Shown: positions 1 through 64,000, counted from the stretch's first letter. The stretch: DNA of 64,000 nt from Trichoplax adhaerens (GCF_000150275.1 NW_002060949.1:3726449-3790448), one strand, 5' to 3'. Notes: generated from the sequence alone by a model not told the origin. Made by a program: numbers and translations.

Positions 1-724
1 CCATTTGTACGTCTCTGCAACCAATTTGTTTGTCAACAACGTTAGAACCATTTTTAAGGCTTCATTTCAAGTTTTACTTAAATTATTTGGGACTTTTCAT
101 CCTCAGTAACACTGGACAACTTCGAATCCGTCGATTTTTGCTGCATTTTAGCCAAAGATTATCGCGCTATTTTCTTGGTTATAACTTGAATATTACCAAC
201 TTGCTATTATCATTCCATAGCTAGTACATAATCAAGGATAACAAGACTACTTTTGCAAACTTTACAAAGGCTTTCTTGAAATCATTTTAAGATCAAAATT
301 ACCACTGCTAACTCTCTCAACAAATCTAACTTGGCAAGTTTCTTAATTTAGCCAAAGATTATATAGGAGCGCTTTTTATTGATTATTTTTGAGCATTTTA
401 TATCTTCCTCTATTCTATTTTAGTTTCCTCCAATGCCTAAAATTGACAAGACCAGTACTGTTACTTTGCTTCATGTCTTGGCTATGCGATACTATCAATT
501 TCTGAAAGAATAAGTTTATTGGTTAACCAAGATAGATAAAAGAATCTAGTCAACGATACAACAGCTAAAATAAATTTATTAGGATCGACGTCATTTATCT
601 GTTTCAGAGTAATTGTGCAAATTCATTACAATATTGATAGTTTATAAAGTAATTTGAACCATCTTGGATAAATTAGGATGAAAGAGTAATTTTAAGAGCA
701 GCAGTTAATAGTATTAATAACAAT

Positions 725-3700
725 ATGAGACAAGCTGTTTCTTATCCATTTCTCAACGTAATAATTATAATAATTGTATGGCTAAACAGCGCTAATAATG
801 TTGAAGGAAATATCTTACAACAATGTCGCCGGGAACATATCTTTTCTGATCATAGTTTTCAACGGATCTACAAACCTGGTGATATCACATTAACAGGACT
901 ATTTCCGATTCACGCCGAGCTAATTGCTTATAATACAACTGGTGAAGAGGAAAGAGTGAATTTTTTCAATTTTCACGGTTTTAATTGGGCTTTAGCCATG
1001 GCCTATACTGCAGAATGGGTTAATAACCAAACCGATTTTCTACCCAATATAACGCTCGGATACGATATTCGCGATACCTTTTATAACATTGAGCATGCAG
1101 TCAATCAAGCGATTAATCTAACTCGTTCTATCGTTGTTCAATCTACATGTAGCCGACATGGCAATGAATGCCATTCTAAGCAATCTCCTGCTAGCCAATT
1201 TAATCAACAACAGCAACAAGTATCGCCATTAGTGTCCATTGGTCCATCGTATGCATGGATTGCATCACCAGTAGCCGATATTTTCTCAACTTATGGTATT
1301 CCATTAATCAGTTATGAATCAGCGATTGCAAATGACCAAAATAGCAATCAACTATTCCTCCAAGTACGCCATTCTAATTTTTTACAAGCTAGTGTTATTG
1401 CTAATTTAATTGAAAAATTTCAATGGTCTTATATCACTGTCATCAGTAGTGATGATGAATTTGGCAGGGTTGGACTGCAATCCTTGCAAGAGGAATTAAA
1501 ATCAAGAGATAATATATGCATTGGACGTAATTTCGTTATTCCAGGTGGCGATCAAATTGACTTTACTCAGATAAAAAGAATGATTACAACTATCAAAAAT
1601 GATATCAATATTCAGGTTTGTGTTGTCTATACCAATGTATTTCAAGGTTATGCAGTTTTTGAAGAAGCAACAAGGCAAAAATTAACTCAAACAACCTGGA
1701 TTACTCCTGGTGAATTGGGCCAATCGCCAGGTATCCTTCACCAGAATAAAGATGTTTTGCAAGGGATGTTAACCGTAACCTTGCCAGATAAAAATCCTCC
1801 GATGGATTTTGAATTATTCCTTGCATCGAATGAAAATTCTCTCGGATTGAACACATCGGTCTTGCCGAATTCTTGGCTGCACGAATATCTCCGTAAAGTT
1901 CAACAATGTCGTTCTGAACGCTTTACTATGAATGCTAATCAAAATTGTAACTTAAAATGTTCTTATCGGAAATTTTTCTGCTATGGCATAAATAATATTG
2001 AAGGCTTTGATTACGTTATCAATGCAGTCTTAGCTGTAGCAACTGCTATCGAAGCCATGAAAGATTGTCGCCCTGGCTATGGGCTATTAAATGGCAAACG
2101 ATGCCCCAAACCTCCGCCAAATATCAATCCAAGAGATCTATGGACTTACCTCCGAGCTGTGGAATTTAAGGATCTCTTCGGCTACAACTTTTCATTTAAT
2201 CATCATCCTGATTCTCATTTTCTTATTAAAAATCTACAAATAGATGCTCAAGGTAAGCCAAAATTAGTTCCAGTGGGAGAATGGCTAGCTAATGATCAAA
2301 ATGCCACGTTACAAATGAATTATAGCAAGATTATATGGAGAAATAATGCCCACAAGATACCTGTATCACGTTGTAATAAACCATGCCCACCCGGCTATCA
2401 AATCTTTTATAAGACATCACAGTGCTGCTGGAATTGTATACCTTGTAAAGAGAATCATTATAGTGAAAAAGAAGGTAAGGAAAAGTAAGAAAGGCTAATA
2501 ATTACCGTACTTCTAAGTAGGAATTACGAGTAATAACTAAGCAATTACTTTAAATAAAGTAGTTTTACTTTTCTTCGACAAAGGTATATTTTAATATTAT
2601 ATTCCAGATGTAAACTTTTTGTAACTATCAGGCTCTATATTCGAAGCTACAATCATCATTTAATATGTTTTTAACATGAGTACGCAGCAATTATAAAATT
2701 CATATGACTTGAGGTTGTAGCTTGAATGTAACTTTAATACTCAGTGTCTAGAGTTGAAAACGAGCAGTTATATTGATAGACATGAGTACTGTATAGTAAA
2801 TCTAAAAATTGTCAAACTTATATAACTTTAAGATTGTAGTATTAGTGTATTTTAATATTAAATGTCAAGAATCAAACAGGATGAGTTATAGTAAATGGAA
2901 TAAATTGAGTTATTAAATTCATATAACTTGAAGTTTGCGCTATTAATGAAATTTTAATTCCGGTACTAAATGCCCAGAATTAAACATGATCAGTTATATT
3001 AAATAAGATTAATCGAGTAATTAATTAGGCTTATATCTTTGGTTCTAATCTTCCTTTTCATCTACTCTTTGTAATGGAAAATCTTTTTCTCCTTCCACGA
3101 TCTAGATTCCATTAGCTGTTCTCTATGTAAACAGGGATATCGAATCAACTTAAATAGTACAGGTTGTAATAAATTACCTGTTACTTATATCAGCTTATCC
3201 GATGGTAATACTATCGCCATTATTTTTACATTCTGTAGCTTGTTAGGGTGTTTAGTAACTCTAGCTTTTATATCATTATTTATACGCTATCGCAATAATG
3301 GCACTATTAAAGCAAGTAGTATCGAATTAAGTATTTTACTATTAGTATTTATTATGATTTCATTTAGTTTACCAATTTTATTCTGTTTAAAACCAACTGA
3401 TGCATTATGCCGTGTAAGATCATTTTTATCTTTTAATACATTTACACCTCTATTAGCGTTACTATTAGCTAAAACCCATCGAATTGTACGACTATTCCAT
3501 GCTCGATTATCGACATTAATGGATAGAAAATGTCTAAGCAACGCTTATATTTTACTACAAGGAGCGATAATCAGCGCTGTACCATTAGCTTTATCCATTA
3601 TTACTTTGGCTTTGTATCCATCTAAAGCTGCTTACGTTTACGACGATTATTTAGTCGTTTCTCTAGAATGTCAAGGATCCAAATCTCCTGTTGCTGCTAT

Positions 3701-4196
3701 ATTTCAATATATTATGTATGCCTATTTTGGCATCTTGGCACTTTATTGTGCCTACTTAGCTTATCGACAACGGCGTTTACCTGCACGATTTAATGAGGCT
3801 CGTCAAATTGCATTTCCTATGTGTGCCATTTGTCTGACAAGTGTTGCAACTATCATTACAGACTTTAGTACATCTGGTGAAGCTAAAGTGATTGTCTATT
3901 CCATGGTCATTATTGTTAATTGTGCAGTCATTCTAGTATTCCTATTTGTACCTAAAATTCATTCATTACGCCAAAATATTAATAAGGATAACGTCCATGG
4001 CAATGGACTAGGCAGTCGATTGCGTGATATTATGTCCCTTGGTTTTACCATTGGCTTTATATCCACAAAAAATCGATCATCGACTAACGATGATATCAAT
4101 GTTGCAAATACAATTGCTCCTGAAGGTGAAACTTTTACGACAGATGTAATTCGCGAATCGGAAATTGGGCCAGCTTCTTTAGAAAATGAATCGTAG
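725..4196 (+). CDS. Class C GPCR (Venus flytrap + cysteine-rich domain + 7TM; CaSR/mGluR-like), 2 exons, ~946 aa
   Basis: Exons 725-2474 (GAAG|gtaagg) and 3106-4196 (tctag|AT), phase 1, join the 587-aa and 318-aa ORFs in frame (EKE-D-SISCSLCKQGY). Motifs: signal peptide, GDITLTGLFPIH, LPNITLGYDIRDT, CRD SRCNKPC..CCWNCIPC, 7TM LAKTHRI, LPARFNEARQI, LFVPKI. Confidence 0.93.
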
Positions 4197-6098
4197 TGTC
4201 TCAAAGCTAGTTGAAGTAGATCAGTTATTCATGCATTAATAACGATCGAAATAGAATTTAAGACTATCGATTATTCTCACTATTAGAAGTTAGCAATTTT
4301 TATCAGGATATACGATATTTAGTCAATAATCTTGGTCGACGATTTTATTAGAATAAAAAAATTTTTCTTTATTATTATTAAACTTTCAAAAAATATAATT
4401 TTATTCCAACTTTAATCTCCCAACAGTCAAGAATAGATCGTTTAATTACAAAGCCAACATTGATATCTCAATCTATTTGTATTATTTTGTCTTTGTATTA
4501 TAGCTTAAGAACTAATATAAGATTTCCTATAAATTTCGAAATCAATTCAGACAGTAAATTATATTTAAAAATCTATTTTTGAAAGCTAGAGTATTAATTG
4601 GTAATTGAAATTTGGTTATAAGACTCTCATCTAAGCAAGTTATTTATTGAGGCAAAAGAAATCGACAGTGTAGTATTTTCAATGATACTTTAAAGCATGC
4701 TAGTCGATTGTTTAAAATTCTTTATGCATAAGTCTTGAGCGATTAGAGTAGAGGTAATAATTAGCCGATCTAAAAGGCTTTATTAGCTTAACCAAAGCTT
4801 ACTTTAAAATATTATCGCCTATTTTATCTTGTTTCCCTTCTAAGTCTAGAGATACTGTTGTAGAATAACCGAATAATGTAAAAAAACTAAGCATGGGATA
4901 ATTTTAGATAGTAGCATATTCATGATCCTGGATTTAATCGTCGATTTCATTTATGACATATCTAATTGGTAAGTTTAGCTCACTAAGCTAATAGAGATCT
5001 ATTCTTCGTTTCCGTCCACTACCAAGCTAAATATGCGATATCATTGTCTTGAATTTAAGTGTTTGGCAGATTTTTCCAGCAAGTCTTATTATTTACTTAC
5101 AGCGAAATGCATTTAAATGTCTACAGTACATTATCGATAGTTTCAATTTAAGTACATCGTAATATTTGTATGTGATCGAGTAGATTTTAACATTATAGAA
5201 TGCTCATATGATGAATTGAAATTATAATTTTGAGTTTCATTGCGGACAATATCCTAGATTTTTTATTCAAAGCATAGGAACAAATATTCATGAGCTATAT
5301 TCATTAGTTTTATTCTCAAATTTATACCATGTTAGTTAAGTTATAACTCTAGATATTTGAGGCTACCAATTTAGAAATAGTCCTGATATCATCAAGAGGG
5401 TACTAATAAGCTGTTTCATAGACGAAAAATAATATGAATATATTATTATTTCTCTTAGAATAAATAACCTCTCTGTGATGTTTTGTATACAGTAATAAAC
5501 GTATATTACTTAATGACTATAAATAATGTCGTTTCAAGGAAAAGAAAACTATAGAGTTCATGGGAAAGATCTTACTGTTAGAATTACAAAGGTAACTATT
5601 GTGATGTTATCATAATCAAATTATTATCTCCCTCCTTTTACACCTATTCCATTTTTAATTAGAATTGTATTGATATAAATTCAACTATTTCAAATTGGAA
5701 TGTTTTCACAATGATTATTTGTCTATCAAAGCCTTCCTTTATTGTTCTGTTACAAACTAAATTAATGCGTAGTTTATTAATTAATATCAGCGACGTTACT
5801 GAGTATCTCTCTATATGTATTACGCTAAAATTATCATTTTTGCAAGCATCATCCTTCCAAATAATACGCCTTTGTTGACATACAGTTGCCATCCTGTATT
5901 TATTGACTGTTAAGATGGTAGGAGAACTATTAATATAGAGATATCAGTTGATATTCTGCGCATGAAAGTGGATAATTAATTATTATTTATGCCTTCAGGG
6001 GTACAGGATGAGATAGAGTAGAACAATTTCAACGCTAATTGCTTAATTCAATGTATGTTAGATCGCTATAAAAGTAATTTTGTAAAGCTTTTGTGAAT

Positions 6099-6612
6099 AA
6101 TAAGTTTAAGTGCATTAATGCTCATCGTGTGACAAGATGATTGAATGTTTATCGAATATGCTAAATAATTTTTAATAAAAGTACCATAGGACCGCGACTA
6201 CTAAGGGCGTACGGTACTTTTGATACCATTCTCGGATATCTCGAATAGTTAAATAATTATCTAAATCGTAAATTTTCTATATATAGTCATGTAAATGCCG
6301 TAAAACAATTTCTAGTTCTACAATAGTTTTCTACTAATTAAGTTTACCTATGTCCAATAAGTTTAAGTGTATTAATGCTCATCGTGTGGCAAGATGATTG
6401 AATGTTTATTGAATATGTTAAATAGTTTTAATAAAAATGCCGTTGGATTGAGACTAAGGGCATAAAATACTTTTGGTAACATTCTCAGATATTTCGAATA
6501 GTTAAATACTTATCTCAATAGAAAAAATTCTGTACAGTATACAGTCATATAAGTACCGTAAGAAAATTTCTAGTTCTACAATAGTTTTCTATTACCTAAG
6601 TTCCCATATGCC
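6099..6612. repeat. Diverged direct tandem duplication, ~257-bp unit x2
   Basis: aataagtttaagtg(c/t)attaatgctcatcgtgtg(a/g)caagatgattgaatgttta starts at 6099 and 6356; colinear through tctagttctacaatagttttcta. Confidence 0.9.
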
Positions 6613-7558
6613 TCAGTAAATGGACGAGATCAACATCTTTCAAGCCAAAACTAACTTCGACTGATTAATGATTGATCTTCATGCATCTGACAGTGAGTCC
6701 ATACATTTTTTTCTTCAGGGATTGTTTATGACATATATAAACAAAATATGCGAGATTGATGTTAATATAATATTAACCTACCATACAATAATCAATCAGA
6801 AAATTTTAACTATGATTTAAAATAACAACCGAATTTTCATACTTTATTAAGCTTTTCAATCTACCAATCTCTCAAGTTATCTTAATATGTTTGTAAGAAT
6901 CATTTTTCACTAGACTGCAACTATCAATTGATAATACACCAACATTGCCTTACATTTATCTACCGTTGATAAGAGGAAATACAAGGATAGCAAGTTGAAG
7001 AATAGCCTGTTATTTATAATGTGTTAATTAAGTCGGACACTGATTAATTATAATACCGTGATAGCGTTACAAAAGATAGTGAATAAGGCATAAAAACAAT
7101 ACTTTAGGTCAATAATTCATTTACTTAACAATGCAATATTAATAAGATGTTTATAGCTAGTTCACGGTCATTACGAAGGATGGGATCGATGTTTAGCGAT
7201 AGACATAGTTTAGGCATAGTCAACCAAAATACTTCTTTATTTCAACGGATTAGAATTTCCCCTCTAGACAAACAGTGGATTTTTGTTGATTGAAAAAAAG
7301 TGATAGGCTCTATTTATGAGTCATGTTCTCGTCGTCAATAGAGGAATCTTTTGACACATGGACTACATTGTGGCAATGTTAAAGATGAATTTGATGTAGA
7401 GTATCGATTGCTAAATAACACTCAGAAAATAGTGATACGAATCATTATAAGCAATGAATCATAGATGAAAAAATTGCAGTTAAATTGTTCAGATAGGTAG
7501 AACTCCTTTTACGAATATTAAAGTTTTCTTCCAAGAAATAATTCTTAACAACATCGTT

Positions 7559-10159
7559 ATGTGGAGTAGTAAACGAATTCATAGGCTATCATGGCTCTCA
7601 ACATGTATTATCCTAGTTATTGGGATAGTATCAACTACAAATGCGGCAATTGGTAGAATGGTTAAAGATGGCGATGTTATTATCGGCGGCCTATTTCCTG
7701 TCCATATTGAAAATCAGCTTTCGCATACGTTATGTAATGAAACAACCGAAAAAGGCGCAATATGGGTAAAAGCAATGATGTATGCTATTGATAGTATTAA
7801 TAATAATACAGAGTTATTGCCTACTGTTACATTAGGCTACGATATTCGTGATACATGCCATAATTTACAGCGTGCTATTAAAGCTTCGATGGACTATGTT
7901 GTTGATCCGGATTTAGACATTTCGGTTGCATCGTACTTAAATAGTTCTGATGGCACGCTCGTGATGAGAAATGATTTCGATATTTTTAGTAGTGTCAATA
8001 AAATTAAGCTATCACAAGTCGCTGCTGTTGTCGGTGCATCAAGTTCACATATTTCTATGGCGGTAGTTGATATATTGCGCGTATACTGTTTACCAGTCAT
8101 AAGTTATTCATCCACTAGTCGATTATTGAGTAATAAAATACGTTATAGTTCGTTTTTAAGGACAGTACCATCGGATGTTCAACAAGCTCGGGCTATCGCT
8201 CAATTAATTCGCTACTTTAATTGGACTTATGTGTCGACCATTGCTGTTGATACAGCTTATGGCCGCCAGGGTATACAATTATTTCATGAAGCAGCTGCTG
8301 CCTTAGGCATTTGTACATCACCAGTGAGCGAAATATTTTCAGCGTCTAATCCAAAATCCGAATTACCACGAATTATCCAAAAATTGAAGCAGCAAAGTAA
8401 TGCAACTGTAATCGTTTTTTATAGCGATGAATATAACGCCATGTTATTACTCAATGAAGCTGATAAACAAAATTTAGTTGGACGAACGTGGATTGCAAGC
8501 GAGTCATGGGGTGATTCTAGTTATATTACAAGAATGCCACCGGGTGTTATTGGCGGTATGCTAGGGGTAGTACCTCAAACTACTAGTATGGACTATTTTA
8601 AAAATTATCTTAAACAATTCGCACCGCCTAATCCGATCGCAGATCCGTGGTTTTATCAGTACCTTTACGATCGATATAACACTAAAATTGAATCTAATGG
8701 CGATAAACTAAATCGTAACGAATTGATCAAGTTTGAAGTTGATGATTTACCGATGGGTAAATCACAAAACGTTATCAACGCAGTCTATGCAATTGCACAT
8801 GGATTAGATAAATTATTACGGCATGATGGCAATCAACATTTACAACAACCAATTGATCCAAGTCGATTATTGGCTTTTATTAATAATCAAACATTTATAG
8901 ATCAAGCTAAAAATGTTGTTCAATTTGATGATCATGGTGATCCAGTGCCTAACTTTGTCGTTGTTAATTTACAACCTGATCGTCAGCCATTTGGTCGTAT
9001 GAAATATAAAATTGTTGGTCACTGGCAATTAGTTAATAATAAATCTTCAGAGATGGAATTAGTGATGAAAGATGATGATATTATTTGGAATGGATGGACA
9101 CATAATCTACCGATATCGACTTGTAGCGAACAATGTAGTCCTGGTCAAGAAGTTGTATATTTAACTTGGAAATCAAGTTGTTGTTGGCGATGCCGAAGAT
9201 GTTCAACTGGTTTTATTAGTAATACAACAGATGCAACAAGTTGCCAGAAATGCCAATTAGGTTTTAAAACAAATCTAAATCGAACAAAGTGTTTGCAATT
9301 GCCTATTGAATTCCTTAATTGGAATAATGCCGTTGCCATAACTATCATCACACTTGCTAATGTTGGGATAGCTATTAATTTTTTATTTCTTGGTATTTTA
9401 ATTTGGAATCGAAATCATAAAGTGATTCAAGCTACTAGTAAAGGCTATCTTTTCGTTGTGTGGATTCTGGTTAACGCTGGTTTTTTGCTATGCTACTTAT
9501 ACATTGGTGAACCGACTGATGTTCTTTGCACTATTCAACCCATCTATTTTGGACTCAACTATACCATTGTTTTATTAGTTATTACGTTGAGAGAGATGAC
9601 ATTAATGTTTAAAGGTTATCAAGAAGAAAAAATTGCTAGTACTTACCTTATTCGGTACTTTCAGTCATGGGGATTTCGTTATTTTTTCTCATTTGCAATA
9701 TTATGTGGCCAAGTCACTATCTTAGGCATTTGGATGTTTACGTCCCCTCAAACGTCTGTGAAAAATTATAAACATTCTGATCGCATCTTATCTGGATGTT
9801 CACGTGAATTTGATTCTTCTTTTCCAGCAACCACAAGTATCGTCTACGTTATTATGATATGTTTATTCACCACTTATATCAGTTTTAAAGTACGCCACTT
9901 ACCATATTGTAATTATGAGGGCAAATACATTAACTTTTGCTTACTATGTATTTTATTAGGCTGGATCGCCTTTATACCGTCTTATTTAGCTACTGCGGGT
10001 ATTGGCCACGTTAGTTTAATCTGTTTTTCAGTTATTATTAATTCGAATTGTGTGCAATGGTTTATAATATATCCTTCAGTTTATCAGATTGTTATTAGGC
10101 CTCATTTCGAGACATACCATAGGTCATGGTCTTTTAGTAAATTAAGTCGACGTAATTAA
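7559..10159 (+). CDS. Class C GPCR (CaSR/mGluR/GPRC6A-like), single exon, 866 aa
   Basis: Uninterrupted ORF: signal peptide, GDVIIGGLFPVH, LLPTVTLGYDIRDTC, VVGASSS, ISYSSTS, FLRTVPSD, YGRQG, WIASESW, CRD (STCSEQC..CCWRCRRC), seven hydrophobic helices. Confidence 0.95.
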   Translation: MWSSKRIHRLSWLSTCIILVIGIVSTTNAAIGRMVKDGDVIIGGLFPVHIENQLSHTLCNETTEKGAIWVKAMMYAIDSINNNTELLPTVTLGYDIRDTCHNLQRAIKASMDYVVDPDLDISVASYLNSSDGTLVMRNDFDIFSSVNKIKLSQVAAVVGASSSHISMAVVDILRVYCLPVISYSSTSRLLSNKIRYSSFLRTVPSDVQQARAIAQLIRYFNWTYVSTIAVDTAYGRQGIQLFHEAAAALGICTSPVSEIFSASNPKSELPRIIQKLKQQSNATVIVFYSDEYNAMLLLNEADKQNLVGRTWIASESWGDSSYITRMPPGVIGGMLGVVPQTTSMDYFKNYLKQFAPPNPIADPWFYQYLYDRYNTKIESNGDKLNRNELIKFEVDDLPMGKSQNVINAVYAIAHGLDKLLRHDGNQHLQQPIDPSRLLAFINNQTFIDQAKNVVQFDDHGDPVPNFVVVNLQPDRQPFGRMKYKIVGHWQLVNNKSSEMELVMKDDDIIWNGWTHNLPISTCSEQCSPGQEVVYLTWKSSCCWRCRRCSTGFISNTTDATSCQKCQLGFKTNLNRTKCLQLPIEFLNWNNAVAITIITLANVGIAINFLFLGILIWNRNHKVIQATSKGYLFVVWILVNAGFLLCYLYIGEPTDVLCTIQPIYFGLNYTIVLLVITLREMTLMFKGYQEEKIASTYLIRYFQSWGFRYFFSFAILCGQVTILGIWMFTSPQTSVKNYKHSDRILSGCSREFDSSFPATTSIVYVIMICLFTTYISFKVRHLPYCNYEGKYINFCLLCILLGWIAFIPSYLATAGIGHVSLICFSVIINSNCVQWFIIYPSVYQIVIRPHFETYHRSWSFSKLSRRN

Positions 10160-11726
10160 GATATTCTCATTCAACGTATATTACTAATTTCTTCTGTTTA
10201 TGAACTACCATTTAATATTAATATAGCGCTTATGTCATGTATTTATTCTTAATTTCTTAGTTTGTTTTTTTCAATTGGAAGGGGCTAATGTGTAAAGTAG
10301 ATAGTGTACTGTATATATAAATATTTGTCATGGGTACTGCTGCCAATATTTAAAATGTAGCGGTATATGAAATATGTATAAATGCTGGATATTACATTAC
10401 ATGGGTAAAAGTAATACTTCACGTAATGTAAGTATATTCGAGATGTTAGTTTTTCTAAAGGCAATAACTAATAAGTATGACATTGCTAATTTATTAATAT
10501 ATTATCAATTTAAAGGAGTTTTGCTGGATAATTTTTTAATTTAATTACAATTATATTTAAGTTTATGTAACAAAATACTTGTACATCGGTGAATTATTTA
10601 ATTACATAGCTGTAAATTGATTGCTAGATATGGTTAAAAGAATTAATTTCTGTTGATTTTGCTTATCAATACAGCTAATTTCATTTAAGTTTGACTAGCG
10701 CTTTACGTATAGCCGTAACGGAGATGAAAATAACGTTCTGCTAATCTGTAATAATTTTCAAACTCCGAAAGTGAAATTGTGCGTTTCTTTGTAGGCATAT
10801 AAAAATATACGGTAAAAACTTATGCCCAGTAAATCATATATATAGATTAAAATTATCTTTAATAATAAAATAATAAATATACGAAATCTTGAGTGTTATT
10901 ATTCTAAAATCCTGCGGGTAAAAATGAACATCGTTGAGATCTTCTGCAACTATCAATAGCCCCTTTACGTACGCTTACAGAAAATGTGGAAAGTGGAATT
11001 GGGTGTCATTTTAATTTCTCATATTTATTAATTTTAGCTAGCCATCATTATACTGTCCATTCGAATACTTGATGACATTAAGTTAAACTTAATATTATTT
11101 TAATTTACACATTAGAACAGTATCGTAGTGTCAAGCTTGAATACTTAAGATTAGTCACTGTATATTATTTTCAGGACACTTAAAGTTAATTGATCATGCA
11201 AATCATTATGGTCGTAGACCAAAGATTTATCTTTCTAAGGGTATGCATGCATTGTAGGGTTAGGATCATTGCTATCTTCAAGACAACTTAGACTTTATTT
11301 ACAGTAGAGGTATAAATACTAATAAGAGCTCATTCGCCGCAGTTCGGTTATGGCTACAGAAATTAATAAAATTGACAATAAGCTTATTAGCCTTTGATGG
11401 AGATACACTGTAGCACCGTTGCATTTGTATTCAAATAAAGTACGATATTATATCCAGAAATGATATAAGAAAAATGAGAATCTTGGCTTTCTTTATGATT
11501 TTAGTAATGCGACAAATACAGCATACTCATGGTTCCGCTTATAATCGTTTTATTTATTACAGTATACAGTTACACGTGTGCAAATTTAAGTTTTGAATAA
11601 TGAACAACGATTTCGCATTGAGATGGCATTATTATTTACAACGTGCTATTTTAAAATATATTAATTGAACTTTTAGATCACTTTACACTACATGTAGTGT
11701 TGTGTTAAATCGAAAGAAAGCAAAAT

Positions 11727-14700
11727 TTAAGCCTCTTCACCAACGACATGCTTTTTTCTTTCAGGGACACGTTCGACTTTATCTGGCTTGGTGTACCGCA
11801 ACCTGTTCTCCTCCCTAAAGAGCAACCAAAAAAACAGTTTAGCACCCAACATACAGTAAATACTGGTAGATATAGCATTACAGTTAACATCGCTATAGCT
11901 GTTTTCCAAACTACTATATAATAGTAAGATATCGTACTTTCTCTTTTGAGAATCGAGTATGACTCTTTTTTCGGCTGCTGCTCTATGAATCGGTTTCGGA
12001 ACGTGACGATGCCTAATGTGAAGTTAATAGATATATAATTTTGGTCACTGCCATTTGAATCTAGCTTACAGTTTGGATGAATGTTTCAGTAAAAAGTTAT
12101 ATTTATACCTTAGGATTCGTTTTACTTGAGGATGATTTTCGAATTTTTTCTTCAGTTTTTTATTATAATTATTACTGGCCTTCTGCCTTGCGGTGAGCTA
12201 AAGAATACCAAGAAAAACATATTATTGCTATCAATTTTTTACAACGACTGGGGATGAAAATAAAATAAGTAATTGACTTTATACGTACAGCTCCGAGTCT
12301 AGCTGAGGAATCCGCTTTCCATAATCTGCAAGAACCAAGGTACATCGATTACATGACAACATATTTCTTTAAATTTCTTGCAATTATTTTACCTTAAGTT
12401 TGTTTCATCACTCCCAGAGACAATAAAATTATTATCCATACTCCATTTCACACAGAATACCCTTTGCATACGTCTAGTATGATATACTTCCCTGAATATT
12501 ATAAATTTGTAGTAAAATACATTTAAGATGCGAATCAATTTTCATAGACTCAAACTTCATATACGAAATTTCGCTATTAAGCAAAGCGAAAGTATCCAAA
12601 GACGGTAATAAATAGTGAACTTACCGACTTTTTCCTTTGTTAACAGGGAAAATGCGAACAGTTTTATCAAAACTACCAGACACAAATTCTTGTCCAGTCG
12701 GAGAATAGTCAACGTCCAAAACTGCAGAAACGTGATCAACATGGACACATAATGCTGAATCCAAACGACGCATATCGAAAGTATACAAGCTATAAGGAGT
12801 TGATGATATATTTATTACTATATGATCACGCCATCAAATGGTATAAAAATTTCTTTAAGTAACTGCCTATCGTAAATATTTAGTTAGATCGAAATTTAAG
12901 CCTTAACTCGATTACTTACTTGCCATCTTCATTAGCAGCAGTGAAATGGTATGCCTATGATAAATTATATTAAAAGTGCAAATAAAAACTTAGATAACAC
13001 GTAATAGTACATACAGTCGATATGCAATGGAAAATACACTTTATCAGCAACCTCTAAAGGATTCCATGCAACTGTATTTGTCTTCATTTCGAGAATAACC
13101 TAGTTACACGATCAATTGGCGTTAATAAGCGTTCACTAGAGTAATAATGAAAGCTGTAAAATTTATTTTGGTATGCGAATATCAATATATACCTTTCTCA
13201 TAGGTGTTGAAGCTCGTACATCGTATAAAGCAATCGATCGATCGGAGCCCGTACATGCTAATACGTTAGTCTATTCATAAAAGTTGAATAGCATATAAAA
13301 ACTGATTGGCTTTATTTCAAGTTATTAATGATGGTTTCATTATTCTGAAATTAGTCATAAATATCAACCTTATTGAATATAATAAGTACCTCAATGGGAT
13401 TAAATCGGACACCGATGTGACTTTCGATGCCCCACGTAAAAGATCGAATAGGCTCGGTTTTTTCTTCATCCCAAATTTCAACTACTTGACCGCATGTAGC
13501 GAATATATCACTCTTCCAGCTATGGTCAATAGCGTTGAATATATTCTGAATACAAAAGTAATTCGTTAGGTTAACATCATGCAATGAAAATGCTCGCAAA
13601 GGAAGCAACGCTAAAAGGCATACTGCAGAAGCAGATTGAATAGATAGAAAGAAAGTGTATTGGGTAGGGTAATTGTTGACGAAATATTGCAGATAAACAT
13701 GTTATTATAATGTCATTAGAATTAAAGTTGGTACGAAGCTACGAATTGAGTCACCCTACTTTACTCAATATTGTCATATCCGGTTCCTTTAAAGAGTTCT
13801 TAGTAGCTAAATCTAGCGACCAAATTTTAATTGACTTATCATCTCCACCCTACAGCAAGATATGGAAATTAATACAAGTGTAAATTGTGCATACGTATGC
13901 GTAGTTTAGCGATATAAAAAGAGAATTAATATCTATGCAACATATCTACTGTAATTGACTTGTCGGTTTATCACTATATTTATCTTAGTTGACAACAACA
14001 TTCATATAGTACGTATGTGGTAATATTATTAAGTACTGTAGGTTATTTATTGATTGAGCGGTATATCAATTATTATCAAGGACTGAACTGTGACGCATAT
14101 AAAATACGAGTGGCACTGATCTGTTGATATTGCACTAGGCGAGTCTACCTCCAAATTACGTTACTGTTGTTGGTGGTAGACAATGTTATTTCTTAATCAA
14201 TTCAAGTTATTATGGGCTGTCCAACCTACCGAAATTAGCTTTTGACTTGTAGGAGATATACATAGGCCTCGGACAAAACCACTGTATGATACAATCAAAG
14301 ATCAAGTAGAATCTATTATTACTATTGTGTTTAATCATCAGTAAATAAGAGACGATGAACTACCATTACTATCATAATACAGCATTTATGCAATAACTAC
14401 AGCAACAAGAAAATATGTCTACTGAAATCACTGTGCTATATTCTGTACAGCACTGTCTAAATGATAATCCATCGCTATGCAACCTGTGGGCGTTGACAGC
14501 CGATAAGCATTTTCTTGTCGATAAGTTCCATATCCTAATCTATAAAAGACAGAACAGCCATTAGCCACTAGCCTTGATAGATCTATCTTCAGATCATTCA
14601 AATCGCTCTAGCGATAGCGTGTCAATTTGTTGTAGTAATTAAAATGGTAGTCACAAAGTACGTCTTGGAACCCATGACTTCATTCGGTTGTATAGTACAG

Positions 14701-15097
14701 TACAATAGTCATGTCCATCTTAGAAGAGAGTGGATGGTCACCCATCTTAATGTTATCGCTATTTAATGAGTTTTAACAGTGTCTCCATCTAGATTATGTA
14801 TCGAAGGAATGAACATACTTCACCATCACAGCAGCCACTCGCAATACAAGACAGGCTAACGGGATGCTTTGCTAGTGAGCAAATAGCATCAGCATGTCCA
14901 TCCAGTGAATGGATGAATGGTTTAGCAAATAATCGTTCTAACTTGGCTGCATTGAGCGCTCTAGTATACTCGCGTGCAGCCTGGAACGGATGAAGCTTTG
15001 GATCAGTATTTCTAGGCTGCTTAAAAATATCATGTCGTGTTTGACGTAAATAATCAGCAGGATTTCTTGAGATAACTTTAATTTTCGCCTTTTCCAT
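11727..15097 (-). CDS. DCAF13: DDB1- and CUL4-associated factor 13 (WDSOF1/Sof1, SSU processome WD40 protein), ~14 exons
   Basis: Exon 1 (15097-14819) MEKAKIKVISRNPADYLRQT..HPFQAAREYTRALNAAKLERLFAKPF..LDGH matches the DCAF13 N-terminus. Later exons read IRIWNL, GFVRGLC, VILEMKTNTVAWNPLE, AYHFTAANEDG, REVYHTRRMQRV, RHRHVPKPI and the Sof1 end ERKKHVVGEEA*. Confidence 0.96.
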
Positions 15098-15189
15098 TTG
15101 GTCCACCAGTACAAATGGAATTAATCCTCCATTTTTCGCAAGTCAGTAGCCAGCATGGTCTCGCATGGAAGGGCATGGGCAAGTCATAT

Positions 15190-15722
15190 CGTACAGTACA
15201 GTGCAATTACATCGGCTCGGACAGTCGGACATTTGTGTCTCATGGATGTGTGTCTAATATACTGTACTGTTCCAAACACTTTTATTCGTTGGAATGTCCT
15301 GAAGGGGTTGATCGATCCTGTAATAATTCGCTTATTTTTCTAAATTGAGCCATATTATATTGAAATCTATTCTATTTTACTAAGTGCCTGCTTCAAAACA
15401 GTGATATCAAGTCGTGAATGTTCTTCAATGACTACAAGGGATTAAGAAGATTTAAGAAGAATTTGATGCAAGACGATCCACACTAAGTAGCTCATTTTTG
15501 GCTTCGTTTCCCCTGAAAAATCTGTCCATCCGAAGAGTTCTCAACCCTGTCCTTTCCGTCTTGTCCAGTCCAGGTCCAGGGTACGCTGCTACAGTACTTT
15601 TTATACTTGATATTGTGGCTTGTACAGTACAATACACTCTGTTTTTGTACCGTACTGTACAGTATTCAAAGTTTTTACACACAACCCTACTAAATCTTAC
15701 CATAGCTCTTCCTATACTGTAA
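15190..15722. promoter_or_regulatory. TACAGTA/TACTGTA-rich region upstream of DCAF13 (putative promoter)
   Basis: Repeated gtacagtacag, tactgtactgt, tgtacagtaca, gtactgtacagta within ~600 bp 5' of the DCAF13 ATG. Confidence 0.4.
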
Positions 15723-18671
15723 ACAAGCATACGATACCAAACAACTTGTAGCGATACTGTAGAACACCAAGGACTTTCTGAACTTTAGGGGGAAATTTTC
15801 TCTTGCAAAATTTTCATGTCCCCTCCTAATGCTGGTAGAAAAATTAGAAGTTTGGAAGACCAGAAGCAACACAACACTGATATGCTGTAGTCTAAGTTCA
15901 CTGGAAATTCCCCCTAAACATCAATGTTACCGTAGAAAAAGCTCTTAAAATAGTTCTACAATCCAGTCCTGTTCAGTCCGATAGAAATATAGAAAAATCG
16001 ACACACTGGAGTATTGTACTGTATGGCTATGACAAGAAGGCCATGATCCAGTTCGTTTTTTGGATCGTACAGTAGTAAATATTTCTTACTCTTATTCTTG
16101 GCATTTCTTCGTGTGTCCTTCCCTAGCTTCCTTACTATTCCGATGTTGCGTATTGAAGTATATTTTTTGTCGTGCTGTACAGTATACTATAAAATAATGG
16201 AGATCTGTCTTTCCTTGGGCATGAATCACCTTGCTCTGTCTTTGGCTCTTACTGTATATTATATTATTGATTGAAGTGATCACGTTCACAGTTGGAAACG
16301 ATGTAACTAGATGTACATTGGATAGTATCATGCAGTGATCTCCAGTATGCTAGTAAATAACATTACATGTAGAATCAATATGGATATACAGTAAAAGAGA
16401 AAAGTCCATCCCAACAACAGTCATCAAGTTGGCCGGTTCGAGCAGCACATCTTTGATAAATTAGATCATCGACCGATGGGATGGCGAACAGCGACCATAC
16501 AGCTTCACTTCTGCGATATACAGTACACTCACTGGTCGAGAATTGACTATTAACATGGATAACTACCAGCCGTATAGCACAATAATATAATATTCAGTTG
16601 AGCATCGTTATAGTTAGGCTTAATGAAAACGCTCTTGACCGACTTCTATATTATATTTAAAAATTCATTCATTTCCCTGATATTTACTTTCTCCTATCTA
16701 CCTGCTCACCGGTAGCTTGATCAGTGTTATACCGGTAACTAGTAATGCGCTATGTAAAAGAGTATACAATCAATTTCATAGTAGACGGTCATTTGGTGAT
16801 TAAACTAGCTGAAAGTAACTTATCTGACCGTAACTTCCAAGGCGATCAAAACTTAATACTACAGTATTTTTATGAATGAATACTTTCTTAATCCGTATAT
16901 GTGGAATTTTCTCGGCGATTTCACGTATATTCTCAATCGTCACTACATTGGGATAGTTGTATAAGATAAAATAGAACATTTGAATTTACTGTATATTGTG
17001 CCTAATTGCACCTTGATATGATCAATGTCGGTTGGAAGGCCACATTCAATTTAGTATATGGCGAACAACAATAATAAAAAAAAAACTGTATTGTAACATT
17101 GTTTCTGTTTGGCGTCTGTAATTATAATTATTAACAATAATAAACAAGCAACGCAAGTTATGGGAATAGGGTTTAGATGCAGGGTTTGTCGTACTACTTT
17201 GTAGATTTTGTACAGTACTTCTACGTGATCATTTGCTCAAGAGCATATACCTACCAATCGTTGGATATCGTCATGCAATGATTAGACAGTAAACTGCAGT
17301 ATATCGCCATCGATTTACATCTCGATATTGTAATTACTGTACTAGACAGGAGATTTCGATATACGCATATCACGTAAATGCATTGAGCACTTTAATCCCT
17401 TGAAAGGACTTGCCGAGAATACTTCGTTAATACATGTAAGTCGAATGCTTTGATCCATTCTTCAATCGCTTATATATTAATTATAATTATCATTCGTTCG
17501 TATCCAGATGACTGTTTCAAGTCGTAAAGGATACACGTGCACTGGATCTAACAAACGAAACTACAGATGAAATTTGAACTCTAGATGGGAAGGATAAATT
17601 AAACGCTTAGTCATGCGGAAAAATTATGTGGGCAGAAATAGAAGAGATAAATGGAGCTATCAATTATCGTAGTAAAATGATAAGGGTGCGAAAGGAACGA
17701 GAAAGAATATCTAGAATTTATTCCGTACTCGATGCGTAAATGTTAAATTTTGCGAATACGTGTATTTTAAATACTTTATTAAAGAATTAAATATAATTAT
17801 TACTATATTATATACTCGTATGCAGTGCAATAATACAATGGACTATATCATTTAGTAATGTTCTCATTCTAAGCACATTCCTTAATCAAATCAAGAAAAG
17901 ACTTATAAATAAAACTGTGAACAAGTAGTGAGGAAAGAGATAATTGAAAACATGTGTGGTACGATTAAAAAGCAAGGGCATCTCAATCAATTTAAACAAA
18001 TAGATTAAGAAAGGTTATAGTTGAAACCGTTAAATAGCAGTTAATAGGTTCCATAAAATATTTCAAGATTGTTAAAATTGGTAGGAGCGGTTACTATGAT
18101 GCCAGCAATTATTACAATTTCGATGTCTATACTTCTAGCACATCATTAGATTAATCACCTAATTATCCTTTACTGTATCAAATGTTGTTATAGTGCACAA
18201 ATGTGGGGGATAATAGTGACGTTTTCCTTGTTTTAACTCAAATATAAGAAAGTTGATAAGAGCTATCTGACTGATATCATCCATTAGATGTAATTCGAGC
18301 TGATGGATAGAAGTGTATTATTTTAGACCGATAAAATAGATTGTCTACTGTCAATATCCTATATACGTACATATATATTTATAAATATATAATATAGCAG
18401 CCAATTTACGCTTCTTGAGTATTATTAAAGAAAGTTAGGATTTAAAAATAGTACAATGAATATTAATCGATCATAATATCGAAGGAAGAGTAATTGCATC
18501 TGCCAATGTTAATGTAGGGAGTTTAACACTTAAAATGAAGTTTCTATCGTTGTAGTAACAAGAATTTGTGAAGCATGCGAGTAACATTTAAACTAAAACA
18601 ATAACCTTTAACATTTTATATACTGTCTATAAAACTCTTCATCATAAGATACGATTGCAGCTTAAACCATT

Positions 18672-18944
18672 TCATTCTGGTAATGACTTTGAACGTGACA
18701 TAGAATGAGGAAACTGCCTAATATTAACGGCTATTTTGGCCACTTCTTCGTTAACTTGATTTAACTTGTTTTTTTTGCATTCTATTTCGGATTTCAATTC
18801 ACCTAATTCTCGACTGAGTCGTCTGATATTTTCTCGTACCATACAGGCATTTTGATGGCTACTTGCTAACTCGTCTTCTCTTAAGGAAGTCGATTTGGTT
18901 ATTGGTCGATAATTCGTTGAAATTTTATCTTCGTTAGATGCCAT
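18672..18944 (-). CDS. Small orphan coiled-coil protein, 90 aa
   Basis: ACCATGG start context; TATAAA 52-57 nt upstream; heptad-like segment VRENIRRLSRELGELKSEIECKKNKLNQVNEEVAKI; C-terminal RSKSLP. No family recognised. Confidence 0.55.
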   Translation of the reverse strand: MASNEDKISTNYRPITKSTSLREDELASSHQNACMVRENIRRLSRELGELKSEIECKKNKLNQVNEEVAKIAVNIRQFPHSMSRSKSLPE

Positions 18945-18995
18945 GGTAGGATGGAAGTAGTAGATAATCTTAGAGTATCGTACAGTCAGTAGGTC

Positions 18996-19001
18996 TTTAT
19001 A
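18996..19001 (-). promoter_or_regulatory. Candidate TATA box for the 90-aa gene
   Basis: tttata on + (TATAAA on -), 52-57 nt upstream of the ATG at 18944. Confidence 0.35.
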
Positions 19002-20928
19002 TCTTATATCAATGAGTTTGGATTGAAGTTAATTCCATAAAGGTTAGTGTGTGGTTTAATTCTACTCACTGTATTATGAACTTTACCCCCTACGGTTAAG
19101 ACTACCTTTGTATACTTATTTCCTATTAAGTGGACATGTCATCGGGTGTATCAGCACAATCTAAGGCAAACAATAAAAACTCTGTTATCATTTCATATAT
19201 ATCAAAAAACAAAGTTCACGAGAAAAAGAAAGACTTTTGCTATTGTTTTCAACGTTTATTTCTCTTTTAATTGCGATATAAAAATTTTAAAGATGTTTTG
19301 TTTTCATAGAGTCAAAATTACTCTAACTAGAGCAATAGGACAATTTCGCGCGAGCAACTAGACTACAATACATAGCGATAATATTTGACACCCAATCGTG
19401 TACTTGATATTATCCTATAGTAATTATAGCAGTATACTGACCAGAACTAAATCTTATCCAGTTGAGCTTGAATAGTAAGATTTAAATGAATGCACTATTC
19501 ATAATATAATTACATTCTTGACTATACGAGAACGTGATAGAAGCGTAAGTGCTCATTATCGCGTTATCCTAATGTCTGTACATTTTATTTGTTTGCAAAA
19601 GTACTACCCGCTATGCGCACTACTCAAGAATGAGTCACTATCCCAAAACCTGTTAGTGTTGTGATGCTGCCGTTAAATTGAAAGCTAATACATCTAAGTT
19701 ATTATCTTCGTATCTCGAGACAAAATGGCTCAGATAATTATCGGCATTAATATTTAATATATCTGCAAATTTAAAGATTGTTAACGCAGAATGTGTTTAA
19801 TCATTTATTTTTAAATCTTTATAAATAATTTATTATTTCAATTAGAGCACATTAGAGGAACAGTTCGTGTATTTATGATTTTATAATTTCAATTACATTG
19901 TCTGTTTCTGCTTGCATACAGAATGGTACTATACCACTAATGATATGAATTATTCATTTGCTTAATACGATTTTCTTTTAAGATACCCGTATAATACGAC
20001 AACTGAACCTTCTCGTAATCATAGTTTCAAAAATGAATTTGCCGCATTAATTTTCTCTTTGAATTATATAATGATTAAGATTGTAGTTGTAACGATTCGA
20101 TATAACTAAATATACTGATAACTCTAGAGTTAAGTTAACTTAAGGTTCAACCCATTTTCAGTAAGGCGGCCTTTCAAATTGCTTTCTTATAGTTTTAAAA
20201 TGCTGATATTGATTTACTGTATTTTTGAGAGGATAACGTGCGTAGCTATAGCATGTAGTTGCATAATTCACTAACTTTTACGTTTACTTAACGCACAATT
20301 ATTTCATCCTGAACAAAATATGGTGATACATAGACGCTGCACAGTACGCAATTCAGATTGCATTGGAATTAAGCTCTCAATGAACAAATTAAAATTAGAA
20401 TCCTTTATTATTCGGTATTCTCAGACATATCATAGGCCATAGTTCGCATAAACGGTGATGTAGAATTTTATTTGCTTGAATTCATTTATGTAAGTACTTT
20501 AAGGATGTGAGATTTAATATGAATGGTTACCAAATAATAATTAATGAAACAATTTGGCTATTTACTAGCGGACCCAAGTTTAGTTGTTAGCATTTATGGC
20601 AGAGGATAAGGTAATGACATTCCGAAAATGCATCAAACCCGGCATGCGCCATCACACTAAAAATAATACATCACTCTGAATATGACATCAAGATTATGTT
20701 TTTTATTGAAGGAATAGGCATGATATAAACATAAACCAATAATATATCCAGATAAATTTATACAAGTAATTTTAAATGTCAGTAAAGATTTTCCAACTTT
20801 TGATTTTAAGTTTTTCGTAATTACTTTTCTATTGATATCGAATGATTTTAAGTTAATAAAAAATAGTAGTAATGAAATGCATAACTGTTTCTAAAATGTA
20901 AAGTGATACTATTTTTTTAATCTTGACT

Positions 20929-22405
20929 CTAAGATAACGAATTTTCCTTATCAAATCTTAAAATAAATAGATTTTCACGCCCTGCCTTTCGAGACAGAAT
21001 TATTTCACCACTGAGACCAACCATCTTCATTGTCTTAATAATTTCATCTACATGTACAAATAAACAATGCGCTTATTTTTCTTCTTAGCGTTAAGAGATA
21101 CCGTAAGTAGTGAAGATAGCCGCTGTTTATTACAGCCATTTAGTAGTCTCAAGTTAGTAATTGACATACTATAGATATAATACTAGATAATCATTTAGTT
21201 TAATTACTAGGAGATGGATAAAATTACCAGACTTTGGCAACTTTCGAAATACCTGGATAATTTTCTTTTATGGCAACCAGATAGAACAATCCACTAGGCG
21301 AAAGAAGTTGTGGAACTATGGTAAACAGTCTGTCCATGACCTTTAGAATAAGTCGTAAAAAAAATCTCAACTTAATTATAGATATTAATGTCCTAACTTT
21401 ATTTCACTATAATGTAGGATTATCAATTATTAATGCAGCATATAGAGTAATAATTATATACACAAGATTATATAATTATTAGTAGATGGATGACCTCTCT
21501 TCCATTTTCTCCGCCGGCCCAAGAGGCTTCAATGCCATTTCCGGAAATCTTTAAGAAAGGGATAATGCGACATTTACTCGTAATTTCATACATTTTACTA
21601 AGGAGAGTTAAAATCGACCTCTTTGGAAGGTGTAACTACGTATGGAGGATTAAATAATATCACGTCTACATTTCCAGTTAAGCGATCTTTTAAGCCAGAT
21701 ACCTACACGTAATTACATAGACCTTTAACAAACGCGTGAACATGTAAGAGCGTATAGTATTATGCAGTTTGTAGCAATATTCTAATAGCAAACGTAAATA
21801 GAAGTAGCAACATCAAACACTTAAGCGATGCTTTCTAGATGACTAAAAAGCTCTATTCCCATACCAGATCTGTTATGATAACTTCACATTGTGGCATTTC
21901 GTTCAATTTTGCAGTATCGATCGTGCAATTAGCTGCGATAGGGTTAATATCGGTAGCCCTAAGGTAGAGTAAAAAGAAGGATTTGAAGTCAAACAGCAGC
22001 AATTTACTCCCTAACGTTATAATCAACATTCATAAAAGATATGTTGAATGTTTTCATCTTTAGCACTTATCAAGTCTCTTACATATAATAACATTCAGGT
22101 CCCAATATTTTCGATATGAATGATATTATAGCACCAGAACCAGAACCAACCTCTATACAAATTAAAGGGCTACAAAAGGTAACAGCTTCAATCTTCGAGG
22201 AATCTTTTACAGTACTGTACTGCGAGAAAATAATGGTAAAGATAACTTCATGTTAGCCATATTAGACTTGCCTTCTTTCTTTTAACAGAATCGCATCATT
22301 TTGCAATGCATCCATAAATAGGAAAGTATCTTCAGCAGCATCGTAGACATAGTTTACGTAAGGCTTTCTTGATAGATGAGAGATTGAAGGTGTGGGATAA
22401 TCCAT
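20929..22405 (-). CDS. N6AMT1: N6AMT1/HEMK2 (eRF1 glutamine methyltransferase, TRMT112 partner), 7 exons, 219 aa; absent from the ORF track
   Basis: Exons 22405-22272, 22169-22083, 21958-21865, 21702-21619, 21548-21495, 21340-21253, 21047-20929 splice in frame (660 nt): MDYPTP..VYDAAEDTFLFMDAL..ICIEVGSGSG..ATDINPIA..VILFNPPYVVTP..IEASWAGGENGREVMDRLF..LLSPSGLFYLVAIKEN..SRKAGRENLFILRF. Confidence 0.96.
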
Positions 22406-22763
22406 TGGTTATCAAGTAATGATTTTACGAAATTATAAACTTTTCTTCCAATTTGATAAAATGTATTTAGAAATGCAGTAATTATGTAGAATTCGAATTA
22501 GTTGGTTAGCAAGTAATTGTGTAACTACTGTATTATCCAAGCTGCAAAACTATGAGCATTTTCAAGCCCATAAAGTCCATTTTATGTCATCTAAAGGTGA
22601 TAAAGTACTGTATACATTTCTCTTTTCTGATCATATACCCTATATTTACTCTTGTACCCTTACTAATAATTGAATGACTAGGGTATACTATAATTTGTAA
22701 ATGAGGATAGCATCGAAATGAGAAGGGCTCACGTTAGCTGGAGTATTTTGGGAAATGCATCTA

Positions 22764-23178
22764 GTACTACAGTACAGTATAATGTACAGTATACTGTACA
22801 CTGTACACAGTACAGTACAGTACAGTACTGTACAGGGTGTCTCATAAGTCTTTCCCACTGTTTGAAATCATATGAAATTATAGTTTCAAGTCCTTATTAG
22901 ACAAATTTGGTATCATTCGATTGGAAATAAGATGCTTTACACGAATATGTAATTTAAATGCACATAAAATATGTCCAAGCTACTAATATTAGCACTTAAA
23001 GTCAAAAATACTTATATAAACTCTGGCGTTTTTCTACAGTACATCGTAATAAGGGTTACAGTACAGTACAGGAGTTCATGACTGGAAGGACTTTACAGTA
23101 CGTACTGTACATACTGTACTGTAGATTTGGAGTTGGAAAATGGTGTCTCACACTACAGTACAGTACAGTACTGTACAA
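22764..23178. repeat. Dense (TACAG/GTACT)n low-complexity cluster upstream of N6AMT1
   Basis: tactacagtacagtataatgtacagtatactgtacactgtacacagtacagtacagtacagtactgtacag at 22765-22835, with further runs at 23058-23178. Confidence 0.75.
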
Positions 23179-23235
23179 TGAGTGTATGACCAGTGCCCAA
23201 GATTGTCTTATGTTGCACTATTTGGCTTAGTGGAA

Positions 23236-23696
23236 GTCAAATCGATGTTAGTAGATTGACGAGGATCGAAGTAGGTTTACTGTCAAATAGATGTCAGTAA
23301 ATTGACGAGGATCGAAGTAGATTTATTGTCAAATAGATGTCAGTAAATTGAGGAGGATTGAAGTAGATTTATTGTCAAATAGATATCAGTAGATTGAGGA
23401 GGATCGAAGTAGATTTATTGTCAAATAGATATCAGTAAATTGAGGAGGATCGAAGTAGATTTATTGTCAAATAGATATCCGTAAATTGACGAGGATCGAA
23501 GTAGATTTATTGTCAAATAGATATCCGTAAATTGACGAGGATCGAAGTAGATTTATTGTCAAATAGATATCAGTAAATTGAGGAGGATTGAAGTAGATTT
23601 ATTGTCAAATAGATATCAGTAAATTAAGGAGGATTGAAGTAGATTTATTGTCAAATAGATATCAGTAAGTTAAGGAGGATCGAAGTAGACTTATTG
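23236..23696. repeat. Minisatellite, 46-bp unit x ~10
   Basis: Unit gtaaattga(c/g)gaggat(c/t)gaagtagatttattgtcaaatagatatca recurs at 23251, 23297, 23343 ... 23665 with exact 46-nt spacing and no unique spacers. Confidence 0.97.
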
Positions 23697-24553
23697 AAGT
23701 ATAACGAACACACTTTACAGGTGTTGTTGTTAAGATAGAGATATATCATCGGAGAAAGAGTAGATCAAGAATGCTTTTAATGAGCAGATGTATACGATGA
23801 TATACACCAATTTGTCACAACCCTCTCTTGTGACATAGGAAACGTAAATTAACTAAGTAAAAAAATCTCTGGTGTAACTATAATAACTCGGGTTACTTCT
23901 CCCAGTCTCTCCAGTTTCGATGTTAGTGATATACGAGTTGTATGTAGGTAGTTCTATAGATCAAGATAGGTGTGCTATCAGTATACTGTGCACGTACTGT
24001 GCCCATTCTATCATACTGTACAGTGGTCTGATGCTATGTTGCAATGGCTACTCTAGATATCATCACTTTTACGTCCAGCTATAGCGGGACTCTGCAGCTA
24101 TTGCTATTTTCGAGAATTTCAATCATTAAATGTTTCTTTCTGGAAAGACTGTAGTCAATAGGAATTAGTATGGACTATAACAGAATGAGACGAACTCTAG
24201 CTATAAAATCGCTCGCTCTGCATTAAAGGGAAGGTGGGAAGGATGAGATCGAAGAATACTCTGATCTTCTTCATCTAGTTACCAGCATACCAGCTTGATT
24301 TCATGCATTGCTCACGTGTACCATCTACCCACCAGTATTAAGTCCCTAGTAATTATTGTGCGGTATTACGACGCGTGTATGCTCAGAAATACCTGAGAAA
24401 CAAGTAAGGTCTCGCAAAATAACAACCGAGAAGAATACCCAAAGAATTCATACATTAAGCTATGCCTATATATACGCGTAAAATAACTGTTAAGCGGTAG
24501 ACAACTTACTATACTGTACTATATACTGTACAGCATCACACTCTGGCGGAGAA

Positions 24554-24790
24554 TGTAAAGGATCTCCCATGTATAACTTTAGAAGGATAATTTTACTTTA
24601 TGTGTACCAGGAGTTTCTGACCAGACTATAAAAGGCTGGTGTCTGAAGATCACTTTTTAGTTAGTTAGTCTTAGTCGGTTAGTTAGTCAACTAGTTTGTC
24701 AATTGCTATTGAATTGTCAAGACAATAATCTTGGTTGTCAAGATTTCTTCAGCAATAAATAGTAGTCAATCTCTGACTACCTCGTCTACA
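24554..24790 (+). mobile_element. LTR-like fragment (possible 3' or solo LTR of a retrotransposon)
   Basis: TGTA..TACA ends; purine-rich ggcggagaa immediately 5' (PPT-like); TATAAAAG at 24627; ttag/ttagtc repeats; AATAAA at 24754. No second copy or pol ORF seen. Confidence 0.35.
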
Positions 24791-26373
24791 TTATACTATA
24801 GTATTCGGTCGTTGGAACTGAATTATTTGGTGATATAGCTAATCTCGCTTCTTTTAAGTCAGTAAGAGGCGTTCTTCATAAGCATTGGCGTTGTGTAGAC
24901 TACTTTGCCACTAGTGATGTGTGTAACAACAGTATATCATTGAACTACCAACTTAAATGCAAGGGAAGGCTCGATGAATCGGCAGTAGTGGGACTTTAGT
25001 TGTTATACAGAGAATTATACAGCGTATCAGAAGTTTGCTATGCAGTTCTAAGACTAACATATTATTCAGTAGATCAACATACTAACGTACAATGTACACC
25101 GCAGTAGAATGCTTTAGCAGATGGAACATCGACCAACTAGTAATTAATAATCGTTTGGTCAACGGTATCGCATTCCATAATTACATCTAGCATATTGCTA
25201 TATTATTCGCAAGACAAAATTATTTATTTTTAGAACGTAAGATGATTTATTAACATTGAATAGGAAGTTATAACAGCGCCAGCACGTCGAAGTTTACATG
25301 CAATATTTATATGCACACCATGAATTAGTTGCGCCGGATTGCATTCAAGATTGATTTCTAAAGCGTAAGCACATATTTAGCAAAGCATCCTATGCATCTA
25401 AAGATTTAGAAAGTGTAGTATCGTATGGTGTAAGATAAAAAAATGAATTTTTTGCGGTTAACAAGCAATTGACTACAATTTCCAGCTATTATTATTATAT
25501 CAAATCGTCAGATAGTTTGCAATGGCAATGATCATAGGTCAACGACATCTATAATTTCACAGAAGTGTCAATTTCGCTATATGTAGACATATACGCATTT
25601 ATTTTTAATCGCTAAATTTATACATTAAGAACGAATAAATATAAGACATTCTTTGATTAAAGCATACTGTATAATCGGTGAATTTTCGTGCAAAAATCGG
25701 AATACTACAGCTTTAATAGCAAAATTTAGGGTATGTGCCTAGTTTTTTTGTCCTAATAATACTTTGGAAAATTCACAATACCTATGCGAAGGGTAAGCTA
25801 TGAATCTGTTTAGAAACTAAAATACAAGGGTAAATTTGAAAAATTGCAAGGTTATCATACGTAAGCTCATATTATCTTGTTGTTATAACATATGATATAA
25901 ACTCCTTTTGAAGTCATGTCTCATATGCGTAGAACTTTTACTGGTGGCATAAATGTACGAAGATGTATATTTACATAACAGACTAGCAGTTTTTAATTTG
26001 TTTTTGCTTAACGTGCGAGCCTACGTCAGTAAAATATTAGTTTCTATGCGTACAGGTGCTGAAAATGAATTTACTGCCTAATATTTTATTGATAGATTAA
26101 GTATGTACTTGAAGCTGATTCAATCAAGCTTTTCAAATTTGTTACTCGCTTAGTTGATGTTATTATCTTTAACAGAACTCATTATGATACAGCTTGCTGG
26201 TATCCAAAAACTTATTCTAAAGTACTACAGCGAACATCGGAGTTATGCAAGGAAGTCATAGCTATACGGACGCCATCTACGTAATGCATTTGGTTATCTC
26301 TTGATATCTATCTTACTTGCCAATGTATCGTAATCTAGTACCGCATGTAGTCTAAAGGCGAAAGTTCAAATAA

Positions 26374-29300
26374 TTAATTATAATCTTGCTTAGCTTTCGT
26401 TAGATTTTTCGATTTAGCAAGGTCGATTTCCGTGTTCGAAACTTCGTTAACTTTTCGAAATTTTCTAGTTAAACTTGGTGATGCACTTGCCTCCGGAGGA
26501 AGGAAAGGTGGAATTACTTTTGATGGACTTCTGCTGGTGCTACATCGTCCTCCAGAAATGCCCTGACTTTTGCTTGTTAGAAATCTAGCCTTAATGTCAC
26601 TTTCAAATTCGGTATTTGCTAATGATTGCTTTCCATTGATAGAACTGCTCGAACCAGGATTTAATTTGACATCCTGGGTTAAGCAAGGATCGTTTGACTC
26701 CTTACTGGCTAAACTCTGAGTAGAAGTAGTACTACTAAAGGAAGAGCTATTAGCTCTTTTCGACATTGTACACTTATTATCAAAATCATGAGCTACCCAT
26801 GAATTGCGATGCTCGATACTTTGTGAGACGGGCAAGTAGCAGAGATTGCTGGCTGACGATTTTGGCCCTCCAGATTGATTCCTAGGATTATTCTTACTAA
26901 CGCTATCATTTCTAATATCGTTATAAGCGTCCATTTCGATATAATCAGCGAATTCTTTCTTACCACTTGTATTATTTCTATCATCTGATGTTTTATAGTG
27001 TCCAACAGAATTTTTACGAAAATCGATATCAATGTAATCTGATGGCTTGCTATTAATATCTCTATCCGGTTGCATGACCGTATAGTGGCCGTACTTTTGA
27101 CTAATTTCTTCCTTTTTGGCACAGTTGTACACATGGCTTTCATCAGTTTGCGATGCTACATCAACGTATACTTTAATGGTAGGTTTTACTTCGGTTAGCT
27201 GCAATTTTGAACTATCTTTGGATGCATTAAGAATGTTGACAGGAGCATTAGATTTATTATGATTTCGTTCCGATTGAAGAGATTGATCAATGTAATTTTG
27301 AGCTATCATATCATAATAATCAATCTCTGCGCACTGTTTCTCATTACTAGGTTCCATGTTTATGTAATCTGTTTCATCATTCGTCCCGTCGGTTGTTATT
27401 TCAATATTCATGTAGTTGGTAGATTGAGGCTTTACCGGTTCCATATCGACATAATCAGTAACTTTTGAGTTTTTATCTAAAGGCGCCATATCAACATAAC
27501 CGTCTGCCGCTTTTGTGTTTATCTGAGCAGCCACGGGTTCAATATTTACATAATTATGTGATGATGTACAACTTGTCGCTAAAGAAACTTGATTAGAATC
27601 GTCAGACTGAATTTGTGTACTAGACATATTGACGTTATTTCCGCTTGTGATGCAGGTTGTACTGTGCGTCTTTAGTTTAATATTGTCCACACTAAATCCT
27701 TTCTCTTTAAAAACAGCTTGCAAACTGATCCGGTCATTTGGTAAACTGTGACTTAGAAAATTATATGCTTTGTTTGTATCTTGCCTGAGATTAATTTCTG
27801 AGTTTTTACTTCTTAAATTGGTATCGGAAACATTTTTAATTACTTTCCTTTCTTGATTTGTTTCTCTTTGAAACCTTAAAGGGCGATCTGTTTTCGCAAT
27901 TGAAGGGTCTCTTGGTCTACCTGACTTAATATCAGGGTATTCTGAAGAACTATTAGTCGATTTTGATCTTATGCGTGGAAGGAAATGTGAGAATGAGAAT
28001 CGCTTGGATATTCTCTTACTACTTCTATGCAACATATAAAAGTCGGCCCCAGTCAATGTACTTGTAGTAGATGAGATAGTATTGAAATCAATGTTGCTAT
28101 CATTCCGTGATAGAGCACACGCATCTGCAATCGGAGTTGTTTCTAGTTTATTTCCTTTCCATGTTCGCATAATTCTGCCAATCCAAATAAACAATTGATT
28201 GTTATGAAAAGAAGACAATTAATTAAAGTTGCATTGATTAACGTAAAACGGGAAACACTATTTTCTTTACTACCTTATAGCCTTTGCGTGTATTCTTTCG
28301 GCTATTATTTGATCATCGACCTGCATCCAGAGTTTACCAGGACCGGTACATGCAGAATGACCATTTTCTACAAAGAAAAATTGCCCGGCATGGCCGCATC
28401 GCCTTATATATAAATATTTTAAAACTAAAGGGTCGGTCGTATCTGAAGAACCTAAGCGCGTTAATTTCATCTCTGATGGTAGCATCTGTAGACTATAAGC
28501 TCCGGCCAATTGTTTGGATTTGGCAACATCTCGGTCAATTACTGTCACTTGCCAGCAATCCTCTAATCAAATAATAATGAAACGTCAGAATATATTACCT
28601 ACTGTTCTTAATTAAAGTATTTATTTTTACGGATTGAATCATTTTAACGTAGAATTTATCTTGAATTATCTGTGTAAATGATAATAATGATTGCAATCTA
28701 ACAATTAAGCTAGATGATTGATGTAATAACGAAAAGAAATTGTTATACAATCGTATCGCATTGTAGATCATTATCGTGGCGATGTCGGCGGTAATCATGT
28801 AGGCAAAAAGTTAGCTTTTAGAAGAATAAATAAACAAGGATTGTCAATGGTTCGTAACGCCAAAATTTTTGGATAGTATCTAACAAGCGATTCGGTAACC
28901 ATTTGTGCAGTACTAAACTTAAAAAAATTTGATTTTATAGGGCAAAACCTAAAAACCTAGAGGAAGAGAGAATTATTTGCGACTATTCCTCTGTGGTAAC
29001 CAGCGATTCTTGAATGGCGAGACTCATTGCATAGCAACATCTGGCAGTAAATAATTACAGAGTTATGCGACTTTTGTTTATAGTATAGTATACTGTACAG
29101 TGTATTGAACTTCTAAATAGGTCATAGAATTGTAATTAGTTACGTTATTTGGAAAGAAAACTGATAACGAGATTGTATTTTCTGCTATAGTATCGCATAA
29201 AGCAGGTATTTAAGATACACAAGTCACAGAATCTCCACTGCAATCGCTCTCGAACATCTTAATTAATCGCCAAAAAATTCAGTGCAACATTTTGACATTT

Positions 29301-31006
29301 TGTAAAGTACATACAGTGATTACAGTAAGAAAATTTAGCTGAAATGGTATATAAATTTTCTTATCGTAAAGAATGGCCAATGGATTTTAAATACAGAAAT
29401 TAGTGACTTTAGAATATACAAGTATAACATTATCTATCGGTTCATCTTAAGAATATTAAAAGGAAAAGCTATTTGAAAAATCGTGTAATCGTATAGACTC
29501 TGCTTATTATTTCAACGAGACACTATAACAGATATATTTACATCCCACTATAACAGCTGCTTCTTCTATCATTGTCTACATAGGGTGATATATATATGAA
29601 TAATTAGGAGTTATTTAAGGCTGATAGAATGGTGAATATATAGATCGATATATAATACCACTGAATCCTTTTGACACCCTTTCAAAATACCAAGATCTTA
29701 ATGTATACGATCGATAATGAAAATTGTAAGCGTATGATCTCCGAATCTGATGGAGACCCTACCATCAGTATTCAATTATATTAGACCTCAATATTCATGT
29801 AGTCTTCTGCTTTGATAGATATCATTTAATTATGACATTAGAATACGTAAATGTTCAAATATCTTTAAATTTTAAAATGAAATTTTACGAAATCAAGTTT
29901 AATAAAAATGATCTTATTCCATAAATACTCGTAGCTATGTGCTAATGAAGGCTTGAAGTATCCAAAAGGATATTAAGTATACCTCTGCGCTTAGTATTTT
30001 AGTAATAATTTAACACTGTAAAAGCGAGAATAGAACAAAAATTCAATTGTGTTGATAAATGAAATACGAAAGAAAATTTGGTTGACAAAGGACGTTTAAA
30101 TGGAACACTAAAATCGAAAATTGTCGATCTTGAAGTGGTTTAATGTCCAATATTATTATTGAACTACAATTTGTTATATTGTATGTCCCGTACAATCTTC
30201 AAATTGGAGCTATCACTTCTTTAAAATCTCTTTCAGTAGAACTCATTAATAACTTTTAAGTACTTATGTATAACGTTACTATGTCCTAGTAACACCTTTA
30301 CCCATATTATGTAACTGTCATGGTAGTTACTAAGCCAAGTTGCTTCTATTCAATTATAAAACATTATTTTTTCACATGCTGCATAGGGTAATAATAAACT
30401 TACGATTATCTCTCGAATTCTGACTATCTGAATGTTTCACTTCATCAATCGCTATCAGCCAGCTTTCTAGTTCTTCTCTTGCTTTAGTATATAAACTATA
30501 ACAATATTCTTGCGTATAAAATGACATAGTATATGGGTATTTACTGTTTGCCATTTTGATAATTTTCCAGCAATCAGCTAATCTGATAACACGACGTGGT
30601 AAAGCATTTCGATTAAATTTCTTCTCGTTGTGATAGCATTCTATCCTACTCGGACCAGAATTAGACTCGTATCGTAAAACATAATATCGTTCTCTGGAGT
30701 TCTAGTTAACGTAGAATAACATGGAAAATTCGAATTAATATCTAGTAATATGCGATAGTTTCTAGAGGCACCACTACATATACTTTAAGATGATGTCGAT
30801 TTTAGTACATGCTTATATCCAGATATCGTTTGTAAGTAGAAGCAACCATATCGTAATACATGAAACAAAATAATGTATTTTACTATAAAAGGAATATTTT
30901 GTCTAAAAGATGAGTCACTATGAAAAATCATTACGTTAGTAGAGGTACGACTTACTTTAACTTTTTTCAGGTATCCACGTTTTCTAATATCGGTACTTTC
31001 AGCCAT
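26374..31006 (-). CDS. IRS: Insulin receptor substrate (IRS/chico-like): PH + IRS-type PTB + Tyr-motif tail, 4 exons, ~812 aa
   Basis: Exons 31006-30956, 30701-30404, 28562-28274, 28174-26374 splice in frame. PH: IRKRGYLKK..RYYVLR..RIECYHNEKKF..ESWLIAI. PTB: WQVTVI..IRRCGHAGQFFFVENGHSACTGPGKLWMQVDD. Tail: YVDM x2, YINM, YYDM, YTVM, YIEM, YVNI, YMNI, YIDIDF. Confidence 0.94.
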
Positions 31007-34000
31007 TTCTTGATTTAATTACAACAGTACGAGTACAGCTTACCAGTTAAGATATTTAATATACAGGGTGATTACAGCTTGTGATAACATCAAAACGAAA
31101 TCTCGATAATGAAAATACTCAGACTTTGGCGAATAGATCACAAGAAATCCTTTGAATAAAACTACGTAATGGATAGGAGTTACTCATATAATGTAGTGAA
31201 AACTAAATAAAAAGCTTTTTCAAAACTAACAAGTCGTTATCTTGGAGAAAGGGCCTAGGAAAATCTTTTGAATGTAATTTATTTCTGTCTTAATAATTAA
31301 AATCTATCCAGAACAAATTGAAAACGAAAATATAGAGCTAAAATTTTTAATTAAAAGTTATAGGAACATGATCCCCAGAACGAATATACGCACAAGATTG
31401 CGTTGATATTCAGAATTCTAAAGAGGGAAAATAATGACGTTAAAGAGATCTATCAATAGAATGCGTAAGTAATGGAAAGTCGTTAGATAGGTGGTAATTA
31501 TACTTCGGTCATAAAAACCAAATACATAATCATGGCTAATCGAAAAAATTGATTTAATAACGTTAGCAAGTAAAAATATGAAAGAATTCAGTCTTTGATG
31601 AACTTTTGCACAGTTTTAAAGACAAAAAAAAAGTAACGCCAAGCACATTAAACAACAGACCAGTTAACCAACTTGGCTGACAGCATTTTCGGTTTTGAAA
31701 ATGTAAATAGCGAGGGAAAATTGAAATTTTGGTATAAAGAATAAGCCTTAAATAGAGCAAGGAGAGTTTAAACTGAAAATTAGAGACTCAAACTATGGTA
31801 AGAAAGTTTATGAAGAAAGAATAAAATACTTTCAATATTCTGCCGCTATGGAGTCATTCAATTTTAATTTGCATTGGCCTTCCCATATGTAATGTCAAAG
31901 TAAGCCTCTATTTATGATTCTCTTTGAATGACAATGAAAGTCGATGAAAGCATAATAAAATAATAATTAAGGCGAATCAATAAACTTTTTCAGATCATTA
32001 TAACCGTTTAACACCTATAGCATCAGTAGAAAATCATAATTATAAAATACAATATTGCGACACTTAATTTAATAGGTTGATAAAAATACAGCGATGAACG
32101 GGAATCAAGCTAAGCGGATGCTATGACTTTTATACATTCCAGAGCATAAATGTTTGTAGTATATTGTTTCATAGTCAAATACACCGAGGCCATATTCTTC
32201 TTGAAAAATTTATGATCCTACAGTGCAAACTGTTATATGATGTCATTATTCTATAACGTTTCTGTCTACTACACAATTAAAGACAGGATCCTAACTACGA
32301 ATGATAAAAATCTCGAATGTGTTGATAATTATTAATTAATGTCCATTGTTTTTTTTATAGAGCATTGAGAATAATGCTCAACGTTGGCTAAAATTAAAAA
32401 TTTTAATGACGTAACTCGTTTTAAGATTTTATTCTTTGATTGAGTGATAAAGTTTATAAAAGTACTTAAGAAGATCATCTAATTTCAACTAATAGAGTAT
32501 AAAGCGTTTGCGAAGTGCAATCGTGAAAATTATAGCTTAACTATTGCACGCGTAAAAAAAATCAACTAAAACTATGAATTTATAACATCTTTAAGCTACA
32601 GTATTTGGTAATGTTTTGGTTTTGCGATTGCTGATTCCTCAAAAATAAGTAAGGCTTCGTCTACTAACACAGTCTGTGATATTAATTTTATAGGATATAT
32701 GTATTTGACTACACCTAATACTCAAGAAGCACTGTGTAAATATCAATATGAAAGCTAGTATTACATAATATAATCGATAATACCAGTAGGCCTTTTAAGA
32801 AAGCGTTATTCATTCTGCAGTACGTGGGCATATTTTATGCATTTATAGCAGTCCAATACTACAGTACATTATAATATATATTTCGTAAAGCCGCATCAAT
32901 GCTGCATCTACTAGAAAGCATTTGTTGTACTAATTTATGCGATAAAAATTTGTTGAGATAAATATCGTATTTACTATTCACTTATGTATATTACGAATTT
33001 CGACTAGCACTGTCAAATGTATATACACGTAAATTTAAAAATATGTTATATAATAGTCTATATCTTATATAGTAACATGTATCCTCAAGTGAAAGGGAAA
33101 CAAATGAATATTGACTTCTTCTCCATACTGTAATATGATAAAAAAATAGCTAGATATCTTGATGCTTGCTTTAGATGTTTCTTAATTAATTGTCTTGCAC
33201 TTTGAGTAGATTCTATAGCATTAGCAAGATCCAATAATCGTTTACTTTTCAGAGGGTTTAGAGTGCAGTCTACCAGATTTTAAATATAGATGTCGTGTAT
33301 CGGCTATAAAATGCACTTTTACCAGTTTGTTATGGAATCGGGTTAATCACTGATTAATTTCTGACGGTTCGAATTTAGCCTCCAATGTGTAATAGGTTCT
33401 TCACATACGCTATATGCGTCACTAATAAAAAATGAAAACTTATATAGCACTCGTATTGCCAAGGAAACTGAATTAAGCAATACGAAATGACATAATTGGT
33501 GTACTTCATATCGTAAGCGTAATATGGTTAGTAAAATTTCTCACTGCATATAACTTATAACCTTTTGAAATCCCTCGCCTATATATGATAGCCTTTAGCT
33601 GCTGTGGTATTTTAAAATAAAAATAGAGAACGAGAAGTTTTTACTGATTCTATTCACAGTAAATTAAACCATGGTCTACTTACAATCTTCTACGACATTT
33701 ATATTTTTTAAATTAACCTAGGTGTAAAGCAGTAAATACAATTATGGATATGTGATTAACGGCATAGGCAAGGTATGATATCAAGTGATCAGGCTATCGG
33801 CAGAGCCATTACTCGTCCGAAAGATTTTAGTAACGAGGCAAGAACGATTCTAGAGCCGCTGCCATTTTTTCTACCCCTACATTAATACATTATAATATCT
33901 TAAAGATATTGTTATAAGAACTTTAACTGATTTACCAAATGCTATGGACAATCTGCCTACAATCTAACTATATAACTCATTGCAATATAATCTATGATTT

Positions 34001-34949
34001 ATAACAAAATTGTTCCTTGTCCGCGCCATCGAGCAGCTAGATTAAACTTTACTGACAGTTACAAGTATGTAATAGAATTGATCTGATCGGATTTAAGTAA
34101 CTATTCTTTACGTAATAACTCTATCTATGCAGAATAATGGCAGTTATACATATGTTTGATGAAGTGTCTTAAAAATAATAAACAAGAACTACAGTTTCTT
34201 GTAAATTTCACTTTATTACAGAAATTGGGTTCGTCTGATAACTACCAAGGGCTATTTGGCTGCTGTCAGACTATCTAAATTATTATAGCAATATTCATTA
34301 TTTATATATATACAATGCGTCATAATTTAAAAATTAAGATAATTTAGGGTTGTACTATATATAATATATAATAAGTCACTGGTAAAATTAACACTTAGTA
34401 GATTATAGTCGTAATTAATCAGCTGCCAAAATTAGAACTCCTTATAGTCATCGGAAACGAAATCTTCAAACTCTAGATGACCCAAATCTAACTCATTGTT
34501 ATTGCAGTGTGACTGTCTCGGCTGTTTTACTCTATTGAAATCATAATTTTCTTTTTAAAAGATATCTATCTGTCTGCCCGTCTCACCTTCACGACCTTTG
34601 TAGTAATAGCTGCCTGATATTTGCAGAACACAGGATAGTCATTCATTCGATCTCATAAAGATTCTGAACTATTGTCGCTACTCAAGTATGATACGATATT
34701 TAAGAGGATCTGTGAAGGGTTGTTGGCTACTTATTTACGATCATTTAATACAGGAGAACGAATTATTTTCTGATATGTATCTTAATTTGTACCAATGCAA
34801 AAAGAATACACGGGTATCTTTATCTAATAAATGTCTGATTTTATAATTTTGAGTTGCGATATTTGTAAAAATGTATTAGCTACAGCGACAAAATGATCAG
34901 CTACTAGAGATCTCTCTTCGTAAAAACATAGGATCATCGATCCATAATA

Positions 34950-34970
34950 TAATAATAATAATAATAATAA
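34950..34970. repeat. (TAA)n microsatellite
   Basis: taataataataataataataa. Confidence 0.8.
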
Positions 34971-35460
34971 CAATGATAACTTCAATACAACCACATTAGT
35001 TGATAAATAAATATCAAAGAAATAAGTCACAATCTGATTAAAAAGTGTAGGATACTAACTTGAGCCATTAAAATTCTTCAGTATTCTTACTGATATTAAA
35101 AATTACCGAACAAAGTGTACGCATGATACATTTGTTATTTCTAGACAATTTTTTCGGAAATATGTGCGAAATTTATAAAGCTGATGAAGCCTGTAAATTA
35201 TAGCATGGATATTTTTATGTTCCGTCAGTCTTGTGAACGTAAGGTAACATTGATATGCTATCGTATGATAGTATATTGATACTATATTGCGATCATAATA
35301 GATATATCATGAGTATTGTTACAATAGGCTTAATACAAACAGTTTAAACCCTAGTTTAGCTTATAAATTAAGGAAATGTTCAGTTTACAGTACTTGTCCT
35401 TCAGTGCTCTGCTGAGCATTTCGTGAACTAAGTTTTAAAAGAGAGAGTACGATAGCTTGA

Positions 35461-37840
35461 TTAATTTCCAATTCCTGCATACGGAGGTGGTGGAAGGTTA
35501 TCCTCTTTATCAGTATTATCTTCATCTATTTCATTCTGATATAATTCTTCGCGGTGACAATCTTCATTTGTTTCGGTGCTTACAGCGAGGTTCACTTCGA
35601 TATCATGATAGGACGGTAATACTTGCGATTCTGTATTACATGAAATACCAGGATATGGAGGTGGAGGGTCTTGAAGTCGATTCACAGCAATAGCTTGCTG
35701 TATTTATAATAAATAAATGGATATTATTAATATTAAATTTTATTATGACGCTAATCGTACATTATCAGAAACATCGGTTAACAAGTAGACAAGATTATTT
35801 TAATTACCTGGACTGAATCTAAAAATCTCTGTTCGCTCGAATACCGACAATAATAAATCAAGCTTTTTAAGCAAACTAGAAACGCTACTAGGTAGCAGCA
35901 ACATTCTAGCATATTAATTCCTATACTGGGCCAGTCAGTTACAGTAAAGCTAACAGACGTTCCAACGCAGCATAAAATTAGCCCAACCAAAGATGCAACT
36001 GATGCAATTGATGTCATAGCCGTATAAAAGTATAGCTATAAACAGACATACAAATACACCGATATAAATATGATTAAATAAAATTGAGATAAAACTTTTC
36101 ATTAACCGTGATAAGTGATAGGCACAACCTCAGAATTTAAGAACTAAATAAGTATATTTATTATGATGAACTTACTGCATAGTCTATAAAAACTAGATTT
36201 AGTAATTCAATTTTACATGCAACGTAAAATTTTAAGGCTTTAAGTAAAGTACGCATATAGCAAAAGGATAATTACCCATGTTTTAAGTATAACGTTAATC
36301 CGAAATGTTCCTATCCCTAGTAATCCAGCGATCAGTACCTATGATTAGGAAGTCGTCACTTTGATTAGATTTGTGAGCATCATAAGGATTAGATAGTAGT
36401 CGATTGTATATCCTATAATTTCTTTATCGGCAATATGTAAAAGTAAAGTAATAAAATTCTATAATAGCGAAATTTAAATTAGTAGCCGTGTACGAAAATA
36501 TTTTTCGTAACTTAAGGTTAGATTAGGTTAGGGTTAGTATTAGGGGTAAAATGAACAGCAGTATAAATTATAATTATATTGAGTTGCTATAATAAGTCAT
36601 ACAATTTAGTCTGTGTTATATATGACTTTTTCATATTTTATGCCTTAGTTACTGTGTGGTAGCATGTTACAGTACTTATCTGTTCACATGCATGGCTTTT
36701 ATAGCGAAAATACAGCGACTGATAAGCATTTAATGCGATATACTGAAATGCATTTAATCACATTTACCTACAGTATATAGTGGTATGATTGCAACAAAAA
36801 GAAATCAAATTACATAGCTACGTCCTTCTAGTTCTCTTTATAGCCGGTAGTTTCGGTGAATTACATACCGGACTGATATATTTAGGAAAGCTTAACTCTA
36901 CCACTACTATTCTACCACTGAGGCTTGAATAGTGTATACCCATTTATGTATTTTAAGCTGGGTATCTATAGTAGATTACAATATCGCTGCACACCGACGG
37001 GGAACGTATCGTAGAATATTAAAATTTTGGCACAATAAGATTACACAAACGTTGTTATAAAATGTGCCTTGATACTCGTATATCACATTTTTACTTCTAA
37101 AGTAAAAATTCAAAAATGAGTTTGACTTATAATACAATATAATTGGTATTCGATAGATAACTCTGATTTATATCCGAGGGCCTGACTGCATGTCGAGCCT
37201 TTAATAAGAAATTTTAGTCGATAATAAATCACTTTATAGTTAAAAGAAAGGAAATGTTGTATATCGGAAATCGGCATGACGTATATACATTGATGAAGAA
37301 TATCTGCTGATACTTGTACATGTTATCAATTATTTTTGCCCTTTATAAAAATATCATATTAAAATAGATTGTATTTGCATATTACACAGTACATTGGTTC
37401 AGTAAGTTTTACTACCGGTACCTTAGTACTATAGTAACGTAGGTACCTCAATAAAAATTAAAAATAACTTCTGACGGTTGAATATGCTATACAGTGCCAA
37501 TCAAGATATCTCTTTGTATATATAAGATCGATGGACATAGACTATCCGCTTAGGACAATTTAGAGCGACAAGATTACAATATCTAGTTTTTATAGTTCGT
37601 AACACAGTACTATCAAGTGATGAGAGATTAAAAGTCTATTTCACTTACCGTTACTCCGGCCCAAAATGAGTGAAAGAAAATATCGGTATTGGAGTTATAT
37701 CCTAATAAAGCCAAACATACAAATCCAAAAGTTACAAAGAGGACACCTTGTATTGTCAGGATAACTGCTAAACGGTAACATTGTCGTCGAAGTTTTAACT
37801 GATGATCGTTGGGAATTGAAATATTACTTTGTCGGTTCAT
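35461..37840 (-). CDS. CD20/MS4A-like tetraspan protein A with PPxY tail (ENTREP/FAM189-like), 4 exons, ~239 aa
   Basis: Exons 37840-37649, 36338-36276, 36035-35808, 35697-35461, all phase 0 with GT-AG. Reads TM1, then HSFWAGVT|VLIAGLLGIGTFR, TM3, TM4; tail DPPPPYP, LPSY, LPPPPYA. Confidence 0.85.
36491..36556. repeat. Short palindrome plus degenerate (TTAGG/TTAGGG)n tract in intron 1 of gene A
   Basis: tacgaaaa-tat-ttttcgta followed by taaggttagattaggttagggttagtattagggg. Confidence 0.4.
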
Positions 37841-38351
37841 AATTTTAGATTAAAACAAAGTCAAAATTATCAGGCACATGCAAACTATTTTAAGTCATCA
37901 TAGCCACAAATATCATCTGCGACCCTACCAAGTATCGTGATACAACAACAACAAAAAAATAAACCAGGTGCCTATTTCTATTGTACTATACTGAAGTCAT
38001 CTACACCAGTTAGTTTTGTTATAGTGTACCAGTGCTATTTTATATTAAGGTATTTTGGTCATTTATTTATTTTATTTTATTATGTATTTCTTTCCTTTTT
38101 ACTTTGTAATGATCCGCAGTTGCGTGGTTGCGCATACCGTAGTATATTACAGCAGTGCACCTTTATAAAAGCATAAAGGTATTGGTACTGCATTGGATTA
38201 CATTGGACCTTTGTTCTACGGACGTGATGTACACATAAAAGAAACTAAAATGTACGTCAATAATGATAACTAGCAACACAAACTAGATCCTGCATCCGAT
38301 ACGATTTTATAGTCTATATATGGATTCCATTAGCGTATTGTGCACTTCTTT

Positions 38352-39133
38352 GTAACCCACAATTCTGTGAGTGAGTGTTGAATTACAATTCATTAGTTAG
38401 TAGTAATTTTAATTCGTATATTCATATATAACAGACGTATCTAATATATATACTTATACAGTATACGGATATACTCGTATGTTGTATATTACACCGATTC
38501 GCAATGGACACAGTTAAAAAAAAATCATGCTTAGATAATTGCATATCATGCGATATAACGTCTTGATATAGGCTTATCTAAGCAAAGACTTTTTTAGCTT
38601 TATGTAATCTGACCCAATCTATTGTATAAGAGTATATTAATGTACGTATATATTGTAGCAGGGACTTGTAAGAGAAATTCCTGTTCCTACATGCCTTGGG
38701 CCCTTATGGACCCAAGGTTTCCGCTAAGTGCACTGATGGAGTAAACCACAATTCAGTGAGTGTACGCTGGATTACAATTCATTAGTTAGTAGTAATTTCA
38801 ATTCGTATATTTATAAATAACATACGTATCGAAAATATACACTTATCAGTATACGGGTATACTCGTATGTTGCACATTACGCCGATTCGGAATGCACAAT
38901 GTTAAAAAAAGTTATGCTTAGATAATTGCCTATCATGCGATATTATGCCTTGATACAGGTTTATCTAAGCATGGCTTTCTTAGTTTTATGTAATCTGGCC
39001 GGTCTACTGTATACGTATACGAGTATATTAATGTACGTAGATAATGCAGCAGGGATTTGTAAGAGAAATCCCTTTTCTCACATGCCTTGGGGCCTTTGGC
39101 ACCCAATATTTCCACTTGATTTACTGATGGAGT
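38352..39133. repeat. Diverged direct tandem duplication, ~389-bp unit x2
   Basis: gtaa(c/a)ccacaattc(t/a)gtgagtg..attacaattcattagttagtagtaattt at 38352 and 38741; colinear through acatgccttggg..actgatggagt. Confidence 0.92.
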
Positions 39134-40718
39134 TAAGATTTTTCTAAAGTTTCTAAATAAAAACGTCAACTCATCGTTCATTCATAGAAAGTTCACTCTG
39201 TTATGTGTAATTGTCCTTTGTACATATTCAAAAAATAGAAAGAATTCTGTAATAGAAATTAACCAAGACAGATCTCGTTTAAAAATTTTGTGTAATCGAT
39301 GATACATTGACGAACGTATACTCTTACTCGTATTGTATTTTAGTTTGAAGCTAGTATTAATAACGGTACTAAATTGTAAATAAAGAGATGAATTATATAA
39401 TTATAGTTCCGCATAAAATACTATACTACGCAATTTTTTGGCCTTTTTCCTTGGTCTCTGTGAATAAAGAATGTGTATACCATACTATCATTCATCTAGC
39501 TATTTATTTCCACAAGCTATTAGACTACATTTAATGATGTCACCCTTATTGCAGGTGATAACGTCTTTGCTTACTCAAATGCATTTTGTACACGTAACTA
39601 CTATGCGTACAATACATACAATATATAACGATCGAAGATGTTATTTAACCAAAACTGTGCTTGCGATATTCCTACGTATACATACTGTACAGTATTAATT
39701 AGATAATTATGTATTAGGACTATATTTCGCTAGCGGTTCATGGTATTTTATTATTCGTAGCACTACTGAAGATATCAATATAACGAAATCATATTGCAGG
39801 TACGGCGTGATATTGTAGGCTAGCGATGTGACCCGTTGGGAATGTTTACCACTCATCAACAATTTCGATGAGCTCAACGGCTGAGACTATGTAATATACA
39901 ATTAGGCTTTCAAGTACAGTATGCTGCAATTATGTTTTCTGTGAGCTGTCGTATTGGTAGCCAACCAGGCAACAGTAAAACTTATAGCCATGCAACAAAT
40001 GGTATCATTCATATACATCCTACATGTAATTTTTGATAAAATCGCTGTTACTGTATTATGCTCAATTTTTTCCAGATAGTAATGCTTAGGTATTATCATA
40101 ACATGTCGTGAATAAGATTTAAAAGATTCACTTTATTTTACTATTCGTATTCGAGCACATACAACAAAGATTAGATAACTTACTGCCAATGAGCATCATT
40201 GTAGAATATTGTACATTGTCCCTGATAACCATATCGCTAGGATTAGAGTATAATTTGTAATGGCCATATCTACCTTTAAACTTACTGCATTGCAAAAAGT
40301 AATATTTAATCACAACATTTTGTTTACATCATGCAAATCGGATTAGAGAAGAAAAATAGAAGCAAAAGTGGACGTATTTACAGAAAATTTTTAACATTTT
40401 TCGTACTCGCGGAACATTAGCATTCGTGCGAAGAGGTTACTGCATCCATACTAGATGGTTGCTTGTGAGATGATCAAAGTTCATTGTAAATAACATTCAG
40501 TTACGCATAAAAGAATAGATTATAGTTCTTAACGGACATATACACTACAGATGTAGTGAGACATATCCTAATTACAACTAGAAGTAATATAGGAAGGTAC
40601 CGTGATGTCAGAGATGGAACGTCATATTAAATTTACGTTTAAATAAGAATGGAGTTAAATTATGAATAAGTGCAAAGTCGCAAAATTATGATCATCCAAA
40701 ATTTGAATTACATCATAA

Positions 40719-43700
40719 CTAGGACATTACAAGATTGACGGTATCAGTATGACCGCTGTTTTTAACCGCTTGTTTTCTAACCAAATAGGCAATACGGAAT
40801 AGCAGCGCCGTTAAGCCCAGTGCAATTAAGTAAATGACAATTTCGATACTATCCATGACGTACGCAACAACCGGTTCATCGTGCTTGATGGTTGCTAATC
40901 CAACTATACATAAAATCATACCAGTAACCGACAAGATAGCAGTTACGACGTTGAGGATAAAAACCACGATAAACTGAAAAATGAATTGGAAGATGAGTTA
41001 GGGTTGTTACTTTATTAAGACTATCTCGATGTATTATTATCTGCGCTAGCATATATAATACAGTCTAAGTGTAATGGCGTATCTGCGCGTCTTAGCTTAC
41101 AATATAATATAGAGAGAACTAATATTTTATCACGTATTTTTTACACTGCAACGTGCAGAAGATATAGTATAGTAAGGGCTCCATTTGCGTCGTTAACGTA
41201 TGATGTTTTGAGATCGATAATATGGGTACAATTTTCATTATCGTCATATTGTCATAATACTAACATTAATGTTTACAGTAGGATAGAAAATATTCAAAAT
41301 ACTGTCTTTAAATTTAAAATCTTTATTACACTGTAGCTAAGACTCATGAATAATAATAACGAGTGCATACCATCCAAGCTGGAGGCAAAGTTTCATCTTT
41401 GAGGGTTTTCATTCCAGTGAATCCAGTAATGAGAATCTAAAGATAGGATGAATTCATTGTTTATTTATATAAAATGATTATGATCGATTTGTTCGTTGAT
41501 TCATTAAAATACCATAAAACGGATAAAATTTGCATCACAGATCTTATAGAACCGAGCAATTTCAGTTTAGTTGATAACTGCGGTTAAAAGGTTACTATTG
41601 CGTAATTTCGCGATACTAGACACTAATACCGTAGGTGAAGTAATGTGATCATAAACTGAAGATCCATCTACTAGTTCACATGGCTTCAAACTCAATGGAT
41701 CGGTACTAACAGTCAATTAGTAGGAATTGGATATAAATCCAGTATCGGCAAGGTCGGACCGAATCCTGTTCAGATGTTATTATTGATGTCCAATTGAATT
41801 TATTTTTTTTATCTTTCCTCTTCCTAGATTACTTTTTCTTTCGAAGTGCACGGCATACAGTACAACATTGGTTATAGTACCGTCCTATATACTAATTTTT
41901 GGCTATCGCATGGCTGCTAGAGAACGAGCATTTAATGCGCAGTACTGTACACACAAAAGGGGGAAATGGAGATTACGGTGCCGGGATGACTAATTTTAAG
42001 AGGCAATTTTTTCTTCATCATTGCCTTCAGTTCCTTCGGCACTGTACACTATCATAGACTCCTCAAAATGCCTACTTATAGCTATTTTTAGTAGTCTAGA
42101 ACAGAGTATCTCATCTTGAATACAGTTAGAATGACAGTAAAGTTGAAAACGGTAATACTGTACCGTGCCAGCTAGTTTTTGACCTTTTTTTCCCGTTGGG
42201 GAAATAGTACAAAATTAACTGGTAGTAGTTCCCGGATAACATGGTTCGGTCAATGTCGGTCATATATATGAAAAACGATACACTACTATACTGCCCTCGA
42301 TTCCCATCGCAACTTAGCAGCTTGGTTGATTTTGTAAAGTATGGTATACGGTTTCAGTGATAGCGTATGGTGAAATGAGGGGGGGGGGGGGGAAAGTAGT
42401 CAGCCTTTCATTATTTTGTACTGAATAGTCAGCCATTGCCTGTTTGTTCTTCTCTTTCCTTATAAAAAAAAAGTTGCTGGTACGATCATGGACTACTACT
42501 ACGGTCGATGCACCAGCACTTGTTATTTGCTGTAGAAGTCCACAGCTGGTACACTACTGTCTAGTACAGTATGGCAGAGCGATTGCGGTTGCACCGGGTG
42601 TTATAAAGGTAAAAATATGGTAAACAAATAAAGTAATGCAGTTGTCAAGCTTTTGAATATACAAGTACAGTATGTTAATTTGCATGCGAATAGAAAGAAA
42701 TTGTTAACATATATAGTACAGTACAATGGAATAGTACTGAATAAGTGAATATCTTGATGACAACANNNNNNNNNNNNNNNNNNNNNNNNNNNNNNNNNNN
42801 NNNNNNNNNNNNNNNTACAAAAGTAGCAATTCGCAGTGCGGTATTCTCGTTCATGGATCAATCATGGAGTAGTGACTATCTTATAGGCTGTTTACGGTTA
42901 TCCTCTATCACGGAGCGAATCTTGTACTACCATAAAAGAGTTACCAGTTTGGTAAAATTATACCCCATAGGCAATACGGTCTAGTACTTCATCAATAAGG
43001 ATATTCATCTATCCCGGAGAAAATAGGTCTTATTGTCTTTCCTTATTTGTAAGGCAATATCAAGGTACTTCTCTTTTACCACAAATTCAATACACAACGA
43101 GTATGAGTATTTTAGAGAAAAATATTCATCCTAATGATATTGATCGCAACACAATTGTACATCGAACTATGATGCTGTCAAGGAGTTGTTTCATGTTACT
43201 TATGGCACATACAGTAGAGTAGTCTCCTCGACAGTAAGCTTCTTGAATGGGCAAAAAGCCAATACTCTACATTGTACTGTATTCCACTAGACCCCAATTT
43301 AAAAAAATTTTTCGGATTCCATGATACTACAGTAGTTCAATGGCGTTGCAATAATTCATGGACACGATATCGCGCAGGAAACATGCGAAATCTCCATGCA
43401 ACTATAACGCCGGAAAGAGATGTTTCATGTTATTTATAGTACTGTACTGTCCATAGTCTTGAAAGGTCCGCTTCTTGAATAGCGGCAATTTCTTTGTGAG
43501 ATAAGACAACAAAATACCGTAGTAATATTAATATAGTCAACCACATGCTCGTGGTAAGTAATGGCATGTTTGGAATCAACTTCCTGCTCTGCCAAACTGA
43601 ATTGTTACTACCAATTGCAAACTTGATCGTTCTGAATTTTGTAGCGCAATTGGAAAGAAGGCAAACAAACTGAGTGTAAAGTCCATTCTACATTATTAAA

Positions 43701-44238
43701 CAACAAGCAGTCAATATTGTGGCTGGTACTTTAAAGTTTGGGTAACTGCCAAAATACAACCATGTAGTACAAAATACACTACTTCCAATTTGGTTTAATT
43801 AAATAATAATAATAATACCATTACTACTTATAGTATAGCAAAGTCAAAATTGAGTTTCTCCGAGGAAATCATTTGGTCATTCACACTTTTTCCTCAAGGA
43901 AATTATTCAATCGCCGCTGTACTTTGTCACTTGCTATACCGCACAGCTACGTTCAAAGACCATTCAACGCTTTTCAACTTGAATAATAATATTAATTCAT
44001 CTTTGGTTTAATCTTACGATACTATACTTCAACTTACAAATCCACCAGCCCAAAATAGATGATAATGTAAATCGGTAGTAATAGGAACTTTTGTACCATC
44101 GCCAGTGATGTGTTCACCTAAACCTAAAGCCAGTAGGGCGATACCGGCAAGAGTTAATACCAAACACATTCTGGAAACTTTCTGAAACGAAGGAAGACCC
44201 TTGGTCGGTGGTTGCTGTTCATTTTCGTTTTCCGCCAT
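40719..44238 (-). CDS. CD20/MS4A-like tetraspan protein B, 3 (possibly 4) exons, ~173 aa
   Basis: Exons 44238-44038 (..YHLFWAGGF|gtaagt), 41436-41371 (ILITGFTGMKT..W), 40973-40719 (two TM helices). The 3' end is uncertain: possible donor after 40731. Confidence 0.8.
42766..42815. other. Assembly gap (50 N) in intron 1 of gene B
   Basis: Run of n. Confidence 0.99.
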
Positions 44239-44486
44239 CGTACTATCAACAAGGCTACTTTATGATTTGATACAACTGCGAGACTTTTACCACTAAGATC
44301 AGGTCAATTCTAACGTACAATAGTCACAACTGTAGTAATCCAATGTACAAGGTAATTCCACCAATTTTTCAAATTCTACAAATTAATCACTGGCGATTAA
44401 CCAAACGTAAATAAAACGCGGACTCTGGTCGTGGCCAAAGTTATAAATAAACGATTTAGCACGTTGTGCAATAGCACGTCTGCTGG

Positions 44487-44702
44487 TACCGTACAGTACC
44501 GTACAGTACAATGCACATTCCTTGGACCTCGCTGATTGTACTGTAGCCAAATGGAAAGTGAATGGAACTGTACTGTCGAGCACAGTACTTCCGAATTTTC
44601 TTGATAGGACTACTGTACACTGTACACTGTAGGGCAGAGACAGACTACCGTGCGGACAGACGACAGCATAGTGCACATACTGTACTATACTGTACTGTAT
44701 TG
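44487..44702. promoter_or_regulatory. TACAGTA/TACTGTA-rich region upstream of tetraspan gene B
   Basis: gtaccgtacagtaccgtacagtaca, tactgtacactgtacactgt, tactgtactatactgtactgta, 250-460 bp 5' of the ATG at 44238. Confidence 0.4.
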
Positions 44703-47700
44703 TGAAAAAAAATGAGACAAAATGATCACCACGACACTGCCATCAATCGCTGCGATATCGGATTACGCCCTCTTTTGAATTAATGTCACCATGTTGTTCT
44801 TTCCCACAATCGCCAGTGATTACCAGTGATCCTTTTTTTGTCAGTGTGGTGATGCACCCATATTTGATTATAACGATAGCTAGATTTGATATGCTGTAGT
44901 TCGGTTATTGTGAATCGATGTTATCGCGAAGCTAATATTCGATGATTGCCAACGACAGTACTATCGTAGAAATTGTGGATGACTAATATTAGCCAATGGA
45001 CTAATTATGGTACAAAATTGATGTGGCTAGAAACACTGTAGTGGTTAAGATGCCCTTGGGAGAAAGGGACTAGACTTGAATAGGAGAGTAGTGACATCTT
45101 AAGTAGAATGATTTACATTGTAAAAGATAATGATCTACTATTTGAGAAAGGTATTTTGTTTGATGATTCATGTTCACGCTGCTTGGACTGTACATTAATC
45201 AGGTGGTCAGAAATGGATTGAACGAAATGGATATATAATATAGAACATATACATGTACATTATTGTACAGTACAGTCAGTAAGAACTGCAGAGATGAGCT
45301 TACAGCACAGTACAGTAAGAACTGAAGAGATGATTTCATGAGAGAAAAGAGACTTCACTTCGCTTTGAGCTTGGAATGCTGCCAATAGTAGACTAGATTC
45401 TTGTAGCAATTAATAATTGCCTTACTATTCCTAAAATCTTGTAATAAAAGCCTTTTAGAGAATACTATTTGACTAAGATTGTTATTTTGAGACACTTTTA
45501 TTCTACTCAGGTATTTGCTGTTCACAACATAATCCACCACTAGTATGCTTACTATCGATAGAATACAGTACATTGCAATATATTTTACTTCATATTGGAC
45601 CAATACTGTATTTTATTTTAGCAAATCGTCGCTTGCCTGGTGTACACGGTGGTTGGAAAGGCATTGAATATTAGAAATCGACTTTATCAGTATGCAAATG
45701 ATGAAGCATGGTCAAGTAGCCCTTCTTAAGTCTTCGATTTTGTGCCTCTTACTTATGAAATAACTTAGATTGTCATCTCTCTCTCTTATTATGGTCTCTA
45801 AAATAATGCAGATCTTTCAGAGCTTGGCTAATTAATACAGTGCCATAATAAATGTATGAAAAATTCATTTCTAATGTATAATTAGGATATCAAATATCAA
45901 ATGACTTTCCTCACACCCTGTACTCTATACTATCAACTGTTCTACGTTATGACATGGTTATGCAATCGACTCGTAAAAGAATTGCGCAAGTGCAAGTACC
46001 TGAATGATGTCGCACCAAGGACTGTGTATACGTTATAATACACAGTAGTCAAATAATATGAAATAAAACAAATCAGTAAGATAGGCCTTCATGAATAAAT
46101 ATGCTGGAAGTAAATTATAATTAACGGAATGAAATCATTAAACTATACTTTGTAACTTAGTCCTTGAGGATAAGATTGAAAGAACATTTTCTGAAGAGAA
46201 ATATGCATATCCATTGCTATCCTATATTATAAATGTCTACGCATTTATATTATATATATATAACATAACATATACAAATATGTACTGTATACAAGTCGCA
46301 TACAGAGACATGTTACGGTATGTGCAAAAATATAGTAAATACGTCGGTAGTACTTGGTCTGAGTTGGAGGCTCCGACAACGGCTGGTATTACCTTATAGA
46401 TATTCTGAGCGTATGATGGAATGATTAGTATTAGCTCTATTCAATAACATTTTATCCATAATGCTATTGCTTTACAAGGATTAATAATAGAATTATAAGT
46501 TAGCGCTCCTTATACAGACTTAGGCTCATATGCTGAATAACGCGGCAATGCAAAATTAGTTGTTGCGTTCAAAATTTATTGTATTATTACGCGTAATCTT
46601 TAAACGCTTATAGTAGAAGGAAAAGCAAGCTGATATCTCAATTTTCCACTGTTGAAATCTTGGACTGCAACCACTTTATAATGGGTATTACGATCAATAC
46701 ATTAGCCATGAAAATATGAATATGCAGTAATTACTAATGCTGGTATATCAACTTCAGTAATATATAGAATAGCGGAATTTAAGAGTTTAACTCAATTTCC
46801 AGCACATACGTAATTAAGGCTAGAGAAATTTATAATTATACAATAGAACGACTTATTTGGATATGAATATGATAAATGACAATGATCACAGGAAAGATAT
46901 GAGTAATATAAAGCATACTATTCCATTAATCTAAAATAGGCGAACGGAAATTTTACTAGTTTTTGGCTTAATATAATACGCGAAAGCTCAGATACGAGAT
47001 CGTAACTTAAAACTCAAATTATGCTCATATATCTCCTCGTATTTACGATGTAGCGAACAAATTTTACTGTAAGTTTCTAAGATATCAACTCCTTGCATGC
47101 TCCGTTGAAATGCAGCAGGCATTTGCTTGAAGCTAATTTTAAATCAAGTAATTAGCCACATCTCTACTGTCTCTCATATCGCTATCATCGAGTAATTAAT
47201 TTTGTTAATTTCCATAGATCTTCATACATTAAAAGTTTAACCATCTGGATACCATATCGCATGTTCTTCAAAATTATAATTATCACTGCAACCTATAAGG
47301 GTATGTTCAAATCTAGTAACGCTTATTATGATATAATGATACTAAAAATAGATAATTCTTAACGGAGTAGTACAGTTTAAGATATAGATCTATATAACTA
47401 TTGTCATATTTTGTAGTCTATAAATGCAGGTATGTGATGATAGGGTTTTTAACCCTTAATTTTATACAAACAAAGTGAATAGTAGAGGTACGCGATTTAA
47501 TCATGCCAGCTTACCCGATACTTATTTTATTGTCAACAACCGATTATTCTACGTTACATAATGCTTTTACTTCATACTAACCTTATATTCTTCAATAACT
47601 CAACTACTGTGATCAGCTGAAATCTCTATAAAGAATACAGTCAAGAAAAATATTATTTCCATACTTTACTAACTACGTATACAGCAATCATTCAGCAATG

Positions 47701-49915
47701 CATTGTATAGATACTATTGCTATTGTAAACGATTAGTAAAAATGATTCTTAACTCTGATAAACACTTATCCTAATTTAACCGATTTGTGTTGATCCAATT
47801 GGACATGAAGTAATAATTGTATATACGTAATACTAGAGTGTCAGATTTCAATTAGAATTTAACTACAGTACGTTGATAAGGTACTTTCAAGAGTTAATCT
47901 TCATTTTGATATCCTTTATTACCGTACTTCAGCGGATTATTAATCACCCATTGACAAGAAGAGCAATAAAAGTAATTTTTATAGCCAAACAAAAGTTAAA
48001 AGTTGCTAGATTCCTAATAAATGATCATTATCTACTTATCTCATCTTAAATAATGACACTAGAATTGAGTCATGCTGTTAATATAGGCCACTGGGAGTGA
48101 TTGCATTAAATGAACTCGCTTGAAGTATCACTAATTTGAAAGCGCTGTATTCTTTAGATAAAAAGTGATCCACTAAAATTCATAATATTACGAATAAAAT
48201 TGTTAGAAATGGTCTTGAGTCGTTTGACAATCTAGAGCAGAGCATTTTATTTTAGAGTAAATATGCAATATTTTGGATGAAGATGTTAGAGATCAAAATT
48301 TTGGTATCTTTATTACTATTATCAGTAATATGTACTAGAAAAGCATAATCATATGTAATAAATGAATATGCTTTCTAAGTTAAACTTATCATAAATCTAT
48401 GCCAAGAATATAAGCGAAAGAAGCTTCTCATCTTCGATTAATTATAATACGACAATTAGATTTTAGATTTTGAATATATCTCTAGTTTGAACAATTACTA
48501 CGCTATTCTACGAGTATAGTGTCATTCTTAGAATTCTATCGCAGTAGCCCTTCATTAAGTAATGCGGTACTAAATCCTAATGTTACTGCTCGTCCCTTTC
48601 TTACCGCTGTTTTACAGTAATCTGGCTCATATTTTTTTACAACAGAATATATTCACTTGACGTAGTTAGTCTGCCACAATATGAAATAGGTCAGAGCTCG
48701 GTCATATTAGAAAATTAGTGATCTACCAAAGCTGAATAACTCTTAAACTGAAAGCACAATACTTTACTGATAGATATCAATATGAAATGGAGGACATGTC
48801 CGAATATTGAATTTGTGAGATGCCTCAATTACCATCTTTAGTTCGGTACTGGCATTTGTTCAATTTGCAGTCAAGTTGTAGAAATGTTAAGTATATATAT
48901 GCATACAAAACTGTATTTATGGTCATATACAATTTACTCGCTACTAAAATACCGAACACATGATGGTTGCCTTCTTGTGATTATGGTTTAAATTACTGTA
49001 AGAATGATAATATTCATCTCATGGAATGAATCAAGATTGATAAATTAACGACTTACGAAATTACTGAAACAGCTACATTTATCGCTAATCTCAATAGATA
49101 TGGTATAAAATTCTTATCAATATTGATAAATAAGTAAATATTCACTAAACTGAACTAGAAACTAGTATATTACAGTACTACTATATTGATAGCTATGATA
49201 GATTTTAAGTGACCTGCATTGTTTACTTACTATATCACAAATAATCACACCTTGTAATATAGTTTGCTATATTCCTTGCAGACTTAACTATAATAATCAA
49301 AAGGAGGTAATCGCTAATAAAATCGCCCTAAAGCTTTATTGGATCTCTTGTCGTTGTGAGATTAAAAGCGATTTTATTTAATGTTGTATTGTACTCTCTC
49401 TAACAACATTGATGAAGAGTTAAAGATTAGATTTTATAGTAATGAAAAATGGTGAATATTAAATCAGACAGCCTTAGATTTATTTTTTCCTCTTCAAATT
49501 TTTACTAAATAGCTTGTAATTAGATCAGTATGCGGGGAAATTTATGACAGTATGATGTTTTATTATGCATTAAAATTAAGAAATAAAGGTACCGTTGGCT
49601 TCGGGCTTCCTACGTTCGTTCTTTGTATTCCATTGCCTTTCATTTAAATAACAATACTGAACCAGTTTTGTATTTGTATTTGCCAGACAACAAATAAATA
49701 ATTATAATATTGCAACAATGTATGATGGCATTATATATTTTTGCCGTTAGAAGTATAGCGTAAGATATGTAGAAAATAATCAACGTTAGCGATTATCAAA
49801 CTAATCAAAAGCAGCAATTATTTAACTAGTATACCCGTATGAAAAAAACTCAGCAGAAGATACCTCGAATGTTATAATTTCCAATTCTGTTAACAGTCTA
49901 TATTAACAGGTTGCA

Positions 49916-52405
49916 ATGGCAGTTAAATTTAAAAATTTATATCACTATGGCTATATTTCCAATCACCATTACGTTATGACGTTATTAGTGGTTTTGCTTT
50001 TACTAAATGGTGTAGCGAGTGTTATTATTGGAGGTTTTAGCATCGCATCTGAACAATATTATACCCTAGGTGCCAGAATTTCCGCTCCTATTTGGTGTGG
50101 AATAGCCGTAAGTAATCCATGATCGTGTAATATTTCTTCTATCGCATTCTTTTAAGATGAAAGATAACTGAGTAAACAGTTTTTCTTGATCAATAATCGA
50201 CATATACCCGCAGATTTTATCGCATTGATTCCTGTAAGGAACTGTTTTTCACTTACCGTACAAATTTTCTATAGCTACCATTAAATACACCGGTAAATAG
50301 TATAAGTCCTTAAAGTCTTATTTAGTTAATAACTGTGGTATAGTACAACAGCGAAATGCTATTTCATTAATATCGGATAAGTTATGTCCTACGTGCTAGT
50401 GAGTCTTTAATATTTTCAAGCGATAGTACACGGATAACTTTAGATTACTAGTATGCGAATATAAATCCTTTCTACCACGCATTATTTCTATACCTTTGCC
50501 TACAGCGAGTATAAGATATGTTCTCTTATTGATAAATTTCTCAAATATACGCATATGTCAACACGATTGATGCCGCCTAAGCTAACCAGAACTCAGTTCT
50601 TACCATTTCATGTCCAATGGTACCGTAGCGCTTTTTTTACTTGCATACCGGATCGTTGCCTATTTGTGATCTACGAGATAATTGCTGTTGGGAATCTCTT
50701 ATACTATATAGGGCTTCGTCACATCTACGTATCCACCGTCGTTTTCAGTTATATAGGTCATAATCGTTATTTGTGAATACATTTTTCTACGTACTTTATC
50801 TACCCGTATGCAATACGCATTACACTAATCGGGTTCCTTAATTATGTGAAATTAACTGTACAATAGCATTCCTTACCTTACAGTATATGATCGTAAATAA
50901 TCAAATTTCACGAAGCAATGCTAATCATTTAACTTTTCCATGATAAGTTACGCACTGTATACTTCAGGCCGTAGAGAAAGACTGGTCATCCACCGACCCA
51001 AATATTCTCTTATAAATCGGGCGATCTAGCAATGTAACATTAATGAAAGTATTTTGCCAACTTGATAAAGATTGTACTAACAGGCAGTCCTTTGTTCCAA
51101 TTAAACATACACCGTTAAATTTATATAAAGCTAATTAATATTGAAACGTTACAAGATTATATTATATATTACCTTCACGGATTTGTAATCTGGTGATGAA
51201 ACTGATTTGCTATATCTTCGCTAGATAGCTGGATATAATATCAGTACTTTTGTCAATTTTTTCTATTAGGTTACTCTTTCTGGAATCTCTGGACTGTTGA
51301 ATTTGTGTTATCGCGATAGTATTGCACACGTAAGTTAGCATCATGCTTACTTCACAATAGCTCAGGATAAAGTGATTAATTTACTAGTTTATTGTTACAA
51401 AGGCTTCCAAAGCTAATAATAAGTCTAATCTCTTGCGAATACGTGCCATTTATATTTTACAAAGAAATGTATCTAGCATAAGTTAATAATTTTTTAACTA
51501 CCAATAAAGCCAATCGTAGAACCAGAGCACTTAGTCTTGTAGTTTACTTATGCCAGTTCTACGCTAATTTTTTATTATTACTGGCGGTTTGACGTAGTGA
51601 AAACAGTACAGAGTACTGGTCTCCTATGAATATTGTCCTTTGCTATGTAGAATTTTATTCAAATTTGATAAAGAGAATTTTAGTTTTACATCTAATGTTA
51701 ATTCTGAACTCTTAAAATCTGTAGTTACTCATTATTTATGTACTGTATGAATTTAGACCAAATGGTTTTATGGACTCTCTATCTTTGCTGCGGTTACTAA
51801 TGCTTTCGGTTTGGTAACTCTATTTTTGGGTATTGGTTTCCATAGCCCATTCAATATTGCAGCGGATGTTTTGATCGGAGTTGGATTTTTATTATCTGTT
51901 ACAACTGCTTTAATGATCGGCTGTGGGGTTTATTGCTACCGTGATGACTTAGTAAGTTAGATTTAAGGCTGCTTGGATCATTGAAAGACATAGTGATGTT
52001 AATATAATAGTCAACGACCAGTTAAGGCATGAATTTCATATTTTTGGAGTGATTTACCAATAACGTTAATTGTAAAATTTGATTAAAGCACTGATATCGT
52101 ACTAAAATATGCTTTTCATTAATAGTCTTTAATTCAAAAAGGGACCTGGGCTAGCATAAATCATAGCTTAGCTTATAGAAAGATGGGTCAAGATATATAC
52201 GATGATGCCAATTACAGGATAGGTAAATTAAAATATAATAAACTAATTGATGCACTTCATAAAAGTTGAGACGCATTTACATATACTGAAATACGATATA
52301 ATTTCTAAAATATTATGCAAAAGAAGCTTAAATAATCTCTGTATCTTAATTTATATACCAGAGGTTCGAAAGTCAGGCAAGATCATCGAAAAGTCCGAGT
52401 TTTAA
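49916..52405 (+). CDS. CD20/MS4A-like tetraspan protein C, 4-5 exons, ~195 aa
   Basis: Exons 49916-50107 (..SAPIWCGIA|gtaagt), 51270-51329 (VTLSGISGLL..), 51757-51951 (two TM), 52126-52222, then 52362-52405 (alternatively exon 4 reads through to a stop at 52269). Tail contains AYRKMGQDIYDDANY. Confidence 0.82.
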
Positions 52406-55400
52406 ACGATCAAGCTCATTGTTGAACTATAGCCCACGCGATAGCTTGGCTAATTGAAGGGGTCGATAGTATTAATACTGAAATCAAGTATAAAAATTTT
52501 ACTTTCGATATTAAAGAATTGAGATTTAAATGATCAAACAGGTGGAATCTTCATGTGCTAAGAAAAGCATCGCAAAAGTGCCCATCATGATCTTTAAACT
52601 CATTCAGGACTTGGTGATTGGAATTGTACAAACTCATTTAACCGGTTTATTATAATAACTATTCTTTTAAGTTATGGCATAAGCATAGCTTAAAGTAGAA
52701 ATACGGCATCTCTACCAAAGAACTAACAAAATATTGACGTCGTGGAATATCCATGCAATGTTTTATTAATCGTTAACATTGTCGATGATTTTAACTCTAA
52801 CTGAATTCAAACTTTAATATAGACGAACGGAATAACTTTGCTTATTAAAAAGGATCCTAACTATTGTTCTGCTTTGTGATACTTATCACTGCTATTTTAT
52901 TCACGGTATTTTTATTAATATGCACCACATTTCTATCACAAAAGACAATTTTTAACTTTAGTTTATTCTTTTATAGAACAGATCGTAATTAACGATAACT
53001 ATTGTCTTGCAACTTAGTAATGGAAAATTTTTCGTAATTAATTTAAATTAAATTGAACAGTACGCTCCTATATCTATGGTGATTATTATTGGAAGAAAGC
53101 TAAATAAAATGTAGCGATGCTGAACTGAAGTTGTATTTTAGACATTACTTACAGTAGCATATTATGTAATTAATAAAACTCTATAAAGCGGCACTGCCTA
53201 AAGAGAATGATACAATTGAGCTTGGAAATGTATTCAGTATTTAATAGGTATAAATTAGATTTTGAATATAGTTACCATCCGACATCTGAGTACGATTAAA
53301 CTTTAAACATTAAATTAGGGTATAAGCCAGGTTTTGGTTGCATCGCTTAGAAGAGATAGGTACATAAAAGTACAGTATAGTTAACTATAGTTTGTAGAAG
53401 CTACTTCAGATACAAGCTTACAAGCGTAAGTATTGTACTACACACAAAAATCTCTTGTATATTATTCAGGCGAATATCCAACTTGTATGTGCAGTACTGT
53501 ATGTACTCAGGAACTAATCAATGTTTTTGTAGACTTGGACATCAAATTTACGATAGATGACATATGTAGATAAACATTTTACCAGTTGAATGTAAATATT
53601 ATTCATCTGATCTATTCTATTTTTTCAATTTTCAGACGGAAATTAATATAATATTCTGTATTTAAATTATTTGAGTTATTCTAAGCTTGTATATTAGGAC
53701 TGTATTGTGTAGGAGAGCTTGATAGAAGATAAGCAAATACAATGTAAAATTTCATTAGTGGTCTGGTACAGATGTCATGAGACCAAAATTAGAAGCAGAG
53801 TTTTTGAAATAATCTATTATAGTCGCAAAGGGACTAGATAATACTATAAATTCTTAGTTACGTATGTATATGTATGTGCTAAATATGCTGCAATTACGTT
53901 AAAATAGAGCATATCGTAGCCTTATTTTATCAGCCAGCATCTCTAAGCAAATGGAATTTAATTTAATTAAGCACCATTTCCACTGTTTAAAAGTTGATAC
54001 TATCTGTTTGTTAACGTTATAATAAATCATTCACATATAATTATCTAATAATTGGATCAAATGTAAGTAATTCTCACCCGTATTAATGAATGGTACGTGA
54101 TTTTTGGTCGATAAAGATGAATTTCAAGCGGTAGAAGATTTGCGTTGCTGTTTGTTCATAGGTTAATAATTATAAATGTCTATTTTCCGTGATAGAAAAT
54201 TTAAATCTTTTATCTTTCGAAATTGCTATAATATGGAGATGTGATGAAATAGTTTTAAATTTATACTACTAGCTGAATTAATCAAAACGCGGCAACATTA
54301 ATCAATTAGATTTTTGTTAGAAAATACGTAACATAAAGTATTGACAGTTCAGACTGTTTTATTAACAAACTAAGTATATTTGTCATAATTCCTATCTTAA
54401 AATTATCTACTTTCTTCTCTAGAACTAGAACGAAAATAAAAATGATCATGAAATATATTTATCTCCTTTAACGTATTTGTAATAACCTAAATTGATCTTG
54501 AATTCTAGCGATCACAGAGCTAGTGAGCAATAGTGCTATTTTAGAGCTGCAACAGCCAGAAATAATGCACTTTATCTCAAAAATGATATCGCAACATGGG
54601 GCCTTAGCATCTGATCATTAAAACTGAAGTAAAGTCTCTATAACATATTGTCAAAGACATAAACGCTCAATCGTACTTTGCTGTTAGTGCTACTGAAAGC
54701 TAATTGTTTCTAACGTACAGTATAAGAGGCGCGATGAATTCAAATTTAGGTGCTGAGTCTCTATATGTACAGGGGGTGTTTAAATTAATTAGCCGGTAGA
54801 ATTATGTTACAAGTGGAGGGTAGTAGACCCAGTATGGATAGCTAATTGCATTGACTAGGAAGGCAGCCTTACAGTTTTGATTTAATTATATTCTATCGAT
54901 TGGCTGCATAATTACAAATGATTAATCTACCATATTGCAAGACATATGTTTATAACTAAATTTATATACATAGCACGAATGTTATGAATCCCGTGTGAGA
55001 AAGTTAAAAGATATAATAGTACTCAAGAACTTCTATTTTAATGTGTACCAGAAAATTTGAAATAAAGCGTTATTTTACGGATGAGTCTTCTATAAAAGGT
55101 AAATTGGAAATTTTAATATTAGTAAATCAATAGGATATATTGTAAGCAAAGGTATAGATTTCTTTGATTAAAGTGAAGACTGGTTTTGCTATCGTGTCCT
55201 AGAGTTATTCCACATACACGGTAAAGGTTAAAACGCATCAGATTAATAGAATCGCTAAGTCACATTATTATTTAAATTAGCTCTAGTTAGCATAAAACAT
55301 GGCCATAACATTGATATTTTAATCACCTAATACTAGATTATCTAATAAATGTACTAGATTTAGTAATTTTATACTATAAGAAGAAATATTATCTATGTTG

Positions 55401-56063
55401 TTACTCTTCTGGCAATAATATCAAAACTGTAATTAAATTCTATTTGCAGAAGGCCCACGCTATTATCTTATTCGTTCTCTAATTTCTATAAAGCAATAAC
55501 TATAGAGAGAGATAACACGTACAGTTAGTCTAATATTATACTAGCGTACCTATAATACGTTCAAAAATATCGAACACATTGGATAGCAAAAGTAGTGTTT
55601 ATACGTAGACTTAAAATTCAATTTTATATAGATTTTTGGGCAATCATAATTTTCTTGAGATTTTTCTGAACCTATAAACTCATAATATGCTAACATGGTT
55701 TCTTTAGAGATCGAGAAAATCTATCCGAATAGTAATAACGATAAAAATTTCTAAATCGGGTTGGCTAGAAATCGTTTTATGCCTATTCACATTGATATAC
55801 AGACTATACTGTAAGCAAAGAACAAATATGATACAATTACAGTGTAAAATGAGTCAACCTAATAGTTAAGCCGCAATAGGAAACTATATTACAATTTCGT
55901 AAGACAGTTTAATAAACATTTAATCAGAAAACACCATATAAGTAGGAAAACAAGCAAATATAGCTATCATCGGCAGTCTTTAACTTCAATAATTGAGATC
56001 GGTACGGTAGTACCTTGCTCGGAGTTGTTAGAATTAACAAATAGTATTTACTGGATCATCACA

Positions 56064-57299
56064 ATGAGTAAGTGTATACTGAAGGATTACGTTCTAGTAA
56101 TATCCCTTCAGCCTATTAATATCCTTACATTCTAGATTCCAATGTCAACATTTAGCTATGACAACAAGAAATAACTCAGTTACTGGAAATTAAATACAAA
56201 AATTATGTTATGAACATCTTAGGAGCCCAATCAGTGATGCTTTATTTTTGTTCTTCTACTCTATTAAAATTTTTACGTACACTTGTAGACTGATATTCAT
56301 TGATCAGCCTAATAGATTCTATAAAATATAGCAAGATAGGAAATGGGATTATTTATGTTAGTTACTTATTCATAAGATTTCTGCTAAATTCTATTCAGTC
56401 TAAGGCATCAATACTAGATAAAACAATTTCAATCTTTAGTATTGTTTTTGACGCCATGATAAATGATTAATTATGTAAAATGGCTTCTCAAAAATTTGCT
56501 ATAAAAGCTCCTAAGTGTTTTGTAGCTTTTCCATTTACTTAAAGTTATCTAACTATACGATCAGGGTTTAAGCTTGATAGTTATCCGTAAGAATTGAAAA
56601 ATACTTATATTACTGCATACAATATTGTTTTGCTAGTAGGATTATTTCCATCTGTGGCCTGTCTTGGGAGAATAAATTGACAATTATTTTAAGAAATAGA
56701 AAGCTTTCCCTTTTTTGTAGATCTAGAGATGGTTATGCACTTTGGCCCAGGTCTTGATGTTCCAATCTTAGTGGCTACATGTATTAGCCTGATTGGTCTA
56801 GCCATTAGTTTGGTTATTATTTGCATAAATGTAAATTGTTCGGATCATAAGGTAAGCAAAGGAAATGTCACACTGTATTCTAATCTTTCGTCATTGAGTG
56901 CTCTAAAATGGTTATTTTATTACAAATTATTTTTTTACAAAAATATCCGCTACTATTAATAATTGATTTTGTTATGAGCATTAACAATGTATACCTTCGT
57001 GTTATGCTATAAATAATAACCAACTTATATTAGTGTGTACCTCTATAAAACAAATAGAGTACTTACAATTATATTGTTGCAAGGAAAAAAGCTTGGTAAT
57101 AGGTACAAATCTAATTTATGATACTATGTTGAACTATAATTAGAAAGAAAGGATGGGAGAGCTAGAAATTCCGACAATTGTTATTGAAGACTACGATGAA
57201 ATTCTCAGAAAAAACGGTGAAGGTGAAAGTGGGAAAGTAATTCATGGACGTCGATTATCTGTATTACCGGGTGGAGTAGCCGATGATGCAAACATTTGA
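56064..57299 (+). CDS. Small single-pass (type III-like) membrane protein D, 3 coding exons, ~96 aa
   Basis: acaATGA|gtaagt (56064-56067), tgtag|56721-56851|gtaagc, attag|57144-57299 give MNLEMVMHFGPGLDVPILVATCISLIGLAISLVIICINVNCSDHKKERMGELEIPTIVIEDYDEILRKNGEGESGKVIHGRRLSVLPGGVADDANI*. The first exon is the least certain. Confidence 0.65.
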
Positions 57300-60200
57300 A
57301 ATCAATTATGGATCTTTTCCCAACTCTTTAATGGAGTTACTTATATTAGTTTGTGTCTAATCTATGGTCTTACTCTATGAGACGGCTAGTAAAACTTATT
57401 CTATTAATAAGTAAAGATGTATTCAAAGAAATTCATGAATAATTTATGGAGAAACGAAAAGATGAATCATACTTCCTGAACTAAGAAGAAAATGGGTTGG
57501 AAGCCGATAGCAGCTTGAATTATAGGCACATTTAAATAACATGACATAGACAAATTTTATATCGAAGTAATTTTCTAGTCGTATACGCAAAATGAGCAAA
57601 TGATCGTTGTAAAGGACTTAAAATGGCTTACTGTCAACATATTGATAAACATACCTTCTTCAACAAGCTCTGATGTAGGTAAGAAATGATTCTCCTGTAA
57701 ATAACGAAAATTTGGTCACACTTGCGCGAAAAATTTCAACGAATTCTTATTCTAATAAGAATGAAATCTGACAGTTATCAATATCAAGCAAATCATTGCG
57801 TGTGCAATAGCTCATAGTTAATAAATTGCAATTCCAAGTCCATTTCTAGATAAGAAATGAGACAAGGTCGACTTTTAAATGTTGCTAAAAATCAATATTC
57901 TATGTATTGATAGAGGAAAGAGCTGTAACACAGCATTGGTCAATTTAGCCATGAAGAGTAGCAATTCCATCTTATCTTAAACATGGCTAAGCAATTGGTT
58001 AGATTATGCTCAGTATTATCGAAGCAATTTGTTATCGAAACTTCAATGAAAGATTCACAACAGCTGCAAAAATGAAGTGATCTTATACGAAACTAACATT
58101 CGTTTCATGAATCTACTGATAGACAAGTTTAATAAATTTATAGGATCTATACTTAGGTCAATTGAAAGTGTAAATTTAGCTAGGGCCCCCATTTATGTGA
58201 GTACGGTAAATTATTTATAAAAGTCATAGCTTCTAATTTATAAATAAGTATGCATCGAATTATACCTATGTTATTTCTGAAAAGTTGTTAACAACCTCAT
58301 CGATTATTTCTAGCATTTCAGTAATTTATATCTAGGTGCGGTATTAATAGTATATAAGTACTGTACTAAATCGTAGACTGCTTTGCTTATGTTTGTTTGA
58401 AGCAACATCATACAGGTTATGCGAATAATCTAATGTAATTTGAGTGAGTGTTTTAAGATGGCTCACTCAATTTAGTAGCAGGATATCTGACCATTGTAAC
58501 TACCGCACCGATCGATAAAACGAGTTTTATTTGGCACCGGATTTATATCGTATTTTATTATTAAAATTAAATTATAAACTATTACTGTTCATAAAATGAA
58601 GTTTTTTCGATGTTTCACTAATCTCAATGTGAATTGTGTAATTAATGAGATGTTAAATAATATTTAGCAAGTTTTGTAAAGTTAAGCCACCTATTCCCTA
58701 TCGATGTCATGACGTCAGTGAGTCATAACTATTGATCACAAGTCGATATCTTGTTAATCATTTGGTATAAAAAAGATTCACTGAAATTTACCCCTTTACA
58801 TCTTCATGTTTTACGTCATAAAAAATCCACAGCTTTTAAATAATTTAGGAATTTGAGTGGGCACGTTCTTTTCTATAAATATTGTACATTACTTATTGCT
58901 TGATGGACAGTATCAATTAAATTAAAGTATAATTGGGTACTTTTCACGTGCAATTTATTCCAGTGCTAATCGATTTTTGGATGTTATAAAATTTTACTCT
59001 TCCGAATCTGATCAGTTGCACCGTCATGCAAATTGGCATACTTAATATTAGGATTTAAAAAGGTTAATAATCCTTAGCAATTAATGTGTAAGTCAGCTTA
59101 AGGTATGTAAAAAATTACATGGTATATCATAATTGAGAATAGAGCATTCCCTAAAATCATTCTAAAATGAGATTTTCCTTTATTTTCTCTCTCTGTATAC
59201 AGTATATATCAGGATGAATGATTCCGCAGAAATATGATATTACTACAGATTTCGACATAGAAATAGAGCTTGAAAAATATGCGTTGATATTAGTTATTCT
59301 TAAGATCCTATTCCATGGTGTTATTACAACCTACTTGCAGTATTTCTGCACATCAATCATGGCGAATTTAGGCAGTGTCAGCTTGAAAAGGTTAATGCAA
59401 TGACTATTTAAATCGTCTTTAATATTACCATTAATATGGAAGGAAAATTCATTTGGAATGGCATGCTAAGCTTTAGGACACATTAAGATGTGCAATGAAA
59501 ATGGCAATGAATAAATTTACGATAATGCTTCTAGGCTAGTAATTGTTGTAGAATTTAAGATTGCCAATATCACAAATCTCTATTCGGAATATTTATATCC
59601 ATTGCATCAACTTGTAAAAATTTACAAGTATTGACCACTTTTCTTAATCTACAGATTACTACGCTCGAAATTTTTATTGCAAATCCACTTTGCAACTATC
59701 TTTTTCGTATCCAGCTATGTAACTGGATATAAGTAGGATTATTTTTGCATATGCTTGATATTGATCTTTATTTGACTAGAGATACAATCGCGATTCCGTT
59801 CAATTTTTAAATTAATATTTGAGATAAGATTATTTTTAAGGATAGATTTAGGGGATAAAGATACTGCTATAAAAGTATAAATCGAAATACTATAGAAGGT
59901 TTATGCTGGTATTAGCAGTACAGACAATGGCTTCAGGACTTTGTTATAAATAAAATCATAACTCATTTCAATTTTTAAATCAGTATTTGAGTATAAGGTT
60001 CCTAATCTAAGGGATAATTTTAGAGAACTAAGAAAGCCTAAGTGTAAAAAAGAAATCGAAATAGATGATTTTTGGTGGCATCAGCATCGTAGGGTATGAC
60101 CCCAAGGCTATGCTATGAATCATGATTATAAAATGAACTATTCTAAAATTTTCATTTTAATCTAATTAATTTCTTAATTAAATATTTTTAGTTAAGCTTT

Positions 60201-60652
60201 CAGTCATTTTGTAGATAAGACAATATAAAGCAGCTTTCCGTATTATTCCGTGGCTACAATGGCCATGAGGCATTTTAAGCAACTTCTCTTACTTTATCTT
60301 GTGTTCAGTCGCAGGTAGCTTAAATTTCTGCCCATATGTTTTATATTGTAATAATGTAATAGTGTACACCTATGCAAAATATCAATAAATTGTCTTATTT
60401 GCAACCTAAGCCTGTTGTAGAAGGGTGCTGATTATTGAAAATCTGGCCAAATTAAACGAAGTCTTATTGCATTAAAATTTAGTCCAATATAATTGTCTGC
60501 AGATTTTGTCAAGCAAGTATTCTTGCTAAATACAAAATAAACAGCACTGAGTAGCACTTTTCCAGCTATCAACATATTTAGTGATTTTGGCAGCAGATTT
60601 GTCCACTTCGCTATTTGAAAATTGCATTATACCCGTATTCAGTAAGAAAAAA

Positions 60653-62571
60653 ATGCAATATATCCATCCAGCAGCAACTTCGAGAATACCAAGATACCTT
60701 TTAGCTACGAGCATTTTTCAGATTATTAGTGGACTAGGTGCATCAATTACCGGCAGCGTAGCTTTCATTCTACGTCAAGAAGATAGCAATGTTGGCTTAG
60801 TGAGTGCAGGAGGAATATGGAGTGGCTTTTTTGTAAGTATAATAATATTTTTCGTTACTTGTATGCTTTCCAGTATATATATAATCGCGTAAACATCATG
60901 TTTTGCTTTTAAATATGAACAAAGTCTTATCTCCTGAAATTAACTATAATTTTATTAGTATTAGTTTTTTAATACTATAAATAAAAAAAGATAGCTTGCT
61001 GTACTTTAGCTTTTATGTTATACATTTTACTTCACTATTATGGAAATGTCCAAGTATATTAATTACATTTTAATTCTGGAACTAAAGTATTAATATTTGA
61101 AAGCTTCACATTAGCCATATTATTTAATTTCTTAAAATCAAATGATACCTGATGATATGCTACCAAATTGTATTGGATAAATCTCAATATAACATTTAAT
61201 TAGCCACAGTAATGTGTCGTATGGTACATTAGGAGAAGATTATCTATAAAAAAGAAGTAAAAAGTGATCAAATCTTTGAATCTTTGAATTAATAGCCATT
61301 GTATATGTAGTTGCAAGCTTGAACTAAGAACGAGGTTTAACCATAAAATTTATCAAATTATTAAATAGTATAATCCATAAATTCACCAACTTTAGCAACG
61401 ATTAAAAGAATTGAGTACGTAGATAAATCAAAATATTACGGCCAAAAAATTAATTATGAAACAGTCAGTAAATCTGAGAGCTAGCTGATGGTATAGGTTA
61501 AATAGAATAAAATTCGCTATCTGTTAGATAAATGTTAGCATTTTACGATTAACCTTTCCTGGAGAATTGGGATATATACGAAAAGAACAATTAAGAATTA
61601 TTACTATAATTTCCGATCAAATTGTCCCGATGTTAGATAAATGAAGTAACCTCTAGATATTTTATATCATATCAATTTCTAAATTGATGATTTTGTCTTT
61701 TATTCGTTGCATTTCGATCTCTTATTAATTTGCTATTCCTATTTATATAGTTAATGTGTAGTGGCATACTTGGTGTACTGTTTCATGTCTTCAAGTACAA
61801 AAATAAGAACTTGGTTGGTATTCTTAGATTCTCATGATAAAAGGCTGTATTAAATTAACAAGTCTAATTGCAATTAATCCACGTGCATTATATCTATCAT
61901 CTTCTGAATTTAAATATATAATCCTAGATTACGATCACTACGTTTACTGCTATAGCTATACTGCGAAATTGTACTAACTTGAATGAATAATTGAAACTGT
62001 TAGGCTGCAGCAAGAGTAATTTTGTCTTGTATGGCAGTGGCTACATCAGCTACAGCATTTGCTCTTCACCTATATGGAACAAGAACGAAGATTTCTGTTT
62101 ATCTTAGCGCTTTTCTAGCTGTAGGCTTTGTTTGCAGTATGACTAAAACCTCCATTGTAAGTTACGATTGTTGCCGGACTTTGACAACCGAGGTAAAAAG
62201 TGTTGACGAATTTCATTTTAAGTTACTATTTTAATTCAGCTGTATTATAAACGCAATATAAATTTATGGTCACTTTCATTCTCGTTCAACATATAAACAT
62301 AAAATTTTTCCTTTTGTGACTGTAGGAAGTAAACCGAACTACAGTAGCTCCAGCAGTGAATTATCCTTATTTACAAGTTCCTGTCTTCGTTGAGCCTGTT
62401 CCACGATATAGTAATAATACCATCCCTCTTCAAAATCTTCGCTCTCATCATAACGAAAATCCAATTATCGTTAGTTATCCGCAAAGTCATCAATTTCCGA
62501 TGTCGCAAACCTATAGCAATAATCCATCGGCTTTCGTTACTTACAAGCCAGCTAATAAAGTGGAAGCTTGA
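60653..62571 (+). CDS. CD20/MS4A-like tetraspan protein E with Pro/Gln/Tyr-rich tail, 4 exons, ~225 aa
   Basis: Exons 60653-60832 (..FQIISGL..GGIWSGFF|gtaagt), 61751-61813 (LMCSGILGV..), 62004-62192 (two TM), 62326-62571; all phase 0. Confidence 0.85.
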
Positions 62572-64000
62572 GCACACGATAGGAGTAAATATTAACAGTT
62601 TGTAGAGCAGTTATTAGCAGCAGGGATAAATTTAACGATTCAACAAGACCGAGACAGTAGAATGGTTACTCTTTAATATGACTGGCATATGATTTTTCTA
62701 CACTATAAGCCTACCGTATCAATAAATACTTATTTCTTTCTTAGATCAGTCAAATATGCAGCGTACAAACGCTACTGATTACTATATCTCACTTGGTCGC
62801 CCATAAAAATAATACTAGACGCACTTCTACTTTGCTTCTTGCTTTAACAGCATTGCATACATATCAATTCAAAAATCATGAAATAGAATAGAACAACTTC
62901 TAAAACCTAATCAACAGGGATATTTTCGGTATCAACGATAGCATCAGGTATAATATCTGTATGCTGTATGTATATACATAAAAACATAGTTATCACCTTA
63001 CTATTTCTCCTTAATAAAAACCTACTATACCTGTTCTTTATATATAGCAATATGAATTTATTTCAGAAGATTATAATAAGTTTTTACCGTTTTAAAATGT
63101 AAATACATAAAAATAGTAATAGAATTAACTTTAATTTAAGGTTTAAACTTAACCAGATTAAGATTAAAATAATAAGAAGCAGAGTATTAGATGAATTTTG
63201 TTACTTTCCGTTCTTCAATCGATACTCAGTTTAGATAGTACGTAATACATTTAATACTATAGCAGCTAAAAATTAACAATTTCGACGTTTTGATTTCTTC
63301 TAATTATAAATCAGAGCCTCAGAAGGAGCTTTTTCTAACTGTTATTGCCAATGCCAATTGATTATCTTAATTTGATCTGTTCATATCGAGGCCATTAACA
63401 CGTTTCATACTTCATCTCACTAATTAGTTGGTTTATGGCCGATCTTGATTTAATTTTTCTCACATTGTGACGATGCATTTTTAGTTATTATGATGAATTT
63501 CAAAACTATAAATATAAATTCTAACTCTATTAAACAGTTGATCTGTATACGGATGCCCAATAAAATTTTTAAAACGTTGCGAACAGGCTAATGGCCAAAG
63601 CTGTTATCATACTGTGTAAATCTATAGACTGCAGTAATTTTGCTTTCAATTATTACGTTCGTTCAATTACTATTCTACTCAACGGACTGAAATTCGTTAA
63701 AATATCGAACGAAAAATGAAGTAATAGTTAAGGTATTAGTACATACAGTGCTTTACATCGAAAAATTTCGTCATTCTCTATTTTTTAAAAGCTATTAACG
63801 AGATATTATGGAAGCTTTCTACTTACAGTACTATTATTGTAAAATTTTAATAAACAGCCGTTTATGATACTCCCAGTAATGAATCAAGATGATTATCATT
63901 ATCTGTACTTCAACAAGTAATAGTGGCTGGTTGAATTCGCACATTTTAAGTATGTATTGATATAAAAATAAATTGTTTTACCGTTTATATTTGTATTTGC

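What the first reader, a model, noticed from the sequence alone, without database searches (positions are those of the whole stretch)
35461..62571. Hidden cluster of four highly diverged CD20/MS4A-like tetraspan genes with a shared exon plan
Seen: four genes, fragmented in the ORF track, share one architecture. Exon 1 carries TM1 and ends, phase 0, in W-x-G-x-x (FWAGVT, FWAGGF, IWCGIA, IWSGFF). A 60-66 nt exon 2 opens with x-x-x-[AST]-G-x-x-G (VLIAGLLG, ILITGFTG, VTLSGISG, LMCSGILG). Exon 3 holds TM3+TM4, followed by tail exons (uncertain for B). A and B are on -, C and E on +, pointing away from 44.3-49.9 kb. Outside this motif the proteins barely resemble each other. Known: PFWxG..SGxL is the CD20-like family signature (MS4A, TMEM176, sarcospan, FAM189/ENTREP). 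Vertebrate MS4As are clustered immune and Ca2+-signalling proteins, and some act as non-GPCR chemoreceptors in mouse necklace neurons. Inference: an independent, old, fast-diverging MS4A-like array in a probable early-branching animal, possibly a chemosensory or innate-recognition receptor set.
Basis: partly seen in the sequence, partly recalled or inferred. Interest (0 to 1): 0.82.

Follow-up and report, generated by a model that had tools for sequence, protein, structure and literature searches.

The report
Four diverged CD20-like tetraspan genes
Four neighbouring genes of the placozoan Trichoplax adhaerens encode small four-helix membrane proteins that are very distant but real relatives of the CD20/sarcospan family, which extends that family, with its intron positions, to one of the earliest-branching animal lineages.

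Summary
The window is Trichoplax adhaerens. Four genes, A and B on the minus strand and C and E on the plus strand, share one exon plan. Exon 1 ends in phase 0 right after W-x-G-x-x. Exon 2 is 60-66 nt and opens x-x-x-[AST]-G-x-x-G. Exon 3 carries TM3 and TM4. Both patterns occur only at these four genes in the whole window.

The N gap lies in intron 1 of gene B and is bridged collinearly by the Trichoplax sp. H2 assembly. H2 gene models confirm A, B and C. Both public annotations skip exon 2 of E, so it stays unverified. Orthologous exons in a more distant placozoan give dN/dS of 0.05-0.17, so the genes are constrained, not fast-evolving.

Membership of the CD20-like superfamily is likely, about 0.85:
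- Pfam CD20 is the top hit for B but below threshold.
- A profile of the cluster alone hits only sarcospan among all PDB sequences (E 6.7e-5).
- hhalign against bona fide CD20-family proteins gives P 5.7e-5; controls score far lower.
- A bona fide hemichordate CD20-like gene has the same two intron positions.

"MS4A-like" is too specific. The chemoreceptor idea has no support, because the extracellular loops are tiny. Gene A carries PPxY motifs like ENTREP. Verdict: new, divergent members of a known family.

The parts
37649..37840 (-). Gene A exon 1 (64 codons): N-terminus, TM1, start of TM2; ends FWAGVT, phase 0, donor GTAAGT
   Evidence: Identical in H2 and 89% amino-acid identity in a distant placozoan. 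dN/dS 0.07.
36276..36338 (-). Gene A exon 2 (63 nt): VLIAGLLGIGTFRINVILKTW, rest of TM2
   Evidence: The orthologue ILTAGLLGIGTFRVDVIFKTW is flanked by AG and GTAAGT in L018.
35808..36035 (-). Gene A exon 3 (76 codons): TM3 and TM4
   Evidence: Identical in H2. Missing from the public model TRIADDRAFT_58209.
35461..35697 (-). Gene A exon 4: cytoplasmic tail with PPPPY (35653-35667), LPSY (35608-35619), PPPPY (35479-35493), then the stop
   Evidence: The motifs are read directly from the sequence.
44038..44238 (-). Gene B exon 1 (67 codons), ends FWAGGF|GTAAGT
   Evidence: 82% identity in the orthologue, dN/dS 0.13.
42766..42815 (.). Assembly gap inside intron 1 of gene B
   Evidence: the H2 assembly is collinear on both sides and holds 136 nt here. 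No exon is involved.
41371..41436 (-). Gene B exon 2 (66 nt): ILITGFTGMKTLKDETLPPAWM
   Evidence: Present in public models P0003 and P0015.
40719..40973 (-). Gene B exon 3: TM3, TM4, short tail and stop
   Evidence: The tail is conserved as coding in the distant placozoan (P0020; L018:126-377).
49916..50107 (+). Gene C exon 1 (64 codons), ends IWCGIA|GTAAGT
   Evidence: 75% identity in the orthologue, dN/dS 0.16.
51270..51329 (+). Gene C exon 2 (60 nt): VTLSGISGLLNLCYRDSIAH
   Evidence: Present in the H2 model P0018. The orthologue VSVSGILGLINVLYRENVTL has AG and GTAAGT flanks.
51757..51951 (+). Gene C exon 3 (65 codons): TM3 and TM4
   Evidence: 83% identity in the orthologue, dN/dS 0.05.
52126..52222 (+). 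Gene C exon 4 (tail, 97 nt, ends in phase 1)
   Evidence: Read against the H2 model P0018.
52362..52405 (+). Gene C exon 5 (tail and stop)
60653..60832 (+). Gene E exon 1 (60 codons), ends IWSGFF|GTAAGT
   Evidence: 73% identity in the orthologue, dN/dS 0.13.
61751..61813 (+). Gene E exon 2, predicted (63 nt): LMCSGILGVLFHVFKYKNKNL, donor GTTGGT. An in-frame alternative is a donor at 61818 paired with an acceptor giving an exon start at 62011.
   Evidence: Without it TM2 and the basic loop are missing. Not in public models P0002 or P0017. No cross-species check was possible.
62004..62192 (+). Gene E exon 3 (63 codons): TM3 and TM4. The GenBank model uses an earlier donor at 62157.
62326..62571 (+). 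Gene E exon 4: tail and stop

Best explanation
The region holds four real, expressed-type genes of Trichoplax adhaerens. They are old paralogues of a placozoan branch of the CD20-like tetraspan superfamily (Pfam PF04103: MS4A, TMEM176, sarcospan, FAM189/ENTREP).

Shown: each protein has four membrane helices and very short outer loops. TM2 is split by a phase-0 intron after W-x-G-x-x and continues in a 60-66 nt exon. Both ends inside the cell is inferred from the placement of basic residues. The paralogues duplicated before the placozoan genera split, and each is under purifying selection.

Inferred mechanism: like sarcospan, Fc-epsilon-RI beta and ENTREP, they probably act as small lateral partners of other membrane proteins. 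They would control the assembly, stability or trafficking of those partners rather than bind ligands themselves.

Gene A: its cytoplasmic tail carries two PPPPY motifs and one LPSY motif. This suggests it recruits a WW-HECT (NEDD4-family) ubiquitin ligase, of which the genome holds at least three loci. It would then act as an endocytic adaptor in the manner of ENTREP.
For: Real genes:
- GT-AG exons.
- H2 models match A, B and C.
- In a distant placozoan, exons are 73-89% identical in protein with splice sites kept. Exons 1 and 3 are about 75-77% identical in DNA, against about 45-50% in introns.
- Pooled dN 0.13 against dS 1.14.

One family:
- The exon-plan patterns are unique in the window.
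- With a profile built from B and C exon 1, the A and E first exons are the two best non-self matches among 2272 ORF fragments.

CD20-like:
- Pfam CD20 is the best hit for B (P0015, E 6e-4, 20.3 bits).
- A profile of the cluster genes alone hits only sarcospan among 177,635 PDB sequences: E 6.7e-5 and 0.004, aligned from TM1 to TM3 with the W-A-G motif in register.
- hhalign against P0012 and the three domains of P0011, all above the Pfam CD20 cut-off, gives P 5.7e-5 and score 36.3. Reversed or shuffled controls score 17.3 or less.
- In the exhaustive search of 1.84 billion proteins with the eight-gene exon-1 profile (the cluster plus four other Trichoplax genes), the only non-placozoan eukaryotic hits were those two CD20 proteins.
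- Language-model neighbours of C and E are CD20 clusters.
- The Ptychodera flava CD20-like gene has exon 1 ending WMGLL|GTAAGT in phase 0, then a 57-nt exon 2.
- The top four Foldseek PDB matches are Fc-epsilon-RI beta (three times) and sarcospan, though not significant.

Gene A tail and partners:
- Motifs read.
- WW and HECT domains lie together at three loci.
- ENTREP binds ITCH through its PPxY motifs (PMC8811627).
Against: - No gene reaches the Pfam gathering score. C and E get no CD20 hit at all, and tetraspanin scores nearly as well as CD20 for B (18.1 against 20.3 bits).
- The structure model is weak (pLDDT 69, pTM 0.40). Structural matches do not separate CD20-like folds from other four-helix bundles.
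- The alignment used for that model contained bona fide CD20 proteins.
- The eight-gene exon-1 profile that found P0011 and P0012 also held four other Trichoplax genes.
- E exon 2 is unverified. E exons 2 and 3 are not recovered by profiles of the other genes.
- No expression data, no partner and no localisation were available. The mechanism is inference from relatives.
- PPxY conservation outside Trichoplax could not be checked (one search was blank).
Confidence: 0.72

Rival explanations
1. They are the placozoan counterparts of sarcospan, expanded to four genes. They would work as stabilising subunits of the dystroglycan or integrin adhesion machinery.
For: - Sarcospan is the only PDB sequence hit by the cluster profile and remains the best hit, at E 0.0074, with the wider placozoan profile.
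- Sarcospan has three exons: exons 1 and 2 give TM1 and TM2, and exon 3 gives TM3, the loop and TM4 (PMC3599653). That is the plan of gene B.
- Trichoplax has a dystroglycan (PMC4582122).
Against: - The large extracellular loop of sarcospan is absent. ECL2 here is about 5-12 residues, and only TM1 to TM3 align.
- Trichoplax dystroglycan lacks the dystrophin-binding site, and sarcoglycans were not found in placozoans (PMC4582122).
- The PDB holds few CD20-family sequences, so 'closest solved' is not orthology.
Confidence: 0.13
2. One reading: an MS4A-like array that serves as chemosensory or innate-recognition receptors.
For: - The genes are clustered and the paralogues are very divergent.
- The family link to MS4A goes through the CD20-like superfamily.
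- Fc-epsilon-RI beta (MS4A2) tops the non-significant Foldseek list.
Against: - No sequence search reached MS4A1 or MS4A2.
- The outer loops are very short, leaving little surface for ligands.
- Orthologues are under purifying selection, dN/dS 0.05-0.17, with no sign of fast change.
- There are only four genes here and about eight in the genome.
Confidence: 0.06
3. They belong to another four-helix family (MARVEL, as UniRef labels B; tetraspanin; or an unnamed placozoan family), and the W-x-G motif is convergent.
For: - UniRef calls B3S162 'MARVEL domain-containing'.
- Pfam tetraspanin scores 18.1 bits on B.
- Synaptophysin and PRPH2 score as well as sarcospan in the shape-only search.
- Zuccolo et al. 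2010 judged the invertebrate similarities to MS4A to be generic transmembrane matches (PMC2826416).
Against: - Pfam MARVEL does not appear even at E 10.
- There is no large EC2 loop and no CCG motif.
- The profile search of the PDB hit sarcospan only, among thousands of membrane proteins.
- hhalign is well above the reversed and shuffled controls.
- The two intron positions match a bona fide CD20-like gene.
Confidence: 0.09

Closest known systems
Sarcospan (SSPN), CD20-like family
   Same: - Four helices.
- The TM1-TM3 sequence profile matches at E 6.7e-5, with P-x-W-A-G in register.
- Three-exon plan with TM3 and TM4 in the last exon, as in gene B (PMC3599653).
- Small scaffold-type protein.
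   Different: - No large loop between TM3 and TM4.
- No known dystrophin-glycoprotein partners in placozoans.
- Four paralogues instead of one gene.
- Orthology not tested.
ENTREP/FAM189A2 and FAM189A1/B
   Same: - A CD20-homology membrane region followed by a cytoplasmic tail with two PPxY motifs: gene A has PPPPY twice, plus LPSY.
- A second Trichoplax gene about 107 kb upstream on the same contig (H2 model P0004) has PPVYNPPAY, recalling the overlapping PPPYYPPEY of FAM189A1/B (PMC8811627).
   Different: - Gene A's tail is short, 78 residues against more than 300.
- Motif spacing differs.
- No sequence similarity in the tail was shown.
- Ligase binding is untested.
- B, C and E have no PPxY motif.
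MS4A proteins (CD20, Fc-epsilon-RI beta)
   Same: - Same superfamily and four-helix topology.
- Genes are clustered.
- W-G-G and [AS]-G motif in TM2.
- Fc-epsilon-RI beta chains rank first in Foldseek.
   Different: - No significant sequence or structure match.
- ECL2 is far shorter than in CD20.
- No ITAM.
- The published view is that MS4A proper starts in jawed vertebrates (PMC2826416).
Ptychodera flava CD20-like protein XP_070540654.1 (P0012)
   Same: - Passes the Pfam CD20 cut-off (29.6 bits).
- Found by the eight-gene Trichoplax exon-1 profile.
- Same phase-0 intron after W-x-G-x-x and a 57-nt exon 2.
   Different: - TM3 and TM4 lie in separate exons.
- Longer ECL2 with cysteines.
- Only about 20% identity.

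Membership tests
CD20-like family (Pfam PF04103) | Score above the Pfam gathering threshold (27.9 bits) | tested here: not met
   B (P0015) scores 20.3 bits, E 6e-4, as its top hit. C (P0018) and E (P0017) get no hit. Single exons get no hit. The six-frame search of the genome finds other loci, none in the window. The joined models of A and E were not searched because they have no reference.
CD20-like family (Pfam PF04103) | Profile-level similarity to bona fide members | tested here: met
   hhalign of A9 against A6 gives P 5.7e-5 and score 36.3, against 17.3 or less for the controls. hmmsearch of A9 against the PDB hits only sarcospan, E 6.7e-5.
CD20-like family (Pfam PF04103) | Four transmembrane helices with both termini cytoplasmic | tested here: met
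   Hydropathy and AF2 give four helices in B and C. The exons of A and E carry the same segments. Orientation is inferred from basic residues flanking TM1, the TM2-TM3 loop and the tail.
CD20-like family (Pfam PF04103) | TM2 signature: (P)-x-W-x-G, then a small-residue G motif five to six residues on | tested here: met
   FWAGVT+VLIAGLLG, FWAGGF+ILITGFTG, IWCGIA+VTLSGISG, IWSGFF+LMCSGILG. The same columns align in P0011, P0012 and sarcospan.
CD20-like family (Pfam PF04103) | Gene structure shared with a bona fide member | tested here: met
   The Ptychodera gene (L021) has exon 1 ending WMGLL|GTAAGT in phase 0 and a 57-nt exon 2. This is one comparator only.
CD20-like family (Pfam PF04103) | Fold like solved CD20, Fc-epsilon-RI beta or sarcospan | tested here: inconclusive
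   The model has pLDDT 69. The Foldseek top four are family members, but at E about 0.9. VIA-align gives Z 10.2 for sarcospan among many generic bundles.
MS4A subfamily | Specific similarity to MS4A1 or MS4A2 beyond the superfamily level | tested here: not met
   No MS4A chain appears at E up to 10 in the three PDB sequence searches with cluster queries P0015, A9 and A10.
Sarcospan | Large extracellular loop between TM3 and TM4 | tested here: not met
   The loop is about 5-12 residues in A, B, C and E. The alignment to sarcospan stops after TM3.
ENTREP/FAM189 | CD20-homology region plus PPxY motifs in the cytoplasmic tail that bind WW-HECT ligases | tested here: inconclusive
   Gene A has PPPPY twice and LPSY once. 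WW-HECT loci exist in the genome. Binding cannot be tested here. B, C and E lack the motifs.
MARVEL domain (PF01284) | Match to the MARVEL profile | tested here: not met
   No MARVEL hit for P0003 or P0015 at E up to 10, despite the UniRef name.
Tetraspanin (PF00335) | Large EC2 loop with a CCG motif | tested here: not met
   18.1 bits, below the 32.1 cut-off. The TM3-TM4 loop is too short, and no CCG is present in the sequences read.

The most novel reading that the evidence does not exclude
The four genes are the 'missing' sarcospan-type proteins of Placozoa, where sarcospan was reported absent. Their two TM2 intron positions, shared with a hemichordate CD20-like gene, would show that the whole CD20, sarcospan and ENTREP superfamily dates to before the placozoan-bilaterian split. 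That would overturn the view that invertebrate matches are only generic transmembrane similarity.
Probability: 0.25. Interest if true: 0.6.

Novelty: new member of a known kind. Interest (0 to 1): 0.42.

Why it matters
- It gives a concrete, checkable case that the CD20-like tetraspan family reaches down to placozoans, with shared motif, profile similarity and intron positions. An older analysis concluded that invertebrates lack MS4A-like genes (PMC2826416), and sarcospan was reported as not found in T. adhaerens (PMC4582122).
- It corrects several public gene models: exons are missing in TRIADDRAFT_58209, and probably in TRIADDRAFT_58213 and TrispH2_000677.
- It offers a simple system for asking what the ancestral job of these small scaffolds was. 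Gene A is a candidate membrane adaptor for NEDD4-type ligases.
- It is not a new kind of system.

Tried and rejected
- Pfam on single exons gave nothing for CD20.
- PF04103 searched in six frames over the whole genome hit three other loci weakly and none of the four genes.
- The word-based protein search with a CD20 alignment returned only its own query. With gene A's tail it found no candidate. So PPxY conservation outside Trichoplax and a broad CD20 alignment could not be obtained.
- Single-sequence PDB searches with C, B and the Ptychodera protein P0012 were uninformative.
- The AF2 model of B without an alignment was poor (pLDDT 64). With a 19-row alignment it reached only 69.
- The ESM Atlas shape search and the wide VIA-align search could not tell CD20-like folds from other helical bundles.
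- E exon 2 was not found in the 658 nt of orthologous intron available. It is not recovered by a profile of the other second exons.
- Papers naming the locus tags: none found.
- Chance ORFs are rejected on conservation, dN/dS and the H2 models.
- MARVEL and tetraspanin are rejected on the tests listed under membership.
- Joined spliced models of A and E, with exon 2, have no reference and were never searched or folded. Searches went exon by exon, or used the public full-length proteins P0015 and P0018.

Full report
**What the window is.** The genome has 105.6 Mb in 1414 contigs at about 32% GC. Proteins encoded in the region are on record as Trichoplax adhaerens TRIADDRAFT_58209, 58210 and 58213, on a contig of the same length as the window's contig. 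So this is the placozoan T. adhaerens.

**The observation.** I read the four genes base by base.
- All introns are GT-AG.
- Exon 1 of each gene ends in phase 0 right after W-x-G-x-x, with donor GTAAGT.
- Exon 2 is 63, 66, 60 and 63 nt in A, B, C and E, and opens x-x-x-[AST]-G-x-x-G.
- Exon 3 begins in phase 0 and holds two hydrophobic segments.
- A scan of both strands of the window for W.G..|GT donors returns exactly the four first exons.
- A scan for short AG...GT exons opening xxx[ASTGC]GxxG returns exactly the four second exons.
- A and B lie on the minus strand, C and E on the plus strand, diverging from 44.3-49.9 kb, as stated.
- The paralogues are 15-29% identical exon by exon.

**The assembly gap.** The N run at 42766-42815 lies inside intron 1 of gene B. 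The Trichoplax sp. H2 assembly aligns at about 99% on both sides without rearrangement and has 136 nt in its place. The gap touches no coding sequence.

**Are they real genes?**
- The H2 annotation has a 173-aa protein (P0015) that is letter for letter the three window exons of B.
- It has a 195-aa protein (P0018) that matches C exons 1-3 apart from two residues in exon 2 and adds two tail exons, which I located at 52126-52222 and 52362-52405.
- It has a gene for A whose range and product length, 239 aa, equal my four exons.
- The GenBank models are poorer. TRIADDRAFT_58209 (P0014) joins A exon 1 straight to exon 4. TRIADDRAFT_58210 (P0003) gives B a different tail.
- Both models of E (P0002, P0017) skip exon 2.
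- Contigs from a more distant placozoan (Logan SRR30664516/7 and two ENA metagenomes) carry orthologous exons at 73-89% protein identity, and 50% for the short exon 2 of C. AG and GTAAGT stand at the same places.
- In those contigs, exons 1 and 3 are about 75-77% identical in DNA, against about 45-50% in introns.
- dN/dS is 0.05-0.17 per exon; pooled dN is 0.13 and dS 1.14.
- B's short tail is conserved as coding, which favours the three-exon H2 model.
- So the genes are constrained. The paralogues are old and each has its own orthologue.

**E exon 2.** It restores a full TM2 and the basic TM2-TM3 loop seen in all relatives. Its donor is GTTGGT. An in-frame alternative exists: a donor at 61818 with an acceptor giving an exon start at 62011. 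Neither annotation uses exon 2, and I could not find an orthologous copy. It is likely but unproven.

**Family size.** The Pfam CD20 model, searched in six frames over the genome, hits three other loci weakly. An exon-1 profile of the four genes adds one more. All four extra genes end exon 1 with W-x-G-x-x|GTAAGT or GTATGT and have a 57-60 nt exon 2 opening x-x-x-[AST]-G. The family therefore has at least eight members, and the array is not all of it.

**Is it CD20-like?** Evidence for:
- Pfam on the full-length B protein gives CD20 as its best hit, at 20.3 bits against a cut-off of 27.9. C and E give nothing.
- The exhaustive search of 1.84 billion proteins with the eight-gene exon-1 profile found 13 proteins. 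Apart from placozoan sequences and one bacterial cadherin-domain protein (P0010, probably noise), they are P0012 (Ptychodera flava) and P0011. Both pass the Pfam CD20 cut-off.
- A profile made only of the window's genes and their orthologues (A9), searched against all 177,635 PDB sequences, returns two hits at E up to 10. Both are sarcospan, at E 6.7e-5 and 0.004. They align from TM1 to TM3 with the W-A-G motif in register.
- hhalign of A9 against P0012 plus the three domains of P0011 gives P 5.7e-5 and score 36.3 over 91 columns. Reversed profiles score 16.5-17.3, and 40 column shuffles score at most 16.9.
- Language-model neighbours of C (0.92, 193 shared features, 18 of 30 hits) and of E (0.86) are CD20 clusters.
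- The Ptychodera gene has the same two introns: exon 1 ends WMGLL|GTAAGT in phase 0, and exon 2 is 57 nt.

Structure does not decide. The best model of B has pLDDT 69 and four helices. Foldseek ranks Fc-epsilon-RI beta (three entries) and sarcospan first, but at E about 0.9. Shape-only searches list many four-helix bundles. I put superfamily membership at about 0.85.

**Which branch?** No search reached MS4A1 or MS4A2 by sequence. The nearest solved relative is sarcospan. According to PMC3599653, sarcospan has three exons, with TM1 and TM2 in exons 1-2 and TM3, the loop and TM4 in exon 3. That is gene B's plan. But the large outer loop of sarcospan is missing here, so I do not file the genes as sarcospan. 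"MS4A-like" is too specific.

**How it probably works (inferred).**
- The outer loops are very short, so ligand binding is unlikely.
- Known relatives act as lateral partners of other membrane proteins. Sarcospan partners the sarcoglycans. From general knowledge, not tested here, Fc-epsilon-RI beta partners the IgE receptor.
- Gene A's tail has PPPPY, LPSY and PPPPY.
- The genome has at least three loci with WW domains next to a HECT domain.
- ENTREP, a CD20-homology protein, activates ITCH through two PPxY motifs (PMC8811627).
- I therefore propose that A is a membrane adaptor for NEDD4-type ligases, and that B, C and E are scaffold subunits with unknown partners.

**What is known.** The CD20-like family is listed among metazoan-wide clusters (PMC5620054). 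Zuccolo et al. concluded that invertebrates lack MS4A-like genes (PMC2826416). Adams and Brancaccio did not find sarcospan in T. adhaerens (PMC4582122). No paper names these loci.

**Limits.** Joined spliced models of A and of E with exon 2 have no reference. They were not searched or folded, and that joined step is left out. All searches used single exons by reference or the public full-length proteins. Two of the three word-based protein searches were blank.

Noticed in passing
window 725-4196 and 7559-10159 (+): Two class C GPCR genes with ANF_receptor, NCD3G and 7tm_3 domains. The first is split by one intron; the second is a single 866-aa ORF.
   Followed up: partly
L002 / L011 (G000:C1408 about 3,618,900, minus strand, about 107 kb upstream of the window): Another CD20-like gene with the same exon plan. 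Its H2 model (P0004, TrispH2_000652) has PPVYNPPAY in the tail, like the overlapping PPxY of FAM189A1/B. It is a possible placozoan FAM189/ENTREP orthologue. The H2 model seems to carry a spurious insert in the middle of TM2.
   Followed up: partly
L001, L003 / L010 (G000:C1409 5,090,438 and 5,094,747) and L008 / L012 (C1409 2,739,949): Three more family members: a tandem pair and a single gene. Exon 1 ends W-x-G-x-x|GT, and exon 2 is 57-60 nt.
   Followed up: partly
window 35461-37840, 40183-44238, 60653-62571: Public gene models look wrong. TRIADDRAFT_58209 lacks exons 2 and 3. TRIADDRAFT_58210 uses a donor at 40782 and a tail exon at 40183-40236 that the distant placozoan does not support. 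TRIADDRAFT_58213 and TrispH2_000677 skip exon 2.
   Followed up: yes
H2 annotates a 117-aa gene here, with ORFs at 56729-56959 and 57153-57299. It has one hydrophobic segment and no Pfam hit, and is not a family member.
   Followed up: partly
L022:17684-20828 (H2; about 5.8 kb beyond gene E, outside the window): A 178-aa gene whose first exon ends ...QCVSAGV|GTAAGT after a TM1-like segment. It may be a fifth, more diverged member. The profile hit is only E 0.21.
   Followed up: partly
window 44894-45597: Between B and C, the H2 and T. adhaerens assemblies align in several overlapping, shuffled pieces. This suggests tandem repeats or a small rearrangement.
   Followed up: no
P0003 / UniRef B3S162: UniRef names gene B 'MARVEL domain-containing protein'. 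Pfam MARVEL does not match it at all.
   Followed up: yes
window 26374-28218 (-): A 614-aa serine-rich ORF with no Pfam hit. The H2 neighbour of 812 aa carries a weak IRS (PF02174) mark.
   Followed up: no
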